Virus record (IMG/VR): IMGVR_UViG_3300010375_000005
Location: 1 to 44,925 of that record
Direction: 5' to 3' (one strand)
Origin: a virus
Length of the DNA: 44,925 nt
How positions within the stretch are numbered: the stretch's first letter is position 1; every line of letters begins with the position of its first letter. This document shows positions 1 to 44,925 of this stretch, one piece after another. Below the pieces are notes generated by a model. The model was not told the origin of the DNA and did not search any database. It worked only from the letters and a program-made list of their open reading frames with translations. Both the position numbers and the translations under genes were made by a program.

Positions 1-123
1 CTTCAATTCCCGGCTGAATGATGTTGCATCGACCGCAACGTCATTAAACATCTTTCCCGGCCTGGATGCTGTTTTTATTTGCCTTTCAATGTAATTTAAT
101 GGCGGCAAATCATATCCCGGTTC
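1..123. repeat. Terminal direct duplication (copy 1), identical to 44803..44925; a circular-assembly overlap
   Basis: Read base by base: cttcaattcccggctgaatg...catatcccggttc occurs at both window ends. Confidence 0.95.
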
Positions 124-846
124 ATCAAATCCAATATCGCGGGGATGATCGAACATAATACACCATGTTGATAACCACGCGTAAAATGATTCTTTTGCGT
201 GTCCTTTCAAACGGTAATTATTCATACCCTCGTCGCGAACAAACCATTTAGACCGCATATCCTGGCTATCCAACACGCCTAAAAATTCGGAGTGATTGCC
301 ATATTCATTCAGGTCGTTTGGGGACGGCGTTGCGCTGCATGGTAATTTGAATGGCGTGCGCAAAAAAGTATCCATTAAAAACTTTTTAGTTTCACCTGTA
401 AAGTTTTTAAGGATACTGCTTTCATCGAGTATTACGCCGGAAAATTCATCAATAAGATATAGAAATAGATGTAATGAATCGTAATTGATCGCCCAAATAT
501 GGCAAGACAGCAGGTCCTCTTTTGTGATCCCTTTATAAAGCTCCCGAACTTCATAACCAAATTTAGGCGCTTCATCCTCAATCGTTTGACCAATTACAGC
601 AAGCGGGGCCAAAAGAAGTACAGGCATTCCTGTGTGCTTTGAAACTTGCGTACCCCATTCCAGTTGTTGGATTGTTTTACCTGCACCTGGTGGCTCAAAC
701 AATCCGAAACGGCCATGAAAAAGTGCCTTTTGTACTGAAAATTTTTGAAACCCCTTTAACATTGGGTTAAGTTGCTCAAGTGAAATATCAAATCCTGTAG
801 GAATTGCTTTTACTTTTTTACTTTCGAGTAAGTCGGTGTAATCCAT
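1..846 (-). CDS. SNF2/DEAD-like helicase fused to a DNA methyltransferase, N-terminal 282 codons. The ORF wraps the window ends and continues at 44802..43174.
   Basis: Own translation from the ATG at 846: MDYTDLLESKKVKAIPTGF. Motifs seen: FEPPGAGKTIQQLEW (Walker A), GVILDESSILKN (DExx box) and LPCSATPSPN (motif III). The frame is open to base 1 and in frame with the ORF-track protein at 44910. Confidence 0.8.
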   Translation of the reverse strand, partial: MDYTDLLESKKVKAIPTGFDISLEQLNPMLKGFQKFSVQKALFHGRFGLFEPPGAGKTIQQLEWGTQVSKHTGMPVLLLAPLAVIGQTIEDEAPKFGYEVRELYKGITKEDLLSCHIWAINYDSLHLFLYLIDEFSGVILDESSILKNFTGETKKFLMDTFLRTPFKLPCSATPSPNDLNEYGNHSEFLGVLDSQDMRSKWFVRDEGMNNYRLKGHAKESFYAWLSTWCIMFDHPRDIGFDEPGYDLPPLNYIERQIKTASRPGKMFNDVAVDATSFSRELK

Positions 847-850
847 ATAG

Positions 851-2056
851 TTACGCTATTAATATTGGCATCAACAAACATAAATTTTTCTTATCCGGAT
901 TAACATGCCGACTACCGTCGGTAATAATCATAGCCCGGCGTGGTGTGCTGAATGAAAACCATACTTCATCAGTTGACATTGAGTTAAGTATTTCAAGTAA
1001 AAACTCTCCATTGGCCCCAATTAGCAATTCCTGACCGTTAGCCATTGCGCCTGGTATGGTTTCACTGGCCTCCTCTGAATAGTCGATGTTTTCAGCTGTT
1101 ATGTGCATCAGGTCCGTGCAGATATTCAGTTTTACCAACTTGCCAATGTCACTAAATGGTAAAACCCGCTTAAGCGAATTAATTAATCCAGATCGTGAAG
1201 TTACAAAATCAGTGTCATTGTCAATGGGCGTTACGGCTAAATAATCAGGAAATTTTTCGTCTATCAATAGCAACGTGGCCCGTATCAGCCCCCAACTAAT
1301 TGATAATGCCGACTTACTTATCGATAGAGACAAATCACCAACCGGATTAAGTGCAATTATCTGCTGCAATGCCTTTTTAGGGATGATAAAATTGGCATCA
1401 AAATCAAGTTCTGATTGTGCCGTACAGGTTGATACCATATTAAAATCAAGTGCCGTACAAGTCACCTTTCCTGGCTCAATTCGCACGTTTACTCCCGTTG
1501 CCGATGGCCTCAATTGATCTTCCGAAACAGCGAACATGACACGGTTAACCATTTGCAATAATGCACCGGCCGGCAAAGTAAATTCGCGCGGGTCGATATT
1601 TGATATTTTAGGAAAATCTTCGCCTGGTTCGCACGGGATTGAACATTTGCCGTGGGCGCCTTTGATAAGTAGGTGTAGTTCTATCTGTTCCGGAGACTTT
1701 ATAAATTCTGTTTCGGTATGGGGATTGATTGCCATTTCAGCCGGAATTATATTTTTCTCAATCTCGAAAAGCAATAACTCGTTCACCGACTTAGCAATAT
1801 AGTCCTGCAATTTACGGCCTGGTATACAGATGCGAAAGTCCTGAATTGAAGTATTAATTTCGATTTCAGTGGCAATAACTATCCGCATATCGCAAGCCTC
1901 AATTTGAAGTTTTCCGGGCGATATAACGAATAAAAACATTTCGTTAATGGGAATAATTTTACTATCGCCTAATGCCTTTGAGCAGATGGATAGTGCTTTG
2001 TTTAGCGTCGATTGCTGGACGGTAAACGATGGGTTTGTTGTGGGTTTTTTGGCCAT
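851..2056 (-). CDS. dnaN: DNA polymerase III beta sliding clamp
   Basis: 401 aa with a clamp-like N-terminus (FTVQQSTLNKAL...IIPINEMFLFV). LIDEKFPDY matches E. coli LVDGRFPDY. Length fits three domains. Confidence 0.85.
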   Translation of the reverse strand: MAKKPTTNPSFTVQQSTLNKALSICSKALGDSKIIPINEMFLFVISPGKLQIEACDMRIVIATEIEINTSIQDFRICIPGRKLQDYIAKSVNELLLFEIEKNIIPAEMAINPHTETEFIKSPEQIELHLLIKGAHGKCSIPCEPGEDFPKISNIDPREFTLPAGALLQMVNRVMFAVSEDQLRPSATGVNVRIEPGKVTCTALDFNMVSTCTAQSELDFDANFIIPKKALQQIIALNPVGDLSLSISKSALSISWGLIRATLLLIDEKFPDYLAVTPIDNDTDFVTSRSGLINSLKRVLPFSDIGKLVKLNICTDLMHITAENIDYSEEASETIPGAMANGQELLIGANGEFLLEILNSMSTDEVWFSFSTPRRAMIITDGSRHVNPDKKNLCLLMPILIA

Positions 2057-2057
2057 C

Positions 2058-2234
2058 TTATTTTAGTTGGTATTTATGAATGTGTGTTGCGGTGTTAACC
2101 ACTGATTGCATTTTTCCTTTTAAATACACCCTATCAATACCATCGTATTCAGGGCCTTTTGCTATTCCCTCTGAAATGGCGTGAAGTTTTTTTTCAACCT
2201 CAAATATTAGGTCGCGTATTTCGGTTGCTTTCAT
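2058..2234 (-). CDS. Hypothetical protein (58 aa)
   Basis: The internal ATG at 2234 overlaps the upstream stop as TAATG. The track's longer start would overlap the upstream gene by 70 nt. Confidence 0.5.
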   Translation of the reverse strand: MKATEIRDLIFEVEKKLHAISEGIAKGPEYDGIDRVYLKGKMQSVVNTATHIHKYQLK

Positions 2235-2527
2235 TACATGAAGTTGTATGAGCGGTTTCTTATTTCGGTTAATTTGTTTTGGAAGTCGGAAAGCGTTATG
2301 CATTCGGCGAATTGGGCAACGGTGTATTCGGTGTTAAGTTTTTCGATATAGGCATCCGGTGCCTCATAGTTTTCAAGCGCATAATTAACTTCCGTTTGCG
2401 CAGCATCTTCTGCCATTTTTAAGATGGAATTAATCATTTCATCTTTTCTTTTATCAACAGGAAGCGTTTTTATCCTGTCCATTTCAGCCTCAATTTCCTC
2501 GACTGTCAGGTCAATGTCTACTTTCAT
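2234..2527 (-). CDS. Hypothetical acidic protein (97 aa)
   Basis: ORF in the operon, tightly spaced; no recognisable motif. Confidence 0.55.
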   Translation of the reverse strand: MKVDIDLTVEEIEAEMDRIKTLPVDKRKDEMINSILKMAEDAAQTEVNYALENYEAPDAYIEKLNTEYTVAQFAECITLSDFQNKLTEIRNRSYNFM

Positions 2528-2534
2528 ATTTATA

Positions 2535-3047
2535 TTATTTAATTCTGTTTAAGTTGGCAAACTCGCCATGTAATTCAATTGCTTTTTTATTATATGCTAA
2601 AGCAGCATCTCGTTCTGAATCAAAACAGCCTAAATGAATAGTAATTCCATTTGATCTAACCCTACTAAAAAACTTATTCTTTTTAGATTTTGGTATAGCA
2701 GAAACACCCAAATATTGAGAACTTGATCCTTTGGCAGATGTTCTATTTCTTACATTTTGAGTATCAGTAGCCGCTCTTAAGTTTTCAATTCTGTCATCGG
2801 TAGTAATATGATTTTTATGATCAATCAATTTGGGTAAATATCCATTATGATACAGAAAAATAATTCTGTATCTAAAATATAGCCTTCCATTTATATATAA
2901 AATCCATCTATCTCCGTCATTTCTTTTTGATAAACATCCCGCAATAGCACCCCGTTTACACCTCCTTGTTTTTGGATTTTTATTGATCAAATATCCATCT
3001 TTTCGGTAGTCAAATAAATATTTTACTAATTCCTGTGTAATTTCCAT
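2535..3047 (-). CDS. HNH homing endonuclease with a C-terminal AP2 DNA-binding domain
   Basis: NHITTDDRIENLRAATDTQNVRN is an HNH core. YLGVS...FFSRVRSNGITIHLGCFDSERDAALAYNKKAIELHGEFA is AP2-like. Confidence 0.8.
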   Translation of the reverse strand: MEITQELVKYLFDYRKDGYLINKNPKTRRCKRGAIAGCLSKRNDGDRWILYINGRLYFRYRIIFLYHNGYLPKLIDHKNHITTDDRIENLRAATDTQNVRNRTSAKGSSSQYLGVSAIPKSKKNKFFSRVRSNGITIHLGCFDSERDAALAYNKKAIELHGEFANLNRIK

Positions 3048-3168
3048 AAACTAAAATGCCATTAATCGGGTTCATGCCGCAAGACAATCCCCCAGTTAAT
3101 GGCTTTTAAACTTCTTATTTCCGCTTGCGGTCGGTATGTAAATATAAGAAATTTTTTACTTAAAAGCC

Positions 3169-3849
3169 TTATATTTTGCGAAGATTTTCGTTATATATTT
3201 TGATATTTTCTTGCAAGGTAATCGCGGCAGCTTGCAATATCGCTACCCATTCAGCAACAGGTTTGCAGTTTGGTTTTGCTTTTGTGCCCATGTCAACAAT
3301 ACTCTCCCGTGTCAGGCAGCGAACAAATAAGGGGTGTTCGCATTCAGGCCTGTATGAGCCGAAATAGCATTTTTCGAGCAGCGGGTTAACGGTAAACGCG
3401 TGCAAACACTGATCGATATTATCATCAGGGATAATGCCCCCGTATAGCGTTGCGGCGTGTTTGCTCTTATCAGGACATTTAATCTCGCAGGATATGGTTA
3501 GATCAGCCGTAACCCCATCAGGCGAAATTCCTAAAATAGGGATAACCGTAGATTGCAGCCAGCCAACGGGCAATAATTCAACCCCGATATATTTTGACAT
3601 TTCGGCACGGGCTTGCGGTTCAAGGTCCTTACCGCGTTGCATGTCTGCGTTTACATATCCTTCATCCTCAACGTAGAATGGTTCCAAGTGGCATGAGCCA
3701 ATGTGATTGATTAACGTTTCGGGCTTGCCTAACAGGCTTTTAGCAAGAACGCCGCCTACTTTGCCCCAACGGATTTGGTGCCATGCCTCTGACCCCTGCT
3801 CGATTTCGAAATGGGCGATTACGCCGGGGAATGTTTGTTGTGTTTTCAT
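3169..3849 (-). CDS. YqaJ-type (lambda Exo-like) recombination exonuclease
   Basis: GSEAWHQIRWGKVGG is the N-terminal YqaJ motif. ISPDG...CEIKCP is a PD-(D/E)xK core. Confidence 0.75.
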   Translation of the reverse strand: MKTQQTFPGVIAHFEIEQGSEAWHQIRWGKVGGVLAKSLLGKPETLINHIGSCHLEPFYVEDEGYVNADMQRGKDLEPQARAEMSKYIGVELLPVGWLQSTVIPILGISPDGVTADLTISCEIKCPDKSKHAATLYGGIIPDDNIDQCLHAFTVNPLLEKCYFGSYRPECEHPLFVRCLTRESIVDMGTKAKPNCKPVAEWVAILQAAAITLQENIKIYNENLRKI

Positions 3850-3977
3850 TGTTTAGTTTAAAAAAGTGTATGTTTTTGTTTGGTCTATAAATGTTACGAT
3901 ATATTTATATTTAATCCAGTTAAGATAATTGTTTTTATGCCCGTGAGACCAATGAATTAATGGGTGGGCCGAAACGA

Positions 3978-4514
3978 TCACTTCAATTCCCCTTTCAATT
4001 TATCAACCGCAGCTAAAACGGTTGGCAGTTTCTTTTCATCCGCAGATAATGAGGCCCAAACGACATTTAATGCGTCTTTTGTCTTTTCACATGCGTTCAG
4101 CTTCGCCAATGCAGACGTATCGGTTACCGCAGCCGGTGGGTAGTATTTTTTAAACCGGGCAACATAATCAAACCTGGTGTCCGGCATTGCCCAAAGTATT
4201 ACAGGAATGTTTAACCATTTCTCCATGTATGGACTGCCGGTTTCCTTTGCTAAGAATTTAGCGTTGGTGTTATTGAGTATGACGGGTTTGTAAATTGCCT
4301 TTCCGGATGGATATTCTTTTAAAAACAAGCCGGTCTTAATTGTTTTTTTGTTTTGGTTCTGGTCGTAAGTTTCCTTATCCTCAAAATGCGAAATAGTAAC
4401 AAGCATTTCCGGGCGCAAACCATGACCTAATGATTCGCCGAATTTTAAATCCTCGCCACTTATATAGCGGGGATCGAGGTTCTTTTTAAAGTGGGTTAGT
4501 GTTTCTGTTGCCAT
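3978..4514 (-). CDS. Hypothetical protein (178 aa). Its position suggests a recombination partner (SSAP or SSB) of the exonuclease.
   Basis: Sits next to the YqaJ exonuclease; no motif recognised. Confidence 0.6.
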   Translation of the reverse strand: MATETLTHFKKNLDPRYISGEDLKFGESLGHGLRPEMLVTISHFEDKETYDQNQNKKTIKTGLFLKEYPSGKAIYKPVILNNTNAKFLAKETGSPYMEKWLNIPVILWAMPDTRFDYVARFKKYYPPAAVTDTSALAKLNACEKTKDALNVVWASLSADEKKLPTVLAAVDKLKGELK

Positions 4515-4663
4515 TATTGTAGTTTTTTACTTTCCTCTTTGATGTAAGAAAGGATGTGAGAAATTTTGTTTAGAACTTGGGTGCTAATTACCTGACATTC
4601 GAGACTGGTAAAATCGGGAATTTCGAGATTTTTAAGCGAAAGGTACAAGTTTGTGGTTTTTGC

Positions 4664-4693
4664 TTTGCCATTATAATTTCGTGCTTAAATTTG
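4664..4693 (+). promoter_or_regulatory. Bacteroidota-type promoter, TTTG-18nt-TAAATTTG, with no annotated gene downstream
   Basis: TTTG at 4664-4667 and TAAATTTG at 4686-4693, inside a 286-bp non-coding gap between minus-strand genes. Confidence 0.5.
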
Positions 4694-4745
4694 TTTTCCT
4701 TATTTTATCCAACTCCTTATGAAGTTGCTTTACCCACTTGTTAAA

Positions 4746-4783
4746 GTCATTCCCGCTATATCCGGCGGGAATGACTGTTTTTT
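4746..4783 (+). terminator. Intrinsic terminator (11-bp stem plus T6)
   Basis: gtcattcccgc (4746-4756), loop tatatccg, gcgggaatgac (4765-4775), then tgtttttt. Confidence 0.7.
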
Positions 4784-4801
4784 GAGTTGATCGGCGTAAG
4801 T

Positions 4802-4999
4802 TTATAATTGACGCGTTGTATCAAGACCTAATTCTTTAAGTTGAGGCTCGAAAAATATTTTAAAAGCATTAAAATCAATTGCTTTAGCCAAATTATAACC
4901 GTCAAGTTTTGGGTTACCTCCGAATATAGGCTCATATTCCCTACCAAAACTATTGTACATATTACGAAGCTGATGTTCATTTATCTCAAATGTTTTCAT
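4802..4999 (-). CDS. Hypothetical protein (65 aa)
   Basis: ORF directly downstream of the 5003..5170 ORF. Confidence 0.55.
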   Translation of the reverse strand: MKTFEINEHQLRNMYNSFGREYEPIFGGNPKLDGYNLAKAIDFNAFKIFFEPQLKELGLDTTRQL

Positions 5000-5002
5000 C
5001 TT

Positions 5003-5170
5003 TTAGTCCTCCCAGTTAAACCAACTTTCCAAATATTCATCCTCATTGTCAATGAAGCCGCGATTATGGTTTTGAAAATCATCAATCTGTGATAATTCAA
5101 AGGGTGTCACATCAAGAACCGATTTAGATTCTGACTGAGTGGGTAATTTGATTTCTTTTTTCATTTTCAT
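5003..5170 (-). CDS. Hypothetical acidic protein (55 aa). It is below the track cutoff.
   Basis: Own translation: MKMKKEIKLPTQSESKSVLDVTPFELSQIDDFQNHNRGFIDNEDEYLESWFNWED*. It is the first gene after the consensus promoter at 5184-5214. Confidence 0.5.
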   Translation of the reverse strand: MKMKKEIKLPTQSESKSVLDVTPFELSQIDDFQNHNRGFIDNEDEYLESWFNWED

Positions 5171-5183
5171 TTGATTTGGTATG

Positions 5184-5214
5184 CAAATATACAGATAGGT
5201 TTTGAATTTGCAAA
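5184..5214 (-). promoter_or_regulatory. Consensus Bacteroidota promoter, TTTG-19nt-TATATTTG (minus strand)
   Basis: On the + strand, caaatata at 5184-5191 and caaa at 5211-5214. The leader to the ATG at 5170 is 13 nt. Confidence 0.7.
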
Positions 5215-5260
5215 TTTATTTTAGTAAATTTTTAATAATTTAATTATTTTAATTTAGTTC

Positions 5261-5290
5261 TTGCTTTATTAAATATTAGTTGTAGATTTG
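5261..5290 (+). promoter_or_regulatory. Promoter, TTGC-18nt-TAGATTTG, divergent from the promoter at 5184-5214
   Basis: TAGATTTG at 5283-5290, 5 nt before the ATG at 5296. Confidence 0.55.
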
Positions 5291-5295
5291 TGGCT

Positions 5296-5499
5296 ATGAA
5301 AGCGGTAATAGAAGAAATAGATTTGCATTCAATCAAACGAAGCGATGCTTTTGAGTTGCGAAATGAAATATTAAAGGCAACCAATAATAGCCTTTATTTC
5401 AACAATGATTATCCGAGATTAAAAGAATTGTATGAATTATTGACCGGGTGTTTTGAAAATTCTGTCAACGGTGTTCATACAGTTAGCAGACGAAATTAA
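5296..5499 (+). CDS. Hypothetical protein (67 aa)
   Basis: ATG at 5296 (MKAVIEEIDL...). The track's GTG at 5290 lies inside the -7 box. Confidence 0.55.
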   Translation: MKAVIEEIDLHSIKRSDAFELRNEILKATNNSLYFNNDYPRLKELYELLTGCFENSVNGVHTVSRRN

Positions 5500-5500
5500 T

Positions 5501-5698
5501 ATGGCAAAAGTAAAATTACGCAAGGGCACAAAATACCCGTTTAAGCATTTGGTAAAAATTGGTGAAAGTTTTACCATTACTGGTGCCGTTAAAAAAAATG
5601 TAACAGCTGCATACGCTATGTTTAAGGCCAAAAACAATATCGAATGCACTATTACCGAGTTTGAAAATAACACAATAACTGTACTTAGAACCGCATGA
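5501..5698 (+). CDS. Hypothetical basic protein (65 aa)
   Basis: ATG at 5501 (MAKVKLRKGTKYPF...), immediately after the upstream stop. Confidence 0.55.
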   Translation: MAKVKLRKGTKYPFKHLVKIGESFTITGAVKKNVTAAYAMFKAKNNIECTITEFENNTITVLRTA

Positions 5699-5901
5699 AA
5701 AAACACCGCATCCGCATCCTGCCATTTAATGGCGGCAGATACAAAGTTGAAGTTTTAGAACTTCGCAAATTTTGGTTTATCCGGCTTTGGATTTGTACTT
5801 TTACCACTTCCGGCGGATTAAATTTAATGCGTTCATACGCAAAGCAGCAGGCGGTTAATTATGGGGTACCTTATTCAGAAATTGAAGAGCTTAATCCGTA
5901 A
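5695..5901 (+). CDS. Hypothetical protein (68 aa)
   Basis: ATGA overlap with the upstream gene. Confidence 0.5.
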   Translation: MKKHRIRILPFNGGRYKVEVLELRKFWFIRLWICTFTTSGGLNLMRSYAKQQAVNYGVPYSEIEELNP

Positions 5902-5905
5902 TCCC

Positions 5906-6247
5906 ATGACATATAAACAATTTCAAATGAAACAATTAAAACGTGATGTAATTTCCTTTTTGGCAGTGATTGCTATTTTATTATGTTATGCCCTATCGAG
6001 TAAGGCTCAATCTCATTTACCTGATACGATAACGATAAGGATATCGAGCCGTGATTTATTTGCCATCTCGCAGCGTGTGGATAGCCTGCAAAACATCGTA
6101 TCGGCTGCCAGCGTGTTACCGGCCAATCAGATAACGGCGTTCAACCAGCGCCTTAATTTGGCCTTACAGGTAATGTATATACAGGTACAGCGGCAAATGG
6201 TTACTGATAAGCCAAAAGCGGCTACTAAGCCAGTTAAAAAGGAATAA
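5906..6247 (+). CDS. Secreted or membrane-anchored hypothetical protein (113 aa)
   Basis: Internal ATG at 5906. The N-terminal hydrophobic segment VISFLAVIAILLCYALSSKAQ resembles a signal peptide. Confidence 0.55.
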   Translation: MTYKQFQMKQLKRDVISFLAVIAILLCYALSSKAQSHLPDTITIRISSRDLFAISQRVDSLQNIVSAASVLPANQITAFNQRLNLALQVMYIQVQRQMVTDKPKAATKPVKKE

Positions 6248-6335
6248 AGATATTCCGAGCATACAGAGGACGTGTATCATATGCCTGTTTACTGGCCGCT
6301 TAATTGCGGCCTTTGGCAGTAAAAGACAATTCAAA

Positions 6336-6539
6336 ATGGAAAAAGAAATATATTATTGCTTAAGCGATAACGGTGATTTAAGTAACTTATATCTTGCCAA
6401 TATAGATGAGGTTAAATACCACATACTAAATGATATTGGCGATGTTGACCCAAATGATTTGGAAGATGTTGTTTATACTATAAAGATAGTAAAAATGACT
6501 TCTGATGAATTTGCAAGTCTGCCCGAATACGAATTTTAA
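6336..6539 (+). CDS. Hypothetical acidic protein (67 aa)
   Basis: ORF only. Confidence 0.5.
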   Translation: MEKEIYYCLSDNGDLSNLYLANIDEVKYHILNDIGDVDPNDLEDVVYTIKIVKMTSDEFASLPEYEF

Positions 6540-6563
6540 TAATTTAAAACAAAACAAATCAAA

Positions 6564-7109
6564 ATGAGCACAGAACAAACAGGCGCAGAAAAACCCGCCG
6601 AAACAACCCCAACCCCAACGCCTAAAAAACGCACATTGGTAGGAACTATCTTATCCGACATCGCCACCCCGTTCAACTGGGGAACAAAAGAGTTTGGTAT
6701 TATCGCAAAATCATTCGCCGGTGAAGATCCTAAAATACAGGCCGATTTAGCTGCAGTCTCCGGTATGCTTCAAATTATCAAACTTAACCTTTCCGAGGCG
6801 CCATTAGTCGTTATCTACCTGGTTAAAAAGGCATACCCGCAATTTGACGAGGCGAAAATACTAGCCCTGTTACAATCGGGCATTACCGACCTGTCATTGG
6901 CTGAAAAAATCGTCGGCGAAGATTTGCCAAGCTTTTTAACCAGCTTAGCACAACACGTATTAGGTACTACCGATACGGGTTGGAAGCTATTTTGGGACGG
7001 CTTATTTAAGGCCGTTGCGACTGTTGCCGTGCCTGGCACTATCTGGGAAAAGATAGTTACCTACGCTTCTTATGTGTATAACGTGTTGGTAAAACCGGCA
7101 GTAAAGTAA
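6564..7109 (+). CDS. Hypothetical protein (181 aa)
   Basis: ORF with a Pro/Thr-rich N-terminus (ETTPTPTPKK); no motif. Confidence 0.6.
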   Translation: MSTEQTGAEKPAETTPTPTPKKRTLVGTILSDIATPFNWGTKEFGIIAKSFAGEDPKIQADLAAVSGMLQIIKLNLSEAPLVVIYLVKKAYPQFDEAKILALLQSGITDLSLAEKIVGEDLPSFLTSLAQHVLGTTDTGWKLFWDGLFKAVATVAVPGTIWEKIVTYASYVYNVLVKPAVK

Positions 7110-7110
7110 A

Positions 7111-7317
7111 ATGAAACGGGTGGTTAAACGCAGATATTCCGAAACTGAATTTCCTGAAACGGTTGAGTTTTGGCAAGCGATTGAAAACGGCATAGTGGTT
7201 TTTGAAAACGTTTGCAGGGCTATCGTAAATGGCTATATGCTACGTAATAACATAGTTGGCAGGCCGTTTAAGACGTTCAGGAAATTAAGTGATGTTTACC
7301 CGGAATTGGCACATTAA
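7111..7317 (+). CDS. Hypothetical protein (68 aa)
   Basis: Starts 1 nt after the upstream stop. Confidence 0.5.
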   Translation: MKRVVKRRYSETEFPETVEFWQAIENGIVVFENVCRAIVNGYMLRNNIVGRPFKTFRKLSDVYPELAH

Positions 7318-7347
7318 AGCATCTTTTCATAATAAATTGGTTTAGGT

Positions 7348-7385
7348 AAGCCGCCAAGTCGCAAGGACGCAGGCGGCTTTTTTAT
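7348..7385. terminator. Intrinsic terminator between convergent genes
   Basis: aagccgcc (7348-7355), 16-nt loop, ggcggctt (7372-7379), then a T-run. Confidence 0.7.
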
Positions 7386-7670
7386 TTACCCTACCTGAAT
7401 ACCCCAAAAGTCCTCGGCCTTTTGCAATATCAGTACGGTAACACCCATATACTCCAATACCTGTTGCTTTACATCTACAGGTATTTCGGCTATGCCAGTA
7501 AACACAACTGGTATAATAACCGTAAAGAATGTGATCATCTTAAAAATTGCCTTAACGCGTTCAGGAGTTGGTAATGTCAATCCTGATAGCCCGATTACTG
7601 TTTTTGTTTTCGATTCGTCGGTAACTAATGGTTGTTGCACTACTACCGGATCGCTTGTTTGCTCTGTCAT
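7386..7670 (-). CDS. Small membrane protein, holin candidate
   Basis: Hydrophobic segments IFKMITFFTVIIPVVFTGIA and GVTVLIL. It is the last gene of the lysis cluster. Confidence 0.45.
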   Translation of the reverse strand: MTEQTSDPVVVQQPLVTDESKTKTVIGLSGLTLPTPERVKAIFKMITFFTVIIPVVFTGIAEIPVDVKQQVLEYMGVTVLILQKAEDFWGIQVG

Positions 7671-7674
7671 GATA

Positions 7675-8238
7675 TTAGTTTACTTTATAGAACGTGAACG
7701 GATGCTTGTTTACGGTGTCCTTATTCGGCATTACGTATTTTTCATAATGTCCCGAATACCTCAATTCTTTGATAACATATAATGGTACCGTTACTTTATC
7801 AAGTCCAATATATCCATCAATACCCTGCCAATATACCTTAACCATTACCGGGCAATTGAGTAACCTTGTATAGTTTTCCAAAGCAAGCCACGTTAAACGA
7901 TTATTGTTTGGCCGCTGTGGGAATGTATTCACATAGTCGAATGAGTTATATTCATCCGTCGCATTGCCATTTTCATCGCCGGCATTGCAGTTATGCCCAA
8001 TGTCATATCCTGAGCCGGCGTAATCCTTGGTTAAATTTGGCCGGCCTGATGTAGCGTGAAAACCAGTTTCGCGATCAGCTACTTTTTTATGTGGTTTGGC
8101 AATCCAGATGACACTATCCGGTATTAATGTTTTCGGATTCCAATAGCTTGTATAACCGTGATTTGTTATTTTTTGCTGCTGAGCGAATGCAATACCGCAT
8201 AATGAAGCAAGCAAAAGTAACAGGATTAATTTTTTCAT
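7675..8238 (-). CDS. Secreted DNA/RNA non-specific endonuclease (Serratia nuclease/EndoG family)
   Basis: Signal peptide MKKLILLLLLASLCGIAFAQQ. DIGHNCNAGDENGNATDEYNSFDYVNTFPQRPNNNRLTWLALENYTR aligns with Serratia DRGHQAP...SLNYLSNITPQKSDLNQGAWARLEDQER. Confidence 0.8.
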   Translation of the reverse strand: MKKLILLLLLASLCGIAFAQQQKITNHGYTSYWNPKTLIPDSVIWIAKPHKKVADRETGFHATSGRPNLTKDYAGSGYDIGHNCNAGDENGNATDEYNSFDYVNTFPQRPNNNRLTWLALENYTRLLNCPVMVKVYWQGIDGYIGLDKVTVPLYVIKELRYSGHYEKYVMPNKDTVNKHPFTFYKVN

Positions 8239-8918
8239 ATTGTTATGTTTTTAAAGTTTGCCAATGCTTTTAACGCCGTCAAGTCAGACATAAATTTATT
8301 GCCGTCCATGTCAGTATTGTTCCAATTGTAAATGTACTGCCAAAAAGCAGGCACGTGCCCTGTGTCATACCTAACCGGGCAAGTAGACTGCAGCGAACTC
8401 AACCACATTGGATTATTCGGGAACGGATGCGATTTATAATATTCACGCATATACGTATTATAGGTATATATCCCGCAATCACGGCCTGTTTCTGCTTTAA
8501 CATAAGCAAGGAAATCGTTTAACCTGGATAATGCCAATTGCCAGTTATCGGCAACCCATTTGTTTAACTTATCCGATTCAGATTGACTAACCTTACCGCT
8601 TTCGTCATATCCTACTAAATCTTCAACATCGACCCATGGTGGTAAGCATCCTAATGCTGAAAAATTAACTCCGCGCGACAAATAGTTTTTAGCTTGTTCG
8701 ATCCCATCAAATCGCGGATCGTAAAAATGGTACGCACCTCGAATTAACCCCTGCGTTGTTTTTGCCTCTTGCCAGGATTGGTTAAAGAAAGTAGTTTCGG
8801 GTGTGGATATTCCTTGTGTTGCTTTAAAAAAGCAGAACGATATGCCCTGTTTAACAAGTTGCGACAGCTGGTAATGTTCGTTTAAATGACTTCTGTCAAC
8901 TCCGATTATGTTTTCCAT
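8235..8918 (-). CDS. GH25 muramidase endolysin
   Basis: IGVDRSHLNEHYQLSQLVKQGISFCFFKATQG and GAYHFY match GH25 signature regions. Confidence 0.85.
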   Translation of the reverse strand: MENIIGVDRSHLNEHYQLSQLVKQGISFCFFKATQGISTPETTFFNQSWQEAKTTQGLIRGAYHFYDPRFDGIEQAKNYLSRGVNFSALGCLPPWVDVEDLVGYDESGKVSQSESDKLNKWVADNWQLALSRLNDFLAYVKAETGRDCGIYTYNTYMREYYKSHPFPNNPMWLSSLQSTCPVRYDTGHVPAFWQYIYNWNNTDMDGNKFMSDLTALKALANFKNITI

Positions 8919-9353
8919 TTAGTTGGTTGCTAAGGTTACAATTCGCTTTCCATTTTCATAATGGTAATTTTCGCCGGAAAGAACCATTGGCTTAATTTTC
9001 CTTATTTCATTACGGAGTGCCTGAAACTGCTGCCTGTTATACTCCCTATCTATGGCAAGTTGATTTTTAACAGCGATCAAGGCGATACTATCCGCTACGT
9101 GGTGGAGGCTATCCCTTACCGTTCGCCGGTCTTGCTTAACTGAAATTGTGGAAATCCCTTTTAATATTTCCGGCAATTTATCTTTTTTAACCAGGTTGTC
9201 ATCGTATTGCGCCGCTGAAAATGATAGTTTAATAATGAATCCGATAACAGCCCCGGCGGCCGCAACCAATGGCAACCACCTTTTAAATGCCTGAATCTCC
9301 TTAGCCATCTTTGTTATGCTCTCATGTTGAGCATCTAATTGTTCGTCACTCAT
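8919..9353 (-). CDS. Single-pass membrane protein with a coiled-coil tail (holin or spanin candidate)
   Basis: TM segment WLPLVAAAGAVIGFIIKLSF. Lies directly upstream of the endolysin. Confidence 0.45.
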   Translation of the reverse strand: MSDEQLDAQHESITKMAKEIQAFKRWLPLVAAAGAVIGFIIKLSFSAAQYDDNLVKKDKLPEILKGISTISVKQDRRTVRDSLHHVADSIALIAVKNQLAIDREYNRQQFQALRNEIRKIKPMVLSGENYHYENGKRIVTLATN

Positions 9354-9355
9354 AA

Positions 9356-12300
9356 TTATAATTGTGTAATACGTGCCCCCGCATCATAAGTAACACTTCC
9401 GGCCCCTACTGTCAGATTAGTCTTTACAGTAATAACCGTGCCGTTCTTAGCCCTTATTGTTACCGGATTGTAATTACTATCGGAGATTGAATTTAGTGTT
9501 GTGTACGATACCGTTTGCGATGTGTTATTTTCATCGGTATACATTACTTGCACTTGAATAACATCCGTTGATATCGCTGTTACGTTTAAATATGCGGAAA
9601 TATTAAAAGTCGCCGTAGATGCACCTACTGTGAAAGTTGTAATATTCCCTGCCGTGGTTTGCGCTGTCAGATCGTTCGATGCTTGTGTTAAGGCAATTGA
9701 TGTCGGAGCTGAAGATGCTATTAATGAGGCTACCTGTGATGCAGTCAACGCCGCCGGTGATGCACTACTTCCGCTTACGTTGCCAACTACCGTATTATTA
9801 GCCTGCGTTGCTAATTTAGGCAGTGTAACATTTGCCGATGCTATATCAGCCGTAAGCACCTGCGTATATGCCCCCCCTGACGTGCCACCATGCAATACCG
9901 TTGTCGTTGCACCTGCCGTTACTTGTGCAAAAACGCCCGACCCATTCGCATAAATAGGGCCGCCATTGCTTGTGAACGTTGGTATAGTTACGCCTTTTAA
10001 GGTAGTCTGATTTTGTGATAACGAACTATTAGTCACGCCGTACCATTCCGTTCCGTCAGGTGTATAAAATCGAACCGATGACAGGCTATCCATCAACATC
10101 GCTGCACTAAAATTACCTCCGTGTAAGTGCCCGTTAAACTTTATAGATGTGTGGCTATCGCCAATAAGCAAGTTAAGAACTTGCCCGGTTTTACCAGCTG
10201 AAAAATTGGTAATTGTAGTACTAGTTGTATTCGCTGTTTTGTAAACCACGGCCAATGATGATACCACCGGTATTGCCGTCCCTGCTGCAATCGTAACGGG
10301 CGAATCTCCCACAGCATTGACGCCGATTGTTCCGCCAACTTTCATGGCGTATTTTTGCACAATAGGCGACATATTGCCGGTACTGCTGCTGCTTAATCCC
10401 GCGGTTCCAAACTGTGGGGAAATAATCTTTATATTGCCTGAAGTGTCCGCCTTAATGCTGTATGACGGCTTGTTCGATCCGTTTGCCGAATAGCTGAAAT
10501 TGCAATTATCAAGAACTGTAGTTATCGCTGAATTGCTGTAGCTATTGATATAAACATCAGCATAGGTATTGTCGGCAACCGTACTATTGCCATAAATTGT
10601 GCCGTTGATTATGCTTATATTCCTGGCTGCGGATGCTACCGTAGAGCCAGTAGCTATCAGAATACCTTCATGCCCGTTAAAGTTACTATGCGGCGTAAGA
10701 TAATTGCTCGACGTTCCCTCGTCGCCTATGCCAGCCAAGCCGTTGGTAAAGAAATCAGACTCTCTCTCCCGAATACCGACGCCCTTATTATACATCCCAT
10801 ATCCTGTATTGAAAAAACTCCCACACATGTGTATATAGGTATCGACGGCATCGTTTTCAATGCCGTTTCCGCCACAACTGGTGAAGTAATCATGCTCTAA
10901 TTCAACGCCGTCAACATTTGCCTGCAACCATATTCCGTGCAACGGTGCGCCTATCGTTACTACGTTCTCAATCTTAATGCCGGCATTAACGCCGTAGCCG
11001 GAAATTGCTAATGGCCCCGGCGCGGTTGGCGATTTTAATAGAATCCCTGAACCAGTCGATGCGCCTGTTTTAACGATATAAAAGCCTTTTAGGTTAGCGT
11101 TCCACGGTTGGCGCAAAGTGTCGGTTGAAAAATCATACACTATCGCCGCGCTTGTTGTATCCCCCGCAAGTGACACGAGTGCACTTTGGGAAGATTTAGA
11201 GAAAAGCAACACATCATTGATATTTGCTACCGACTGGCCGATCAGCGAAACACCTTGTTTCATCGATATCGCTTCCAATCGGCCGTATGATTGGAGTTTC
11301 AACTGTACAATTCCGATTTTAAGTCGGTTTGCGGATATTATAGCCGCATTTATCGCGGTGGCATCATCGTGTACGCCGTCACCGGTCGCACCGAACCATT
11401 CGGGCAGTACGTAAGTATAATCAATAACCCTATGCCAGTAATACCCTACGTATGTGCTGTTAAATATAATTCCGTTGTCAATTGTTAGCCCTGATGAGGA
11501 AACTAACTTAAACATGCCCTTTCGGAATGCGGTATCAACAAACATCGTTGTTGCCGTACCAGTTGCCGCTTGCAATTGCGCAATCCCTGCAACATGAGGT
11601 ATTGCATCGCCGCTCCCGGAAACTGCGAAATTAGCCGCCTGTGCCTGCGCGTAAAAAGTAACATTATCGTTGCTAACATTCGCGGTTACCGTCGCATGGC
11701 CCGTTACATTGGAATTTAGATAATAATTATCGTCCGACGTGCTATTTATGCCCGCCGCCCATTTTGTCACGCCGCCTGTAGAATAGATAATATTCGCATT
11801 CCCACCACCCAAAGTTGTACGGTTTAAGATTAATTGCGGATTGGCAAAGGAAATGGTTTGATAGTTTGTAAAAATGTTTGCGCCACCTAACGCCGATTTG
11901 CTATTTAACTGTGTCTGTATAGAACTCGTAGGGTCGAAGTAGCTTTTCGTTATCCCGTTAATTGTTACAACTGTCGGATTAGGATAAGTCCCCGTAAGGT
12001 CGCCCCCAGCTGTTCCGGATGGTGGCAAGCCTGTAATGGTTATTAATTTACCACTAATGTCATAACCAACCCCGCCAACGGGTGAACCGGTGTTTATGTT
12101 TGGCAAATAAACCGGCCCTTGATAGATAAGGTCGTGGTTTTTACTTCCTATCGCAAAGATAGTCGCCCCGGAAGTATCCTGCAGTGTCAAGTAATTTGGT
12201 ACTACTGATCCTATGCTGTAATTAATTCTAATTTTATTAACCTTTAATAAACTGTCAAAAGATGCGATACCAGTACTTTCCATCCCGTTATTGATCCTTA

Positions 12301-12709
12301 CCCCAAACACTGAATTATTTGTATGGCCGCCTATTGCCGAGCCGGAATTGCCCAAAATAATACCCGGTATTCTGCAATTATCACAATCTGCATTTACGTT
12401 CGGTACAATGCGAACGCCGTAATCGGCATCAGACGTGCCGGTAATCGTTCCTGAAATAACCGACTGTTTAAAATTGCTGTTTAGCTGGAAAAAACGCAAA
12501 TCAGACTGAACGGCTGAATATAGCAGATACCATTTGTTGCCATTCGCGTAATAAAGGTTATTTACACTATCGGTTGCGCCTGTTCCATATCTAAATGTCG
12601 GTGAAAAACTTGTAGAGCCAGTCGGCACGCCGGGCGTCCAGAAATGTTTTTGCTGTCCTAATGCACTTAGACCCGTGCATAAAAGGATTAAAGCGATAAG
12701 TTTCTTCAT
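9356..12709 (-). CDS. Tail fibre/tailspike-like protein with a pectate-lyase-type beta-helix (putative depolymerase)
   Basis: 1117 aa. WFGATGDGVHDDATAINAAI is a Pectate_lyase_3-type N-cap. The sequence is Gly/Asn/Thr-rich and repetitive. The N-terminus MKKLIALILLCTGLSALGQQ looks like a Sec signal peptide. Confidence 0.7.
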   Translation of the reverse strand: MKKLIALILLCTGLSALGQQKHFWTPGVPTGSTSFSPTFRYGTGATDSVNNLYYANGNKWYLLYSAVQSDLRFFQLNSNFKQSVISGTITGTSDADYGVRIVPNVNADCDNCRIPGIILGNSGSAIGGHTNNSVFGVRINNGMESTGIASFDSLLKVNKIRINYSIGSVVPNYLTLQDTSGATIFAIGSKNHDLIYQGPVYLPNINTGSPVGGVGYDISGKLITITGLPPSGTAGGDLTGTYPNPTVVTINGITKSYFDPTSSIQTQLNSKSALGGANIFTNYQTISFANPQLILNRTTLGGGNANIIYSTGGVTKWAAGINSTSDDNYYLNSNVTGHATVTANVSNDNVTFYAQAQAANFAVSGSGDAIPHVAGIAQLQAATGTATTMFVDTAFRKGMFKLVSSSGLTIDNGIIFNSTYVGYYWHRVIDYTYVLPEWFGATGDGVHDDATAINAAIISANRLKIGIVQLKLQSYGRLEAISMKQGVSLIGQSVANINDVLLFSKSSQSALVSLAGDTTSAAIVYDFSTDTLRQPWNANLKGFYIVKTGASTGSGILLKSPTAPGPLAISGYGVNAGIKIENVVTIGAPLHGIWLQANVDGVELEHDYFTSCGGNGIENDAVDTYIHMCGSFFNTGYGMYNKGVGIRERESDFFTNGLAGIGDEGTSSNYLTPHSNFNGHEGILIATGSTVASAARNISIINGTIYGNSTVADNTYADVYINSYSNSAITTVLDNCNFSYSANGSNKPSYSIKADTSGNIKIISPQFGTAGLSSSSTGNMSPIVQKYAMKVGGTIGVNAVGDSPVTIAAGTAIPVVSSLAVVYKTANTTSTTITNFSAGKTGQVLNLLIGDSHTSIKFNGHLHGGNFSAAMLMDSLSSVRFYTPDGTEWYGVTNSSLSQNQTTLKGVTIPTFTSNGGPIYANGSGVFAQVTAGATTTVLHGGTSGGAYTQVLTADIASANVTLPKLATQANNTVVGNVSGSSASPAALTASQVASLIASSAPTSIALTQASNDLTAQTTAGNITTFTVGASTATFNISAYLNVTAISTDVIQVQVMYTDENNTSQTVSYTTLNSISDSNYNPVTIRAKNGTVITVKTNLTVGAGSVTYDAGARITQL

Positions 12710-12749
12710 GGGCGTAAATATAAATAAAAAAATAAATTATTGCATTTTA

Positions 12750-12780
12750 TTTGTTATTGTGATTATTTGTAGTATATTTA
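12750..12780 (+). promoter_or_regulatory. Cassette promoter family, copy 1 (TTTG-19nt-TATATTTA)
   Basis: The 31 bp at 12749-12779 (ATTTGTTATTGTGATTATTTGTAGTATATTT) are identical to the copies at 16235 and 20497. Confidence 0.7.
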
Positions 12781-12793
12781 CATCAGATAATCA

Positions 12794-12985
12794 ATGAAGG
12801 TTATCGTAAAAAGCTTGACGGCAATGAAAAATAAAATCTTAACACCAGTTAAAATTCACAAGTATAAAGATTATACTATTCGGGTTACAAAAAGCGGCTT
12901 GTATAAAATTCACACAGTTAGTGGCTATCTGTTATTTACAAGAACAACATTAAAAGATGTTAAAGCAAGCATCGATTTGATATAA
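12794..12985 (+). CDS. Hypothetical basic protein (63 aa)
   Basis: First ORF after the promoter copy. Confidence 0.5.
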   Translation: MKVIVKSLTAMKNKILTPVKIHKYKDYTIRVTKSGLYKIHTVSGYLLFTRTTLKDVKASIDLI

Positions 12986-13112
12986 ATATTAACCCGATAA
13001 GCCCGTCAAGCACGGGTTATTCTGCCAATACCGGGAAAAATGCGTAAACCCGTCTACGCAACCTCGCCTAACACGCGGGGTTTTGGTAGTAAAAAACCAC
13101 TATATTTATATC

Positions 13113-13223
13113 ATGAAAACTTTAAAACTTAATCCTATCATGCTGGTGCCAATATTAGTCGCCGCTTTTTTTATCACATGCATAGTTTGGGCTGTAATTC
13201 ACAGGAATGCAATTAACTGGTAA
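13113..13223 (+). CDS. Micro-ORF encoding a 36-aa transmembrane peptide
   Basis: Own translation: MKTLKLNPIMLVPILVAAFFITCIVWAVIHRNAINW*. TAATG-coupled to the next ORF. Confidence 0.35.
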   Translation: MKTLKLNPIMLVPILVAAFFITCIVWAVIHRNAINW

Positions 13224-13402
13224 TGAGTTTCATCCCGTACCAAACGCAAGAAATACTAATGTACTTCGATGCGATCAACTGCATTCATGATGTTCAGGTA
13301 ATTTCTGATTATTTGAATGAAAATGCAGATGATTATTCACCGGGTGAGTTGTTGGCGCTAAAGAAGTTGCTTAAGCTTTACGCTGAATTATTTACGGCTT
13401 AA
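13223..13402 (+). CDS. Hypothetical acidic protein (59 aa)
   Basis: Own translation: MSFIPYQTQEILMYFDAINCIHDVQVISDYLNENADDYSPGELLALKKLLKLYAELFTA*. Confidence 0.4.
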   Translation: MSFIPYQTQEILMYFDAINCIHDVQVISDYLNENADDYSPGELLALKKLLKLYAELFTA

Positions 13403-14012
13403 TTATAAACGTAAACGAGTCGGCAAAATGACCAATGCCGTCATCATCGCCTGTAAGTATTATCGCATCTCCAGTATCTACATTATTGGCCGCGCCCGAA
13501 TAGTTGCTTCCATCTGCATTGCGAAATATAAGTGTAGGATTATTCATAGTTGTTGCCGTTTCAATCGTAAACAGTATACCTGGCAATACACCAATGGTAA
13601 AGGTATCACCTTGATTATACCCACTGCCTGGATTGGTTTGCGTTATCGAATCTGCAACATTGCCAACGGTTACCACTGTAAAATGAGCGCCAACACCTGT
13701 TCCTGTAACATTTACAGCGGGCTCATTTACATAGATAGTATCAGGTGATGAAGTTACACCGGTCCCGGTTGGAGTAAGTATTGTGTAATATATAGTAACG
13801 GGGTTATTGCTTGTACCGCCTATGATTGGCGTTTCTATTTGTTGAGCCCCTGCACCGGGAACAACGGCCAATACAGCGCGCCAATTTGGCAAATCATCGT
13901 CGGCGAAATCCAATGTGCCTTTAGTGGTATCGTAATATAAATTTTCACGAACGGCTATTTTACTTCCAAATATCGCGCTTATTATCCGGCTTATTACACT
14001 TTCGTTTTTCAT
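13392..14012 (-). CDS. Tail fibre/baseplate-associated protein (206 aa)
   Basis: The ATG at 14012 forms an ATGA overlap with the upstream stop (the track start at 14027 is TTG). Thr/Gly-rich and sits in the tail module. Confidence 0.55.
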   Translation of the reverse strand: MKNESVISRIISAIFGSKIAVRENLYYDTTKGTLDFADDDLPNWRAVLAVVPGAGAQQIETPIIGGTSNNPVTIYYTILTPTGTGVTSSPDTIYVNEPAVNVTGTGVGAHFTVVTVGNVADSITQTNPGSGYNQGDTFTIGVLPGILFTIETATTMNNPTLIFRNADGSNYSGAANNVDTGDAIILTGDDDGIGHFADSFTFIIKP

Positions 14013-16114
14013 AATTTGATATAACAAAGCATAATTAAACCATCATTAGCCACACTAATAGCAGTACCGGCACCCAAATTTGCAGTAACGCCCAAAGTTG
14101 GTGCAATTGTTCCCTTAACTATTTCATAATTCAATGCCTGCGTACCGGATGACCTGGCCCTGGCAACGGGGTCATTAATACCAGGTGTATCTCCAGCAGT
14201 TGCGTTTACCTGTGTGGTAAACATATTCAACCCTTCGGCTGGCAGATTTGCCCTGGCTATGGTTAATGAGTTGCCCGGATTGCCAACTTCTAAAGCACCA
14301 GTAATACCGGGTGTTCCGCGTCCTAAATCAGGATCTATAGTTGCCCTGTCCCACGCAACCAAAACCTTACCTTTCGCCTCGTCATAAATTTGGCAGCCCT
14401 CATATAAGCTGCCTACTTGGCCCAAGCCGGTTGCAATATCCCAATCCCTGGTAAAATATCCTGCAACCAATTCCTTGTAATAAGCAATCGTCCCTTGTGG
14501 TAGCGATGATCCAGTTCCGGCCGGTGCTGTTATGGCGGGGCTATCCAACTGGTCATAAACAAATATTAGTCTGATGCTAATCCCATCGGGTAGTGTAACA
14601 TAAACAGATGTTGCTGCATTAAATCCGGTTAACGGCCTGTGGGTTTCAATTAACTCAATCGACAAATCCGCGTTAGGTGTACCTATTTCGCCCTCATAAA
14701 TCTCATTGCCGCCTAAAGTAGTACCGATTTTCAGCGTAAATGTTGCAAGGTCAGGATTAATAGTTTCAAAATAGTCAATCGTGCTATATTGGGTAAACAC
14801 GCCATTTATAACGAATGATGCAGGGAATAAAGGAAACGGCGTTGTTGCCGGCCATGTTTTTCTTACCACTATTAAATCTCCTTTTGGCGTTGTTCCCGCC
14901 GTTAATTGCCCAAATTCAAAGCCCTTTACTATTTGCAGATCACGCTCATAATTATACCCGTTTCGGTTATATGTCGATGTTGGCCGATCTCCTTTAAAAT
15001 CTCCCGCTGCAACATAAAATTCATAATCAATCTTAACCTGGTCGCATTTGGCCCAAATCAAATTTAACTGTTTTATACGCCAATCGGGTAATTGAATTTC
15101 ATAACCTGTTAAATAATGTGTATAAATATCGTAATTAAATCCGTTTAATAAAACAGGATTATAAGGCTGATCTTCAAAAACTTCACGGCTGTCTTTTGGC
15201 TGATAGCCACCTATGAAGTTTCCGGCTATTCGTGTTTGTAATATTAGCTCACTGGGATGGAATAAGATAGATTCCGTATTTTCAGAATTTTGATATTGAA
15301 TTAATTGCGTATCAGGGTGATTCTGCTGTACATCAATAGGGCAACTTATCCAGCTTTGTATATTTGGTACAACCGGATCATCGTCTGCTATATTAATCGG
15401 TGCGATAACAGTTGCAGTATCATCTGTGGTTACTACTGCATTATAGGCTGCACCCGGCTGTGCCGTTCCCGAATAGCTAAATGAATTTGCACCGTTCTGT
15501 ACTTCTGATTTATCATAAATGACTGTAGCAATACCATTTAAGGTCTTGGTAACTGTTAGCCTTATCCTGGGATTTAAAGCACCTGATATAAATGTACTAA
15601 TTGCAGTAAACTGGTAAGACTGACCGGCCAATGCCTGACCCGTGTATGAGCCGTTAATTAACAAGTCAGAAACAACTATAGCATTAATTTCAGTCTGTAG
15701 ATTACCCTGTACAAATGGGCTTGTGAGTTCTGTTAGTTGCGCGTTAATCGTGGCTGGTAAATTAGCATCATAAGATATACGGCCATAACAGCGGCCAATA
15801 GGAAATGCTGAAAAATCAACCATTGCGAGGTATTGCAGGAATGTTTTACCAATGATTGATGACGACGTTGCACCTAATACGGGGGATGTAATATGGACAT
15901 TGCGACACGTTAAAAATTCGAGCGTCATATCCGGGAAGTCGGAAAGCAGGACCAACGCGGGGAAGTTAGTATCTGTTTTTTGGATGGGGACGGCGTAATT
16001 TTGGTCGTCGACTTCGAGATCGGCGGGGAGTGAGTTTAGATTAGGATCGGGTGTGAACGTTTCTAATGTCCATCTGAAACCATTGAGGCCCGATATATAG
16101 AAAACACCGCTCAT
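14009..16114 (-). CDS. Distal tail/baseplate structural protein (701 aa)
   Basis: Large ORF in the tail module downstream of the tape measure; no enzymatic motif. Confidence 0.65.
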   Translation of the reverse strand: MSGVFYISGLNGFRWTLETFTPDPNLNSLPADLEVDDQNYAVPIQKTDTNFPALVLLSDFPDMTLEFLTCRNVHITSPVLGATSSSIIGKTFLQYLAMVDFSAFPIGRCYGRISYDANLPATINAQLTELTSPFVQGNLQTEINAIVVSDLLINGSYTGQALAGQSYQFTAISTFISGALNPRIRLTVTKTLNGIATVIYDKSEVQNGANSFSYSGTAQPGAAYNAVVTTDDTATVIAPINIADDDPVVPNIQSWISCPIDVQQNHPDTQLIQYQNSENTESILFHPSELILQTRIAGNFIGGYQPKDSREVFEDQPYNPVLLNGFNYDIYTHYLTGYEIQLPDWRIKQLNLIWAKCDQVKIDYEFYVAAGDFKGDRPTSTYNRNGYNYERDLQIVKGFEFGQLTAGTTPKGDLIVVRKTWPATTPFPLFPASFVINGVFTQYSTIDYFETINPDLATFTLKIGTTLGGNEIYEGEIGTPNADLSIELIETHRPLTGFNAATSVYVTLPDGISIRLIFVYDQLDSPAITAPAGTGSSLPQGTIAYYKELVAGYFTRDWDIATGLGQVGSLYEGCQIYDEAKGKVLVAWDRATIDPDLGRGTPGITGALEVGNPGNSLTIARANLPAEGLNMFTTQVNATAGDTPGINDPVARARSSGTQALNYEIVKGTIAPTLGVTANLGAGTAISVANDGLIMLCYIKL

Positions 16115-16194
16115 GCTGACAGTTTGTTTAACAGTTCAATAATAGCCTTACAGCATTGACAATTCTCTAAACATGCACCGCATATACATCTCAT
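16111..16194 (-). CDS. Cysteine-rich micro-ORF (27 aa)
   Basis: Own translation: MRCICGACLENCQCCKAIIELLNKLSA*. ATGA-coupled to the 701-aa gene. TACATTTA (-7-like) lies 4 nt upstream of its ATG. Confidence 0.35.
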   Translation of the reverse strand: MRCICGACLENCQCCKAIIELLNKLSA

Positions 16195-16232
16195 GGTGTA
16201 AATGTAATTAAAATAAAAAATAAATCAGAAAT

Positions 16233-16293
16233 AAATTTGTTATTGTGATTATTTGTAGTATATTTGTATTGTCAATCAAGGCAAATTAAAAAA
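16233..16293 (+). promoter_or_regulatory. Cassette promoter plus conserved leader, copy 2 (61 bp identical to 20495-20555)
   Basis: TTTG at 16236-16239, 19-nt spacer, TATATTTG at 16259-16266, then the leader TATTGTCAATCAAGGCAAATTAAAAAA. Confidence 0.8.
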
Positions 16294-16303
16294 ACGTTAG
16301 AAA

Positions 16304-16591
16304 ATGGCAACTTTAAGAAAAACACAGGAAGGTTACAATATGGTAATCATGAATGCTACAGAACGCAAGGCATTCGACAAAATAATGAGTGCTAAATTAT
16401 ATGACGAAAACACTCCATTTTTTACCCCATGTGATAATCTTAAATTCTTTTATATTAAAGAAGTTGAGGTTGATTATATGAATCGGGAAACCACCATCAT
16501 CGCAAATGGTAAAACAGTGTTGGTAAAACACACATTCATGAATTCCAATACTAAAATAGATAAGGCGGTGCGTAAAGCATACGGGAATTAA
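16304..16591 (+). CDS. Hypothetical cassette cargo protein (95 aa)
   Basis: ORF lying exactly between the conserved 5' and 3' blocks. Confidence 0.6.
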   Translation: MATLRKTQEGYNMVIMNATERKAFDKIMSAKLYDENTPFFTPCDNLKFFYIKEVEVDYMNRETTIIANGKTVLVKHTFMNSNTKIDKAVRKAYGN

Positions 16592-16659
16592 AAGCACTCT
16601 GATTTGCCTTGATAACGTTTTCAGCGTATTAGCGCAATTCGAAAGGATTGCGCTTTTTT
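16591..16659 (+). terminator. Conserved 3' trailer block plus intrinsic terminator
   Basis: AAAGCACTCTGATTTGCCTTGATAA (16591-16615) is identical to 21255-21279. Hairpin gcgcaat/attgcgc (16632-16653) is followed by T6. Confidence 0.75.
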
Positions 16660-16724
16660 AAATAAAAAAGGTCTACATTTCTGCAAACCTTTCCTTATCT
16701 TTATTGCGCAAACAATTTAAAGAC

Positions 16725-18068
16725 ATGGTAAAGGTAAAAAACAATCCTCAATTGCGCAATAGTACGCCGTTTAAATTAGGCACATTCTGCTCCGGAATAG
16801 GTAGCCCCGAACAATCACTAAAAGAACTTAACGCTAATCATATCAATGTTTTCGCATGTGAAAAAGACAAATTCGCACGTCAAACATATTTAGCAAATTT
16901 TACACCCGGAATAATGTTAGAGGATATGACTAAGGAAACTTACGATGATCCTGAATTATACGCTGATTTAGTCGTTGCGGGTATCCCGTGCCAGTCGTTC
17001 AGTTTGGCAGGAAAACGGCAAGGTGAAAACGATCCGCGTGGATTGTTAATTTATGATTTTATCAGATATGTTCGAAAACGCAGGCCAAAGGTGTTTATCA
17101 TTGAGAATGTAAAAGGATTGCTTAGTGATGCAGGTGGGGTTACTTTTGGCAAATGGCTTGAATTATTAGGGTGTTCACGAAATGGGCAACCGAATATGTT
17201 TAACCATCCTGAATCGTTGGGTTATAATTTGAATTACAGGGTACTGAACGCAAAACATTACGGGTTGCCACAAAATAGGGAGCGTGTTTTTATTGTTGGT
17301 ATTAGGCCTGATTTGCCTAATAGTTACGTTTGGCCTAAACGGGTAGTTTTGAAAGATAGGTTGATTGATTTGTTGGAAAGTGAAGTTGATGAGAAGTATT
17401 ATTTGAGTGATTTAATGATGAGCAAATTCTCAGAATGCGGTACGTTTATAAATCAAGATATACAATCAAGTCGAGTGCATGACATTTTCGGATGTGTACC
17501 CGCTAATATAGCGGGTACACATGGGTATTCTATGGGATATATAAAATCGGTGGCTTTTAACGGCAATCAAAAAAAGAAAATACATACAGAAAATGATATT
17601 GCGTCCTGTTTAAATATTGGGAGCAATGCAAGCGGTTCATATAATAATTTGACACTCTTGCATGGTGCAAAATTTGAAGCGAACCGCATATACGATAGTA
17701 ACGGAATTGCCAAAACTCAAAAATCAAATGGTGGTGGTGGTGGGACTAAAACGGGGTATTATAGTGTTAAACAACTCAACCAATCAAAAGAATCCGGATG
17801 TAAACAACCATATCAGCAAAACCGTGTTTATGATAGTAATGGATTATCAACCGCCATAGATCAGGTAGCGGGTAGGTGGGGAACGAATATTCACCGCATA
17901 CGCCGACTAACCCCACTCGAATGCATGCGCCTAATGGGCTATCCTGATAGTTTTATCAAACCATGCAGCGAAACGCAAACCTACAAACAAGCCGGAAACT
18001 CCATCCCTATCCACATGATGAAAGTAGTATTAAAGCCATTATTGCCACTATTAGAAAACACGCATTGA
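16725..18068 (+). CDS. DNA (cytosine-5)-methyltransferase
   Basis: FCSGIGSPEQ (motif I), GIPCQSFSLAGKRQG (IV), ENVKGL (VI), QNRERVFIVG (VIII), RRLTPLECMRLMGYP (IX) and GNSI (X). ATG at 16725 is preferred over the track's TTG at 16704. Confidence 0.9.
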   Translation: MVKVKNNPQLRNSTPFKLGTFCSGIGSPEQSLKELNANHINVFACEKDKFARQTYLANFTPGIMLEDMTKETYDDPELYADLVVAGIPCQSFSLAGKRQGENDPRGLLIYDFIRYVRKRRPKVFIIENVKGLLSDAGGVTFGKWLELLGCSRNGQPNMFNHPESLGYNLNYRVLNAKHYGLPQNRERVFIVGIRPDLPNSYVWPKRVVLKDRLIDLLESEVDEKYYLSDLMMSKFSECGTFINQDIQSSRVHDIFGCVPANIAGTHGYSMGYIKSVAFNGNQKKKIHTENDIASCLNIGSNASGSYNNLTLLHGAKFEANRIYDSNGIAKTQKSNGGGGGTKTGYYSVKQLNQSKESGCKQPYQQNRVYDSNGLSTAIDQVAGRWGTNIHRIRRLTPLECMRLMGYPDSFIKPCSETQTYKQAGNSIPIHMMKVVLKPLLPLLENTH

Positions 18069-20468
18069 CAAATCATTCCCCGCACCCAAAAGCACCTTAA
18101 TCCCCTGCGGAGAATTACTACCACAATCAACGGACACCTCGGATATAAACGATTTCCAGTTAACACCACGGTACATATACCAAATTTCCCCAAATGGATT
18201 TAACGTCAACATCTGTTCGGCGTTAAACTGCATTCCAGTAGTTATATTGTCATAATAAGGCAGGAATATTTGACTGCCCAAATCACTAATATTAACCATA
18301 TCGCCTTCACTAACGCGCCGGCCATTCAAATCAACCGTAATCATCGACGTATTTTTATCGGCACCGGTTAAGTATATTTGATAGTCGCCCATCTTATCAA
18401 ATACCGAAGCGAGATAATTGCCCCCGCGTAATAGATTTTGCATCGGGCTAAGCGGCCAGTTATAAACTTCCGGCGAAACTCCACTCCAACTTGTACAACC
18501 ATCTGCAACGGTTAATGGTTGATAGTAACCGCCAATTTCAGCCGCTGGACGTACATAAACAAAATGATTATCATTATCCGATCTCGAAGCTGCTGAATTA
18601 AGATAAAACGTCCCGCTCAATCCCGATGACGGCTGATTATAACCAGGTTGAATGCGTTTTTCCTCAATAGCATAAGCAGATGCGTTTATCGGGCAAACGA
18701 TATCCAATACATTATTTGTAGTCGAAATCTTAGTCCCGTAGGCCACACCTGCGTTAACTTCTTTACCGCCGTTCAAGCTGGTTAATTGCGGATTAGCATA
18801 ACCACCCTTAATGCCATTGATTAGCAAATCTTCGGCAACCTCTAAACGTGGCGATTTAATATCGATCTGATTGCCCAAATCTAACGCGGCCTGATTTGGT
18901 GTTGCACTTGGCGGAGTTGCTCTGAAAAAATACCGCAAATCTTCCATGCAAAATTTTGGCGTTCCATCCGGAGCTAAATTAGTCGGGTCTAATCCGGCGC
19001 CTAATTGAGCACCCATTAAACCGCGAATAGCCTTGAAAAAGGTGTTATAGCTAAGTAGTAATCGTGGGTTGTTATTTTCCTGCTGCACAAATCCATCCTG
19101 ATCGGAATCTGTTGTAAATGTATCGTGCGGAAATATGGCTTTAAAAATACTACCCGGCGCGTAATCGGTGACAATTCCATCCGAATTAAAATAGTGTACT
19201 ATACCCCCGTACACCTTATATTGATTACCGTATTGTAAACTATCCCCGGCCTGGTATATCGTTGCCGCTTGTGATGTTAAGATTGCATTAGAGCACGTAA
19301 TACAGGCTTGGTAAAGCAAGCCATTAAGTCCTAACAGCCTCGATTGTGTCGTTACGGTCGGCTGATCTGTACCGTTCATTTGCTGCACCAAATAATCAAA
19401 CACGTATTCAGGCCGTAACGCCTGGCAATGTGTCGCCGGGGTTGATGTGTAATAAGTCATCCGCATTGAGCCGCCCTGCATATTTACGCCGTGTCCGGTA
19501 CCATTATCGAGCGTTGGGTCAAGTATATTTTTTATGTAGAAATACAGTTTATCACCCTGATTTAATTGCAATGAAAAGTCAAACTCAAAGGTAAATTCAA
19601 CTGTTCCAATTACCGGCGGCGATGTGGCTAACGTTTTTACCAATGTGCCGTCCTGCTTATAAATATTAAACTCATATTGCCCGGTGCCGCCGCCTGATGG
19701 GCCATTGATTGACGTTTGCACACCGCCGGGTATAGGTAATCCTGTAATAGGGTCTAATGGACTACTTAGTCTTATTTTGGTATCGGTTTGAGCGACAAAA
19801 AAGAAATTACCGTTCCGAGGAAATACCGGAGGACCTTGCCATAAAAACCCCGTCCCGGTTACAGACGGACTAACTGACATTTGTTGATAGTCGGCAATTT
19901 CCATCTGAAAAAAAGCGTTCATACGGAAATCGGGACTTGTTGAAAATATCATATCCGCCTGTTCCTGCAATAATAACGGGGTTAACAATATATCTACCAT
20001 AGGATCATAACCACGCGTAGCTATCCATGCCGCCCGTTGTGTTGGATTTACCGTTAATGGTATTTGATACGGTGTATCACCATAAGCCGCAATTTGCGTG
20101 TTGATGTTCTTTTGGATTAATGGAATTGATACCCCCGTAGGTTCATCGCTCCATTTTGAAAAATCAGGACGGCCAAAAAAGAATTGTTCATCCTGAAATG
20201 TTAGCGGGTTGTTTCGTAATATGCGCTGATTAACGCGGGTCATTTGACCAGTTTTGTAAAATTCCCTTCGCATCAATGACGCGCCCTTGTTTACATACTT
20301 GACAGGCAATGTGTAATTATATAGCACTCCGCCGTATAATTTACTGCGCTCTAATTTGATGTTAGTTTGCAACCAACCGTCGGGCGTATTGAATAACACA
20401 TCCGTTTCTACTCCGCGAATTTCGAGAGGGTAGGTAAATTTATTTGGTTGGGGTTGGGGGCTGTTCAT
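18051..20468 (-). CDS. Large tail structural protein (805 aa; distal tail/tip candidate)
   Basis: First large minus-strand ORF after the tape measure gene. Confidence 0.65.
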   Translation of the reverse strand: MNSPQPQPNKFTYPLEIRGVETDVLFNTPDGWLQTNIKLERSKLYGGVLYNYTLPVKYVNKGASLMRREFYKTGQMTRVNQRILRNNPLTFQDEQFFFGRPDFSKWSDEPTGVSIPLIQKNINTQIAAYGDTPYQIPLTVNPTQRAAWIATRGYDPMVDILLTPLLLQEQADMIFSTSPDFRMNAFFQMEIADYQQMSVSPSVTGTGFLWQGPPVFPRNGNFFFVAQTDTKIRLSSPLDPITGLPIPGGVQTSINGPSGGGTGQYEFNIYKQDGTLVKTLATSPPVIGTVEFTFEFDFSLQLNQGDKLYFYIKNILDPTLDNGTGHGVNMQGGSMRMTYYTSTPATHCQALRPEYVFDYLVQQMNGTDQPTVTTQSRLLGLNGLLYQACITCSNAILTSQAATIYQAGDSLQYGNQYKVYGGIVHYFNSDGIVTDYAPGSIFKAIFPHDTFTTDSDQDGFVQQENNNPRLLLSYNTFFKAIRGLMGAQLGAGLDPTNLAPDGTPKFCMEDLRYFFRATPPSATPNQAALDLGNQIDIKSPRLEVAEDLLINGIKGGYANPQLTSLNGGKEVNAGVAYGTKISTTNNVLDIVCPINASAYAIEEKRIQPGYNQPSSGLSGTFYLNSAASRSDNDNHFVYVRPAAEIGGYYQPLTVADGCTSWSGVSPEVYNWPLSPMQNLLRGGNYLASVFDKMGDYQIYLTGADKNTSMITVDLNGRRVSEGDMVNISDLGSQIFLPYYDNITTGMQFNAEQMLTLNPFGEIWYMYRGVNWKSFISEVSVDCGSNSPQGIKVLLGAGNDLSMRVF

Positions 20469-20494
20469 AAACCAAATGTAAATAAAATTAAATA

Positions 20495-20555
20495 AAATTT
20501 GTTATTGTGATTATTTGTAGTATATTTGTATTGTCAATCAAGGCAAATTAAAAAA
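20495..20555 (+). promoter_or_regulatory. Cassette promoter plus conserved leader, copy 3
   Basis: TTTG at 20498-20501, TATATTTG at 20521-20528. The 61 bp are identical to 16233-16293. Confidence 0.8.
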
Positions 20556-20564
20556 TGGAAAAAG

Positions 20565-20969
20565 ATGACTACAACAGCCACATACCCCTCAAGCACAGTT
20601 GCACCAAGTATTGAAACTTTATTTGTTAACGGTATCAAGTTTGATATTTGTGAATTGATTAAAGAGGCTTACGATATGATTGTTGACAAAAGATTTAGGT
20701 ATTTTGTATGTGTTGAGGATAATCATATTGTGCAATTCTCTGCATGCGAAAAATACTTTCAGGTCACGGGTGAAACCCGTTGGGATTTCTTTTGTATCAC
20801 AAAAGGCGAATGTATTGCATGGGTTAATGATTATCAGCAACAATGCGATAAGGTTGCTTCCTATAACCAAAGTTTGGCAAAAAAGCCATTAATGCGCCAA
20901 ATGATTGCTCCCAAAATACAGGCAATAAACGAAAGGTGTTTAACATTATTTGGTGTAAAAGCCGCTTAA
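20565..20969 (+). CDS. Hypothetical cassette cargo protein (134 aa)
   Basis: ATG at 20565 (MTTTATYPSS...). The track's TTG at 20526 lies inside the -7 box. Confidence 0.6.
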   Translation: MTTTATYPSSTVAPSIETLFVNGIKFDICELIKEAYDMIVDKRFRYFVCVEDNHIVQFSACEKYFQVTGETRWDFFCITKGECIAWVNDYQQQCDKVASYNQSLAKKPLMRQMIAPKIQAINERCLTLFGVKAA

Positions 20970-20971
20970 TT

Positions 20972-21256
20972 ATGGGACATATTTTAATAAAACTAAAAAC
21001 AAAACCCCAAATAGAAAATTGCTATTTGGTTTATTCTACAATTGTAGATGCGCCTATAACATACGGAGCGACAAAAAAGCAAATAATAAATTGGTATAAA
21101 AAAGAATACGGAAGGCAAGGATTAGAGGGGATGGACAGGCGATTTGAAAAGGCCGAAGATGACAATTTTGTAAAAAGTGTAATCTGTTTAAACAGAGCCG
21201 GAGAAAATGAAAAACACATATCTTATAAAAAAATGATACAACGTTACTGTATATAA
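20972..21256 (+). CDS. Hypothetical cassette cargo protein (94 aa)
   Basis: ATG at 20972 (MGHILIKLKT...), 2 nt after the upstream stop. Confidence 0.55.
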   Translation: MGHILIKLKTKPQIENCYLVYSTIVDAPITYGATKKQIINWYKKEYGRQGLEGMDRRFEKAEDDNFVKSVICLNRAGENEKHISYKKMIQRYCI

Positions 21257-21320
21257 AGCACTCTGATTTGCCTTGATAAAGTTTCAGGGTATTAGTCGTT
21301 AAGGAATTAACGGCTTTTTT
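21255..21320 (+). terminator. Conserved 3' trailer block plus intrinsic terminator
   Basis: The 25-bp block at 21255-21279. Hairpin agtcgttaa/ttaacggct (21294-21315) is followed by T6 and overlaps the stop of the convergent tape measure gene. Confidence 0.75.
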
Positions 21321-24300
21321 ATTTAAACCTACTCGCCCTATATCCATTCCACGCATCCGCCTGCCTCTGCGCCTCAATCCAGCCTGATAGACGCGGTTGT
21401 TTTTGACGCGTATCTTTCCTACTTAACCTGTCAATAGCCTCTACAACGTCCCTGTTATCACTACGCGTCGAAGTCCATTTAGGTGTTTCAGGTAACATCT
21501 TATAAGGCTCTACAACCGTTCCGCGTGGTAAGTTCATCATAGTAGCAACGCCTGGCGAATAATAAGCAGGTCGGCCAGGTTCAACTATCCGCTCCGGCCC
21601 AACTTCACCAACAACCGCATAGCCGCCCTTATGTCCACCTGTTGGTGTGCCTTTAGCAAATTGCGGTATCGGAGTTGCCGCCACTTTAGCCAACTGTAGT
21701 GCGCCTAATGCAGCAACCGGTATCCATGCCGCTAATCCAAATATACCCGTTTGACCTAACACCTTACTCACGCCAATAGCGGTATTTAAAATTATTTCAG
21801 CAATCGCTGCGGCTTTATCAGCAACGGCCTGTTTATGTTTTTCTTCTGCTATTTGCCTTTGTATATTCTTTTGTTGGCTTGCTGTTTCTGCATCTAAAAC
21901 TAATTGCCTACGTGCTTTGTTCGCTTGTGTATCTAATGAACGATCAATTGCGGCCTTTTCAATTTGAGCATTCTCATTTATTTTTTCACCAATCTTTTCA
22001 AGTTTTGAGATTTGATTTTCATAACCCTTATCAATCAAATCATTTATATCAGATACGATAGTTTTTGCATCATCTAATGTCGCTTCTAAATCAGCTTTTT
22101 TATCACGGCCTCCGTTCGCCTGATCTCTTTGTTGTTTTGATTGTGCATTGTTCAGGTCATTCCCCAGTCCTGATAATTTATTCTTAACTGGCTGAATACC
22201 TTTATTTGCATCAGAAACAAATTTATCAATATCACGTTGCGGCTCATTATCAACTTTCATACGCAAGGCAACTGCATCCCGGTTGCCTTCACGCGCCGCC
22301 AATATTGCTTGTTGTGTTGCTATTTCAGCACTTATTCGATCAATGGCAAACTGATCGTTCAGTGCAAGTAGTTCTTTGTTAAATTTTTCCTCTGAAATTT
22401 TACCTTTCGCGCGTAATAATGATAATGCGTTTTCTTTTTTATCGTGCACGGATGTTAATGCCTGGATTGCAAGGTTGCTACCCTGATCGATCAAATCAAG
22501 TTGGTCTTGCTGGCTTATCCGTCCCTGTTCAAGTATTTTTTGTAGGTTTTCTTTTTCGATTTTAAGTTTTTCTGATGCTGTTTCATTGGTTAACTGCAAT
22601 ATTGCCTTATCTTTATTTTGCTCTGCCAATTTAATAGATTCACTATTTTTGCCTGCTTCTTTTACTTGCTCTTTATAGTTGGCCTGAATTAATTCCTGTG
22701 ATTTTTTGTTGTAATAATCAAGTGCAATTAACTTCATATCATAAGACTGATTGGGGTCATCCAGTATAGCTTTAAACAAATCTTTTTGCTTTTCGAGGTT
22801 GTTTTTTATAATTTCCTGATCTTGTTTGTATTGTTTATCAAGCAGCCCCCGTCGCTGTGATGCGGTTTGCTCCTGTAATTCCAATAGTTTATTTGCACCT
22901 GCCTTGATTATATCTTCACGCCTTGCGTCATTTGCCGGCAACTTTACCAATTCTGCATTTTGATTATTTTCTTCAATTTTGGCGGATGCATTATAAAATT
23001 GCTGAACCGCTACAAGTCGTTCCTTATAGCTTAATTTGTCATTGTTTATTTTCGCTTGCGCTATAATTTTTTCGTGCTCTAATTGTTCGTTTGCAATTTT
23101 GGTGCGCAAATCATTAACAGGATCGGCTCCCGCTGAACTTCCGGGATTGGTTGCCCCGGCTTGCTTATATAAGTCTTTTACGGCATCTACGGTGTTTTTA
23201 TAACTTTGGATAGCGCGTTTATTATTACCCTCAATCTCTTTTTCAAGGTCTTTGACCTGGTCTTTTTGATTTTGAATAACAGCTTTTGAAAAACCCATTT
23301 GTTTTGCCCCGATAATATCATATCGAATATTACTTGCCTCGGCTTGTAGTTCTACATTTTTAGCCAATTGTTCAGCAGCAAACTTAGATGCATTTGCAAG
23401 GGCTGCCTGTGCGGCCGCTTCAAGATAAATAGCTTGGATATATGCATCCGAATGATCTGTAAATCCTTTTTGAGCGTCATTTAGATTTGTCACATACCCG
23501 AATGTCTTACCAATAGTATCATTATACTCATTAATTGCCTTATCGCTATCAACTATGCCGGTTTTAGCTAAATCAAGATTAGCGGCTAATTTTTCAATAT
23601 TTTCAATGCCTTTTTCGTAATCACCGCTTGTAAATGCATCAGTTAACGCTTGTTGTTTTATGGCAGACGTTGTCGCAACGTCATTAAATATTTCAAGGGC
23701 TTTAATATAAGTCCATAAAGCAGAAACCGCCTCAATTATAACGCCTATCAGCGCAAATTGCACTACCATTCTAACCAGGCTCCGGGTTGCAACATTTATA
23801 GCGGTTGCGGCTAATTGACTGCCGCTAGTCGCTCTTGCTATGGCTTTTTCATACGCGCCTACTTCCTTAGACGTGTTGCCTGTACTAACTGCCAACGCTT
23901 TATTTTCAGCATCCAAGGCCTGCAATTCAGCTAACATCTTTTGGCCTTGTGTGCTTTCCCGTTCGGCAGCAGTTAACTGTTCATAGGAATTACGCAATAG
24001 CAAAACAGACTGGTCAAGTTTTTTCATGCTTGTATCAGCCGCTAACATTTCTTTAGTCTGCCTGTTTAATTCAGTTTGGGTTTCCCTGATTGCGATTGAT
24101 AACTCTAATTGTCGTTGTGTTAAAAATACAAGCCTTTCACCACTCGCCGCATCTTCAACATTTAAAGCCTTTAATTCGGCTGCATTTTCGGCACGTTCGG
24201 ACTGTAATGCTAAAAGTAATTCTAAATTAGCCCGTTGAGCAACAGATAATGAGGCTAAAACTTCCTTTTGCTCAACCAATGCGGCGTTTTCAACTGCAAT

Positions 24301-24852
24301 TGCTTCGGCTGATTTGGTCGCACTAATAGCCATATTTTCATTTCCGGTGATAATTGGTTCATATCTGACAGCGGGATTATCATCGGAAGTAACAGGATTG
24401 TACGGCGTTTGGCTATTTGCAAATTGAGTATTAGCTTTTCTGTTAGCGATAGCATCTAACTTAGCCTGTTTAGATTCAGCCGCTGCAATTTCTTTTGCAT
24501 CCATGGCCGCTTGCTTTGCTTCGGCTTCCTGTCTGGCTTGCTCCTGTTTGGAAAGCATCACCAGGTACTTGTTTAATATTTGTTCCTGTTTAGCTGCTTT
24601 GGCTTGCTCATTTTTAATTTGCTTATTATTGTTGGCAATTATCTTATTAGTTGCTTCGGTTGAGGCCTGTAGATTTTTGTTAAATGTACCAGGCGTTGAG
24701 CCGCCTAATGTGGCATTTAGTTTGATGGCCGTTTCGAGTAATGCAACTAACTCGGTACGGAGTTCTTTACCGGCTATTTGTAGTTGGGTGAATTGTTGGA
24801 TCGCCGCGGGGTCAACTACCTCGTCGATTGCTGTTGTATTTCCTGATGCCAT
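21319..24852 (-). CDS. Tail tape measure protein
   Basis: 1177 aa, mostly coiled coil with a hydrophobic central segment. C-terminal GYAVVGEVGPERIVEPGRPAYYSPG is typical of tape measure proteins. Confidence 0.9.
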   Translation of the reverse strand: MASGNTTAIDEVVDPAAIQQFTQLQIAGKELRTELVALLETAIKLNATLGGSTPGTFNKNLQASTEATNKIIANNNKQIKNEQAKAAKQEQILNKYLVMLSKQEQARQEAEAKQAAMDAKEIAAAESKQAKLDAIANRKANTQFANSQTPYNPVTSDDNPAVRYEPIITGNENMAISATKSAEAIAVENAALVEQKEVLASLSVAQRANLELLLALQSERAENAAELKALNVEDAASGERLVFLTQRQLELSIAIRETQTELNRQTKEMLAADTSMKKLDQSVLLLRNSYEQLTAAERESTQGQKMLAELQALDAENKALAVSTGNTSKEVGAYEKAIARATSGSQLAATAINVATRSLVRMVVQFALIGVIIEAVSALWTYIKALEIFNDVATTSAIKQQALTDAFTSGDYEKGIENIEKLAANLDLAKTGIVDSDKAINEYNDTIGKTFGYVTNLNDAQKGFTDHSDAYIQAIYLEAAAQAALANASKFAAEQLAKNVELQAEASNIRYDIIGAKQMGFSKAVIQNQKDQVKDLEKEIEGNNKRAIQSYKNTVDAVKDLYKQAGATNPGSSAGADPVNDLRTKIANEQLEHEKIIAQAKINNDKLSYKERLVAVQQFYNASAKIEENNQNAELVKLPANDARREDIIKAGANKLLELQEQTASQRRGLLDKQYKQDQEIIKNNLEKQKDLFKAILDDPNQSYDMKLIALDYYNKKSQELIQANYKEQVKEAGKNSESIKLAEQNKDKAILQLTNETASEKLKIEKENLQKILEQGRISQQDQLDLIDQGSNLAIQALTSVHDKKENALSLLRAKGKISEEKFNKELLALNDQFAIDRISAEIATQQAILAAREGNRDAVALRMKVDNEPQRDIDKFVSDANKGIQPVKNKLSGLGNDLNNAQSKQQRDQANGGRDKKADLEATLDDAKTIVSDINDLIDKGYENQISKLEKIGEKINENAQIEKAAIDRSLDTQANKARRQLVLDAETASQQKNIQRQIAEEKHKQAVADKAAAIAEIILNTAIGVSKVLGQTGIFGLAAWIPVAALGALQLAKVAATPIPQFAKGTPTGGHKGGYAVVGEVGPERIVEPGRPAYYSPGVATMMNLPRGTVVEPYKMLPETPKWTSTRSDNRDVVEAIDRLSRKDTRQKQPRLSGWIEAQRQADAWNGYRASRFK

Positions 24853-25010
24853 GTGTCAAATATAAATAATGTTTCTTATATTTGTTGCTTAATCCCCTGC
24901 TTAGTGGATGCCGAGATAATAATCAGGTAAAAGTCCGGTTGAAGTGCTACCAAATAATGATGTCAAGCCAAAATGACAAGCAAGCACAGATTTAAGGCAG
25001 CCGAAAGGTA

Positions 25011-25050
25011 AAAGGCCATATCGTACGAATGAATATGGCCTTTTTATTTT
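25011..25050. terminator. Hairpin terminator (strong on +, weak on -)
   Basis: aaaggccatat (25011-25021), 11-nt loop, atatggccttt (25033-25043), then tttttatttttt. Confidence 0.65.
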
Positions 25051-25676
25051 TTATTCCTATTCGCCCTAATTTCAGCATCTAACATGTTTAAGTAGCTAAT
25101 ATACTGCATCACACTCGTTTCTTTTGGGTTTATTCCAAATTGTAGCCACTTACTTAATGAAGTTATTTGTTCATAAAATTGCGCCTTTGAATTAACCGTT
25201 CCGTTAGTTTCAGCGGCTTTTACCATCTTATCAAGTTGGTTTTTAGCCTGCTCGAACTTAACAATATCCATTTTTAGGTAATTCTCTGTTAGCTTAAGAT
25301 CCTTTTCGAGGTCGTCATATTTTAGTCGTTCAAAACCTAATCCATCCGGCTGCGGTGTTTGTAGGATGCGGATCAATTCAGTGTCTCGCCCATGCATACG
25401 TAATGCGTTTACGGCAATTTGAATATGATCGATACGGTTTGCAAGTTTCGCATAAGTCACGCGCGTTTTATGCTCAATATCCGATTTTGTATCTTTTACT
25501 AAAATTTGATATTCAGTTAGCAGGGATTGATAATGGTCTGATAAGTCATCGGGCATAGGACCTGATTTTACAAGCCATTTGAGATTTTGAGATGTGGCAA
25601 GTTCTATCCAGTTGTACAAGGGGAGATCGGATAGGTCGGTGTAGAGGATTGTTTCGGGCCGGGTTGGTTCAGTCAT
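25044..25676 (-). CDS. Hypothetical protein (210 aa); tail assembly chaperone by position
   Basis: Last ORF before the tape measure gene; helical and acidic. Confidence 0.55.
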   Translation of the reverse strand: MTEPTRPETILYTDLSDLPLYNWIELATSQNLKWLVKSGPMPDDLSDHYQSLLTEYQILVKDTKSDIEHKTRVTYAKLANRIDHIQIAVNALRMHGRDTELIRILQTPQPDGLGFERLKYDDLEKDLKLTENYLKMDIVKFEQAKNQLDKMVKAAETNGTVNSKAQFYEQITSLSKWLQFGINPKETSVMQYISYLNMLDAEIRANRNKK

Positions 25677-25834
25677 TAATTGGCAATTAAAAACGTATGG
25701 ACAAAACGAATAGTATTATTTGAAAGAGGACTCCCCATATAATAAAATCCCGTTAAACTAATTGCAGTTTTACGCAGATTAACATTTTTATCTGTTGCTA
25801 ATAATAGTGGCTTCTTAAGTAATATTTTTATCAT
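25676..25834 (-). CDS. Hypothetical protein (52 aa). It is below the track cutoff.
   Basis: Own translation: MIKILLKKPLLLATDKNVNLRKTAISLTGFYYMGSPLSNNTIRFVHTFLIAN*. ATGA overlap upstream and TAATG overlap downstream. Confidence 0.45.
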   Translation of the reverse strand: MIKILLKKPLLLATDKNVNLRKTAISLTGFYYMGSPLSNNTIRFVHTFLIAN

Positions 25835-26277
25835 AATCCCAACTCCATTTTTAATTCTTTAATAATCTTAGGTTTCAATATCTCAGCCGAAAAGAAACCA
25901 GTATTTTCCGGGTCAAGTCCATAATTTCGCGGCCATTTAGCATCCAGTTTAGGCGCAATGACATTATCGGTTGAATATGTCCTTATCTGCCATTGCGCTT
26001 GATTAATTGTCATTTGTATCGAATTATAATAATCGCCGGTGATAAAAAAATCAGGAATGCCAAATCCAGGCACCGGGTTTAATTCGTGTTTGTACTCAGC
26101 ATATCGTTCCTCTTTGTATAACCGTGTTTGTAACCGGCCTGTATTATCCTGCCCGTCATGCAATTGGCCCCTGTTTAAGCCTAACCATTCGTATTGCGAT
26201 TGGTTAAGGCATAGGATTATTATAGGCTTTATTTGCACCTTGTCGAGTCGGTCTAAAAGTTGAAACATATTGCCCAT
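25831..26277 (-). CDS. Hypothetical tail-module protein (148 aa)
   Basis: Translationally coupled ORF. Confidence 0.6.
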   Translation of the reverse strand: MGNMFQLLDRLDKVQIKPIIILCLNQSQYEWLGLNRGQLHDGQDNTGRLQTRLYKEERYAEYKHELNPVPGFGIPDFFITGDYYNSIQMTINQAQWQIRTYSTDNVIAPKLDAKWPRNYGLDPENTGFFSAEILKPKIIKELKMELGL

Positions 26278-26468
26278 TACGCAAATTTTATTGGTTGTGG
26301 TGTTTCAATCATTTCAAATGGCACATTGTACATATCTGCAATTATTTTATAATCGCTTAACAAATCAGCAGAATCCTTAATGTGACCACGTGAATCATTG
26401 ATGAGCTTTTCCATTTTTTTACTAATTGGCTGATTTAACCTATCTGATAGCTGTTTTATCGTTCCCAT
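26277..26468 (-). CDS. Hypothetical protein (63 aa)
   Basis: First ORF of a coupled four-gene string. TATCTTTG lies 4 nt upstream of the ATG. Confidence 0.55.
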   Translation of the reverse strand: MGTIKQLSDRLNQPISKKMEKLINDSRGHIKDSADLLSDYKIIADMYNVPFEMIETPQPIKFA

Positions 26469-26502
26469 ACCCCAAAGATATAAAATTTATTTTGATTATT
26501 TG

Positions 26503-26532
26503 TTTGATATTGTGATTATTTGTGTAGATTTG
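26503..26532 (+). promoter_or_regulatory. Cassette promoter family, copy 4 (TTTG-18nt-TAGATTTG)
   Basis: The spacer ATATTGTGATTATTTGTG shares ATTGTGATTATTTGT with copies 1-3. The -7 box ends 3 nt before the ATG at 26536. Confidence 0.7.
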
Positions 26533-26535
26533 TGT

Positions 26536-26778
26536 ATGAAAAAACTTTCGCCTGTTCAGCAACGCGTTGTTGATGCTCTTAAAAACAATGACAGCTACAT
26601 TCAGCGTAGTAAATATTACAATCATAATAAAGTAATTTCACGTGTTCCATTTAAGATAAATGGGCGCGAATATTATTGTTTATTACAATTCACAAGTCCT
26701 ACTTTTGAGGTTTTACTTAATAATGAAATCATAGTAAAATCACAAGACGGAAACGAAACTTATATTTTAACCAAATAA
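26536..26778 (+). CDS. Hypothetical protein (80 aa)
   Basis: ATG at 26536 (MKKLSPVQQRVVDALKNN...). Confidence 0.55.
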   Translation: MKKLSPVQQRVVDALKNNDSYIQRSKYYNHNKVISRVPFKINGREYYCLLQFTSPTFEVLLNNEIIVKSQDGNETYILTK

Positions 26779-26786
26779 ATACCAAC

Positions 26787-26969
26787 ATGCCACAACAAAA
26801 ACCACCCCGAACAAACAACAACAAAATAGATTCCTGGATCGATGATGATACGTGGAATGCTTTGGACAATTACATGCAATCAGCCGGACGCAAACGCGCC
26901 GATGCTATCCGTATACTTTTACGAAAACAACTCGAATTAGAAGAGTTGATTAAAGGGGGAAAGAAGTGA
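26787..26969 (+). CDS. Ribbon-helix-helix (CopG/Arc-like) DNA-binding protein
   Basis: KIDSWIDDDTWNALDNYMQSAGRKRADAIRILLRKQL fits a strand-helix-helix pattern. Confidence 0.5.
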   Translation: MPQQKPPRTNNNKIDSWIDDDTWNALDNYMQSAGRKRADAIRILLRKQLELEELIKGGKK

Positions 26970-27217
26970 TTGGTGAGGAAAAAACCGGTTGTCGATTTTG
27001 CCAACAGTTGGTAAATGAAATTAATTACATCCGTGATGTTGAAATAAAGCATCTTGAATCAAAAGTTCAAGATACCTGTAACGTAATTAATCAACTATAC
27101 GAAATGGTATCAATGGGCTCTTACGGCGATCTTGAATTTGCGGAGCATTTTATAAGAGACAATTATATACCGACTGAAAAAGAAGTTAAGGATTTAGAAG
27201 ACGACCTGCCGTTTTAA
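26966..27217 (+). CDS. Hypothetical acidic protein (83 aa)
   Basis: GTG start overlapping the upstream stop. Confidence 0.45.
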   Translation: MIGEEKTGCRFCQQLVNEINYIRDVEIKHLESKVQDTCNVINQLYEMVSMGSYGDLEFAEHFIRDNYIPTEKEVKDLEDDLPF

Positions 27218-27223
27218 CCAATC

Positions 27224-27460
27224 ATGACCAACCTCACCTACATAGAAAAAAACTTCCGCCTCAACTGGGAGGGTAAACGCGAAAAAGTAAAACCGCGCCT
27301 TACCAAACCATTACGCACTACCATTTCCGCACCTCGTTTGATTGAGATAATTGGCGAACACCGGGCCGAATTTATATTCAATTCTATGCGTAAAATGAAA
27401 GGTGATAAAAAGACATACAAGGTACAGGATAAAGGCCGCTTAACTGTCTATGTAAAATAA
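27224..27460 (+). CDS. Hypothetical basic protein (78 aa)
   Basis: ORF only. Confidence 0.5.
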   Translation: MTNLTYIEKNFRLNWEGKREKVKPRLTKPLRTTISAPRLIEIIGEHRAEFIFNSMRKMKGDKKTYKVQDKGRLTVYVK

Positions 27461-27559
27461 CGATTTTAAGCCCCGTGACGTTAGTTTAGTAATTTTTTGG
27501 TAACTCATATCGGGAAAATGATAAAAGTAGTTTAAAAAAGTAATTTCAAAAAAAAGTTT

Positions 27560-27865
27560 ATGGATTTAAATAGCAAAAAAGGCATATTACCTAAAAGGGT
27601 AATTCAGTTTTATACTGGATTTAATTGTGGATACAATGGTGATGATTTTGCTCAAAATAGGGTAACAATATGGAAGAAGTTCGAAGCGTCAGGCATAAGA
27701 TTTAAGTTACTATACACTACCGGTAGCGGTATGATTTTTATTAACGCCTATAATCAAAGTTCAGGCGCGGGGTGCGATTATTCATTAACATCGTTGGTGA
27801 TAGATTCAACTACGTTCGACATTATACGCGAAACCTGTAAGGAAATATTAAAATTGGTAAAATGA
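27560..27865 (+). CDS. Hypothetical protein (101 aa)
   Basis: ORF only. Confidence 0.5.
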   Translation: MDLNSKKGILPKRVIQFYTGFNCGYNGDDFAQNRVTIWKKFEASGIRFKLLYTTGSGMIFINAYNQSSGAGCDYSLTSLVIDSTTFDIIRETCKEILKLVK

Positions 27866-27913
27866 GCAAACAAAAACAATGCCCTCATCTAAACACGGTA
27901 CAAGTCGGCACAC

Positions 27914-27943
27914 AAAAAAGCAGTAGCCCCTAAAAGCTACTGC
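27914..27943 (-). terminator. Intrinsic terminator after the tube-candidate operon
   Basis: gcagtagc (27920-27927) pairs with gctactgc (27936-27943). The A6 at 27914-27919 is a T6 on the minus strand. Confidence 0.65.
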
Positions 27944-27966
27944 CCCCAAATAAATCAAACTAAAAA

Positions 27967-28149
27967 CTAACCTTTCACCTTTTTCTTTTTCTCAACCGCA
28001 GCCGGCTTATCTTCCGCACCATTTGCCTTATCCCATTCCGCCGAAATGTGATCTTCATCAGCCCCTGGATGCAAATCAATAACTTCCTGTTTTGTCATTC
28101 GCCCGATCACCTTGTGATTAAGCGACGGTTTTGTTTTAATGACAGGCAT
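27967..28149 (-). CDS. Hypothetical protein (60 aa)
   Basis: ORF 3 nt after the upstream stop; Lys-rich C-terminus. Confidence 0.5.
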   Translation of the reverse strand: MPVIKTKPSLNHKVIGRMTKQEVIDLHPGADEDHISAEWDKANGAEDKPAAVEKKKKVKG

Positions 28150-28152
28150 GGC

Positions 28153-29133
28153 TTACAATCCGATTGAAACCAGTTGAGCCTCGAACCCTGACGATCCATC
28201 GACGCCACCAATACCGGCCGCTAACAAGTTGGCAGGCGTATCCAGTCCAATCCATATCGGGTCACCAGCGGTGTAATTCGCGTCTGCAACGTCAATTTGC
28301 AACGCATACCCATCTGCAGTAGGTGTCGCGCTTGTAATTGCAATAGGCTTGCTTAAATCAGCAACCCCTGCAACGTCCTTAAAAGCTTTCCATAATCCAA
28401 CTACGAACTGTGTCGGATAGGTTTGCGCCAGGTCAACCCCCCCGCAAGATGTGGTTAAACCAACGGTAATCAGGGCAACAACACGTGCCTGCTTAGATAT
28501 AACTATATTTTGCAGTCCTATCAATCCCTGTAGATAACCTAACCCGCCGGCGTTGCGGAAGTCGATAAACTTAACACGCTCGTTTGTTTGCGCCGGGTCA
28601 AACACAATATCAATTGCATATCCGTTTGCATCATTACCTGTTGACCATTTGAACGGTTGAGCGTCGAATAAAGTCAAATCAATTGGCGAACATAATCCGT
28701 CGCCTTTATCGGTGCCCAATAAGAAGCCGTAAGATGTCAAAATATAAATCGGCTGGCGTAACCCGTTCATTAACCTTAACGGTATCAGTAGGCACATACC
28801 GCCGTCCCACCAGTTCATTTGCAACATGGTAAACCCGTCCCTGATCTTCTTCTTTTGCCCCAACGTGCTCGTTACGATAACCGGCTGTTCACTGTTATCT
28901 TTTGGGTCAATCGGAGCCTGAACCGGGTAAAACCGCGCATTCGGGTCGTCTGCCAGTATAAAATCAGATATTGCAGTCTTTGCACTTGCAATGTCTGTTA
29001 GCGGTATCGTTTGCCCATATTGGGCAAGTATAACGCCTATTGGTGCACCAAACTCAGTGAAGCATTTCAGGCCGTAACCTGTATTTGCCTTTGGAGCGGC
29101 GCAAACTTGTAAAACATTTCCTATTCCACTCAT
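28153..29133 (-). CDS. Major tail (tube) protein candidate
   Basis: 326 aa, positioned after the head-tail connector genes; no motif recognised. Confidence 0.45.
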   Translation of the reverse strand: MSGIGNVLQVCAAPKANTGYGLKCFTEFGAPIGVILAQYGQTIPLTDIASAKTAISDFILADDPNARFYPVQAPIDPKDNSEQPVIVTSTLGQKKKIRDGFTMLQMNWWDGGMCLLIPLRLMNGLRQPIYILTSYGFLLGTDKGDGLCSPIDLTLFDAQPFKWSTGNDANGYAIDIVFDPAQTNERVKFIDFRNAGGLGYLQGLIGLQNIVISKQARVVALITVGLTTSCGGVDLAQTYPTQFVVGLWKAFKDVAGVADLSKPIAITSATPTADGYALQIDVADANYTAGDPIWIGLDTPANLLAAGIGGVDGSSGFEAQLVSIGL

Positions 29134-29172
29134 TTTAGTATTTTTTGTGCCGGCTTATTTCATCCGACTTGT

Positions 29173-29712
29173 TTAACAATTTTTATAACGGAAATTCAAT
29201 TCCAAATTACTAATTTCAATAATATCAACACAGTCAACAACCGGGTTTTTACCATCGTTGTCCCAGTACGGCCATTCCTTGTAGTCCATTGGTATCTTTT
29301 CATAGGTTGTCGTTGCAATTGCCCGGCTAATGCTCATTTGGTATAACAACTCCGCAAATACTGGGATTAATACCGGCCGGAAGTTCCTATCATAACGATC
29401 CGCTGCCTTATCCGTTGCATTGCTCCATCTGGCTATTATCAATCTCAACGGTGTGCGTGAATCAATACCATTAACAGCACCTTTCTTTTGCGTAATCGGC
29501 TGAAACAGGGCAACCAATGGATATTTTAACGCCTGGTTTGCGGTCGACATTTGGGCAAGTGTTTCGTATATCTCAAGCGGAGGTCCGAATTGATAGTTTA
29601 GCTTTACAATGGTAGGATCATATTGCTGTAATTTAGCTATAATAGCCGTATTTGCAGCGTTTACAATATCTGCCATTATATCAACTATAATTACCGGATT
29701 GGGATAGCTCAT
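29173..29712 (-). CDS. Head-tail joining protein candidate (179 aa)
   Basis: Position only; ATGA-coupled. Confidence 0.45.
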   Translation of the reverse strand: MSYPNPVIIVDIMADIVNAANTAIIAKLQQYDPTIVKLNYQFGPPLEIYETLAQMSTANQALKYPLVALFQPITQKKGAVNGIDSRTPLRLIIARWSNATDKAADRYDRNFRPVLIPVFAELLYQMSISRAIATTTYEKIPMDYKEWPYWDNDGKNPVVDCVDIIEISNLELNFRYKNC

Positions 29713-30269
29713 ATACCTAAACTGTTTTTTATACGGTAAATTTCAGGTAATTGATAACACCCGAATCCATAATACCAACTCCAATTAAAATCTGGATAAT
29801 ACCACTGAATCCCATCAAAGCAAAACCACCAATCAGGAAAACAAACTGCGGTATATTCAGGATAAGTATCCGCATTGTCTTTAAGATACTTGTTTGTCGC
29901 CTTATTATACTTAACCATTTGGTTCCAGCTGTACACCATTTTAGGATAAGGGCTGACAGTAATCGCATTTTGCTTTTTCTGCTGTCCCTGGCCTGTATTC
30001 ATGGTAATCGATACACCTTGCGCATATTGATAGTGCCAATAAACGTAGCACACAATAGCGGTTTTAAAATTTGGTGTAGCTATTAGCGTGACAAACCTCG
30101 CGTCTGCCGGTGTTGCTACATAAGCCGCATATAAATCAGTGCCCATTAACTGGGCTAAAAATTCCGGCTCATACTGATCGATATATGCCTGTATATCATT
30201 CCCCTGCAAACTAACGTTCGGCAATTGATTGTCTACTACAAAGTCGGCAGGGGATATGATAGTTGGCAT
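29709..30269 (-). CDS. Head-tail connector/adaptor candidate (186 aa)
   Basis: Position only; coupled to the neighbouring genes. Confidence 0.45.
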   Translation of the reverse strand: MPTIISPADFVVDNQLPNVSLQGNDIQAYIDQYEPEFLAQLMGTDLYAAYVATPADARFVTLIATPNFKTAIVCYVYWHYQYAQGVSITMNTGQGQQKKQNAITVSPYPKMVYSWNQMVKYNKATNKYLKDNADTYPEYTAVCFPDWWFCFDGIQWYYPDFNWSWYYGFGCYQLPEIYRIKNSLGI

Positions 30270-30712
30270 TACTTTCGGTATAAAAGATATTTGTTATGAA
30301 CTGAGTTACCACTTGTGTCTGTCGCCGTCGTTATAATCCGGTAATATAAACCTGGATTACTCGTCAACTGCACTAAGTTGGTAGTGGTCGCTGTATTGGT
30401 GAATGTGTAAGTATTTAATGTTGCCCACTGTTCGCCCGTTACTGGCGTCAAATGCGTTTGCAAAACAATCGTGCCCGTAATAGTGCCGCTCGTTTTCGTT
30501 ATGTCATACTTAAACGTAATGGCAGACCTTCCGCCCGGTATTGTTACCAGTGTTGTGTCACTCCTAACCGCTCCATGAACAAACGTTATTGGCCCCGATA
30601 TTCGGCCGGCATAATCGTATCCTGGGCCTGGCGCGGGTGATTGTCCATAAGATACAGTACCTAACAAGGTAAATAGTATCAAAATTAACGCGTATTTTAT
30701 TAACTTTTTCAT
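30269..30712 (-). CDS. Signal-peptide-bearing beta-rich protein (147 aa)
   Basis: MKKLIKYALILILFTLLGTVSYGQS has an n/h/c signal-peptide layout. The remainder is Thr-rich. Confidence 0.6.
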   Translation of the reverse strand: MKKLIKYALILILFTLLGTVSYGQSPAPGPGYDYAGRISGPITFVHGAVRSDTTLVTIPGGRSAITFKYDITKTSGTITGTIVLQTHLTPVTGEQWATLNTYTFTNTATTTNLVQLTSNPGLYYRIITTATDTSGNSVHNKYLLYRK

Positions 30713-30864
30713 TACTTTTTACCTCCTTTAGCAGGCTTTTCACTACCCTCAATTAGTTCAACATGGCCGTGTTTCGCCACGGCTTTAGCGGTACTTTCGT
30801 GCATTTCGATTTCTTCACCTACCTTGTAAGTGCCGAAATCTTTTTTTACAACTTTTACTTTCAT
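30712..30864 (-). CDS. Hypothetical protein (50 aa). It is below the track cutoff.
   Basis: Own translation: MKVKVVKKDFGTYKVGEEIEMHESTAKAVAKHGHVELIEGSEKPAKGGKK*. TAATG-coupled. Confidence 0.45.
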   Translation of the reverse strand: MKVKVVKKDFGTYKVGEEIEMHESTAKAVAKHGHVELIEGSEKPAKGGKK

Positions 30865-30867
30865 GGC

Positions 30868-32220
30868 TTAAACGACTGCTGATATTGCGGCCAAAATAGT
30901 CGCGTAATCATCGTAAATAAATGCCTGCTGGTCAAGCTTTTTAACATAAGCATGCCAGCGGCTTTCACCCAGGATCACGAACTGATTTTTAATAAAATCA
31001 TCGTTAATCCATCCTATCTTGACGCGATAACCCAGGTAATTCGATGTGTTGTATTTGCTCATATCTGCAACAAATATCTTACCTGCCGGGATCATCTCTT
31101 CAGGCAGAATAGTTACACCGCCGATTTCAACGCGGTTAAACAGCGACGCCATTGGGTAAAGTGGTAAACCACGTTCGTCTTTTGCAGCAACCAGATGAAT
31201 GAAAAAATCAATCGGGTTAACTAAACACAAAGACGGCATGTATGGCATTTCGTCCTGATAATTATGTGTAACATATACATCTGTGATACACGCGTTAACC
31301 ACATCCATAAAATTCGGAAAACGAACAGTGTTTGCCATTGCCCCCGCAGCGAATACGCGGCCATATTGGGTCGCGCCAACAAGTGCAGCTAATGCCACAT
31401 CTCCAAACAGGATAGCACGTTGTTTTTTAATATCATGCTTGTCTTTAAGGAATCCGGTTGCAATTGACTGCAGTCCCAGAATGTCCTGTACTGATTGTTC
31501 TGACAAATGCTCCCACGCGGCCATAGTGAACGGCTGTGCATAGCGGGTTTCGATCTTGAAATCGATTTGAGCCTTTGCGTCACCCTCTGCCAATTGAAAA
31601 GCAAAGTCGCCATCTTTGGGGACGGATTCGGTATACGGATATGCCGCCAATGATGTGTTAAAATTATTTGTCAGGCTGTTAATGAGGTTAGTCCTCATGT
31701 TAACGCGTGACGGAGGCGCCATTTGAACGCCAACCAATTCAGGAATCCCGTCTGGGTTAGTTGCGCTGCCGACAGTTCCAGAACCACCGCCGTCATCAAC
31801 AATGGCGTTACCGCTTGTCATATTACCAACAGCTTTAACCTCAAACTCAACAAAGCCCTGACCTTTTTGCTTTAGGTTTTTGATGGTTTCAAAGTTTTCC
31901 TGAATGAAATCACGAACGGCCTTATTGATACTTTTCAGCGATAAGCCTTTGCCGGTTTCAACCGCCTGGTTTGCCTTTTCTTTAGCTTCGTTGACTTCGG
32001 TTTTGAGGCCCTTGATTGTAGTTTCCTGCTCATCAAGTTTTGTTTTCAATGCAGCGTTTTCCGTTTTGAATAAATCAACCTTATCGCCTATAGCCTTAAT
32101 AGCCGCAACTGTTCCATCGTTGCCACCACCTTCGCCACCAGGATTAGGATCTAATTTAGCACGGAAAAACATCGAACCCGAGGCGCTACCTGGCCCCATA
32201 GTTAGAAATACTTTTTTCAT
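30868..32220 (-). CDS. Major capsid protein (HK97-like) with an N-terminal coiled-coil delta-like region
   Basis: 450 aa, directly after the protease. Coiled coil KTKLDEQETTIKGLKTEVNEAKEKANQ. Confidence 0.75.
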   Translation of the reverse strand: MKKVFLTMGPGSASGSMFFRAKLDPNPGGEGGGNDGTVAAIKAIGDKVDLFKTENAALKTKLDEQETTIKGLKTEVNEAKEKANQAVETGKGLSLKSINKAVRDFIQENFETIKNLKQKGQGFVEFEVKAVGNMTSGNAIVDDGGGSGTVGSATNPDGIPELVGVQMAPPSRVNMRTNLINSLTNNFNTSLAAYPYTESVPKDGDFAFQLAEGDAKAQIDFKIETRYAQPFTMAAWEHLSEQSVQDILGLQSIATGFLKDKHDIKKQRAILFGDVALAALVGATQYGRVFAAGAMANTVRFPNFMDVVNACITDVYVTHNYQDEMPYMPSLCLVNPIDFFIHLVAAKDERGLPLYPMASLFNRVEIGGVTILPEEMIPAGKIFVADMSKYNTSNYLGYRVKIGWINDDFIKNQFVILGESRWHAYVKKLDQQAFIYDDYATILAAISAVV

Positions 32221-33050
32221 GTTAATTTTAATTGTAAATTAAATAATGCTTCAAACAACTCCTTGTTGTTCTGCTGTTTTTGAGTGCTTAATGGCGGCTC
32301 ATTTTTACCAGTGCTGGATTGCGGCTGATAGTTTTTTACGTATAATGTCGGTGTGAGTGGATTACTCGCAAACACAACCGCGCTACCTTCTCTTTTTTTA
32401 GCTTCACGTACACACCAAACATAGCCAGCTTCTTCAGCTATTTCCGGGTTAATACATTGAGCAAGCATTTCATTAAAAAAGTCCATTTCTTTTTTTGAAC
32501 TTTCGTCATAATATGCAATATCAAAATCAACATACATCATTCCGATTGAATGCTGATCCACCTCACCGCTTGTGTACTTATCGAACATAAGCGGCTGTTT
32601 ATTTTTATCAATAGTGAAGATGTTGCAATTGGCTTGCATGGCAAAATCAATATCAACACCAATATCTTTAAAGTTCATGCTTTGATTAATATTCTTAGCC
32701 TTATTAGCTAAAACACTCTCAAACTTATTTTCGTGTTGCTTAAGTACGGGGTTATATGGATTGTCCTTAACTGTCTTGTTCCATATACCTTGTAAATGCA
32801 AGTCCATATGGCTGTCAATCACATTGGTAGTGTTGATAATCGCCTTAACCTCAATTATATCACCCGTAACAGGCTCAATCGTTGGCTTGAACTCTTTTAT
32901 AAGTTCAGATTTAACCGTACATGACGAATCCGTCTTGTACTCAGTTGCCTTAATTGCGGTTAATTCCTTGATTTTTTTCTTGATATAGTTGGTTTGATCC
33001 ATCTTATCAGTGAATTTTTTATCAGGGAATTGTTTTAGGGTATAGATCAT
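32217..33050 (-). CDS. Prohead maturation protease candidate (HK97/S78-like)
   Basis: VIDSHMDLHLQGIWNKTV...VLKQHENK resembles the D-x-x-D...H pattern. Lies between portal and capsid genes. Confidence 0.55.
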   Translation of the reverse strand: MIYTLKQFPDKKFTDKMDQTNYIKKKIKELTAIKATEYKTDSSCTVKSELIKEFKPTIEPVTGDIIEVKAIINTTNVIDSHMDLHLQGIWNKTVKDNPYNPVLKQHENKFESVLANKAKNINQSMNFKDIGVDIDFAMQANCNIFTIDKNKQPLMFDKYTSGEVDQHSIGMMYVDFDIAYYDESSKKEMDFFNEMLAQCINPEIAEEAGYVWCVREAKKREGSAVVFASNPLTPTLYVKNYQPQSSTGKNEPPLSTQKQQNNKELFEALFNLQLKLT

Positions 33051-33051
33051 T

Positions 33052-33357
33052 TCACAACGCGGTTATTGTTTTATCAATATTCGGCTCGGTTCCTAAACTT
33101 AGGTAAAGCAAGCTATTTTCTGGATGTGTATTGAAACAAATACCTGGATATAAGCCACTGCAATTTTCAAAAACATCAATATTGCATACTATTGCGCCAT
33201 TTAAGTAGCGTGGCCGTGCAGTTCCAATTATATTTTCAATTTTGTAATCTTTTGCTATGGGTATAGAAACTGGAAGGTTTAAATTAAGTTCATTTTTTTC
33301 GACTATAACATTTGTATACGAAAAAACTTCTTTTAATGGTTTGCCGTTGATGTTCAT
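33052..33357 (-). CDS. Hypothetical protein (101 aa)
   Basis: ORF only. Confidence 0.5.
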   Translation of the reverse strand: MNINGKPLKEVFSYTNVIVEKNELNLNLPVSIPIAKDYKIENIIGTARPRYLNGAIVCNIDVFENCSGLYPGICFNTHPENSLLYLSLGTEPNIDKTITAL

Positions 33358-33411
33358 TTCTTTACTTCTTTATCTTTTAACCGTTCTTTAACTTGTTGAG
33401 TTAACTTGGGA

Positions 33412-34698
33412 TTATTCACTTTTTCCGCCGCCTGTTTTAGACGTTCCGGCTTGGACTGGGACTGCGTTGATTGTTGCATAATCTAAATGTGTAAATTCGG
33501 TATCTAAGGTAGAATTAATTTCGTCAATTTTCACACCTGCTTTCATAAAATTTATTAATGCCTGTGATAAGAACAATTGCCCCTGCGCTTTTAGCTTAGC
33601 TGAAGCTTGTGTAAATGGCAGGTGATCCCATGAGATTACTATACTTTTTGTTGAATATCCGAAGCGTTTAGTAAACGCGTTCATTAATTGATCTCCGGCT
33701 GGCTGCAATGTGTAATCAACATGCGCGCCCCTGGCAATTTCCTGATTTTCATATGTTGAGCCTTTTAATGACGCCTCTAACACGTCGCGCGGGATGCCGA
33801 ATAATGAACCGACTTTGAAATAATCATCCCAATATGACTTGTCAAGATCTTCTATAACCGCCGATTGCTCCACAAAACGTTTAATATCAATCATTGATTT
33901 AACGGCATGAACACTTTTTGTGCCGTTCATCTTAGTTTCAATGTCTTTTTTTTCATCTTCATGTAACGGCGATTGTAGTATATTATTCGGGTCAGCTTTA
34001 CCAGCGACCATATATTTACCGGCGAACCGTAATGTTATATTCTTACTACCGGCACCGGCCCGTCCGTTAGCTATAATTTGGTAAATAGCATCTATTGTTG
34101 ACGATCCCCTAAACCAATTTCCGGTTCCGTTACTCAAATCAGGCACGTGCGTTATCCTACCCCATTTTATTTGTTGACTGTCGCCTCCTGAATACCTGTA
34201 ATTAATTATTAACTCATTGATTAACTTCTCTGTAGCTGATGATAAAACAATCATATCCCTGTACTTATTCATTTCGGCCGGGAATACCATTTTATAGCTA
34301 TCGAGCATATAAAGTTTATTGGTTGTGCTTTGGGCGCTGTCGCTATCAACGTAGCAATAGGCATTGCCAATCATCTTCCAAAACATATAGTCCCAAAGGA
34401 ATTGACTTTTTTGCTGAAATGGGTTTGGGTTATTAATTAATGTTATAAATGGGTCGTTTGGTACTATTTTACCATTCCTGTAAACATAAACTTCTCCCAT
34501 GCTGAACATATCGCATTGAAGCTTGAATACCTTAAGGACAGCTGGATTAGAGAATACTGCCGCTACTTTTAATCGATCATTTGAAAAGTTAGTAAAGTCA
34601 GCATTAGGGTCGAGCATAAACATGTCGTTTGGCCCCCACTGTTCGATATAATCGTTAAGCCCGAAAATTGATGCTGCAATACTTTGAAACCAATTCAT
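33412..34698 (-). CDS. Portal protein
   Basis: 428 aa, positioned between terL and the protease/capsid genes. Confidence 0.7.
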   Translation of the reverse strand: MNWFQSIAASIFGLNDYIEQWGPNDMFMLDPNADFTNFSNDRLKVAAVFSNPAVLKVFKLQCDMFSMGEVYVYRNGKIVPNDPFITLINNPNPFQQKSQFLWDYMFWKMIGNAYCYVDSDSAQSTTNKLYMLDSYKMVFPAEMNKYRDMIVLSSATEKLINELIINYRYSGGDSQQIKWGRITHVPDLSNGTGNWFRGSSTIDAIYQIIANGRAGAGSKNITLRFAGKYMVAGKADPNNILQSPLHEDEKKDIETKMNGTKSVHAVKSMIDIKRFVEQSAVIEDLDKSYWDDYFKVGSLFGIPRDVLEASLKGSTYENQEIARGAHVDYTLQPAGDQLMNAFTKRFGYSTKSIVISWDHLPFTQASAKLKAQGQLFLSQALINFMKAGVKIDEINSTLDTEFTHLDYATINAVPVQAGTSKTGGGKSE

Positions 34699-34734
34699 GT
34701 ATTATGTTTCGGTAAATGTAAATTAAATTATTGT

Positions 34735-34765
34735 AAAAAAGAAAAAGCCAGTCAAATTGACTGGC
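34735..34765 (-). terminator. Intrinsic terminator after the Imm-5-like gene
   Basis: gccagtca (34747-34754) pairs with tgactggc (34758-34765). On the minus strand it is followed by TTTTTCTTTTTT. Confidence 0.7.
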
Positions 34766-34794
34766 TGATCCAAAGTATAGAACTTTTCAGGAAA

Positions 34795-35322
34795 CTATAC
34801 AGTTTCTTTTTTAGTGGTGAAATCTTTTAAAAATTGCAGTAGTAATTCTTGGTATTTCGCTTTACCGTTTGTTTTTTTAGCGTCGGCGGCGGCGGCTTCG
34901 GCGGCGGCGTAGGCGGCGTAGGCGGCGTAGGCGGCTTCGGCGGCTTCGGCGGCGGCTTCGGCGGCGGCGGCTTCGTAGGCGGCGGCGGTTTCCCTTTTTT
35001 CTCTCAATACATCAATAGTAATTATACCTGCCAAATAGTCTTTAGCTGCCTGTATTGCTTCTCTTGGTGCTTTATTGTTGGGGTATTTATCTTCATAAAT
35101 AGGCAACACACATAATGCACAACCTATAGCGAATTGGCGAAATTCATCTACGGTAAATTCGCAATTATATCTAATAAACCAGGCTTTGTGTTTTAAAGAT
35201 ACGTTTGCTGATAAAATATCAGTAATTGTAAATTCATCATTAGGTAGATAATCATTTTGCCGATTATTGTTTTCGGCATAACATCCAAAATTAGAAGTGT
35301 TTTTTGTGAATTCTGTTTTCAT
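34795..35322 (-). CDS. Imm-5-like helical protein with a C-terminal alanine-rich repeat
   Basis: CALCVLPIYEDKYPNNKAPREAIQAAKDYL is followed by AAAYEAAAAEAAAEAAEAAYAAYAAYAAAEAAAADA. This pattern is recalled from the Imm-5/Imm-5-like putative immunity proteins. Confidence 0.55.
   Translation of the reverse strand: MKTEFTKNTSNFGCYAENNNRQNDYLPNDEFTITDILSANVSLKHKAWFIRYNCEFTVDEFRQFAIGCALCVLPIYEDKYPNNKAPREAIQAAKDYLAGIITIDVLREKRETAAAYEAAAAEAAAEAAEAAYAAYAAYAAAEAAAADAKKTNGKAKYQELLLQFLKDFTTKKETV
34881..34988. repeat. GC-rich triplet/9-bp tandem repeat tract
   Basis: ggcggcgta x3 (34903-34929), then ggcggcttc units. An almost pure (GCN)n island in an AT-rich genome. Confidence 0.9.
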
Positions 35323-35358
35323 TTTGAAAAGTTTTTAAGTCCGAATTATTTCAGTCTA

Positions 35359-35389
35359 CTAATATACTACATTTAATCACATTTGCAAA
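35359..35389 (-). promoter_or_regulatory. Cassette promoter family, copy 5 (minus strand; TTTG-19nt-TATATTAG)
   Basis: The minus strand reads TTTG CAAATGTGATTAAATGTAG TATATTAG. The spacer matches the + strand family at 14 of 19 positions. It abuts the terL stop. Confidence 0.6.
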
Positions 35390-36661
35390 TTAAATATTCT
35401 TAATAATCCCATCTTTAAACATCTGACTAACACCGTACGCAATGCCGTCAATAAGGTGATTATCCTGGTCTACCGGCGTTTCGAGCAGTACACCGTTTTT
35501 ATCCTTGTCATAAGCGTATGTTTCCTGCTCAAATTCGATGTTTGGCGAACGATCAGTATAGCAAATGTTTAATCCCGATAGTAATCCAATCCGGTTAATC
35601 AAATCCATTTTTGCGCCAACAGCAACCGCATATTCCCATCCGGCATTACGCAGGCTGAGTATTTTTGTGGGCCTGTTATTATCGCAGCTGATAACCTGGT
35701 TATATCCAATGCCGAATGATTTAAACTTCCATGCAACTAGTCCTTCCTCGTCATATCCACGTACGGCGTGTAATTGTTGTTCGCTTAATTCACGCTCAAT
35801 CTCATTTTCAGATTTGTAATTTTTTTCATCGACATATAGGGTACCGTCATCATATTTTAAACCAACTACTCCCCACGGATCGACCTTTCCCCAGTCGTTT
35901 CCAATATATTCAACTTTATTGAGTGATGTGTATTTTTCTGTTGGTACTTTAATCCAGCTGTAGATGCGGCCTTCGACTTGGCCGGGTATACCGAGTCCGT
36001 AGACTTGCCATTTGTTTGCCCAATATTGATTTATTATTATTAATTCACCTTTTTCGTTTACAGCGAAATTTCCAGTGGTATTATCAAATTTATATCCGTT
36101 TTTCTTGTACAGTAATATTTCATTTAGTTCTGAAATATCCAAATACTCATTATCTAAAAATGTTAGTTTTAAGAATTGGCAATCGTCACGCGGTATTACA
36201 TGTTGATGTGCCCAAAATTTCTTATTTGGGTTAAAGTCAATAATGACACGCTTGGCCCGGCTGGTCAGTTCCCTATAAGTATCAAATTTTACTTTGTTTG
36301 CCTCATTAACAAACATTACATCTGAACGCAATCCTTTGCCGATGTCTTCTTTGTCGAGACCTATAAAGCGTATGAAGCTGCCATTTTTGAATTTATATAG
36401 AACGTCATTAGTCCATCTATTACGGTTAAAAATACCGTAAGCTGTCATTACTTTTAAAAAATCTTTAATTACGGTTATCTTCATTTTAGATAACTCGTCA
36501 CTTGCTATGAATATTTCTTTATTTGCGTTTGATGATGCGAAGTCAACTAATAGCATTAGTATGGCAAAGGTCTTGCCGGCTCCCTGGCCTCCCTGTACAC
36601 ACCATATACGTTTTCTAAGCGCCGATATTTTCCTGAGTGCTGTCGTCGGCTGCAATATCAT
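35390..36661 (-). CDS. terL: Terminase large subunit
   Basis: VQGGQGAGKTFAILML is a Walker A motif. 423 aa, lying after terS. Confidence 0.85.
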   Translation of the reverse strand: MILQPTTALRKISALRKRIWCVQGGQGAGKTFAILMLLVDFASSNANKEIFIASDELSKMKITVIKDFLKVMTAYGIFNRNRWTNDVLYKFKNGSFIRFIGLDKEDIGKGLRSDVMFVNEANKVKFDTYRELTSRAKRVIIDFNPNKKFWAHQHVIPRDDCQFLKLTFLDNEYLDISELNEILLYKKNGYKFDNTTGNFAVNEKGELIIINQYWANKWQVYGLGIPGQVEGRIYSWIKVPTEKYTSLNKVEYIGNDWGKVDPWGVVGLKYDDGTLYVDEKNYKSENEIERELSEQQLHAVRGYDEEGLVAWKFKSFGIGYNQVISCDNNRPTKILSLRNAGWEYAVAVGAKMDLINRIGLLSGLNICYTDRSPNIEFEQETYAYDKDKNGVLLETPVDQDNHLIDGIAYGVSQMFKDGIIKNI

Positions 36662-37043
36662 CTGATAGTGGGTTATTTGTCAATAATTTTACAGGGGTAA
36701 CGTCATCAACCTCCATACGTTCAACATATCCGCGTTTTTTGCCTTTTGTTTTAAGATAGAATATGATTGCGGTGTCGGATGGCGGTTGATCGTAAACAAC
36801 CGGTTCGCCTTTTTGGTTATACACTTGAACGCTAACTCCATCTATCTTTTCAAATAATTTACTCTCAACAAAATCGATAGCGTTTTCCTGTATATCTTCT
36901 GCGGCTTGTCTGAACTCTTCATCATTTTTATACCAATTATAATATGTCTGTCTTGACATGTTATTCATTGATGCACAGGCAGTTGAGATAATTCCCCTTG
37001 AATTATCAAGAATTTCAAGAAATTTCTTTTTTATACTGTCCAT
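36615..37043 (-). CDS. terS: Terminase small subunit
   Basis: 142 aa with an N-terminal HTH-like segment (GIISTACASMNNMSRQTYYNWYKND). Directly upstream of terL and overlapping it. Confidence 0.6.
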   Translation of the reverse strand: MDSIKKKFLEILDNSRGIISTACASMNNMSRQTYYNWYKNDEEFRQAAEDIQENAIDFVESKLFEKIDGVSVQVYNQKGEPVVYDQPPSDTAIIFYLKTKGKKRGYVERMEVDDVTPVKLLTNNPLSDDIAADDSTQENIGA

Positions 37044-37052
37044 TCTGTAAAT

Positions 37053-37508
37053 CTATGTCTTTTTTACCAACTTATCAAACCCATCCAACGCTTTTTCAAT
37101 ATCGGCCTCATTTGGTTGGTTAAAACCGATGATTTGCCAAAAGGTAAACTCATTTAAACAAATGTAATAGTTATGTCTTAAATCAATACATAAGCGTTGC
37201 CATTCAAGTTGAGATTTACTTACATTATATTTTCCGAACTTAAATTCGATAAATAACACTTCGCCGCCAGGATTAAGCCAATACATATCGCTCGCACCTG
37301 GTACCTGTCCAAATCCTGATGTATTTGCCCGCAGTGAGTTGTTATACACACATACGAGGCGCTTCCAGTCGTTAGGATAGAAGAAATAAAGCATCTCAGC
37401 ACATTTTGATTGTAGTTGTTGCTCTGACTTTGGGATGCGGTTGAGTAGTGATTTGAGGTATTGGCGGTTTTGTTCTCGGCGTTGGTGGGGGGTTAGGTGT
37501 GTTTTCAT
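37053..37508 (-). CDS. VRR-NUC domain nuclease
   Basis: GASDMYWLNPGGEVLFIEFKFGKYNVSKSQLEWQ fits the D...ExK...Q..W pattern. Confidence 0.65.
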   Translation of the reverse strand: MKTHLTPHQRREQNRQYLKSLLNRIPKSEQQLQSKCAEMLYFFYPNDWKRLVCVYNNSLRANTSGFGQVPGASDMYWLNPGGEVLFIEFKFGKYNVSKSQLEWQRLCIDLRHNYYICLNEFTFWQIIGFNQPNEADIEKALDGFDKLVKKT

Positions 37509-37510
37509 AA

Positions 37511-37810
37511 AATTACAAAAGTTACAAAGTTTGATAAAAAATTACAAATATGGTGTTTAAACATGTAATTTTTTTGATATTGACAATCAGATAGTTAAGT
37601 CTAAAAAATGTCATTATTACTAAAATTACAAACATTTTATATATTTAGCGTACGCGTGTGTTTTTATATATAATATAGGCATATAGTTGTAACTTTAGTA
37701 ATATAGTGCCTAATGTATTGATAATGTGTGTTTTATAAGTTACAAACATGGTTTTAACTTTGTAATTTTTGGCCTAAGTTTGTAATTTTGGTAATCAACT
37801 TAGTAATTTT
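37511..37810. repeat. AT-rich iteron-like region (TTACAAA/TTTGTAA repeats); candidate origin or regulatory hub
   Basis: TTACAAA at 37513, 37522, 37542, 37626 and 37739. TTTGTAA at 37759 and 37779. TTGTAAC at 37687. Palindrome tgtttaaaca at 37554-37563. Confidence 0.55.
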
Positions 37811-37826
37811 TTTTGGCTGTTGCTTA

Positions 37827-39281
37827 TTACATTTCGATTACAATTGGTGGCTTTCTGTTAAATGTATAGTACCGTTCAGACATATAAATATACTCATCTT
37901 GTGGCAATGGCATCGTGTACCCGTGATAATCGGCATATATACGTAGCCATTTGCTTAGTTTTTGCTTGCTAAAATATTTATCCTTTAATTTTTCGGGATA
38001 CTCACGAATAAAATCGTTATAAAAATCGGATTTTTTAACCGTTACTAATAGTCGCCCTTGCATAAATTCAAGGAAATAATAATCAGTTTCGGCAATCATT
38101 TTCTTTTCAGGAAGGTTGATTAAATCCTGCTCAATAAGGCCATGTGTTAGATATAATTGGCAGCACATTATCATATAATTATCGAATTGTTGCCATTGAA
38201 ATTCATCCCAACCAGAAAACATCATGTGCCCAAATTCATGATCTGGTCGAAACTTTTTTGTGTAGTATTGGGTTATTTCCAGTTCGTGCTTACGGCGATC
38301 GTGGCTATTACCAGTGCCGCGTAATGCGTAATTTGTTGATACGCCTATTTTAGGGGAGTTTTCAAAGTCGATATAAATTTCGTCCTTACCTTTTTTCTCA
38401 ACCGCTATACCCTCGGTAATTACAGAAAATAGACGCTCGAAATCGAATGACTTTTTAACATCGTCGAAAAATATCAACTTAGTATCAGGTGAAACTCCCT
38501 GGTATATGAAGTTCTTGTCAAAACTGAATGTTTTACCGTCTATCCTAAATAACTTAACAAATTGAGCGATTGCACGAAAAAACAAACCCTTACCTGTGCC
38601 ACCTTCAGGATTATCGCTCATAACTTCGTCGTTTAAAATTATCGCCGGGCAATAGGCAGCTGATTTGTAATTGTGAAGATAAAAACCCAAAGATGTGCAT
38701 AGAGAATTAACGCGTTTCGGATCACCTTTTGAAATGTTGCTAATAAAATTAGCCCAATCTCCTTTATCTGAAATTTCAGCCGGCTTGTATTGTCTGGGTA
38801 GTATCTGGCTTTCCCAAATAAAGCCATTTAAGTCACTATATGGATGTTGTGTTACTTTTCCGGCTGTTATTTTAACAATGCAGTTTTGAAAGTACAATTG
38901 CATTGCATCGTGCTTATCTTTACGAAACTCAACCTGCTTTTCGGGGAGTGTCATTAGAAAATCATCAGATATAGCTTCCGTTATTTTTTTAAGAGCGAAT
39001 TGGTGTATATAAGGGGGGCATTTTTCTACATTTAGCAGGAAATTAATAACCTCGTCTGCCAGGTCCTTTTTACCAACTTGTTTAACGATGTTATCAATTA
39101 CCCTGATAGGTACGAAACGATCAATTGAGGTTCGAAAAATAAAATATCCCCGTTCGGTATAAAAAAAGTGAAGCTGCGGCAAATTCCATTCCCACCCGCC
39201 ATTGCTTTTAGGCTGATATATATTAGCATGCGCAAATTCGCGATCAGCTGCAATATGAGCGATGGTAAGTTTTTGGCTCAT
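37827..39281 (-). CDS. P-loop replicative NTPase/helicase (VirE/D5/P4-like SF3 candidate)
   Basis: 484 aa. SDNPEGGTGKGLFFRAIAQF is a Walker A motif, and LIFFDDV is Walker B-like. Confidence 0.55.
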   Translation of the reverse strand: MSQKLTIAHIAADREFAHANIYQPKSNGGWEWNLPQLHFFYTERGYFIFRTSIDRFVPIRVIDNIVKQVGKKDLADEVINFLLNVEKCPPYIHQFALKKITEAISDDFLMTLPEKQVEFRKDKHDAMQLYFQNCIVKITAGKVTQHPYSDLNGFIWESQILPRQYKPAEISDKGDWANFISNISKGDPKRVNSLCTSLGFYLHNYKSAAYCPAIILNDEVMSDNPEGGTGKGLFFRAIAQFVKLFRIDGKTFSFDKNFIYQGVSPDTKLIFFDDVKKSFDFERLFSVITEGIAVEKKGKDEIYIDFENSPKIGVSTNYALRGTGNSHDRRKHELEITQYYTKKFRPDHEFGHMMFSGWDEFQWQQFDNYMIMCCQLYLTHGLIEQDLINLPEKKMIAETDYYFLEFMQGRLLVTVKKSDFYNDFIREYPEKLKDKYFSKQKLSKWLRIYADYHGYTMPLPQDEYIYMSERYYTFNRKPPIVIEM

Positions 39282-39427
39282 AAACTGGCAGCATTTTGTA
39301 TTATCAGTTGAGATATTACCTTACTGCGATTCACTTTTTTTTCAACCAAAATAGCCTCTGCCTCCCTGGATAACGATATGGTTATTTTGGCTGTTTTTTC
39401 CTCTTTTGTTTTTGATTTACGGCCCAT
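39278..39427 (-). CDS. Ribbon-helix-helix DNA-binding protein (49 aa). It is below the track cutoff.
   Basis: Own translation: MGRKSKTKEEKTAKITISLSREAEAILVEKKVNRSKVISQLIIQNAASL*. ATGA-coupled to the NTPase gene. Confidence 0.5.
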   Translation of the reverse strand: MGRKSKTKEEKTAKITISLSREAEAILVEKKVNRSKVISQLIIQNAASL

Positions 39428-39502
39428 AAAAATGATGATTATTTAGTTTTTAAAGATACGTAAAAATAAATTAAAAAAAAATGAAAAAATATGTAATTTT
39501 TA

Positions 39503-39533
39503 TTTGCAATTACGATAAAAGTATGTATCTTTA
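39503..39533 (+). promoter_or_regulatory. Promoter, TTTG-19nt-TATCTTTA
   Basis: TTTG at 39503-39506 and TATCTTTA at 39526-39533, 4 nt before the ATG at 39538. Confidence 0.55.
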
Positions 39534-39537
39534 TATC

Positions 39538-40047
39538 ATGAAAGCAATAGCATACCGTTACAACACAATAAAAAGAGAAGATCGTAAGTTTAACACTTGT
39601 GGTGCCGAAAAAAACCCATTGGCGCTTAAATTTTACGCTTCAAATTTAACCTATGCCGATAATTACAAATTTGTTTATAATTATGACGGTGAAGTTAATT
39701 ATGAGTGCCAATTAGAAACTGTTGAGGTTGAAATTTCAAACCTTTTCGACATGGATGTGAATTTCGCATCACTTGATACCTACAAAAACTATGTTGCTGA
39801 ATTAATTGGTCGCCAAGTCGCTCATTATACTGAAATGGCTAACAAAGCTAAAAAAGTAAGCGAGCGCAAATTTTGGCTTAATTTCATTGCAGACACAACA
39901 AAAAATGAAAACCAAGTCATTTCTTCTTTGAAATCACAGGAGTTTCAAAACTTGAGTGATTTTTCAAACCAACTGCTTTTGGTTTCTGAATTAAAAGCAC
40001 TTGGTTTCAGCGGATATACCACAAAGAACGAAATTGTAATTTTCTAA
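39538..40047 (+). CDS. Hypothetical protein (169 aa)
   Basis: ATG at 39538 (MKAIAYRYNT...). The track start at 39481 would lie upstream of the promoter. Confidence 0.55.
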   Translation: MKAIAYRYNTIKREDRKFNTCGAEKNPLALKFYASNLTYADNYKFVYNYDGEVNYECQLETVEVEISNLFDMDVNFASLDTYKNYVAELIGRQVAHYTEMANKAKKVSERKFWLNFIADTTKNENQVISSLKSQEFQNLSDFSNQLLLVSELKALGFSGYTTKNEIVIF

Positions 40048-40051
40048 TATA

Positions 40052-40219
40052 ATGACATATAAAATAATCTTCACCAATTGTGCGCCAATGATAATTAACC
40101 ACTGTCATTCACGCGCCAACGCTATTGATAAGGCTATCTTGCAAAAGAATTGCCCTGCATACGGAGAAAATAAAACACAAAAAAGAAAGGCAATTGTATC
40201 TGCAAGACGATACGATTGA
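40052..40219 (+). CDS. Hypothetical Cys/His-containing protein (55 aa). It is below the track cutoff.
   Basis: Own translation: MTYKIIFTNCAPMIINHCHSRANAIDKAILQKNCPAYGENKTQKRKAIVSARRYD*. Confidence 0.4.
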   Translation: MTYKIIFTNCAPMIINHCHSRANAIDKAILQKNCPAYGENKTQKRKAIVSARRYD

Positions 40220-40226
40220 GCCTTTT

Positions 40227-41669
40227 TTATTTCCCATAAACACTAACCAAATGCGAAATTATATGCGTTTTAGGCTCAAAACTGGACCTTTCGTATAATT
40301 CCTTAAAAGCATAAAACATCAATTCCCTACGCTCGTTAATGCTGATTATTGGCACCTTTTTAACACGATCTGCCGCCTCGGCAATAGCAGACATTAAAGC
40401 ATCATGTGAATTGCGTTTTATGCCTTTTTCCGCGCATATGCGCAACTTTACTATCATATCAGTATAAACTACCTCACGCGGAATTTTGTGACCGCACCAA
40501 CGGCATTCGGTACTACTCATGTAAATTCTAACATGGCAGGCCGGGCAGTTTTTCATTGGAGCTACCCCACCCTCTTTAATCTTATCAGGGTGTAAAAAAT
40601 ACATTTCCCAGTCGTGGCGCTCATTCCAATGTCCGAAACCCTCTGAATCAATATTACCACCCATGTCTATGATAATAAAATATGGCTTAGTTAAGCCGGC
40701 TTTAATTTGATCTGGTTTTAACACACGCGCCGGCCGTCCTCCGCATTGTATCCATAAAGGCAATGACTTGGTTTTACGGTTGAATATTTCGCCCTCAATA
40801 GTCGTATCATCAAACCCGGTGGTAAGAATGCCACAATTATTTAAGATGGCGCCAGGCGTTTCACGTAGCCATTTAAGCGTTTCTTTTCGCAGGTTTTTGT
40901 CCCGTTTTAACGATTCAGAATCGAGCGAACGGGATGGATAACCCGCAGCTAAAAAGGCATTGTTAACCAAATCAGAATGCTCAATAGTCGAATTATAAAC
41001 CAACATTTTTTTACCCTCTGCATACTCTTTATAAGCATGAACGACAGCCTCAACTAAACGAGGTTTTGAGAACTCAATGCCCATTTGCGTCATGTTATAA
41101 TCGTTTCCACCGCGCGAAATTTTGCCAATATCCTGATCGATATCATGATGTATTGGCGGTGTTAATCTCCCTAATCTGATAAGGTCATTTATAGGTAAAG
41201 CGCAAACAATGGTTTGAAAGTAATTTTTAAGCGGCTTTCGTTTATCTGAACTAATTGGCGTTGCTGTGAATCCCAAAACGATAACAGACGGATCTGGTTT
41301 ATAATGGTCGATAACCTTAAAAAATTCCCCGCGATGGCATTCATCGACAATAAGCATATCATAGCTGAATTTATCAACTCCGTGTTTGGTTATTTTATTA
41401 TTGAATTTTTCAACCATTTCAACGGCTATTCCGTGTAATTTGAAATCACGTAACATTTCCTGTGCCTGAATAAGTAATTCGTCACGGTGTACTAAAATCA
41501 GCACCTTTGCGGATACGTTACGGGATAGATATCTGGTAAGTAGGTAAGCAAAAACGACTGTTTTACCGAATCCGGTTGAAGCCTGGCAACACACGCGCGT
41601 AAATCCATCCCGAAGTTTCGAGATAATTTTATTCGTGAAGTCGATTTGGTCGGGGTAGGGGGTTATCAT
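40227..41669 (-). CDS. SF2 DEAD/DEAH-box helicase with a C-terminal zinc ribbon
   Basis: QASTGFGKTVVF (motif I), LIVDECHRG (II), GFTATP (III), GGRPARV (VI) and CPACHV...CRWCGH. Confidence 0.85.
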   Translation of the reverse strand: MITPYPDQIDFTNKIISKLRDGFTRVCCQASTGFGKTVVFAYLLTRYLSRNVSAKVLILVHRDELLIQAQEMLRDFKLHGIAVEMVEKFNNKITKHGVDKFSYDMLIVDECHRGEFFKVIDHYKPDPSVIVLGFTATPISSDKRKPLKNYFQTIVCALPINDLIRLGRLTPPIHHDIDQDIGKISRGGNDYNMTQMGIEFSKPRLVEAVVHAYKEYAEGKKMLVYNSTIEHSDLVNNAFLAAGYPSRSLDSESLKRDKNLRKETLKWLRETPGAILNNCGILTTGFDDTTIEGEIFNRKTKSLPLWIQCGGRPARVLKPDQIKAGLTKPYFIIIDMGGNIDSEGFGHWNERHDWEMYFLHPDKIKEGGVAPMKNCPACHVRIYMSSTECRWCGHKIPREVVYTDMIVKLRICAEKGIKRNSHDALMSAIAEAADRVKKVPIISINERRELMFYAFKELYERSSFEPKTHIISHLVSVYGK

Positions 41670-41932
41670 AAAGAAGAATGGTAGATAAGTTTTTGATCTA
41701 ATGTATCAAGTAAAAAACCACATGTATTTAAAATATCTGCTGTGTATTGCTTTACATTTTCGACATCATCGGACATAATTGCATTTTGCAATTTTCCAAC
41801 GTGGTAATATAATTCAAATAAAAATTCTTTCTTTGACATATTAGTCCAGTTATCCCCTTTGTGTTTATTAGCCTCTAATTCATCAGCCATAACACCCCAA
41901 ACAAGCCTTAATATTGCATCCTTTTTTTCCAT
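41666..41932 (-). CDS. MazG-like nucleotide pyrophosphohydrolase candidate (88 aa)
   Basis: ELEANKHKGDNW...ELYYHVGKL...DILNTCGFLLD resembles a four-helix NTP-PPase pattern. Confidence 0.4.
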   Translation of the reverse strand: MEKKDAILRLVWGVMADELEANKHKGDNWTNMSKKEFLFELYYHVGKLQNAIMSDDVENVKQYTADILNTCGFLLDTLDQKLIYHSSL

Positions 41933-42016
41933 AATCGTTAAAATTTAAGCGACCCGTGTTTCCCAGTTTTTTTATAAGCACTATTCAAAGTAACCTCGAT
42001 TTCCCCCAATTTAAAA

Positions 42017-42145
42017 TCATCCGAACAGTTTAATTAAAAGGGTTAAAATATGGATAGCAATAATAAAAATCCATAAGTATTCAACTATTTTAAGGTTTGC
42101 ATCAATAGATTTATTAAGCCTATTTGTTTTTTCTAAATTATTCAT
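42017..42145 (-). CDS. Micro-ORF encoding a 42-aa transmembrane peptide
   Basis: Own translation: MNNLEKTNRLNKSIDANLKIVEYLWIFIIAIHILTLLIKLFG*. Confidence 0.3.
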   Translation of the reverse strand: MNNLEKTNRLNKSIDANLKIVEYLWIFIIAIHILTLLIKLFG

Positions 42146-42149
42146 AATC

Positions 42150-42989
42150 TCAAAATTTAAGTGTCCCAAATTTATGTGCTGTTTTATCGTATGCTGATTT
42201 TAATGTTCGTTGAATTTCCTCTAACTTAAAATCATCAGCCTGAAACCGACTGACCAAACTAATCGCATAATCTTTATTTATCCCAAACTCGCTTAAACCG
42301 CAGCAAAGACGATATAGATTAACGTTCCTGGCCCCGGCGACTATCGGGAATTTACGATCAGCCCAAACCATTAGCCGGCGCGCTGTTTCCTGATCAGACA
42401 GGGATGTTTTGTTATACTTAATTTGAACCGGTTGCGGGTCGAATATTTGTCCTTCCCATACCCGTGAGTCCGGATTAATCTGTAATTCAGGGTCATAAGA
42501 TTCAAAGCAGATACGTGAAACATCAAACATATTAACGTCAAAATATTCGCAGTTGTAATATGCCTGTATAGCACGGAAATAGGCTTTGTGCATCAGATAT
42601 GAACTCGCAAAAGGGACTGGCTCAGGTATCCTAATTATAACTTTCAATCCCATCCCTGACGGACTGGTAAAAACAGAGTAAGTATATTCGTCAGATTCCA
42701 ACGTGTCACGCCACATCTGCAGTGTTTCTAAATCGGGGAATTTATCAAAATCAAGGCAGATAAAACCGGAATGCCTGATTAAACCAGATATCGCCCTTGC
42801 ACCAAACTCGCCGCCAAAAATAATACATGGTAGCTTCTTTTTGGCGGCTGAGTATGCTTTATATTCTGTTTGGGCCTGGCAATTTTCAACCAACTGTTTT
42901 GACTTGCCATTACGAATGCGTGATAGTGCGGTATCTATCGGCACGTAATATGGCGTCATAGTGTAAAAGTTGCGATATATGGTAATCAT
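42150..42989 (-). CDS. Primase candidate (BT4734/VirE N-terminal-type domain)
   Basis: RHSGFICLDFDKF...YSVFTSPSGMGLKVIIRIP matches the hsG..lDiD / SPSG.GlK pattern. Confidence 0.6.
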   Translation of the reverse strand: MITIYRNFYTMTPYYVPIDTALSRIRNGKSKQLVENCQAQTEYKAYSAAKKKLPCIIFGGEFGARAISGLIRHSGFICLDFDKFPDLETLQMWRDTLESDEYTYSVFTSPSGMGLKVIIRIPEPVPFASSYLMHKAYFRAIQAYYNCEYFDVNMFDVSRICFESYDPELQINPDSRVWEGQIFDPQPVQIKYNKTSLSDQETARRLMVWADRKFPIVAGARNVNLYRLCCGLSEFGINKDYAISLVSRFQADDFKLEEIQRTLKSAYDKTAHKFGTLKF

Positions 42990-43171
42990 ATCAAATGTGA
43001 CTTATTTAAGTTTGACCTATTTGATTTATACAAATGATGCCTGATTCTGATATTTATCTTGCTTACTTTTTGAGGACTTTTTTCATTTTCGCATAGAATT
43101 AAATCGCGCCAAATATACCAACCGCCTGAATTTTTAATATCATCGTTAATATTTTTGTTGGAGCAGTGCAT
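42986..43171 (-). CDS. Hypothetical protein (61 aa)
   Basis: ATGA-coupled ORF. Confidence 0.45.
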   Translation of the reverse strand: MHCSNKNINDDIKNSGGWYIWRDLILCENEKSPQKVSKINIRIRHHLYKSNRSNLNKSHLI

Positions 43172-43173
43172 GG

Positions 43174-44925
43174 TTAGTATTGTCCAGTTTCAAACAAAGA
43201 TCCCTGCCTTTTAGTTAGGGCCGCGTTATTGCAATTTTTAACAGCCTCGTTAAAGTACGAATCTTTCAATTCGCATCCAATAGCAAAACGTCCGTTATTA
43301 ATCGATACATACGCCTCGCTGCCAGTACCTAAGAATGGTGTTAAAACAGTATCGCCCGGATTGCTAAACATTTGCATAGGCCTATGAATTACTTCAAGTT
43401 GGAGGTTTGCAATATGCTTTTCATCGCCCATATCAGTACCCGCCTTACCATTAAGTACATCGGTACGTTTTATATCCATCCATACGGGACTGGCCCACTT
43501 TTGCCATAAGTTGAGCGGAATGTTTTGTTTTGTCAAGTGGTTAACAGGCTCCCAGTTACTTTCATCGCTACCGTCCCACTTTTTGAAGTAACGCATATAT
43601 TCAGCCATACCGTAACCGGAAAGAACGGAATTTGAGGTTAGCGTTTTATATAAAAGTCGTTGGGTTTTTGTACGTTGCATCTCCAGTACAGGATCACACC
43701 AGATCGTTGTTTTGCTGTGTAGCTTAAAACCTGTGCGTTCGTTTGTTTTCAGAATTAAATCAAGTTCAGCAAGTCTTGAATTGACCGTAATTGAAATCAA
43801 AATCTCATTAAGGGCCTCAATTTTAGCCAATAATAAATCACGGCGGTCTGATAATTCCATTATTTCATCTACTTGAAAAATCTCAAATTCTAACTCGTTT
43901 ATTCGCTTTTTTATCTGATTGTAAAGAGGAATTTCTGCAATTAGTTTTTCGCGCTCTTTAATATAATCAACGACGAGGCAATTCTGAATGAACATCGTAT
44001 GTTCATCAGTAAAGTTATCCATTCCTGTAAACCCGGATGAATTTTTATAAACCCCCAAGTCCTTAGTGTGGCATGCCATAATGCGGCCCGGCTTAAGAAC
44101 GCGGTAACACTCTTTAATGATAAATTTATACTGTTCCCAAAATGCCGCGTCATCGTCGTTATTACCCAAGTCGTGTATATAATTTGAGTAGGTAAACAAT
44201 GACTTGAACGGTGGAGAGAAAATAATAAAATCAACTGAATTATCAGCCAATCGTTTTAACTCAATGGCGCTATCTCCTTTCATTAGCCACATGTGCGGTG
44301 TTTTTACCTCTTTAAAATCGTAAGTGTCTAAAAGTCCGTATGTTTTGCCGTTGATGGCTTTCGATACTTCGCGGATAGATTCGTTGTGTTGTTGTTCTTT
44401 CATTTTAATATTTTGGAGTACGTTTTGCATGGTATCGGTAGTCATTAGCCAACAGTTAACTGTGTGCAGCTGGCCGAAGCGAAGGAAACGGCGAATAGCC
44501 TGGTATAGTGCCTCAAAGCTGAAATTAAACGAGGCGAATATAGTATTATGGCAATGTTGCCAGTTTAGGCCATATTGAGCAAGTTTTGTTTTGGTTATTA
44601 ACACGCGGATTTTACCATGTGAAAAATCGGCAAATCCCTGCCGTTTAATATCCTTTTTATCAGATCCTGTTACATTAACGCTTCCGGGAATTAATTTCAA
44701 CAATTCCTCCGCTTCGCTATTAAGTGTAACCCAAATGCAAAACGTTTCGGTTGAATTATTAACAATTTCGGCAACTTCGGCCAATCTTTCAACTTTGGTT
44801 AACTTCAATTCCCGGCTGAATGATGTTGCATCGACCGCAACGTCATTAAACATCTTTCCCGGCCTGGATGCTGTTTTTATTTGCCTTTCAATGTAATTTA
44901 ATGGCGGCAAATCATATCCCGGTTC
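43174..44925 (-). CDS. Helicase-methyltransferase fusion, C-terminal part: helicase C-domain plus a beta-class N6/N4 amino-methyltransferase. The ORF continues upstream at 846..1, and 44803-44925 duplicates 1-123.
   Basis: QAIRRFLRFGQ (helicase motif VI). DFIIFSPPF (catalytic motif IV) precedes TPFLGTGSE (AdoMet motif I). A coiled-coil insert KREKLIAEIPLYNQIKKRINELEFEIFQVDEIMEL lies between them. Confidence 0.8.
   Translation of the reverse strand, partial: EPGYDLPPLNYIERQIKTASRPGKMFNDVAVDATSFSRELKLTKVERLAEVAEIVNNSTETFCIWVTLNSEAEELLKLIPGSVNVTGSDKKDIKRQGFADFSHGKIRVLITKTKLAQYGLNWQHCHNTIFASFNFSFEALYQAIRRFLRFGQLHTVNCWLMTTDTMQNVLQNIKMKEQQHNESIREVSKAINGKTYGLLDTYDFKEVKTPHMWLMKGDSAIELKRLADNSVDFIIFSPPFKSLFTYSNYIHDLGNNDDDAAFWEQYKFIIKECYRVLKPGRIMACHTKDLGVYKNSSGFTGMDNFTDEHTMFIQNCLVVDYIKEREKLIAEIPLYNQIKKRINELEFEIFQVDEIMELSDRRDLLLAKIEALNEILISITVNSRLAELDLILKTNERTGFKLHSKTTIWCDPVLEMQRTKTQRLLYKTLTSNSVLSGYGMAEYMRYFKKWDGSDESNWEPVNHLTKQNIPLNLWQKWASPVWMDIKRTDVLNGKAGTDMGDEKHIANLQLEVIHRPMQMFSNPGDTVLTPFLGTGSEAYVSINNGRFAIGCELKDSYFNEAVKNCNNAALTKRQGSLFETGQY
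44803..44925. repeat. Terminal direct duplication (copy 2), identical to 1..123
   Basis: Same 123-nt string as the window start. Confidence 0.95.

Follow-up and report, generated by a model that had tools for sequence, protein, structure and literature searches.

T4-type phages carry 'mobile regulatory cassettes' known as PeSL (Arbiol et al. 2010, PMC2839356; Comeau et al. 2014, PMC4122927). Five cassettes in the window (the whole 44,925-nucleotide stretch of viral DNA analysed here) resemble them in several respects: a repeated promoter of the strong, host-sigma, early type, preceded by AT-rich DNA, occurs together with stem-loop terminators and has ORFan genes downstream, it marks points of insertion or replacement between related phages, and copies can lie inside virion modules, as PeSL occasionally do. 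PeSL, however, are one composite motif in which the stem-loop overlaps or adjoins the promoter, and large myoviruses infecting Proteobacteria have about 50 of them per genome, in hyperplastic regions. The soil Bacteroidota phage studied here, of 44.8 kb, has five copies; its conserved unit is two-ended, with a leader and a separate 3′ element plus hairpin, the two ends being complementary to each other, and the frame so formed is common to unrelated phages behind different promoters.

Phage morons, a concept of Hendrix and colleagues, are promoter-ORF-terminator units between conserved genes. The cassettes likewise look like autonomous transcription units, placed where a relative has two neighbouring genes side by side, often oriented against the late operon and with cargo dispensable for virion assembly. 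Classical morons were described in temperate phages and are expressed from the prophage, and we know of no report in which they share a common promoter/operator or conserved UTR frames. Unlike their carriers, this phage has no detected lysogeny genes.

In the icaR mRNA of Staphylococcus aureus, 3′ UTR pairing blocks initiation and makes an RNase III substrate (Ruiz de los Mozos et al. 2013, PMC3868564). The cassettes share with icaR a short 3′ UTR motif whose complement lies in the translation-initiation region of its own mRNA. That system is a single chromosomal gene whose long 3′ UTR pairs with the Shine-Dalgarno sequence, whereas the cassette arms lie 5-19 nt past the stop codon and face an A-rich, SD-less leader (once the first codons; in type i the 5′ terminus), and the same layout is found with six different arm sequences on mobile phage cassettes, the pairing here being predicted. 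The cassettes thus resemble both PeSL and icaR-type pairing and are members of neither.

The pattern TTTG-NNAN-TGTGATT-NNN-TGT (TTTGNNANTGTGATTNNNTGT) has exactly five matches in the window, at 12750, 16236, 20498 and 26503 on the plus strand and at 35389-35369 on the minus strand; none is expected by chance, and 100 dinucleotide-preserving shuffles of the window gave zero. This exact search bears out the five copies listed by an earlier, sequence-only reading of the DNA, together with its statements that copies 1-3 are identical over 31 bp (ATTTGTTATTGTGATTATTTGTAGTATATTT) and that copy 5 matches at 14 of 19 spacer positions. The 15-mer ATTGTGATTATTTGT lies on the plus strand at exactly 12756, 16242, 20504 and 26509. 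Copy 1 (12750-12780, plus) reads TTTG-N19-TATATTTA with the spacer core TGTGATTATTTGTAG; copy 2 (16236-16266, plus) reads TTTG-N19-TATATTTG and is identical to copy 3 (20498-20528, plus), the last letter of the -7 box being A in copy 1 and G in copies 2 and 3. Copy 4 (26503-26532, plus) has an 18-nt spacer, TTTG-N18-TAGATTTG, and copy 5 occupies 35389-35359 on the minus strand. The spacer core consists of two TGT repeats 10 bp apart (TGTGATTnnnTGT). As the sequence-only reading also held, all five fit the Bacteroidota promoter consensus TTTG/TAnnTTTG, and they agree as well with the published TSS spacing rule (PMC6847099). Each precedes a small ORF on the same strand, with first ATGs at 12794, 16304, 20565 and 26536 (the last leaderless) on the plus strand and at 35322 on the minus strand; every cargo ORF is an ORFan. 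The five sites are probably copies of one host sigma-A-type promoter (-33 TTTG, -7 TAnnTTTG).

Cassettes 1, 3 and 5 are insertions between genes that adjoin in relatives. The related contigs L081 and L003, whose flanking tail genes are about 80% identical to those of the window, have neither cassette 1 nor cassette 3 and also lack the 95-aa unit of cassette 2; their genes adjoin where the window has insertions of 682 bp and 850 bp, which supports the earlier proposal that the structural operon is broken up. The Imm5-like gene is missing between terL and portal in L001 and L003. The earlier placement of the copies among tail and lysis genes holds for the tail part only: the sites are gaps between tail genes, the head-tail junction and the terL-portal boundary, and the GH25 lysin is at 8235-8918.

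Cassette 1, the 682-bp insertion (12710-13391, plus), lies between the start of a 1117-aa tail gene (12709) and the stop of a 211-aa gene (13392), whose orthologues adjoin in L081 (CATGGTTTAA). A minus-strand -7 box, TATATTTA (12715-12722), 5 nt before the ATG at 12709, may re-initiate transcription of the downstream tail gene, the mRNA then being nearly leaderless under the spacing rule (PMC6847099). The ORFan cargo of 63 aa (12794-12985) contains the 5′ arm GCTTGACGG in codons 7-9 (12813-12821); its complement, the 3′ arm CCGTCAAGC (13003-13011), begins 18 nt past the stop within a local hairpin (12991-13018). A further hairpin of the form CUGCC...GGYRGUA follows at 13022-13091, with the inner stem CCUCGC/GCGGGG; it also stands after the 3′ arm in eight other loci (L014, L087, L089, L150, L206, L215, L217 and L210), across which its outer stem shows compensatory changes on inspection. 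Two more plus-strand ORFs, 13113-13223 (36 aa) and 13223-13402 (59 aa), span 13113-13402.

For cassette 2, alignment with L081 shows an insertion of about 455 bp (16221-16676, plus) in the divergent intergenic region between a 701-aa tail gene and the Dcm gene, with A-rich microhomology (AATAAAAAA) at both edges. A type-i leader, TATTGTCAATCAAGGCAAATTAAAAAAACG... (16267-16303, predicted TSS near 16271), holds the 5′ arm ATCAAGGCAAAT (16275-16286) and is followed by a 95-aa ORFan (16304-16591), the type-i 3′ element AAGCACTCTGATTTGCCTTGATAACGTTTTCAG... (16592-16630) with the 3′ arm ATTTGCCTTGAT (16602-16613), and an intrinsic terminator with a 10-bp stem and a T run (16631-16660). Homologues of this cargo, at 71-95% identity, occur in other phages in different frames and positions. 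The shared promoter was rejected as the driver of the C5 cytosine methyltransferase (Dcm; 16704-18068, plus): this gene has its own -7 box, TATCTTTA, and is conserved together with its upstream region in L081.

Cassette 3 (850 bp, 20469-21318, plus) sits exactly between the stop of a tape-measure-like gene (21319-21321) and the start of an 805-aa tail gene (20468); in L081 this stop and start are 1 nt apart. A minus-strand -7 box, TACATTTG (20473-20480), is in a leaderless position 4 nt before the ATG at 20468. The type-i leader (20529-20564) carries the 5′ arm ATCAAGGCAAAT of cassette 2 at 20537-20548 and precedes two ORFans, 20565-20969 (134 aa) and 20972-21256 (94 aa), spanning 20565-21256; the first starts at 20565 and not at 20526 or 20556. 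A type-i 3′ element and an intrinsic terminator occupy 21257-21320 (3′ arm 21266-21277; terminator 21294-21320).

The plus-strand cassette 4 (26536-27865) has five small ORFs (26536-26778, 26787-26969, 26966-27217, 27224-27460 and 27560-27865). Its first ATG is only 3 nt (tgt) past the -7 box of copy 4, and its mRNA is therefore predicted to be leaderless. Back to back with copy 4 is a minus-strand -7 box, TATCTTTG (26473-26480), 4 nt before the ATG at 26468, and a second spacer-motif copy, ATTTTGATTATTTGT (26489-26503, plus), lies 20 bp upstream of the copy 4 core. Cassette 5 (34735-35389, minus), between terL and portal, has the 5′ arm AACTTTTCA in its leader (35333-35325), the Imm5-like ORF (35322-34795), the 3′ arm TGAAAAGTT (34789-34781) and a terminator at about 34767-34735; both arms are kept in the orthologues L014 and L002.

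The portable unit is the whole cassette, comprising promoter, leader, cargo, 3′ element and terminator. The sequence-only reading had offered a common operator or a duplicated promoter module; each gains support and the two are not mutually exclusive, with the correction that the module is more than the promoter. The leader/3′ frame travels independently of the shared promoter: the 12-nt frame found in cassettes 2 and 3 (leader and 3′ element) also encloses unrelated ORFs in roughly a dozen contigs from soil phages that are otherwise unrelated, where the type-i leader adjoins the -7 box of promoters with different spacers. Six such loci compared with the window have only the frame and one HNH gene in common with it, and one 94-kb contig contains two type-i frames, each behind a different promoter.

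RHH repressors (Arc/MetJ/CopG/omega-type) bind tandem repeats in their own promoters. Only one RHH-like protein could be identified here, where two had been claimed: a 60-aa putative DNA-binding protein encoded in cassette 4 (26787-26969, plus) and a candidate regulator of the shared promoter. It matches PHROG 4738, 'transcriptional repressor', at E = 2.3e-5, as do five of six homologues; its predicted structure has a short N-terminal segment followed by two helices, and its top Foldseek matches are nearly all RHH proteins, but at E > 2. No Pfam or PDB sequence match was obtained, and the RHH assignment is weak. As with known RHH repressors, a small, apparently strand-helix-helix protein is encoded directly after a promoter with phased short direct repeats, with extra repeats at its own promoter; unlike them, it has no significant sequence or structure match to any characterised RHH family, and the repeat unit and 10-bp phasing of the promoter are read from alignment alone.

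Homologues at 45-78% identity are found in six lineages. The spacer core precedes the RHH-like gene in all six evaluable lineages (those with the upstream promoter on the contig), as the motif or as a TGT-N7-TGT variant. The motif search in related phages suggested by the sequence-only reading found the core kept in L014 (two copies), L002, L218 and L222, with a variant of it in L223 and L210; the RHH operon promoters of the window, L218 and L222 each have two motif copies, 20 bp apart. Exact TGTGATTNNNTGTAG is restricted to promoter context, in the window, L014 and L002, among 0.96 Mb of relatives searched; L081 and L003 have neither motif nor RHH gene. Neither promoter pattern nor leader is present in 185,579 bacterial and archaeal genomes, and the core is specific to this phage lineage. 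Promoter copy 1 and the RHH-operon promoter of L218 are identical over 37 nt, including the leader start ACATCAG. Past the -7 box the RHH operons vary, being leaderless or having a type-i or type-ii leader, and their first ORFs are non-homologous. As these parts vary while promoter and RHH gene stay, both have been inherited together across recombination breakpoints. The pattern fits an autoregulated operator that was copied onto other cassettes.

The spacer may instead be functionless, copies 1-3 being recent duplications or gene-conversion products of one strong promoter carried with the cassettes and copies 4 and 5 being older. Recent duplication could by itself explain the 31-bp identity of copies 1-3, copies 2 and 3 remain alike deep into the leader and in the 3′ element (92% over 76 nt at the 5′ end, plus the 3′ element of about 40 nt), and cassettes 1-3 are missing in L081 and hence recent; the two promoters in the 94-kb contig show that type-i frames do not need the shared spacer. 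We nevertheless consider this explanation unlikely. The TGTGATT...TGT core survives in lineages whose RHH proteins have diverged as far as stated above, it is kept while neighbouring spacer positions, leaders and first ORFs change, and three lineages have it twice, in phase, at the promoter of the RHH operon.

Somewhat less probable still is that the spacer is read by another factor, be it a transcription factor of the host, some other phage protein or RNA polymerase in a phage-modified form that defines a temporal class. The motif, at -29 to -15, occupies a zone used by activators, repressors and sigma appropriators, and the weak RHH assignment speaks for such a factor. So does the comparison of L210 with L014, which have the same RHH N-terminal strand but unlike first half-sites (TGTAGGT in L210 instead of TGTGATT); the sequence recognised is therefore not pinned down. 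Against this, absence of the motif from promoters in all of the host genomes searched makes a host regulon with exactly that site unlikely, the motif co-occurs with the RHH gene in every evaluable lineage, and no sigma factor or RNA polymerase gene was found among the proteins scanned.

A feature that the sequence-only reading missed is that in all four leadered cassettes (1, 2, 3 and 5) 9-12 nt past the stop are complementary to the cassette's own 5′ end. When all 101 gene or two-gene units of the window were scanned without bias, cassettes 2, 3, 1 and 5 came out as the top four (12, 12, 9 and 9 nt); a match of at least 9 nt has a null probability of 2.5%. A matrix of own against other arms gave 9-12 nt on the diagonal and 4-7 nt off it. 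Several instances were noticed post hoc. The cassette 1 arms have a shuffle p of 0.005; taken by itself, the 9-nt A/T-rich arm of cassette 5 is weak (p about 0.01-0.03; duplex -12.7 kcal/mol). Further pairs occur in L014 and L218 (AACTATCTCA), in L225, a different phage with the same 95-aa cargo (AAAACTTCGC), and in L042 (AACTTTCAAAA), giving six distinct arm sequences overall. Four of the six types have an end that overlaps the AUG or stops 1-3 nt short of it. The 12-bp helix is in the predicted MFE structure of five full-length cassettes with different cargo at a base-pair probability of about 0.92 or higher (whole transcript: 0.99 in cassette 2, 0.92 in cassette 3). Arm pairing is absent from cassette 4 and other leaderless units and from L227 and L229, which carry the 95-aa cargo, and is down to 6 nt in L150. 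Arms covary as whole types, and single-base compensatory changes inside one type were not observed.

That the arms act as DNA, as inverted repeats for recombination or inversion that moves or flips the cargo, is very improbable: exchangeable cargo is flanked exactly by arms, different ORFs occupy the same frame in different phages, and the HNH endonuclease gene, the sole protein shared with the 94-kb phage, is situated there some 650 bp from the cassette, but six unrelated arm sequences fit a site-specific recombinase poorly, 9-12 bp is too short for homologous inversion, four of six types fall on the translation-initiation region and all lie just past the stop on the transcribed strand, the type-i helix gains a U-G pair that only sense-strand RNA can form, a search of the window turned up no recombinase, and inverted cargo was seen in no contig.

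We regard it as on balance probable that an operator-bearing promoter rides on portable moron cassettes with 5′-3′ UTR pairing. Each would be a self-contained unit of promoter, leader, one to three ORFan genes, 3′ element and terminator, inserted precisely between structural genes. The TGT repeats of the spacer would be the operator of the cassette 4 RHH-like protein, which may autoregulate its own operon and co-regulate the four other cassettes. The finished transcript would fold back onto its own leader or translation-initiation region, and this may limit translation or trigger processing, so that expression would be insulated and short-lived. The leader/3′ frame is swapped horizontally between soil Bacteroidota phages that are unrelated to one another, with no tie to the promoter. 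The cassette appears to be a self-limiting unit of expression that is portable as a whole and is in use in unrelated phages as well.

Bases 1-123 of the window are a perfect repeat of bases 44803-44925 (a 123-bp terminal repeat), so that the window represents one complete phage genome of 44,802 bp, assembled as a circle (or terminally redundant). The minus strand carries most of the genes, among them a replication and recombination group (beta clamp, YqaJ exonuclease, HNH, helicase, BT4734-like primase, and DUF5906), a terS-like gene, terL (35390-36661), portal (33412-34698), the major head protein (30868-32220), the tail genes (21319-24852, 18051-20468, 14009-16114, and 9356-12709), and a GH25 lysin (8235-8918). 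The scan of window proteins turned up neither an integrase nor any other recombinase. A 578-aa protein (43174-44910, minus strand) has both a helicase C-terminal domain and an N6/N4 DNA methylase domain and, together with Dcm (16704-18068), brings the number of DNA methyltransferases encoded by the phage to two. A megablast search of INPHARED with 12000-36000 gave no match, and the phage thus has no annotated close relative. Eighty terL relatives were found in IMG/VR, the most useful being the contigs L014 (terL 88% identical) and L002 (77%) and one 43-kb contig with the two handles L003 and L081 (terL 77%, tail genes ~80%).

Insertions were called by comparing the window with L081/L003. The sequence-only reading had described small-ORF cassettes that interrupt the structural genes, and this was borne out, as junctions of 1-3 nt in L081 hold cassettes 1 and 3 in the window. 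Cassette 1 (12710-13391) fills a 3-nt junction, and cassette 3 (20469-21318) sits between the stop codon of a tape-measure-like gene and a tail-gene start that are 1 nt apart in L081. Cassette 2 (~16221-16676) is inserted where the 701-aa tail gene and the Dcm methylase gene diverge and shows A-rich microhomology at both edges; Dcm retains its own -7 box, common to L081. Cassette 4 lies at the head-tail junction, where L081 has a different opposite-strand module, and the Imm5-like gene of cassette 5 (Pfam PF21805, 5.1e-9) is absent between terL and portal in L003 and in another relative, L001. As in morons, cassettes 1-3 and the Imm5-like gene stand between genes that are adjacent in relatives and have transcription signals of their own, with a consensus promoter before every cassette and T-run terminators at 16631-16660, 21294-21320, and ~34767-34735, the end of cassette 1 having no clear terminator. 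All cargo proteins except the RHH-like and Imm5-like ones are ORFans. That the minus-strand restart promoter always belongs to the inserted module is false for cassette 2, since L081 already has that promoter; in cassettes 1 and 3 it may form part of the module. The Imm5-like gene contains a 9-nt periodic GC-rich repeat (GGCGGCGGC/GTAGGCGGC...) at 34866-34997 (minus strand), which gives the C-terminal half of the protein a low-complexity tract of Ala, Glu, and Tyr (AAAYEAAAAEAAAEAAEAAYAAYAAYAAAEAAAADA).

The 15-mer core of the shared promoter occurs exactly four times on the plus strand of the window, and the pattern TTTGNNANTGTGATTNNNTGT five times (0 in 100 shuffles), which confirmed each of the five promoter copies where the sequence-only reading had placed it. 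Copies 1-3 are all identical over 31 bases. The consensus of the Bacteroidota sigma-A (sigma-ABfr), TTTG at -33 and TAnnTTTG at -7 with ~19 nt between, is fitted by all five copies (PMC6847099), with TTTG in each, spacers of 18-19 nt, and the -7 boxes TATATTTA, TATATTTG, TAGATTTG, and TATATTAG; copy 5 departs from consensus at a single position of the -7 box, and in copy 4 position -10 is G. With the -7 element numbered as published (T-12 to G-5; PMC6847099), transcription starts would fall ~5 nt after the box and are predicted near 12785, 16271, 20533, the A of ATG 26536 (leaderless), and ~35354 (minus strand). Other consensus promoters, e.g., 5214 (minus), 5252 (plus), and 39503 (plus), have spacers unrelated to the shared one, and the shared spacer is thus no general feature of the genome's promoters. 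Across 0.96 Mb of relatives, the exact TGTGATTNNNTGTAG was confined to L014 (two copies), L002, and the window itself, always within a promoter, and an eight-copy alignment has TTTG, A, T, GTGATT, TGT, G, TA, and ATT as invariant positions. The exact promoter 24-mer had no match in IMG/VR, and the degenerate promoter pattern matched only contigs of L014 and L002. Among the matches listed for the degenerate 16-mer ATCAAGGCAAATYARA most were due to chance, the sole addition being contig L150, and nhmmer profiles built from these matches were contaminated with non-family sequences and uninformative. Another conserved promoter-like motif, AATTATTTAnTTACATTTAc, precedes portal and also the tail module, with sites at 34699-34745 (minus strand) of the window, L014 4613 and 13016, and L003 11396; it is present even in L003, which is without the TGTGATT promoter family, and may be a late-class promoter.

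The -7 boxes (TAnnTTT[AG]) lie 3-5 nt before an ATG at 18 sites versus 5.9 expected, among them the ATGs at 12709, 16194, 20468, 24852, 26468, and 37043 on the minus strand and at 26536, 39538, 13113, and 5296 on the plus strand. Many genes are thus predicted from the sequence to produce leaderless or near-leaderless mRNAs, which is unusual given that 87% of Flavobacterium johnsoniae transcripts have leaders of >10 nt (PMC6847099). At 16111-16194 (minus strand), the leaderless-position ATG 16194 opens an ORF of only 27 aa, which runs up to the 701-aa tail gene (start at 16114) and is possibly a coupled upstream ORF; in L081, too, an ATG in the equivalent leaderless position precedes the tail gene.

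Cassette 4 encodes a 60-aa protein (26787-26969, plus strand) with a strand-helix-helix pattern, which matches PHROG 4738 “transcriptional repressor” (E = 2.3e-5). Its AlphaFold model (pLDDT 70) has two helices after a short N-terminal segment, and about 28 of the 34 Foldseek matches were RHH proteins (MatP, ParD, MazE, CopG, ParG, AmrZ, NikR, and Arc), every one at E > 2 and none significant. The protein had no Pfam match and no PDB sequence match, and a PDB search with an RHH profile returned spurious ribosomal-protein matches only. Five more lineages have homologues (45-78% identity), and the TGT-repeat motif is present at the RHH operon wherever its promoter is on the contig; L081/L003 has neither motif nor RHH gene. 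Two motif copies 20 bp apart, as at 26489-26523 of the window, occur in the contigs L218 and L222, and L223 has a one-mismatch variant. The motif in L210 reads TGTAGGTTATTGTAG, with the two TGT repeats still 10 bp apart, which leaves the exact recognition sequence unsettled. Past the -7 box, the RHH operons diverge fully, being leaderless in the window, L222, and L223 and having one kind of leader (type i) in L210 and another (type ii) in L014 and L218, and their first ORFs are non-homologous between lineages. The RHH-operon promoter of L218 shares a 37-nt identity with copies 1-3, which in copy 1 includes the leader start ACATCAG.

In our reading, the shared spacer is a candidate operator of the RHH-like protein, whose binding we infer, and the RHH operon promoter was the donor that was copied onto newer cassettes. 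The basis for putative binding of the protein at its own promoter is co-occurrence and phased repeats, and autoregulation is plausible. Most likely, host RNA polymerase would fire early from the shared promoters, and the cassette 4 product would then bind the phased TGT repeats and shut off all five units.

The leadered cassettes have a further property in common, a complementarity between their two ends. Cassettes 2 and 3 share the leader GTCAATCAAGGCAAATTAAAAAA and, 1-3 nt past the stop codon, a 3′ element, A(A)GCACTCTGATTTGCCTTGATAA..TTTCAG., followed by the terminator; the leader 12-mer ATCAAGGCAAAT is the reverse complement of ATTTGCCTTGAT in this element. The corresponding arms are AACTTTTCA at -11 to -3 of the AUG and TGAAAAGTT 5 nt past the stop in cassette 5, both of which are kept in L014 and L002, and GCTTGACGG over codons 7-9 and CCGTCAAGC 18 nt past the stop in cassette 1. 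Further pairs were found in L014 and L218 (AACTATCTCA/TGAGATAGTT), L225 (AAAACTTCGC/GCGAAGTTTT), and L042 (AACTTTCAAAA/TTTTGAAAGTT), which brings the total to six pairs of 9-12 nt; in four of them the 5′ arm overlaps the AUG or stops 1-3 nt short of it. When each arm was set against its own and the other partners, matches were 9-12 nt on the diagonal and 4-7 nt off it. Cassettes 2, 3, 1, and 5 took the first four ranks when all 101 window units of one or two genes were scanned without bias; at least 9 nt was reached in 2.5% of mismatched pairs and in only 2 of the remaining 97 window units. Among promoter-ORF units of the terL relatives, 4 of 45 reached at least 9 nt versus ~0.8 expected. The MFE structures of five complete cassettes contain a 12-bp helix across 340-860 nt of unrelated cargo (base-pair probability 0.92-0.99). 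Exceptions are L150, where the arm is down to 6 nt, L227 and L229, which have no arm, and all leaderless units. In L224, 400-500 has a variant 3′ element with another arm (GATCGCCCATTGAT; CTCTGATCGCCCATTGATAAAG...TCAGGG) and the CCUCGC hairpin after it; this cassette's 5′ end lies beyond the contig, and pairing predicts the leader ATCAATGGGCGATC (ATCAATGGGCGAT). An upstream ORF of 19 aa (MEKDDYNSHIPLKHSCTKY; 20555-20614, plus strand) also begins within the cassette 3 leader, out of frame with the 134-aa ORF from 20565.

In each finished mRNA, the 3′ arm would pair with its own leader or start region. Initiation in SD-less Bacteroidota relies on an unstructured A-rich leader (PMC6847099), and such pairing would therefore block new initiation or make a nuclease substrate; in icaR, 5′-3′ UTR pairing hinders initiation and/or yields an RNase III substrate (PMC3868564). 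Alternatively, pairing with a type-i leader, at the extreme 5′ end, could stabilize the mRNA instead, and between cassettes 2 and 3 the arm could also work in trans. A role of the arms at the DNA level is unlikely: the arms are inverted, as in invertons, but they have six unrelated sequences, sit on the translation start, and are accompanied by no recombinase among the scanned proteins, and no inverted cargo was seen among ~20 cassette instances. We do not propose that a hairpin loop presents the anti-leader arm in the manner of an antisense seed, as local MFE folds put the arms partly in stems.

The 3′ arm is often followed by a conserved hairpin with a CUGCC outer stem, a CCUCGC-loop-GCGGGG inner stem, and then (A/U)UU(C/U)GGYRGUA, which separates the first ORF from the second in early-looking operons. 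It was found at 13022-13091 in cassette 1, at L014 12556-12517, and in L087, L089, L150, L206, L210, L215, L217, and L042; cassettes 2, 3, and 5 have a T-run terminator in its place. Its outer stem shows apparent compensatory changes, and the element might serve in attenuation, processing, or 3′-end protection. Rfam 15 gave no gathering-score match across the window and none with E ≤ 1 over 12700-21400.

The frame, i.e., leader and 3′ element around the cargo, is not restricted to relatives of this phage. A dozen or so separate contigs from IMG/VR and the JGI metagenomes (L086, L087, L089, L150, L206, L207, L209, L210, L212, L215, L216, and L228) have the type-i leader directly behind the -7 box of promoters whose spacers are quite different, with one to two unrelated ORFs between leader and 3′ element; one of the searches had the arm fixed in its pattern and says nothing on arm conservation. 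One 94-kb phage has two type-i frames behind two different promoters, and in several of the phages an early-looking operon of small ORFs at a divergent junction begins with the frame. The promoter pattern and the type-i leader are both absent from the bacterial genome collection, which gave no host or prophage clue. When window proteins were compared with six frame loci (L085-L089 and L150), only an HNH endonuclease was in common, with L087/L088. This HNH_3 gene (window 2535-3047, minus strand; L088 5837-6334; L087 3295-2798; 50% amino acid identity) lies ~650 bp upstream of a type-i cassette in the 94-kb phage, which is otherwise unrelated, and in L227, a locus without a frame, an HNH_3 gene is ~1.5 kb upstream of the 95-aa cargo gene. 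A role of the endonuclease as mobility agent, suggested by its adjacency in one other phage, was set aside.

The 95-aa cargo of cassette 2 recurs at 71-95% identity in five other contexts, which include a type-i frame (L228), another complementary frame beside a different terminase (L225), and no frame (L227 and L229). Promoter, frame, and cargo are thus three independently assorting units. The observation of the sequence-only reading is real and its interpretation was right in part; it missed the complementarity of the cassette ends.

PeSL, morons, icaR-type pairing, and RHH autoregulation are the nearest known systems, and overall this is not a new category. The PeSL stem-loop of T4-type phages overlaps or adjoins an early promoter, whereas the hairpins here are at the 3′ end of the cassette and none is near the promoter copies. 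PeSLs occur in many copies in hyperplastic regions of T4-type myoviruses, in contrast to five copies in a 44.8 kb genome with no similarity to T4-type phages detectable in the searches run. PeSL recombination leads to indels, replacements, and mini-circles; here, presence or absence and replacement of cargo between frames were seen. The logic of mobile regulatory cassettes is shared with PeSL, but its defining architecture is not. A 3′ UTR motif complementary to the mRNA's own translation-initiation region, as in icaR, is present here at the level of sequence.

Taken together, it is a real possibility, which we put forward tentatively, that soil Bacteroidota phages swap a standardized cassette in which a 3′ UTR arm, usually followed by the CUGCC/CCUCGC hairpin, pairs with its own leader or start as a built-in post-transcriptional limiter travelling with any loaded ORF, and that this lineage in addition wires its cassettes to one RHH-controlled promoter/operator, co-switching accessory genes within the virion operon. 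To our knowledge, 5′-3′ UTR pairing is known from very few bacterial mRNAs; if the proposal is true, it would be a recurrent, testable design, and the PeSL idea of mobile regulatory cassettes would reach beyond T4-type phages. If pairing and operator work, the cassette would be a natural modular Bacteroidota expression part (promoter, operator, leader, 3′ limiter, and terminator), with which phages add accessory genes to essential operons while leaving these undisturbed, and it would provide genetic tools with ready parts in a phylum whose promoters are unusual and whose translation is SD-less. It would also single out, in a hardly annotated group of phages, a set of ORFans as candidates for co-regulated early or accessory genes, e.g., with host-takeover or anti-defense functions.

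Follow-up and report, generated by a model that had tools for sequence, protein, structure and literature searches.

The window analyzed here is the whole 44,925-nt stretch of viral DNA. Its minus strand encodes a 175-amino-acid (aa) open reading frame (ORF) at positions 34795 to 35322, between terL (35390 to 36661; matches to Terminase_3 and phrog_2) and the portal gene (33412 to 34698; Phage_portal, 61 bits). The ORF shares its strand with the structural operon, and its translation contains both of the strings quoted in an earlier note on this DNA, CVLPIYEDKYPNNKAPREAIQAAKDYL and AAYAAYAAYAAAEAAA. For the same rhizosphere sample, Logan offers an independent contig in which positions 34400 to 35700 recur with zero differences. 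The phage genome (~44.8 kb) carries a 123-nt terminal repeat and therefore looks complete; no integrase was found in it, and the phage is apparently integrase-less. Its predicted host type is Bacteroidota (Flavobacteriia-like). The sole match in a DNA search was to Olleya phage Harreka_1, in the portal gene only (6%).

Judged from its sequence, the locus is a ~655-bp mobile accessory (“moron”) cassette with a promoter, a single gene, and a terminator. A promoter-like 31-nt motif of the Bacteroidota sigma-A type, TTTGCAAATGTGATTAAATGTAGTATATTAG (35359 to 35389, minus strand), begins one base past the terL stop and consists of a -33 TTTG, a 19-nt spacer, and a -7 element, TATATTAG. The motif matches the Bacteroidetes -33/-7 promoter consensus (TTTG/TANNTTTG; PMC6847099) except for an A at the near-invariant T-6 of the -7 element. 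Four copies with at most one mismatch each occur in the window (12750+, 16236+, 20498+, and 35359-), compared to 0 in dinucleotide-preserving shuffles of the window, which agrees with the earlier proposal that the gene has its own putative promoter, one of a family, abutting the terL stop. The gene is probably expressed from this motif. Another copy precedes a C5 DNA methylase cassette (16236 to 18068), a hint that the two cassettes may be coregulated.

The 5′ untranslated region (UTR; 35323 to 35358, minus strand) contains a small hairpin (CTGAA-ataa-TTCGG) and an A-rich leader with no Shine-Dalgarno sequence and an A at -3; absence of the Shine-Dalgarno sequence and an A-3 Kozak-like context are described for Bacteroidetes (PMC6847099). 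The hairpin covaries in two related loci (CCGAA/TTCGG in L007 and CTGA/TCAG in L019), a comparison of three sequences only. At the other end, the 3′ UTR and intrinsic terminator (34735 to 34794, minus strand) comprise a small hairpin spanning the stop codon and then the terminator itself (34766 to 34746), which has a 9-bp stem with 5 G-C pairs, a 3-nt loop, and a T-run, TTTTTCTTTTT. Its RNA fold was predicted at -20.7 kcal/mol (z = -4.2 versus shuffles), bearing out the claim of a strong terminator of the gene's own ahead of the portal gene. No Rfam families were found in positions 33000 to 37500, and the base composition of the cassette is unremarkable apart from a GC-rich repeat within the gene.

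The cassette had been described as an autonomous insertion in a normally tight junction, and a survey of related loci that contain both genes supports that description: in 51 of 71, the gap between terL and the portal gene was ≤150 nt. The cassette is missing from the junction in 69 of the 71 related phages and is present there only in L019 and L007, where the promoter, 5′ UTR, and terminator are conserved and the 31-nt motif is kept upstream of the same gene. Ten loci hold other cargo at the junction (HNH-like genes, lipoproteins, or small ORFs), which marks it as an insertion hot spot. In L010, a relative with a 78% identical portal, the junction is empty and the sequence immediately upstream of the portal start is shared, placing the cassette boundary near 34732. 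The gene is mobile; the 3′ UTR and terminator are kept not only in L019 but also in L002, whose homologue lies at a different genomic position, between head-tail connector genes and on the opposite strand.

A profile search assigned the full 175-aa protein to Pfam Imm5_like (PF21805) with 36.5 bits (E = 5.1e-9). The score for Imm5 proper (PF14423), 24.1 bits (E = 4.5e-5), lay about 1 bit under the gathering threshold, which is 25 bits for both families. The Imm-5-like identity proposed earlier for the protein was thus upheld for Imm5_like, with Imm5 just below the cutoff. The Imm5_like match covers residues 62 to 141 and profile positions 12 to 87 of 129 (~60% of the profile); the unmatched remainder consists of Ala-rich helices, in place of which this protein has a variable array. 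We considered a low-complexity artifact behind the Pfam match and ruled it out, since residues 1 to 110, without the array, still scored 32.5 bits against Imm5_like and the repeat plus tail alone gave no Imm5 match. Against Imm5, the protein without the array scored 16.8 bits.

Among predicted viral structures (BFVD), the best match was [quoted passage not shown] A match to phrog_38757 (unknown function; E = 1.8e-10, residues 54 to 154) shows that relatives are already present in catalogued phage genomes, and a search of NCBIfam gave no match. The gene is an additional member of PF21805, a known, uncharacterized family. A full-text literature search returned nothing on PF21805, nothing on Imm5 in phages, and no experimental study of any Imm5 member; it yielded only the comparative genomics papers that define Imm5 (PMC3239186 and PMC3482391), so the earlier impression that no phage role had been described for such a protein still stands. 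Neither Imm5 nor Imm5_like has an experimentally proven function or a solved structure, and their immunity function is thus itself a prediction.

The conserved N-terminal domain (residues 1 to 110; 34993 to 35322, minus strand) includes the Imm5_like core (residues 62 to 108), with the motif CA..VLPIYE..YP...APR.AI. Near-invariant positions are G13, C14, Y15, D45, K46, W48, F49, I66, A69, V72, L73, I75, Y76, E77, Y80, P81, P86, and R87. The domain is under strong purifying selection, with dN/dS of 0.09 to 0.13 (about 0.1) and saturated dS. Conservation of R87, in the PR motif, is at least 90%, and a second conserved residue, D45, falls outside the Pfam match. The acidic residue that precedes (R/A)PR in the other phage Imm5-like clades inspected (L156, L130, and L167; e.g., YPDDNRPR and YPEDDRPR) is Asn in this clade (YPNNKAPR). 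A conserved C-terminal tail (residues ~148 to 175 plus the stop codon; 34795 to 34879, minus strand) contains the helix YQELLLQFLKDFT. The tail is common to homologues with very different arrays, and its residue L161 is at least 90% conserved.

Structure prediction, which the earlier note had suggested, was run with AF2 and gave a helical protein with no PDB counterpart. The model of the window protein had a pLDDT of 77.6, and that of a short-array homologue (P0013) had a pLDDT of 86.7; both are predicted to contain 7 to 9 helices and two 3-residue strands, consistent with the mostly alpha-helical character of Imm5. Values of pLDDT were ~85 to 93 in the N-terminal domain, ~92 in a tail helix (residues 154 to 170), and <50 at residues 122 to 137. 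A conserved globular part is made up of the first 110 residues, probably together with the short conserved helix of the C-terminal tail. The predicted helical fold matched no solved structure: a Foldseek search of the PDB with the two models returned nothing at E ≤ 0.001, Ocr/ArdA and other DNA mimics included, and no PDB sequence was matched in a profile search. A candidate zinc site (C14, C54, C68, and C71; CALC resembling CxxC) was rejected because the CxxC is missing from homologues P0051 and P0057. We also rejected a lipoprotein or secreted protein, there being no hydrophobic segment (maximum Kyte-Doolittle hydropathy of 1.1 in a 19-residue window); the protein is cytoplasmic.

Between the N-terminal domain and the tail lies a hypervariable Ala/Tyr/Glu array (residues ~111 to 147; 34880 to 34992, minus strand), a coding tandem repeat of GCC-based 9- to 15-nt units. 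Tandem Repeats Finder placed the DNA repeat at 34880 to 34988 with periods of 9, 12, and 15, and its GC content is 66%, versus 39% across the window. We rejected an antisense 88-aa Gly-rich ORF (34849 to 35115, plus strand) as a by-product of the GCC repeat. All 25 Ala codons of the array are GCC, with mixed Ala codons elsewhere, and the array of the L002 homologue uses GCT 60 times; one Ala codon throughout each array points to recent repeat expansion at the DNA level. Homologues have arrays of 12 to 119 aa, whose length correlates with that of the total protein (r = 0.93), and near-identical proteins can differ by array length only (e.g., P0012, with 210 aa, and P0023, with 181 aa). These patterns indicate that array length changes fast through slippage of a codon-homogeneous tandem repeat. 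Short-read assemblies break at the repeat (of the 33 closest IMG/VR contigs, 7 terminate within it), and array lengths in databases therefore need caution. For repeat-length heterogeneity in the source sample, our comparison covered assembled contigs only; unrelated GC-rich contigs pile onto the repeat. Codon-homogeneous repeats could arise by neutral slippage with no adaptive role, and any role that this one may have is one that we infer.

The family is large, with >300 proteins in a protein search and 163 IMG/VR loci, and nearly all homologues are on phage-like contigs. A tblastn search of 50,697 GenBank phage records with the N-terminal domain gave no match; the clade is thus known essentially from metagenomes alone. 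Homologues occupy many genomic positions, most of them in regions of early or replication genes or amid small ORFs; they lie beside VapE primase genes in two cases (L001 and L005) and in phages of 110 to 174 kb in two others (L003 and L004). Other phages mostly carry the gene not by itself but within operons of small early or accessory genes. Tandem arrays of paralogues occur, with three genes each in L150 and L166, and fusions occur as well.

No conserved neighbor emerged from 85 phage loci, where 450 neighbors formed 392 clusters, of which just one, that of Imm5-like paralogues, was large. Among 134 flanking proteins there was no toxin family, and no Pfam family had more than two members. 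A polymorphic toxin (DYW deaminase or CdiA-C) directly adjoins the gene neither here, where the neighbors are TerL and portal, nor in the homologues, and no enrichment of known anti-defense genes was found beside the phage homologues. Acb2/Tad1 occurs near the L003 homologue, a single instance. Bacterial genomes contributed only 4 metagenome-assembled genome (MAG) contigs (Bacteroidota, Flavobacteria, and one Paceibacterota bin), none with a toxin-locus context and one carrying a phage primase-helicase homologue. A protein search from a distant clade (the L156 core) for cellular toxin-linked relatives returned 23 short metagenomic contigs only.

We tentatively postulate that this gene encodes a phage accessory binder that would neutralize a toxin of the host or a competitor, or a defense effector, from within a moron cassette; this is the most likely function, at somewhat less than an even chance. 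The Imm5_like cassette was inserted into the normally tight terL-portal junction. In the manner predicted for cellular Imm5 scaffolds and their DYW-type deaminase and CdiA-C toxins, its product would bind and block a toxin domain whose gene lies at another place. The blocked toxin could be an abortive-infection or defense effector of the host or a polymorphic toxin injected by neighboring bacteria, and blocking it would spare the cell under infection, along with the phage nucleic acids, until lysis. The binding surface might be retuned or re-spaced as the repeat varies. We infer toxin binding by the phage protein by analogy. A broader proposal, which we regard as doubtful, is that phages of Bacteroidota and other phyla recruited an immunity scaffold of polymorphic-toxin systems as a solo, freely relocating counter-toxin or counter-defense gene, in which the array would act as a slippage-driven contingency region and a cheap alternative to a diversity-generating retroelement, making a protruding helical hairpin longer or shorter so as to match variable toxin or defense effectors.

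An alternative hypothesis, which we consider unlikely, is that activity resides in the acidic Ala/Tyr/Asp(Glu) helical array, which would serve as a nucleic acid mimic or decoy (Ocr/ArdA-like antirestriction or inhibition of a defense protein that binds DNA or RNA), with the conserved domain as a mere scaffold. The array has a net charge of -7 and zero Lys or Arg residues, and family-wide array composition is 62.5% A, 13.8% Y, and 11% D. DNA methylases are typical antirestriction genes, and one lies behind the same promoter motif; pentapeptide repeats are a known DNA-mimic fold, and in L151 they are fused to the Imm5_like domain. Many homologues, moreover, lie amid genes of replication and nucleic acid metabolism. 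However, the arrays of other phage Imm5-like clades (L156, L130, and L167) are Trp/Arg-rich and nonacidic, and the 12- to 119-aa range of array lengths is odd for a shape mimic. Acidic composition is all that the protein has in common with Ocr, ArdA, or other DNA mimics, to which PDB fold matches are absent, and conservation is strongest in the N-terminal domain rather than in the array.

It is quite unlikely, in our view, that the gene is a superinfection-exclusion or abortive-infection component that aids its carrier, be it cell or phage, against competing phages or mobile elements, as opposed to counter-defense. Exclusion or defense functions are common among morons that bring their own promoter and terminator, and the moron-like layout of the cassette, the solo and mobile state of the gene, and the variable cargo of the hot spot would all fit. 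An exclusion gene usually pays in the lysogenic state, but no such state is evident for a genome that looks complete and in which no integrase was found. Searches against PADLOC-DB defense models gave nothing significant (the best was LmuB, with 12.7 bits and E = 0.008, over the Ala-rich part), and the protein lacks an enzymatic or membrane domain. A housekeeping role internal to the phage, as an accessory factor in packaging or head assembly or as a regulator of a phage enzyme, is suggested by the terL-portal location on the strand of the structural operon; we judge it very unlikely given the absence of the cassette from this junction in nearly all relatives, the early or replication-associated setting of most homologues, the promoter and terminator of its own, and the lack of a structural PHROG annotation. 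Least probable of all is a selfish or hitch-hiking cassette with no phage function and a neutral microsatellite as its repeat, which would fit the patchy distribution, varying positions, and slippage-prone, codon-homogeneous repeat but is at odds with the strong purifying selection on the N-terminal domain, with >300 intact homologues that conserve their N- and C-terminal parts, and with arrays that stay in frame and are enriched in Tyr and Asp, an enrichment that, for Tyr, mutation of Ala codons alone would not produce.

If neutralization of a toxin or defense effector is the true function, polymorphic-toxin immunity scaffolds would join the phage counter-defense repertoire, linking phage fitness with interbacterial warfare (T6SS, CDI, and Rhs-type toxins). 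Because the family is large and nearly absent from cultured phages, a single functional assay could annotate many dark-matter phage genes. Otherwise, the gene would be an ordinary accessory gene at an insertion hot spot of a known kind.

With its promoter-like motif and intrinsic terminator set between usually adjacent genes, the cassette resembles the morons of lambdoid phages, and it is likewise patchy in its presence, at a site that holds other cargo in other relatives. Classic morons are known from temperate phages, whose prophages express them; in contrast, no integrase was found in this genome, and composition is unremarkable apart from the repeat. T4 Dmd is a phage-encoded antitoxin that inhibits RnlA and LsoA. 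The logic that we propose would be the same, with a small solo phage protein directly binding a host toxin and preventing abortive infection, although the two proteins have no sequence or fold relationship.

Like other members of PF21805, to which most of its best homologues are already assigned among the matches listed, the protein has the helical core CA..VLPI[YF]E..[YF]P...PR.AI followed by Ala-rich helices. It differs in an extra conserved N-terminal segment of ~60 aa in this clade (GCY and DKxWF), outside the profile match, in an Ala-rich part that is a length-hypervariable, microsatellite-like array, and in its phage cassette, where a toxin neighbor is absent. Imm5 (PF14423) is predicted to confer immunity to polymorphic toxins of the DYW-clade deaminase and CdiA-C types (Iyer 2011, PMC3239186; Zhang 2012, PMC3482391). 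Zhang et al. reported Imm5 with DYW deaminase toxins in Bacteroidetes, listed its conserved residues as “R, D,” and described polyimmunity loci and proteins (PMC3482391). The phage protein departs from Imm5 in its subthreshold score and in its phage carrier without an adjacent toxin gene; before the PR motif, it has Asn where the other phage Imm5-like proteins inspected have an acidic residue. It shares with Imm5 a mostly alpha fold, as predicted by the models, a conserved Arg (R87), occurrence in Bacteroidetes, and tandem multicopy loci and fusions. These phage tandem arrays and fusions parallel the polyimmunity loci and proteins of Imm5 (PMC3482391) and are typical of immunity families.

At its terL-portal junction, this phage carries a mobile accessory cassette, an anatomy that we regard as firmly established; the cassette encodes a conserved protein of the Imm5_like family that includes a helical, hypervariable array. 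The 175-aa open reading frame starts with ATG at 34795..35322 (-). Genes for TerS (36615..37043, -) and TerL (35390..36661, -; Terminase_3 39 bits, phrog_2 E = 6e-21) lie upstream of it, and the portal gene (33412..34698, -; Phage_portal 61 bits) lies downstream. An earlier note had described an autonomous Imm-5-like gene at this position, with its own promoter abutting the terL stop codon and its own strong terminator before the portal gene. The frame contains both peptide strings quoted there, and both putative signals were located at the coordinates given in that note. Immediately 3' of the terL stop codon is TTTGCAAATGTGATTAAATGTAGTATATTAG (35389-35359, -), a copy of a 31-nt motif that occurs four times in the window with at most one mismatch (12750+, 16236+, 20498+, and 35359-) and not once in dinucleotide-preserving shuffles. 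By consensus comparison, its architecture is that of the Bacteroidetes primary promoter, in which -33 TTTG is paired with a -7 element, TANNTTTG, refined to TAHHTTTG (PMC6847099, PMC9723704). Because A replaces the near-invariant T-6 in the predicted Imm5-like promoter (in two related phage loci, L019 and L007, the deviation is A at G-5), it may not be as strong as the copies at 16236 and 20498, both of which are perfect. The leader lacks a Shine-Dalgarno sequence, and an A occupies -3; both features are expected in Bacteroidetes (PMC6847099). The terminator (34766-34736, -), 3' of the stop codon, is a 9-bp hairpin (5 GC) with a 3-nt loop followed by a T-run, TTTTTCTTTTT, and the 3' region (71 nt) has a folding energy of -20.7 kcal/mol (z = -4.2).

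Window positions 34400-35700 were reproduced exactly by an independent Logan assembly of the same rhizosphere metagenome from which the window originated. The 5' untranslated region (UTR) also contains a small hairpin, CTGAA-ataa-TTCGG (35338-35354, -), which may be a 5' stabilizing stem; across just three sequences, the pairing persists with altered base pairs in L007 (CCGAA/TTCGG) and L019 (CTGA/TCAG). An 88-aa antisense Gly-rich frame (GGGGFGGGVGG...) at 34849-35115 (+) is unlikely to be a gene, being merely the complement of the GCC repeat.

The Imm5-like identity was borne out by profile searches. The protein matched Pfam Imm5_like (PF21805) with 36.5 bits (gathering threshold 25, E = 5e-9), and its score against Imm5 proper (PF14423), 24.1 bits, fell just below the threshold of 25. 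Since alanine repeats can draw spurious profile matches, the parts of the protein were rescanned separately. Residues 1 to 110 alone scored 32.5 bits against PF21805 (residues 62-108, profile positions 12-58), and the repeat plus tail gave no Imm5 match in the Pfam rescan; the assignment therefore depends on the core motif FAIGCALCVLPIYEDKYPNNKAPREAIQAAKDYL, which recurs in distant phage clades as CAEHVLPIYEQDYPDDNRPRHAIEVAR (L156) and CAEQVLPIFEKEYPEDDRPRKAIQAAK (L130). The protein also matched phrog_38757 (function not annotated, E = 2e-10), and NCBIfam and PADLOC scans returned nothing significant.

The earlier description of an insertion into a normally tight junction agrees with a survey of 80 IMG/VR loci with TerL relatives (33-88% identity), in 71 of which the portal gene was located. 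After correction for unaligned portal N termini, the terL-portal gap was 150 nt or less in 51/71 loci, 151-300 nt in 9, and >300 nt in 11. Among loci reaching the portal gene, the Imm5-like gene occupies this site only in L019 (TerL 88%, portal 83%); L007 (TerL 77%) also carries it 3' of terL on a contig that stops before the portal gene. The promoter motif and 5' UTR are conserved in both, as are the 3' UTR and terminator where the contig extends far enough. In L010, whose portal is 78% identical, the junction is empty and spans 58 nt. Immediately before the portal ATG, the window (34700-34732) and L010 (2040-2070) share the leader aattacatttaccgaaaca, with and without the cassette, which places the right boundary of the cassette near 34732. 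A TACATTTA box in this leader may be a portal-proximal promoter, which would be needed if the cassette terminator blocks read-through from terL. Other large gaps hold unrelated cargo, including HNH-like proteins (L033 and L058), predicted lipoproteins (L062), and small Zn-ribbon-like or unannotated frames (L012, L020, L048, L052, and L085). This makes the junction a hot spot for cargo, at which the Imm5-like cassette represents one alternative among several.

The two parts of the protein evolve differently. The N-domain (residues 1 to 110) is under strong purifying selection, with dN/dS of 0.09-0.13 against L019, L007, L001, and L005, at saturated dS. Residues conserved in at least 90% of 83 sequences are G13, C14, Y15, D45, K46, W48, F49, the VLPIYE..YP motif, P86, R87, and, in the C-terminal helix, L161. 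Array length ranges from 12 to 119 aa and tracks total protein length (r = 0.93), the proteins minus the array measuring 131 ± 9 aa. Two homologues, P0012 (210 aa) and P0023 (181 aa), are near-identical apart from the array, as are P0008, P0011, and P0022 (198, 232, and 241 aa). Each array uses a uniform alanine codon, which differs among homologues: GCC in the window (25 copies), L019 (31/33), and L005 (18), and GCT in L002 (60), L007 (36), L003 (35), and L004 (34). Alanines outside the array and in 14 large window frames have mixed codons (GCC = 20%). The array DNA is built of tandem units of 9-15 nt. The single alanine codon per array and the array-only length differences are the signature of recent, repeated DNA-level expansion of these units, not of an old conserved peptide. 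Family-wide, arrays consist of 62.5% A, 13.8% Y, and 11% D; unusually for a family whose arrays use Asp, the acidic residue in the window array (34880-34992, -) is Glu (GAA), which makes up just 0.4% of array residues overall. Among the 33 closest IMG/VR loci, 7 contigs end within the repeat and a few have frame-shifted read-through (broken or frame-shifted contigs: L093, L100, L103, L110, L113, L118, and L092), and one of the two source runs (X2) has a contig break in the repeat (window 34945-35020). Array lengths given in databases may be unreliable, and populations may be heterogeneous for the repeat.

AlphaFold2 modeled the protein from an 83-sequence alignment (pLDDT 77.6, pTM 0.73) with two 3-residue strands (4-6 and 30-32) and helices at 43-53, 58-79, 85-97, 103-123, 132-150, and 154-170. 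Confidence drops solely within the array (pLDDT <50 for residues 122-137) and recovers to high values in the C-terminal helix; P0013, a 145-aa homologue with a minimal array, gave an identical set of elements (pLDDT 86.7, pTM 0.79). Structure comparison of both models with the PDB found no match at E ≤ 0.001, and PDB sequences likewise gave none in a profile search. The sole significant match among BFVD predicted viral structures was an "Imm-5-like domain-containing protein" of an uncultured Caudovirales phage (E = 3.5e-4). The protein is probably cytoplasmic, given its pI of 5.2 and lack of a hydrophobic segment.

A protein search yielded 335 homologues at E ≤ 1e-3; among the 120 matches listed, most were already tagged PF21805, and contigs were often 30-170 kb. 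IMG/VR contained 163 confirmed relatives. Representative bacterial genomes contributed only four MAG contigs with a homologue (Bacteroidota, Flavobacteria, and one Paceibacterota bin), and no homologue was found in GenBank phages. By precomputed Pfam annotation, the inspected contexts were all phage-like and each different. The gene adjoins a VapE-type primase, upstream of a C5 methylase and an SNF2 helicase, in L001 and L005; lies between head-completion and connector genes, on the opposite strand, in L002; and sits amid dozens of small frames in 174-kb and 111-kb phage contigs (L003 and L004), in one of which an Acb2/Tad1-hairpin gene is ~4.5 kb away. At most loci, it is packed tightly among small genes in a same-strand operon; a promoter and terminator of its own occur in the window's lineage and a few others (L002 and L111). 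The gene and terminator appear to move as a unit because L002 shares a recognizably homologous 3' UTR and terminator at a different insertion site. Clustering of the neighbors at positions ±1 to ±3 (450 from 85 loci) produced 392 clusters, the sole large one consisting of Imm5-like paralogues. In a Pfam census of 134 immediate neighbors, toxin domains were absent and no family was represented more than twice; annotated neighbors were mostly replication or nucleic acid metabolism genes (PIF1, SSB, Prim-Pol, nucleases, and methylases). The gene is therefore solo, with any target necessarily encoded at another location.

The window begins and ends with the same 123 nt (1-123 and 44803-44925) and is therefore a complete circular or terminally redundant genome of ~44.8 kb. 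Its frames of ≥150 aa gave no integrase match; some are unannotated, and those with an annotation encode replication and recombination proteins (beta-clamp, YqaJ exonuclease, DUF5906 primase-helicase, SNF2 helicase, primase, and helicase/methyltransferase), an HNH endonuclease and a second nuclease, an endolysin, and structural proteins. Among cultured phages, the closest by DNA is Olleya phage Harreka_1, a weak match in the portal alone. The other promoter motif copies (12750-12780, 16236-16266, and 20498-20528, +) precede plus-strand cassettes within the minus-strand tail/structural module; the latter two are identical over ~60 nt, including the 5' UTR, with a perfect TATATTTG -7 box. A more loosely matching relative of the motif is at 26503-26532. 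Behind motif 16236, a 95-aa unannotated frame precedes a C-5 cytosine DNA methylase (16704-18068, +; Pfam 222 bits), likely an anti-restriction cassette, which may be coregulated with the Imm5-like gene. A 63-aa frame directly behind motif 12750 (12794-12985, +) has a weak PADLOC "2TM effector" match (E = 6e-5, 20.8 bits).

Imm5 was defined by comparative genomics alone, as a mostly alpha scaffold beside DYW-clade deaminase and CdiA-C toxins, including in Bacteroidetes, and was proposed to bind structurally diverse toxins (PMC3239186, PMC3482391). By analogy, we tentatively postulate, at somewhat less than an even chance, that the phage protein would bind a toxin of host or competitor origin, which would serve counter-defense or protect the infected cell. 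This reading fits best because the phage copy is solo, strongly conserved, freely relocating, and without a toxin partner. That the acidic array acts as a nucleic acid mimic or decoy seems unlikely, and exclusion of or defense against other phages or mobile elements is an improbable role. A part in packaging or assembly, as the position beside terL might suggest, is very doubtful: the gene is absent from this site in 69/71 relatives, and homologues occupy early regions elsewhere. A nonfunctional hitchhiker is most improbable, being contradicted by the N-domain dN/dS. The rest of the probability belongs to functions other than toxin binding and these four alternatives.

The window gene joins a known family, whose phage proteins already bear the label "Imm-5-like domain-containing" in databases and whose relatives are grouped in a PHROG. 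A literature search found no paper describing the size of the phage clade, its solo, mobile nature, phage-borne tandem paralogue arrays, or the codon-homogeneous hypervariable array. We consider the cassette a well-defined, testable candidate, not yet a surprise. Tandem paralogues occur in L150 (three copies, 3842-5669), L166 (three, 3845-5645), and L116 (two, 457-1615), and the domain is fused to pentapeptide repeats in a 1557-aa protein (L151, 125-4798), a HAD phosphatase (L167, 5304-6581), and DUF7666 (L156, 3605-4489). These phage paralogues and fusions resemble the polyimmunity loci and proteins of polymorphic toxin systems, which have been described for Imm5 and similar families (PMC3482391).
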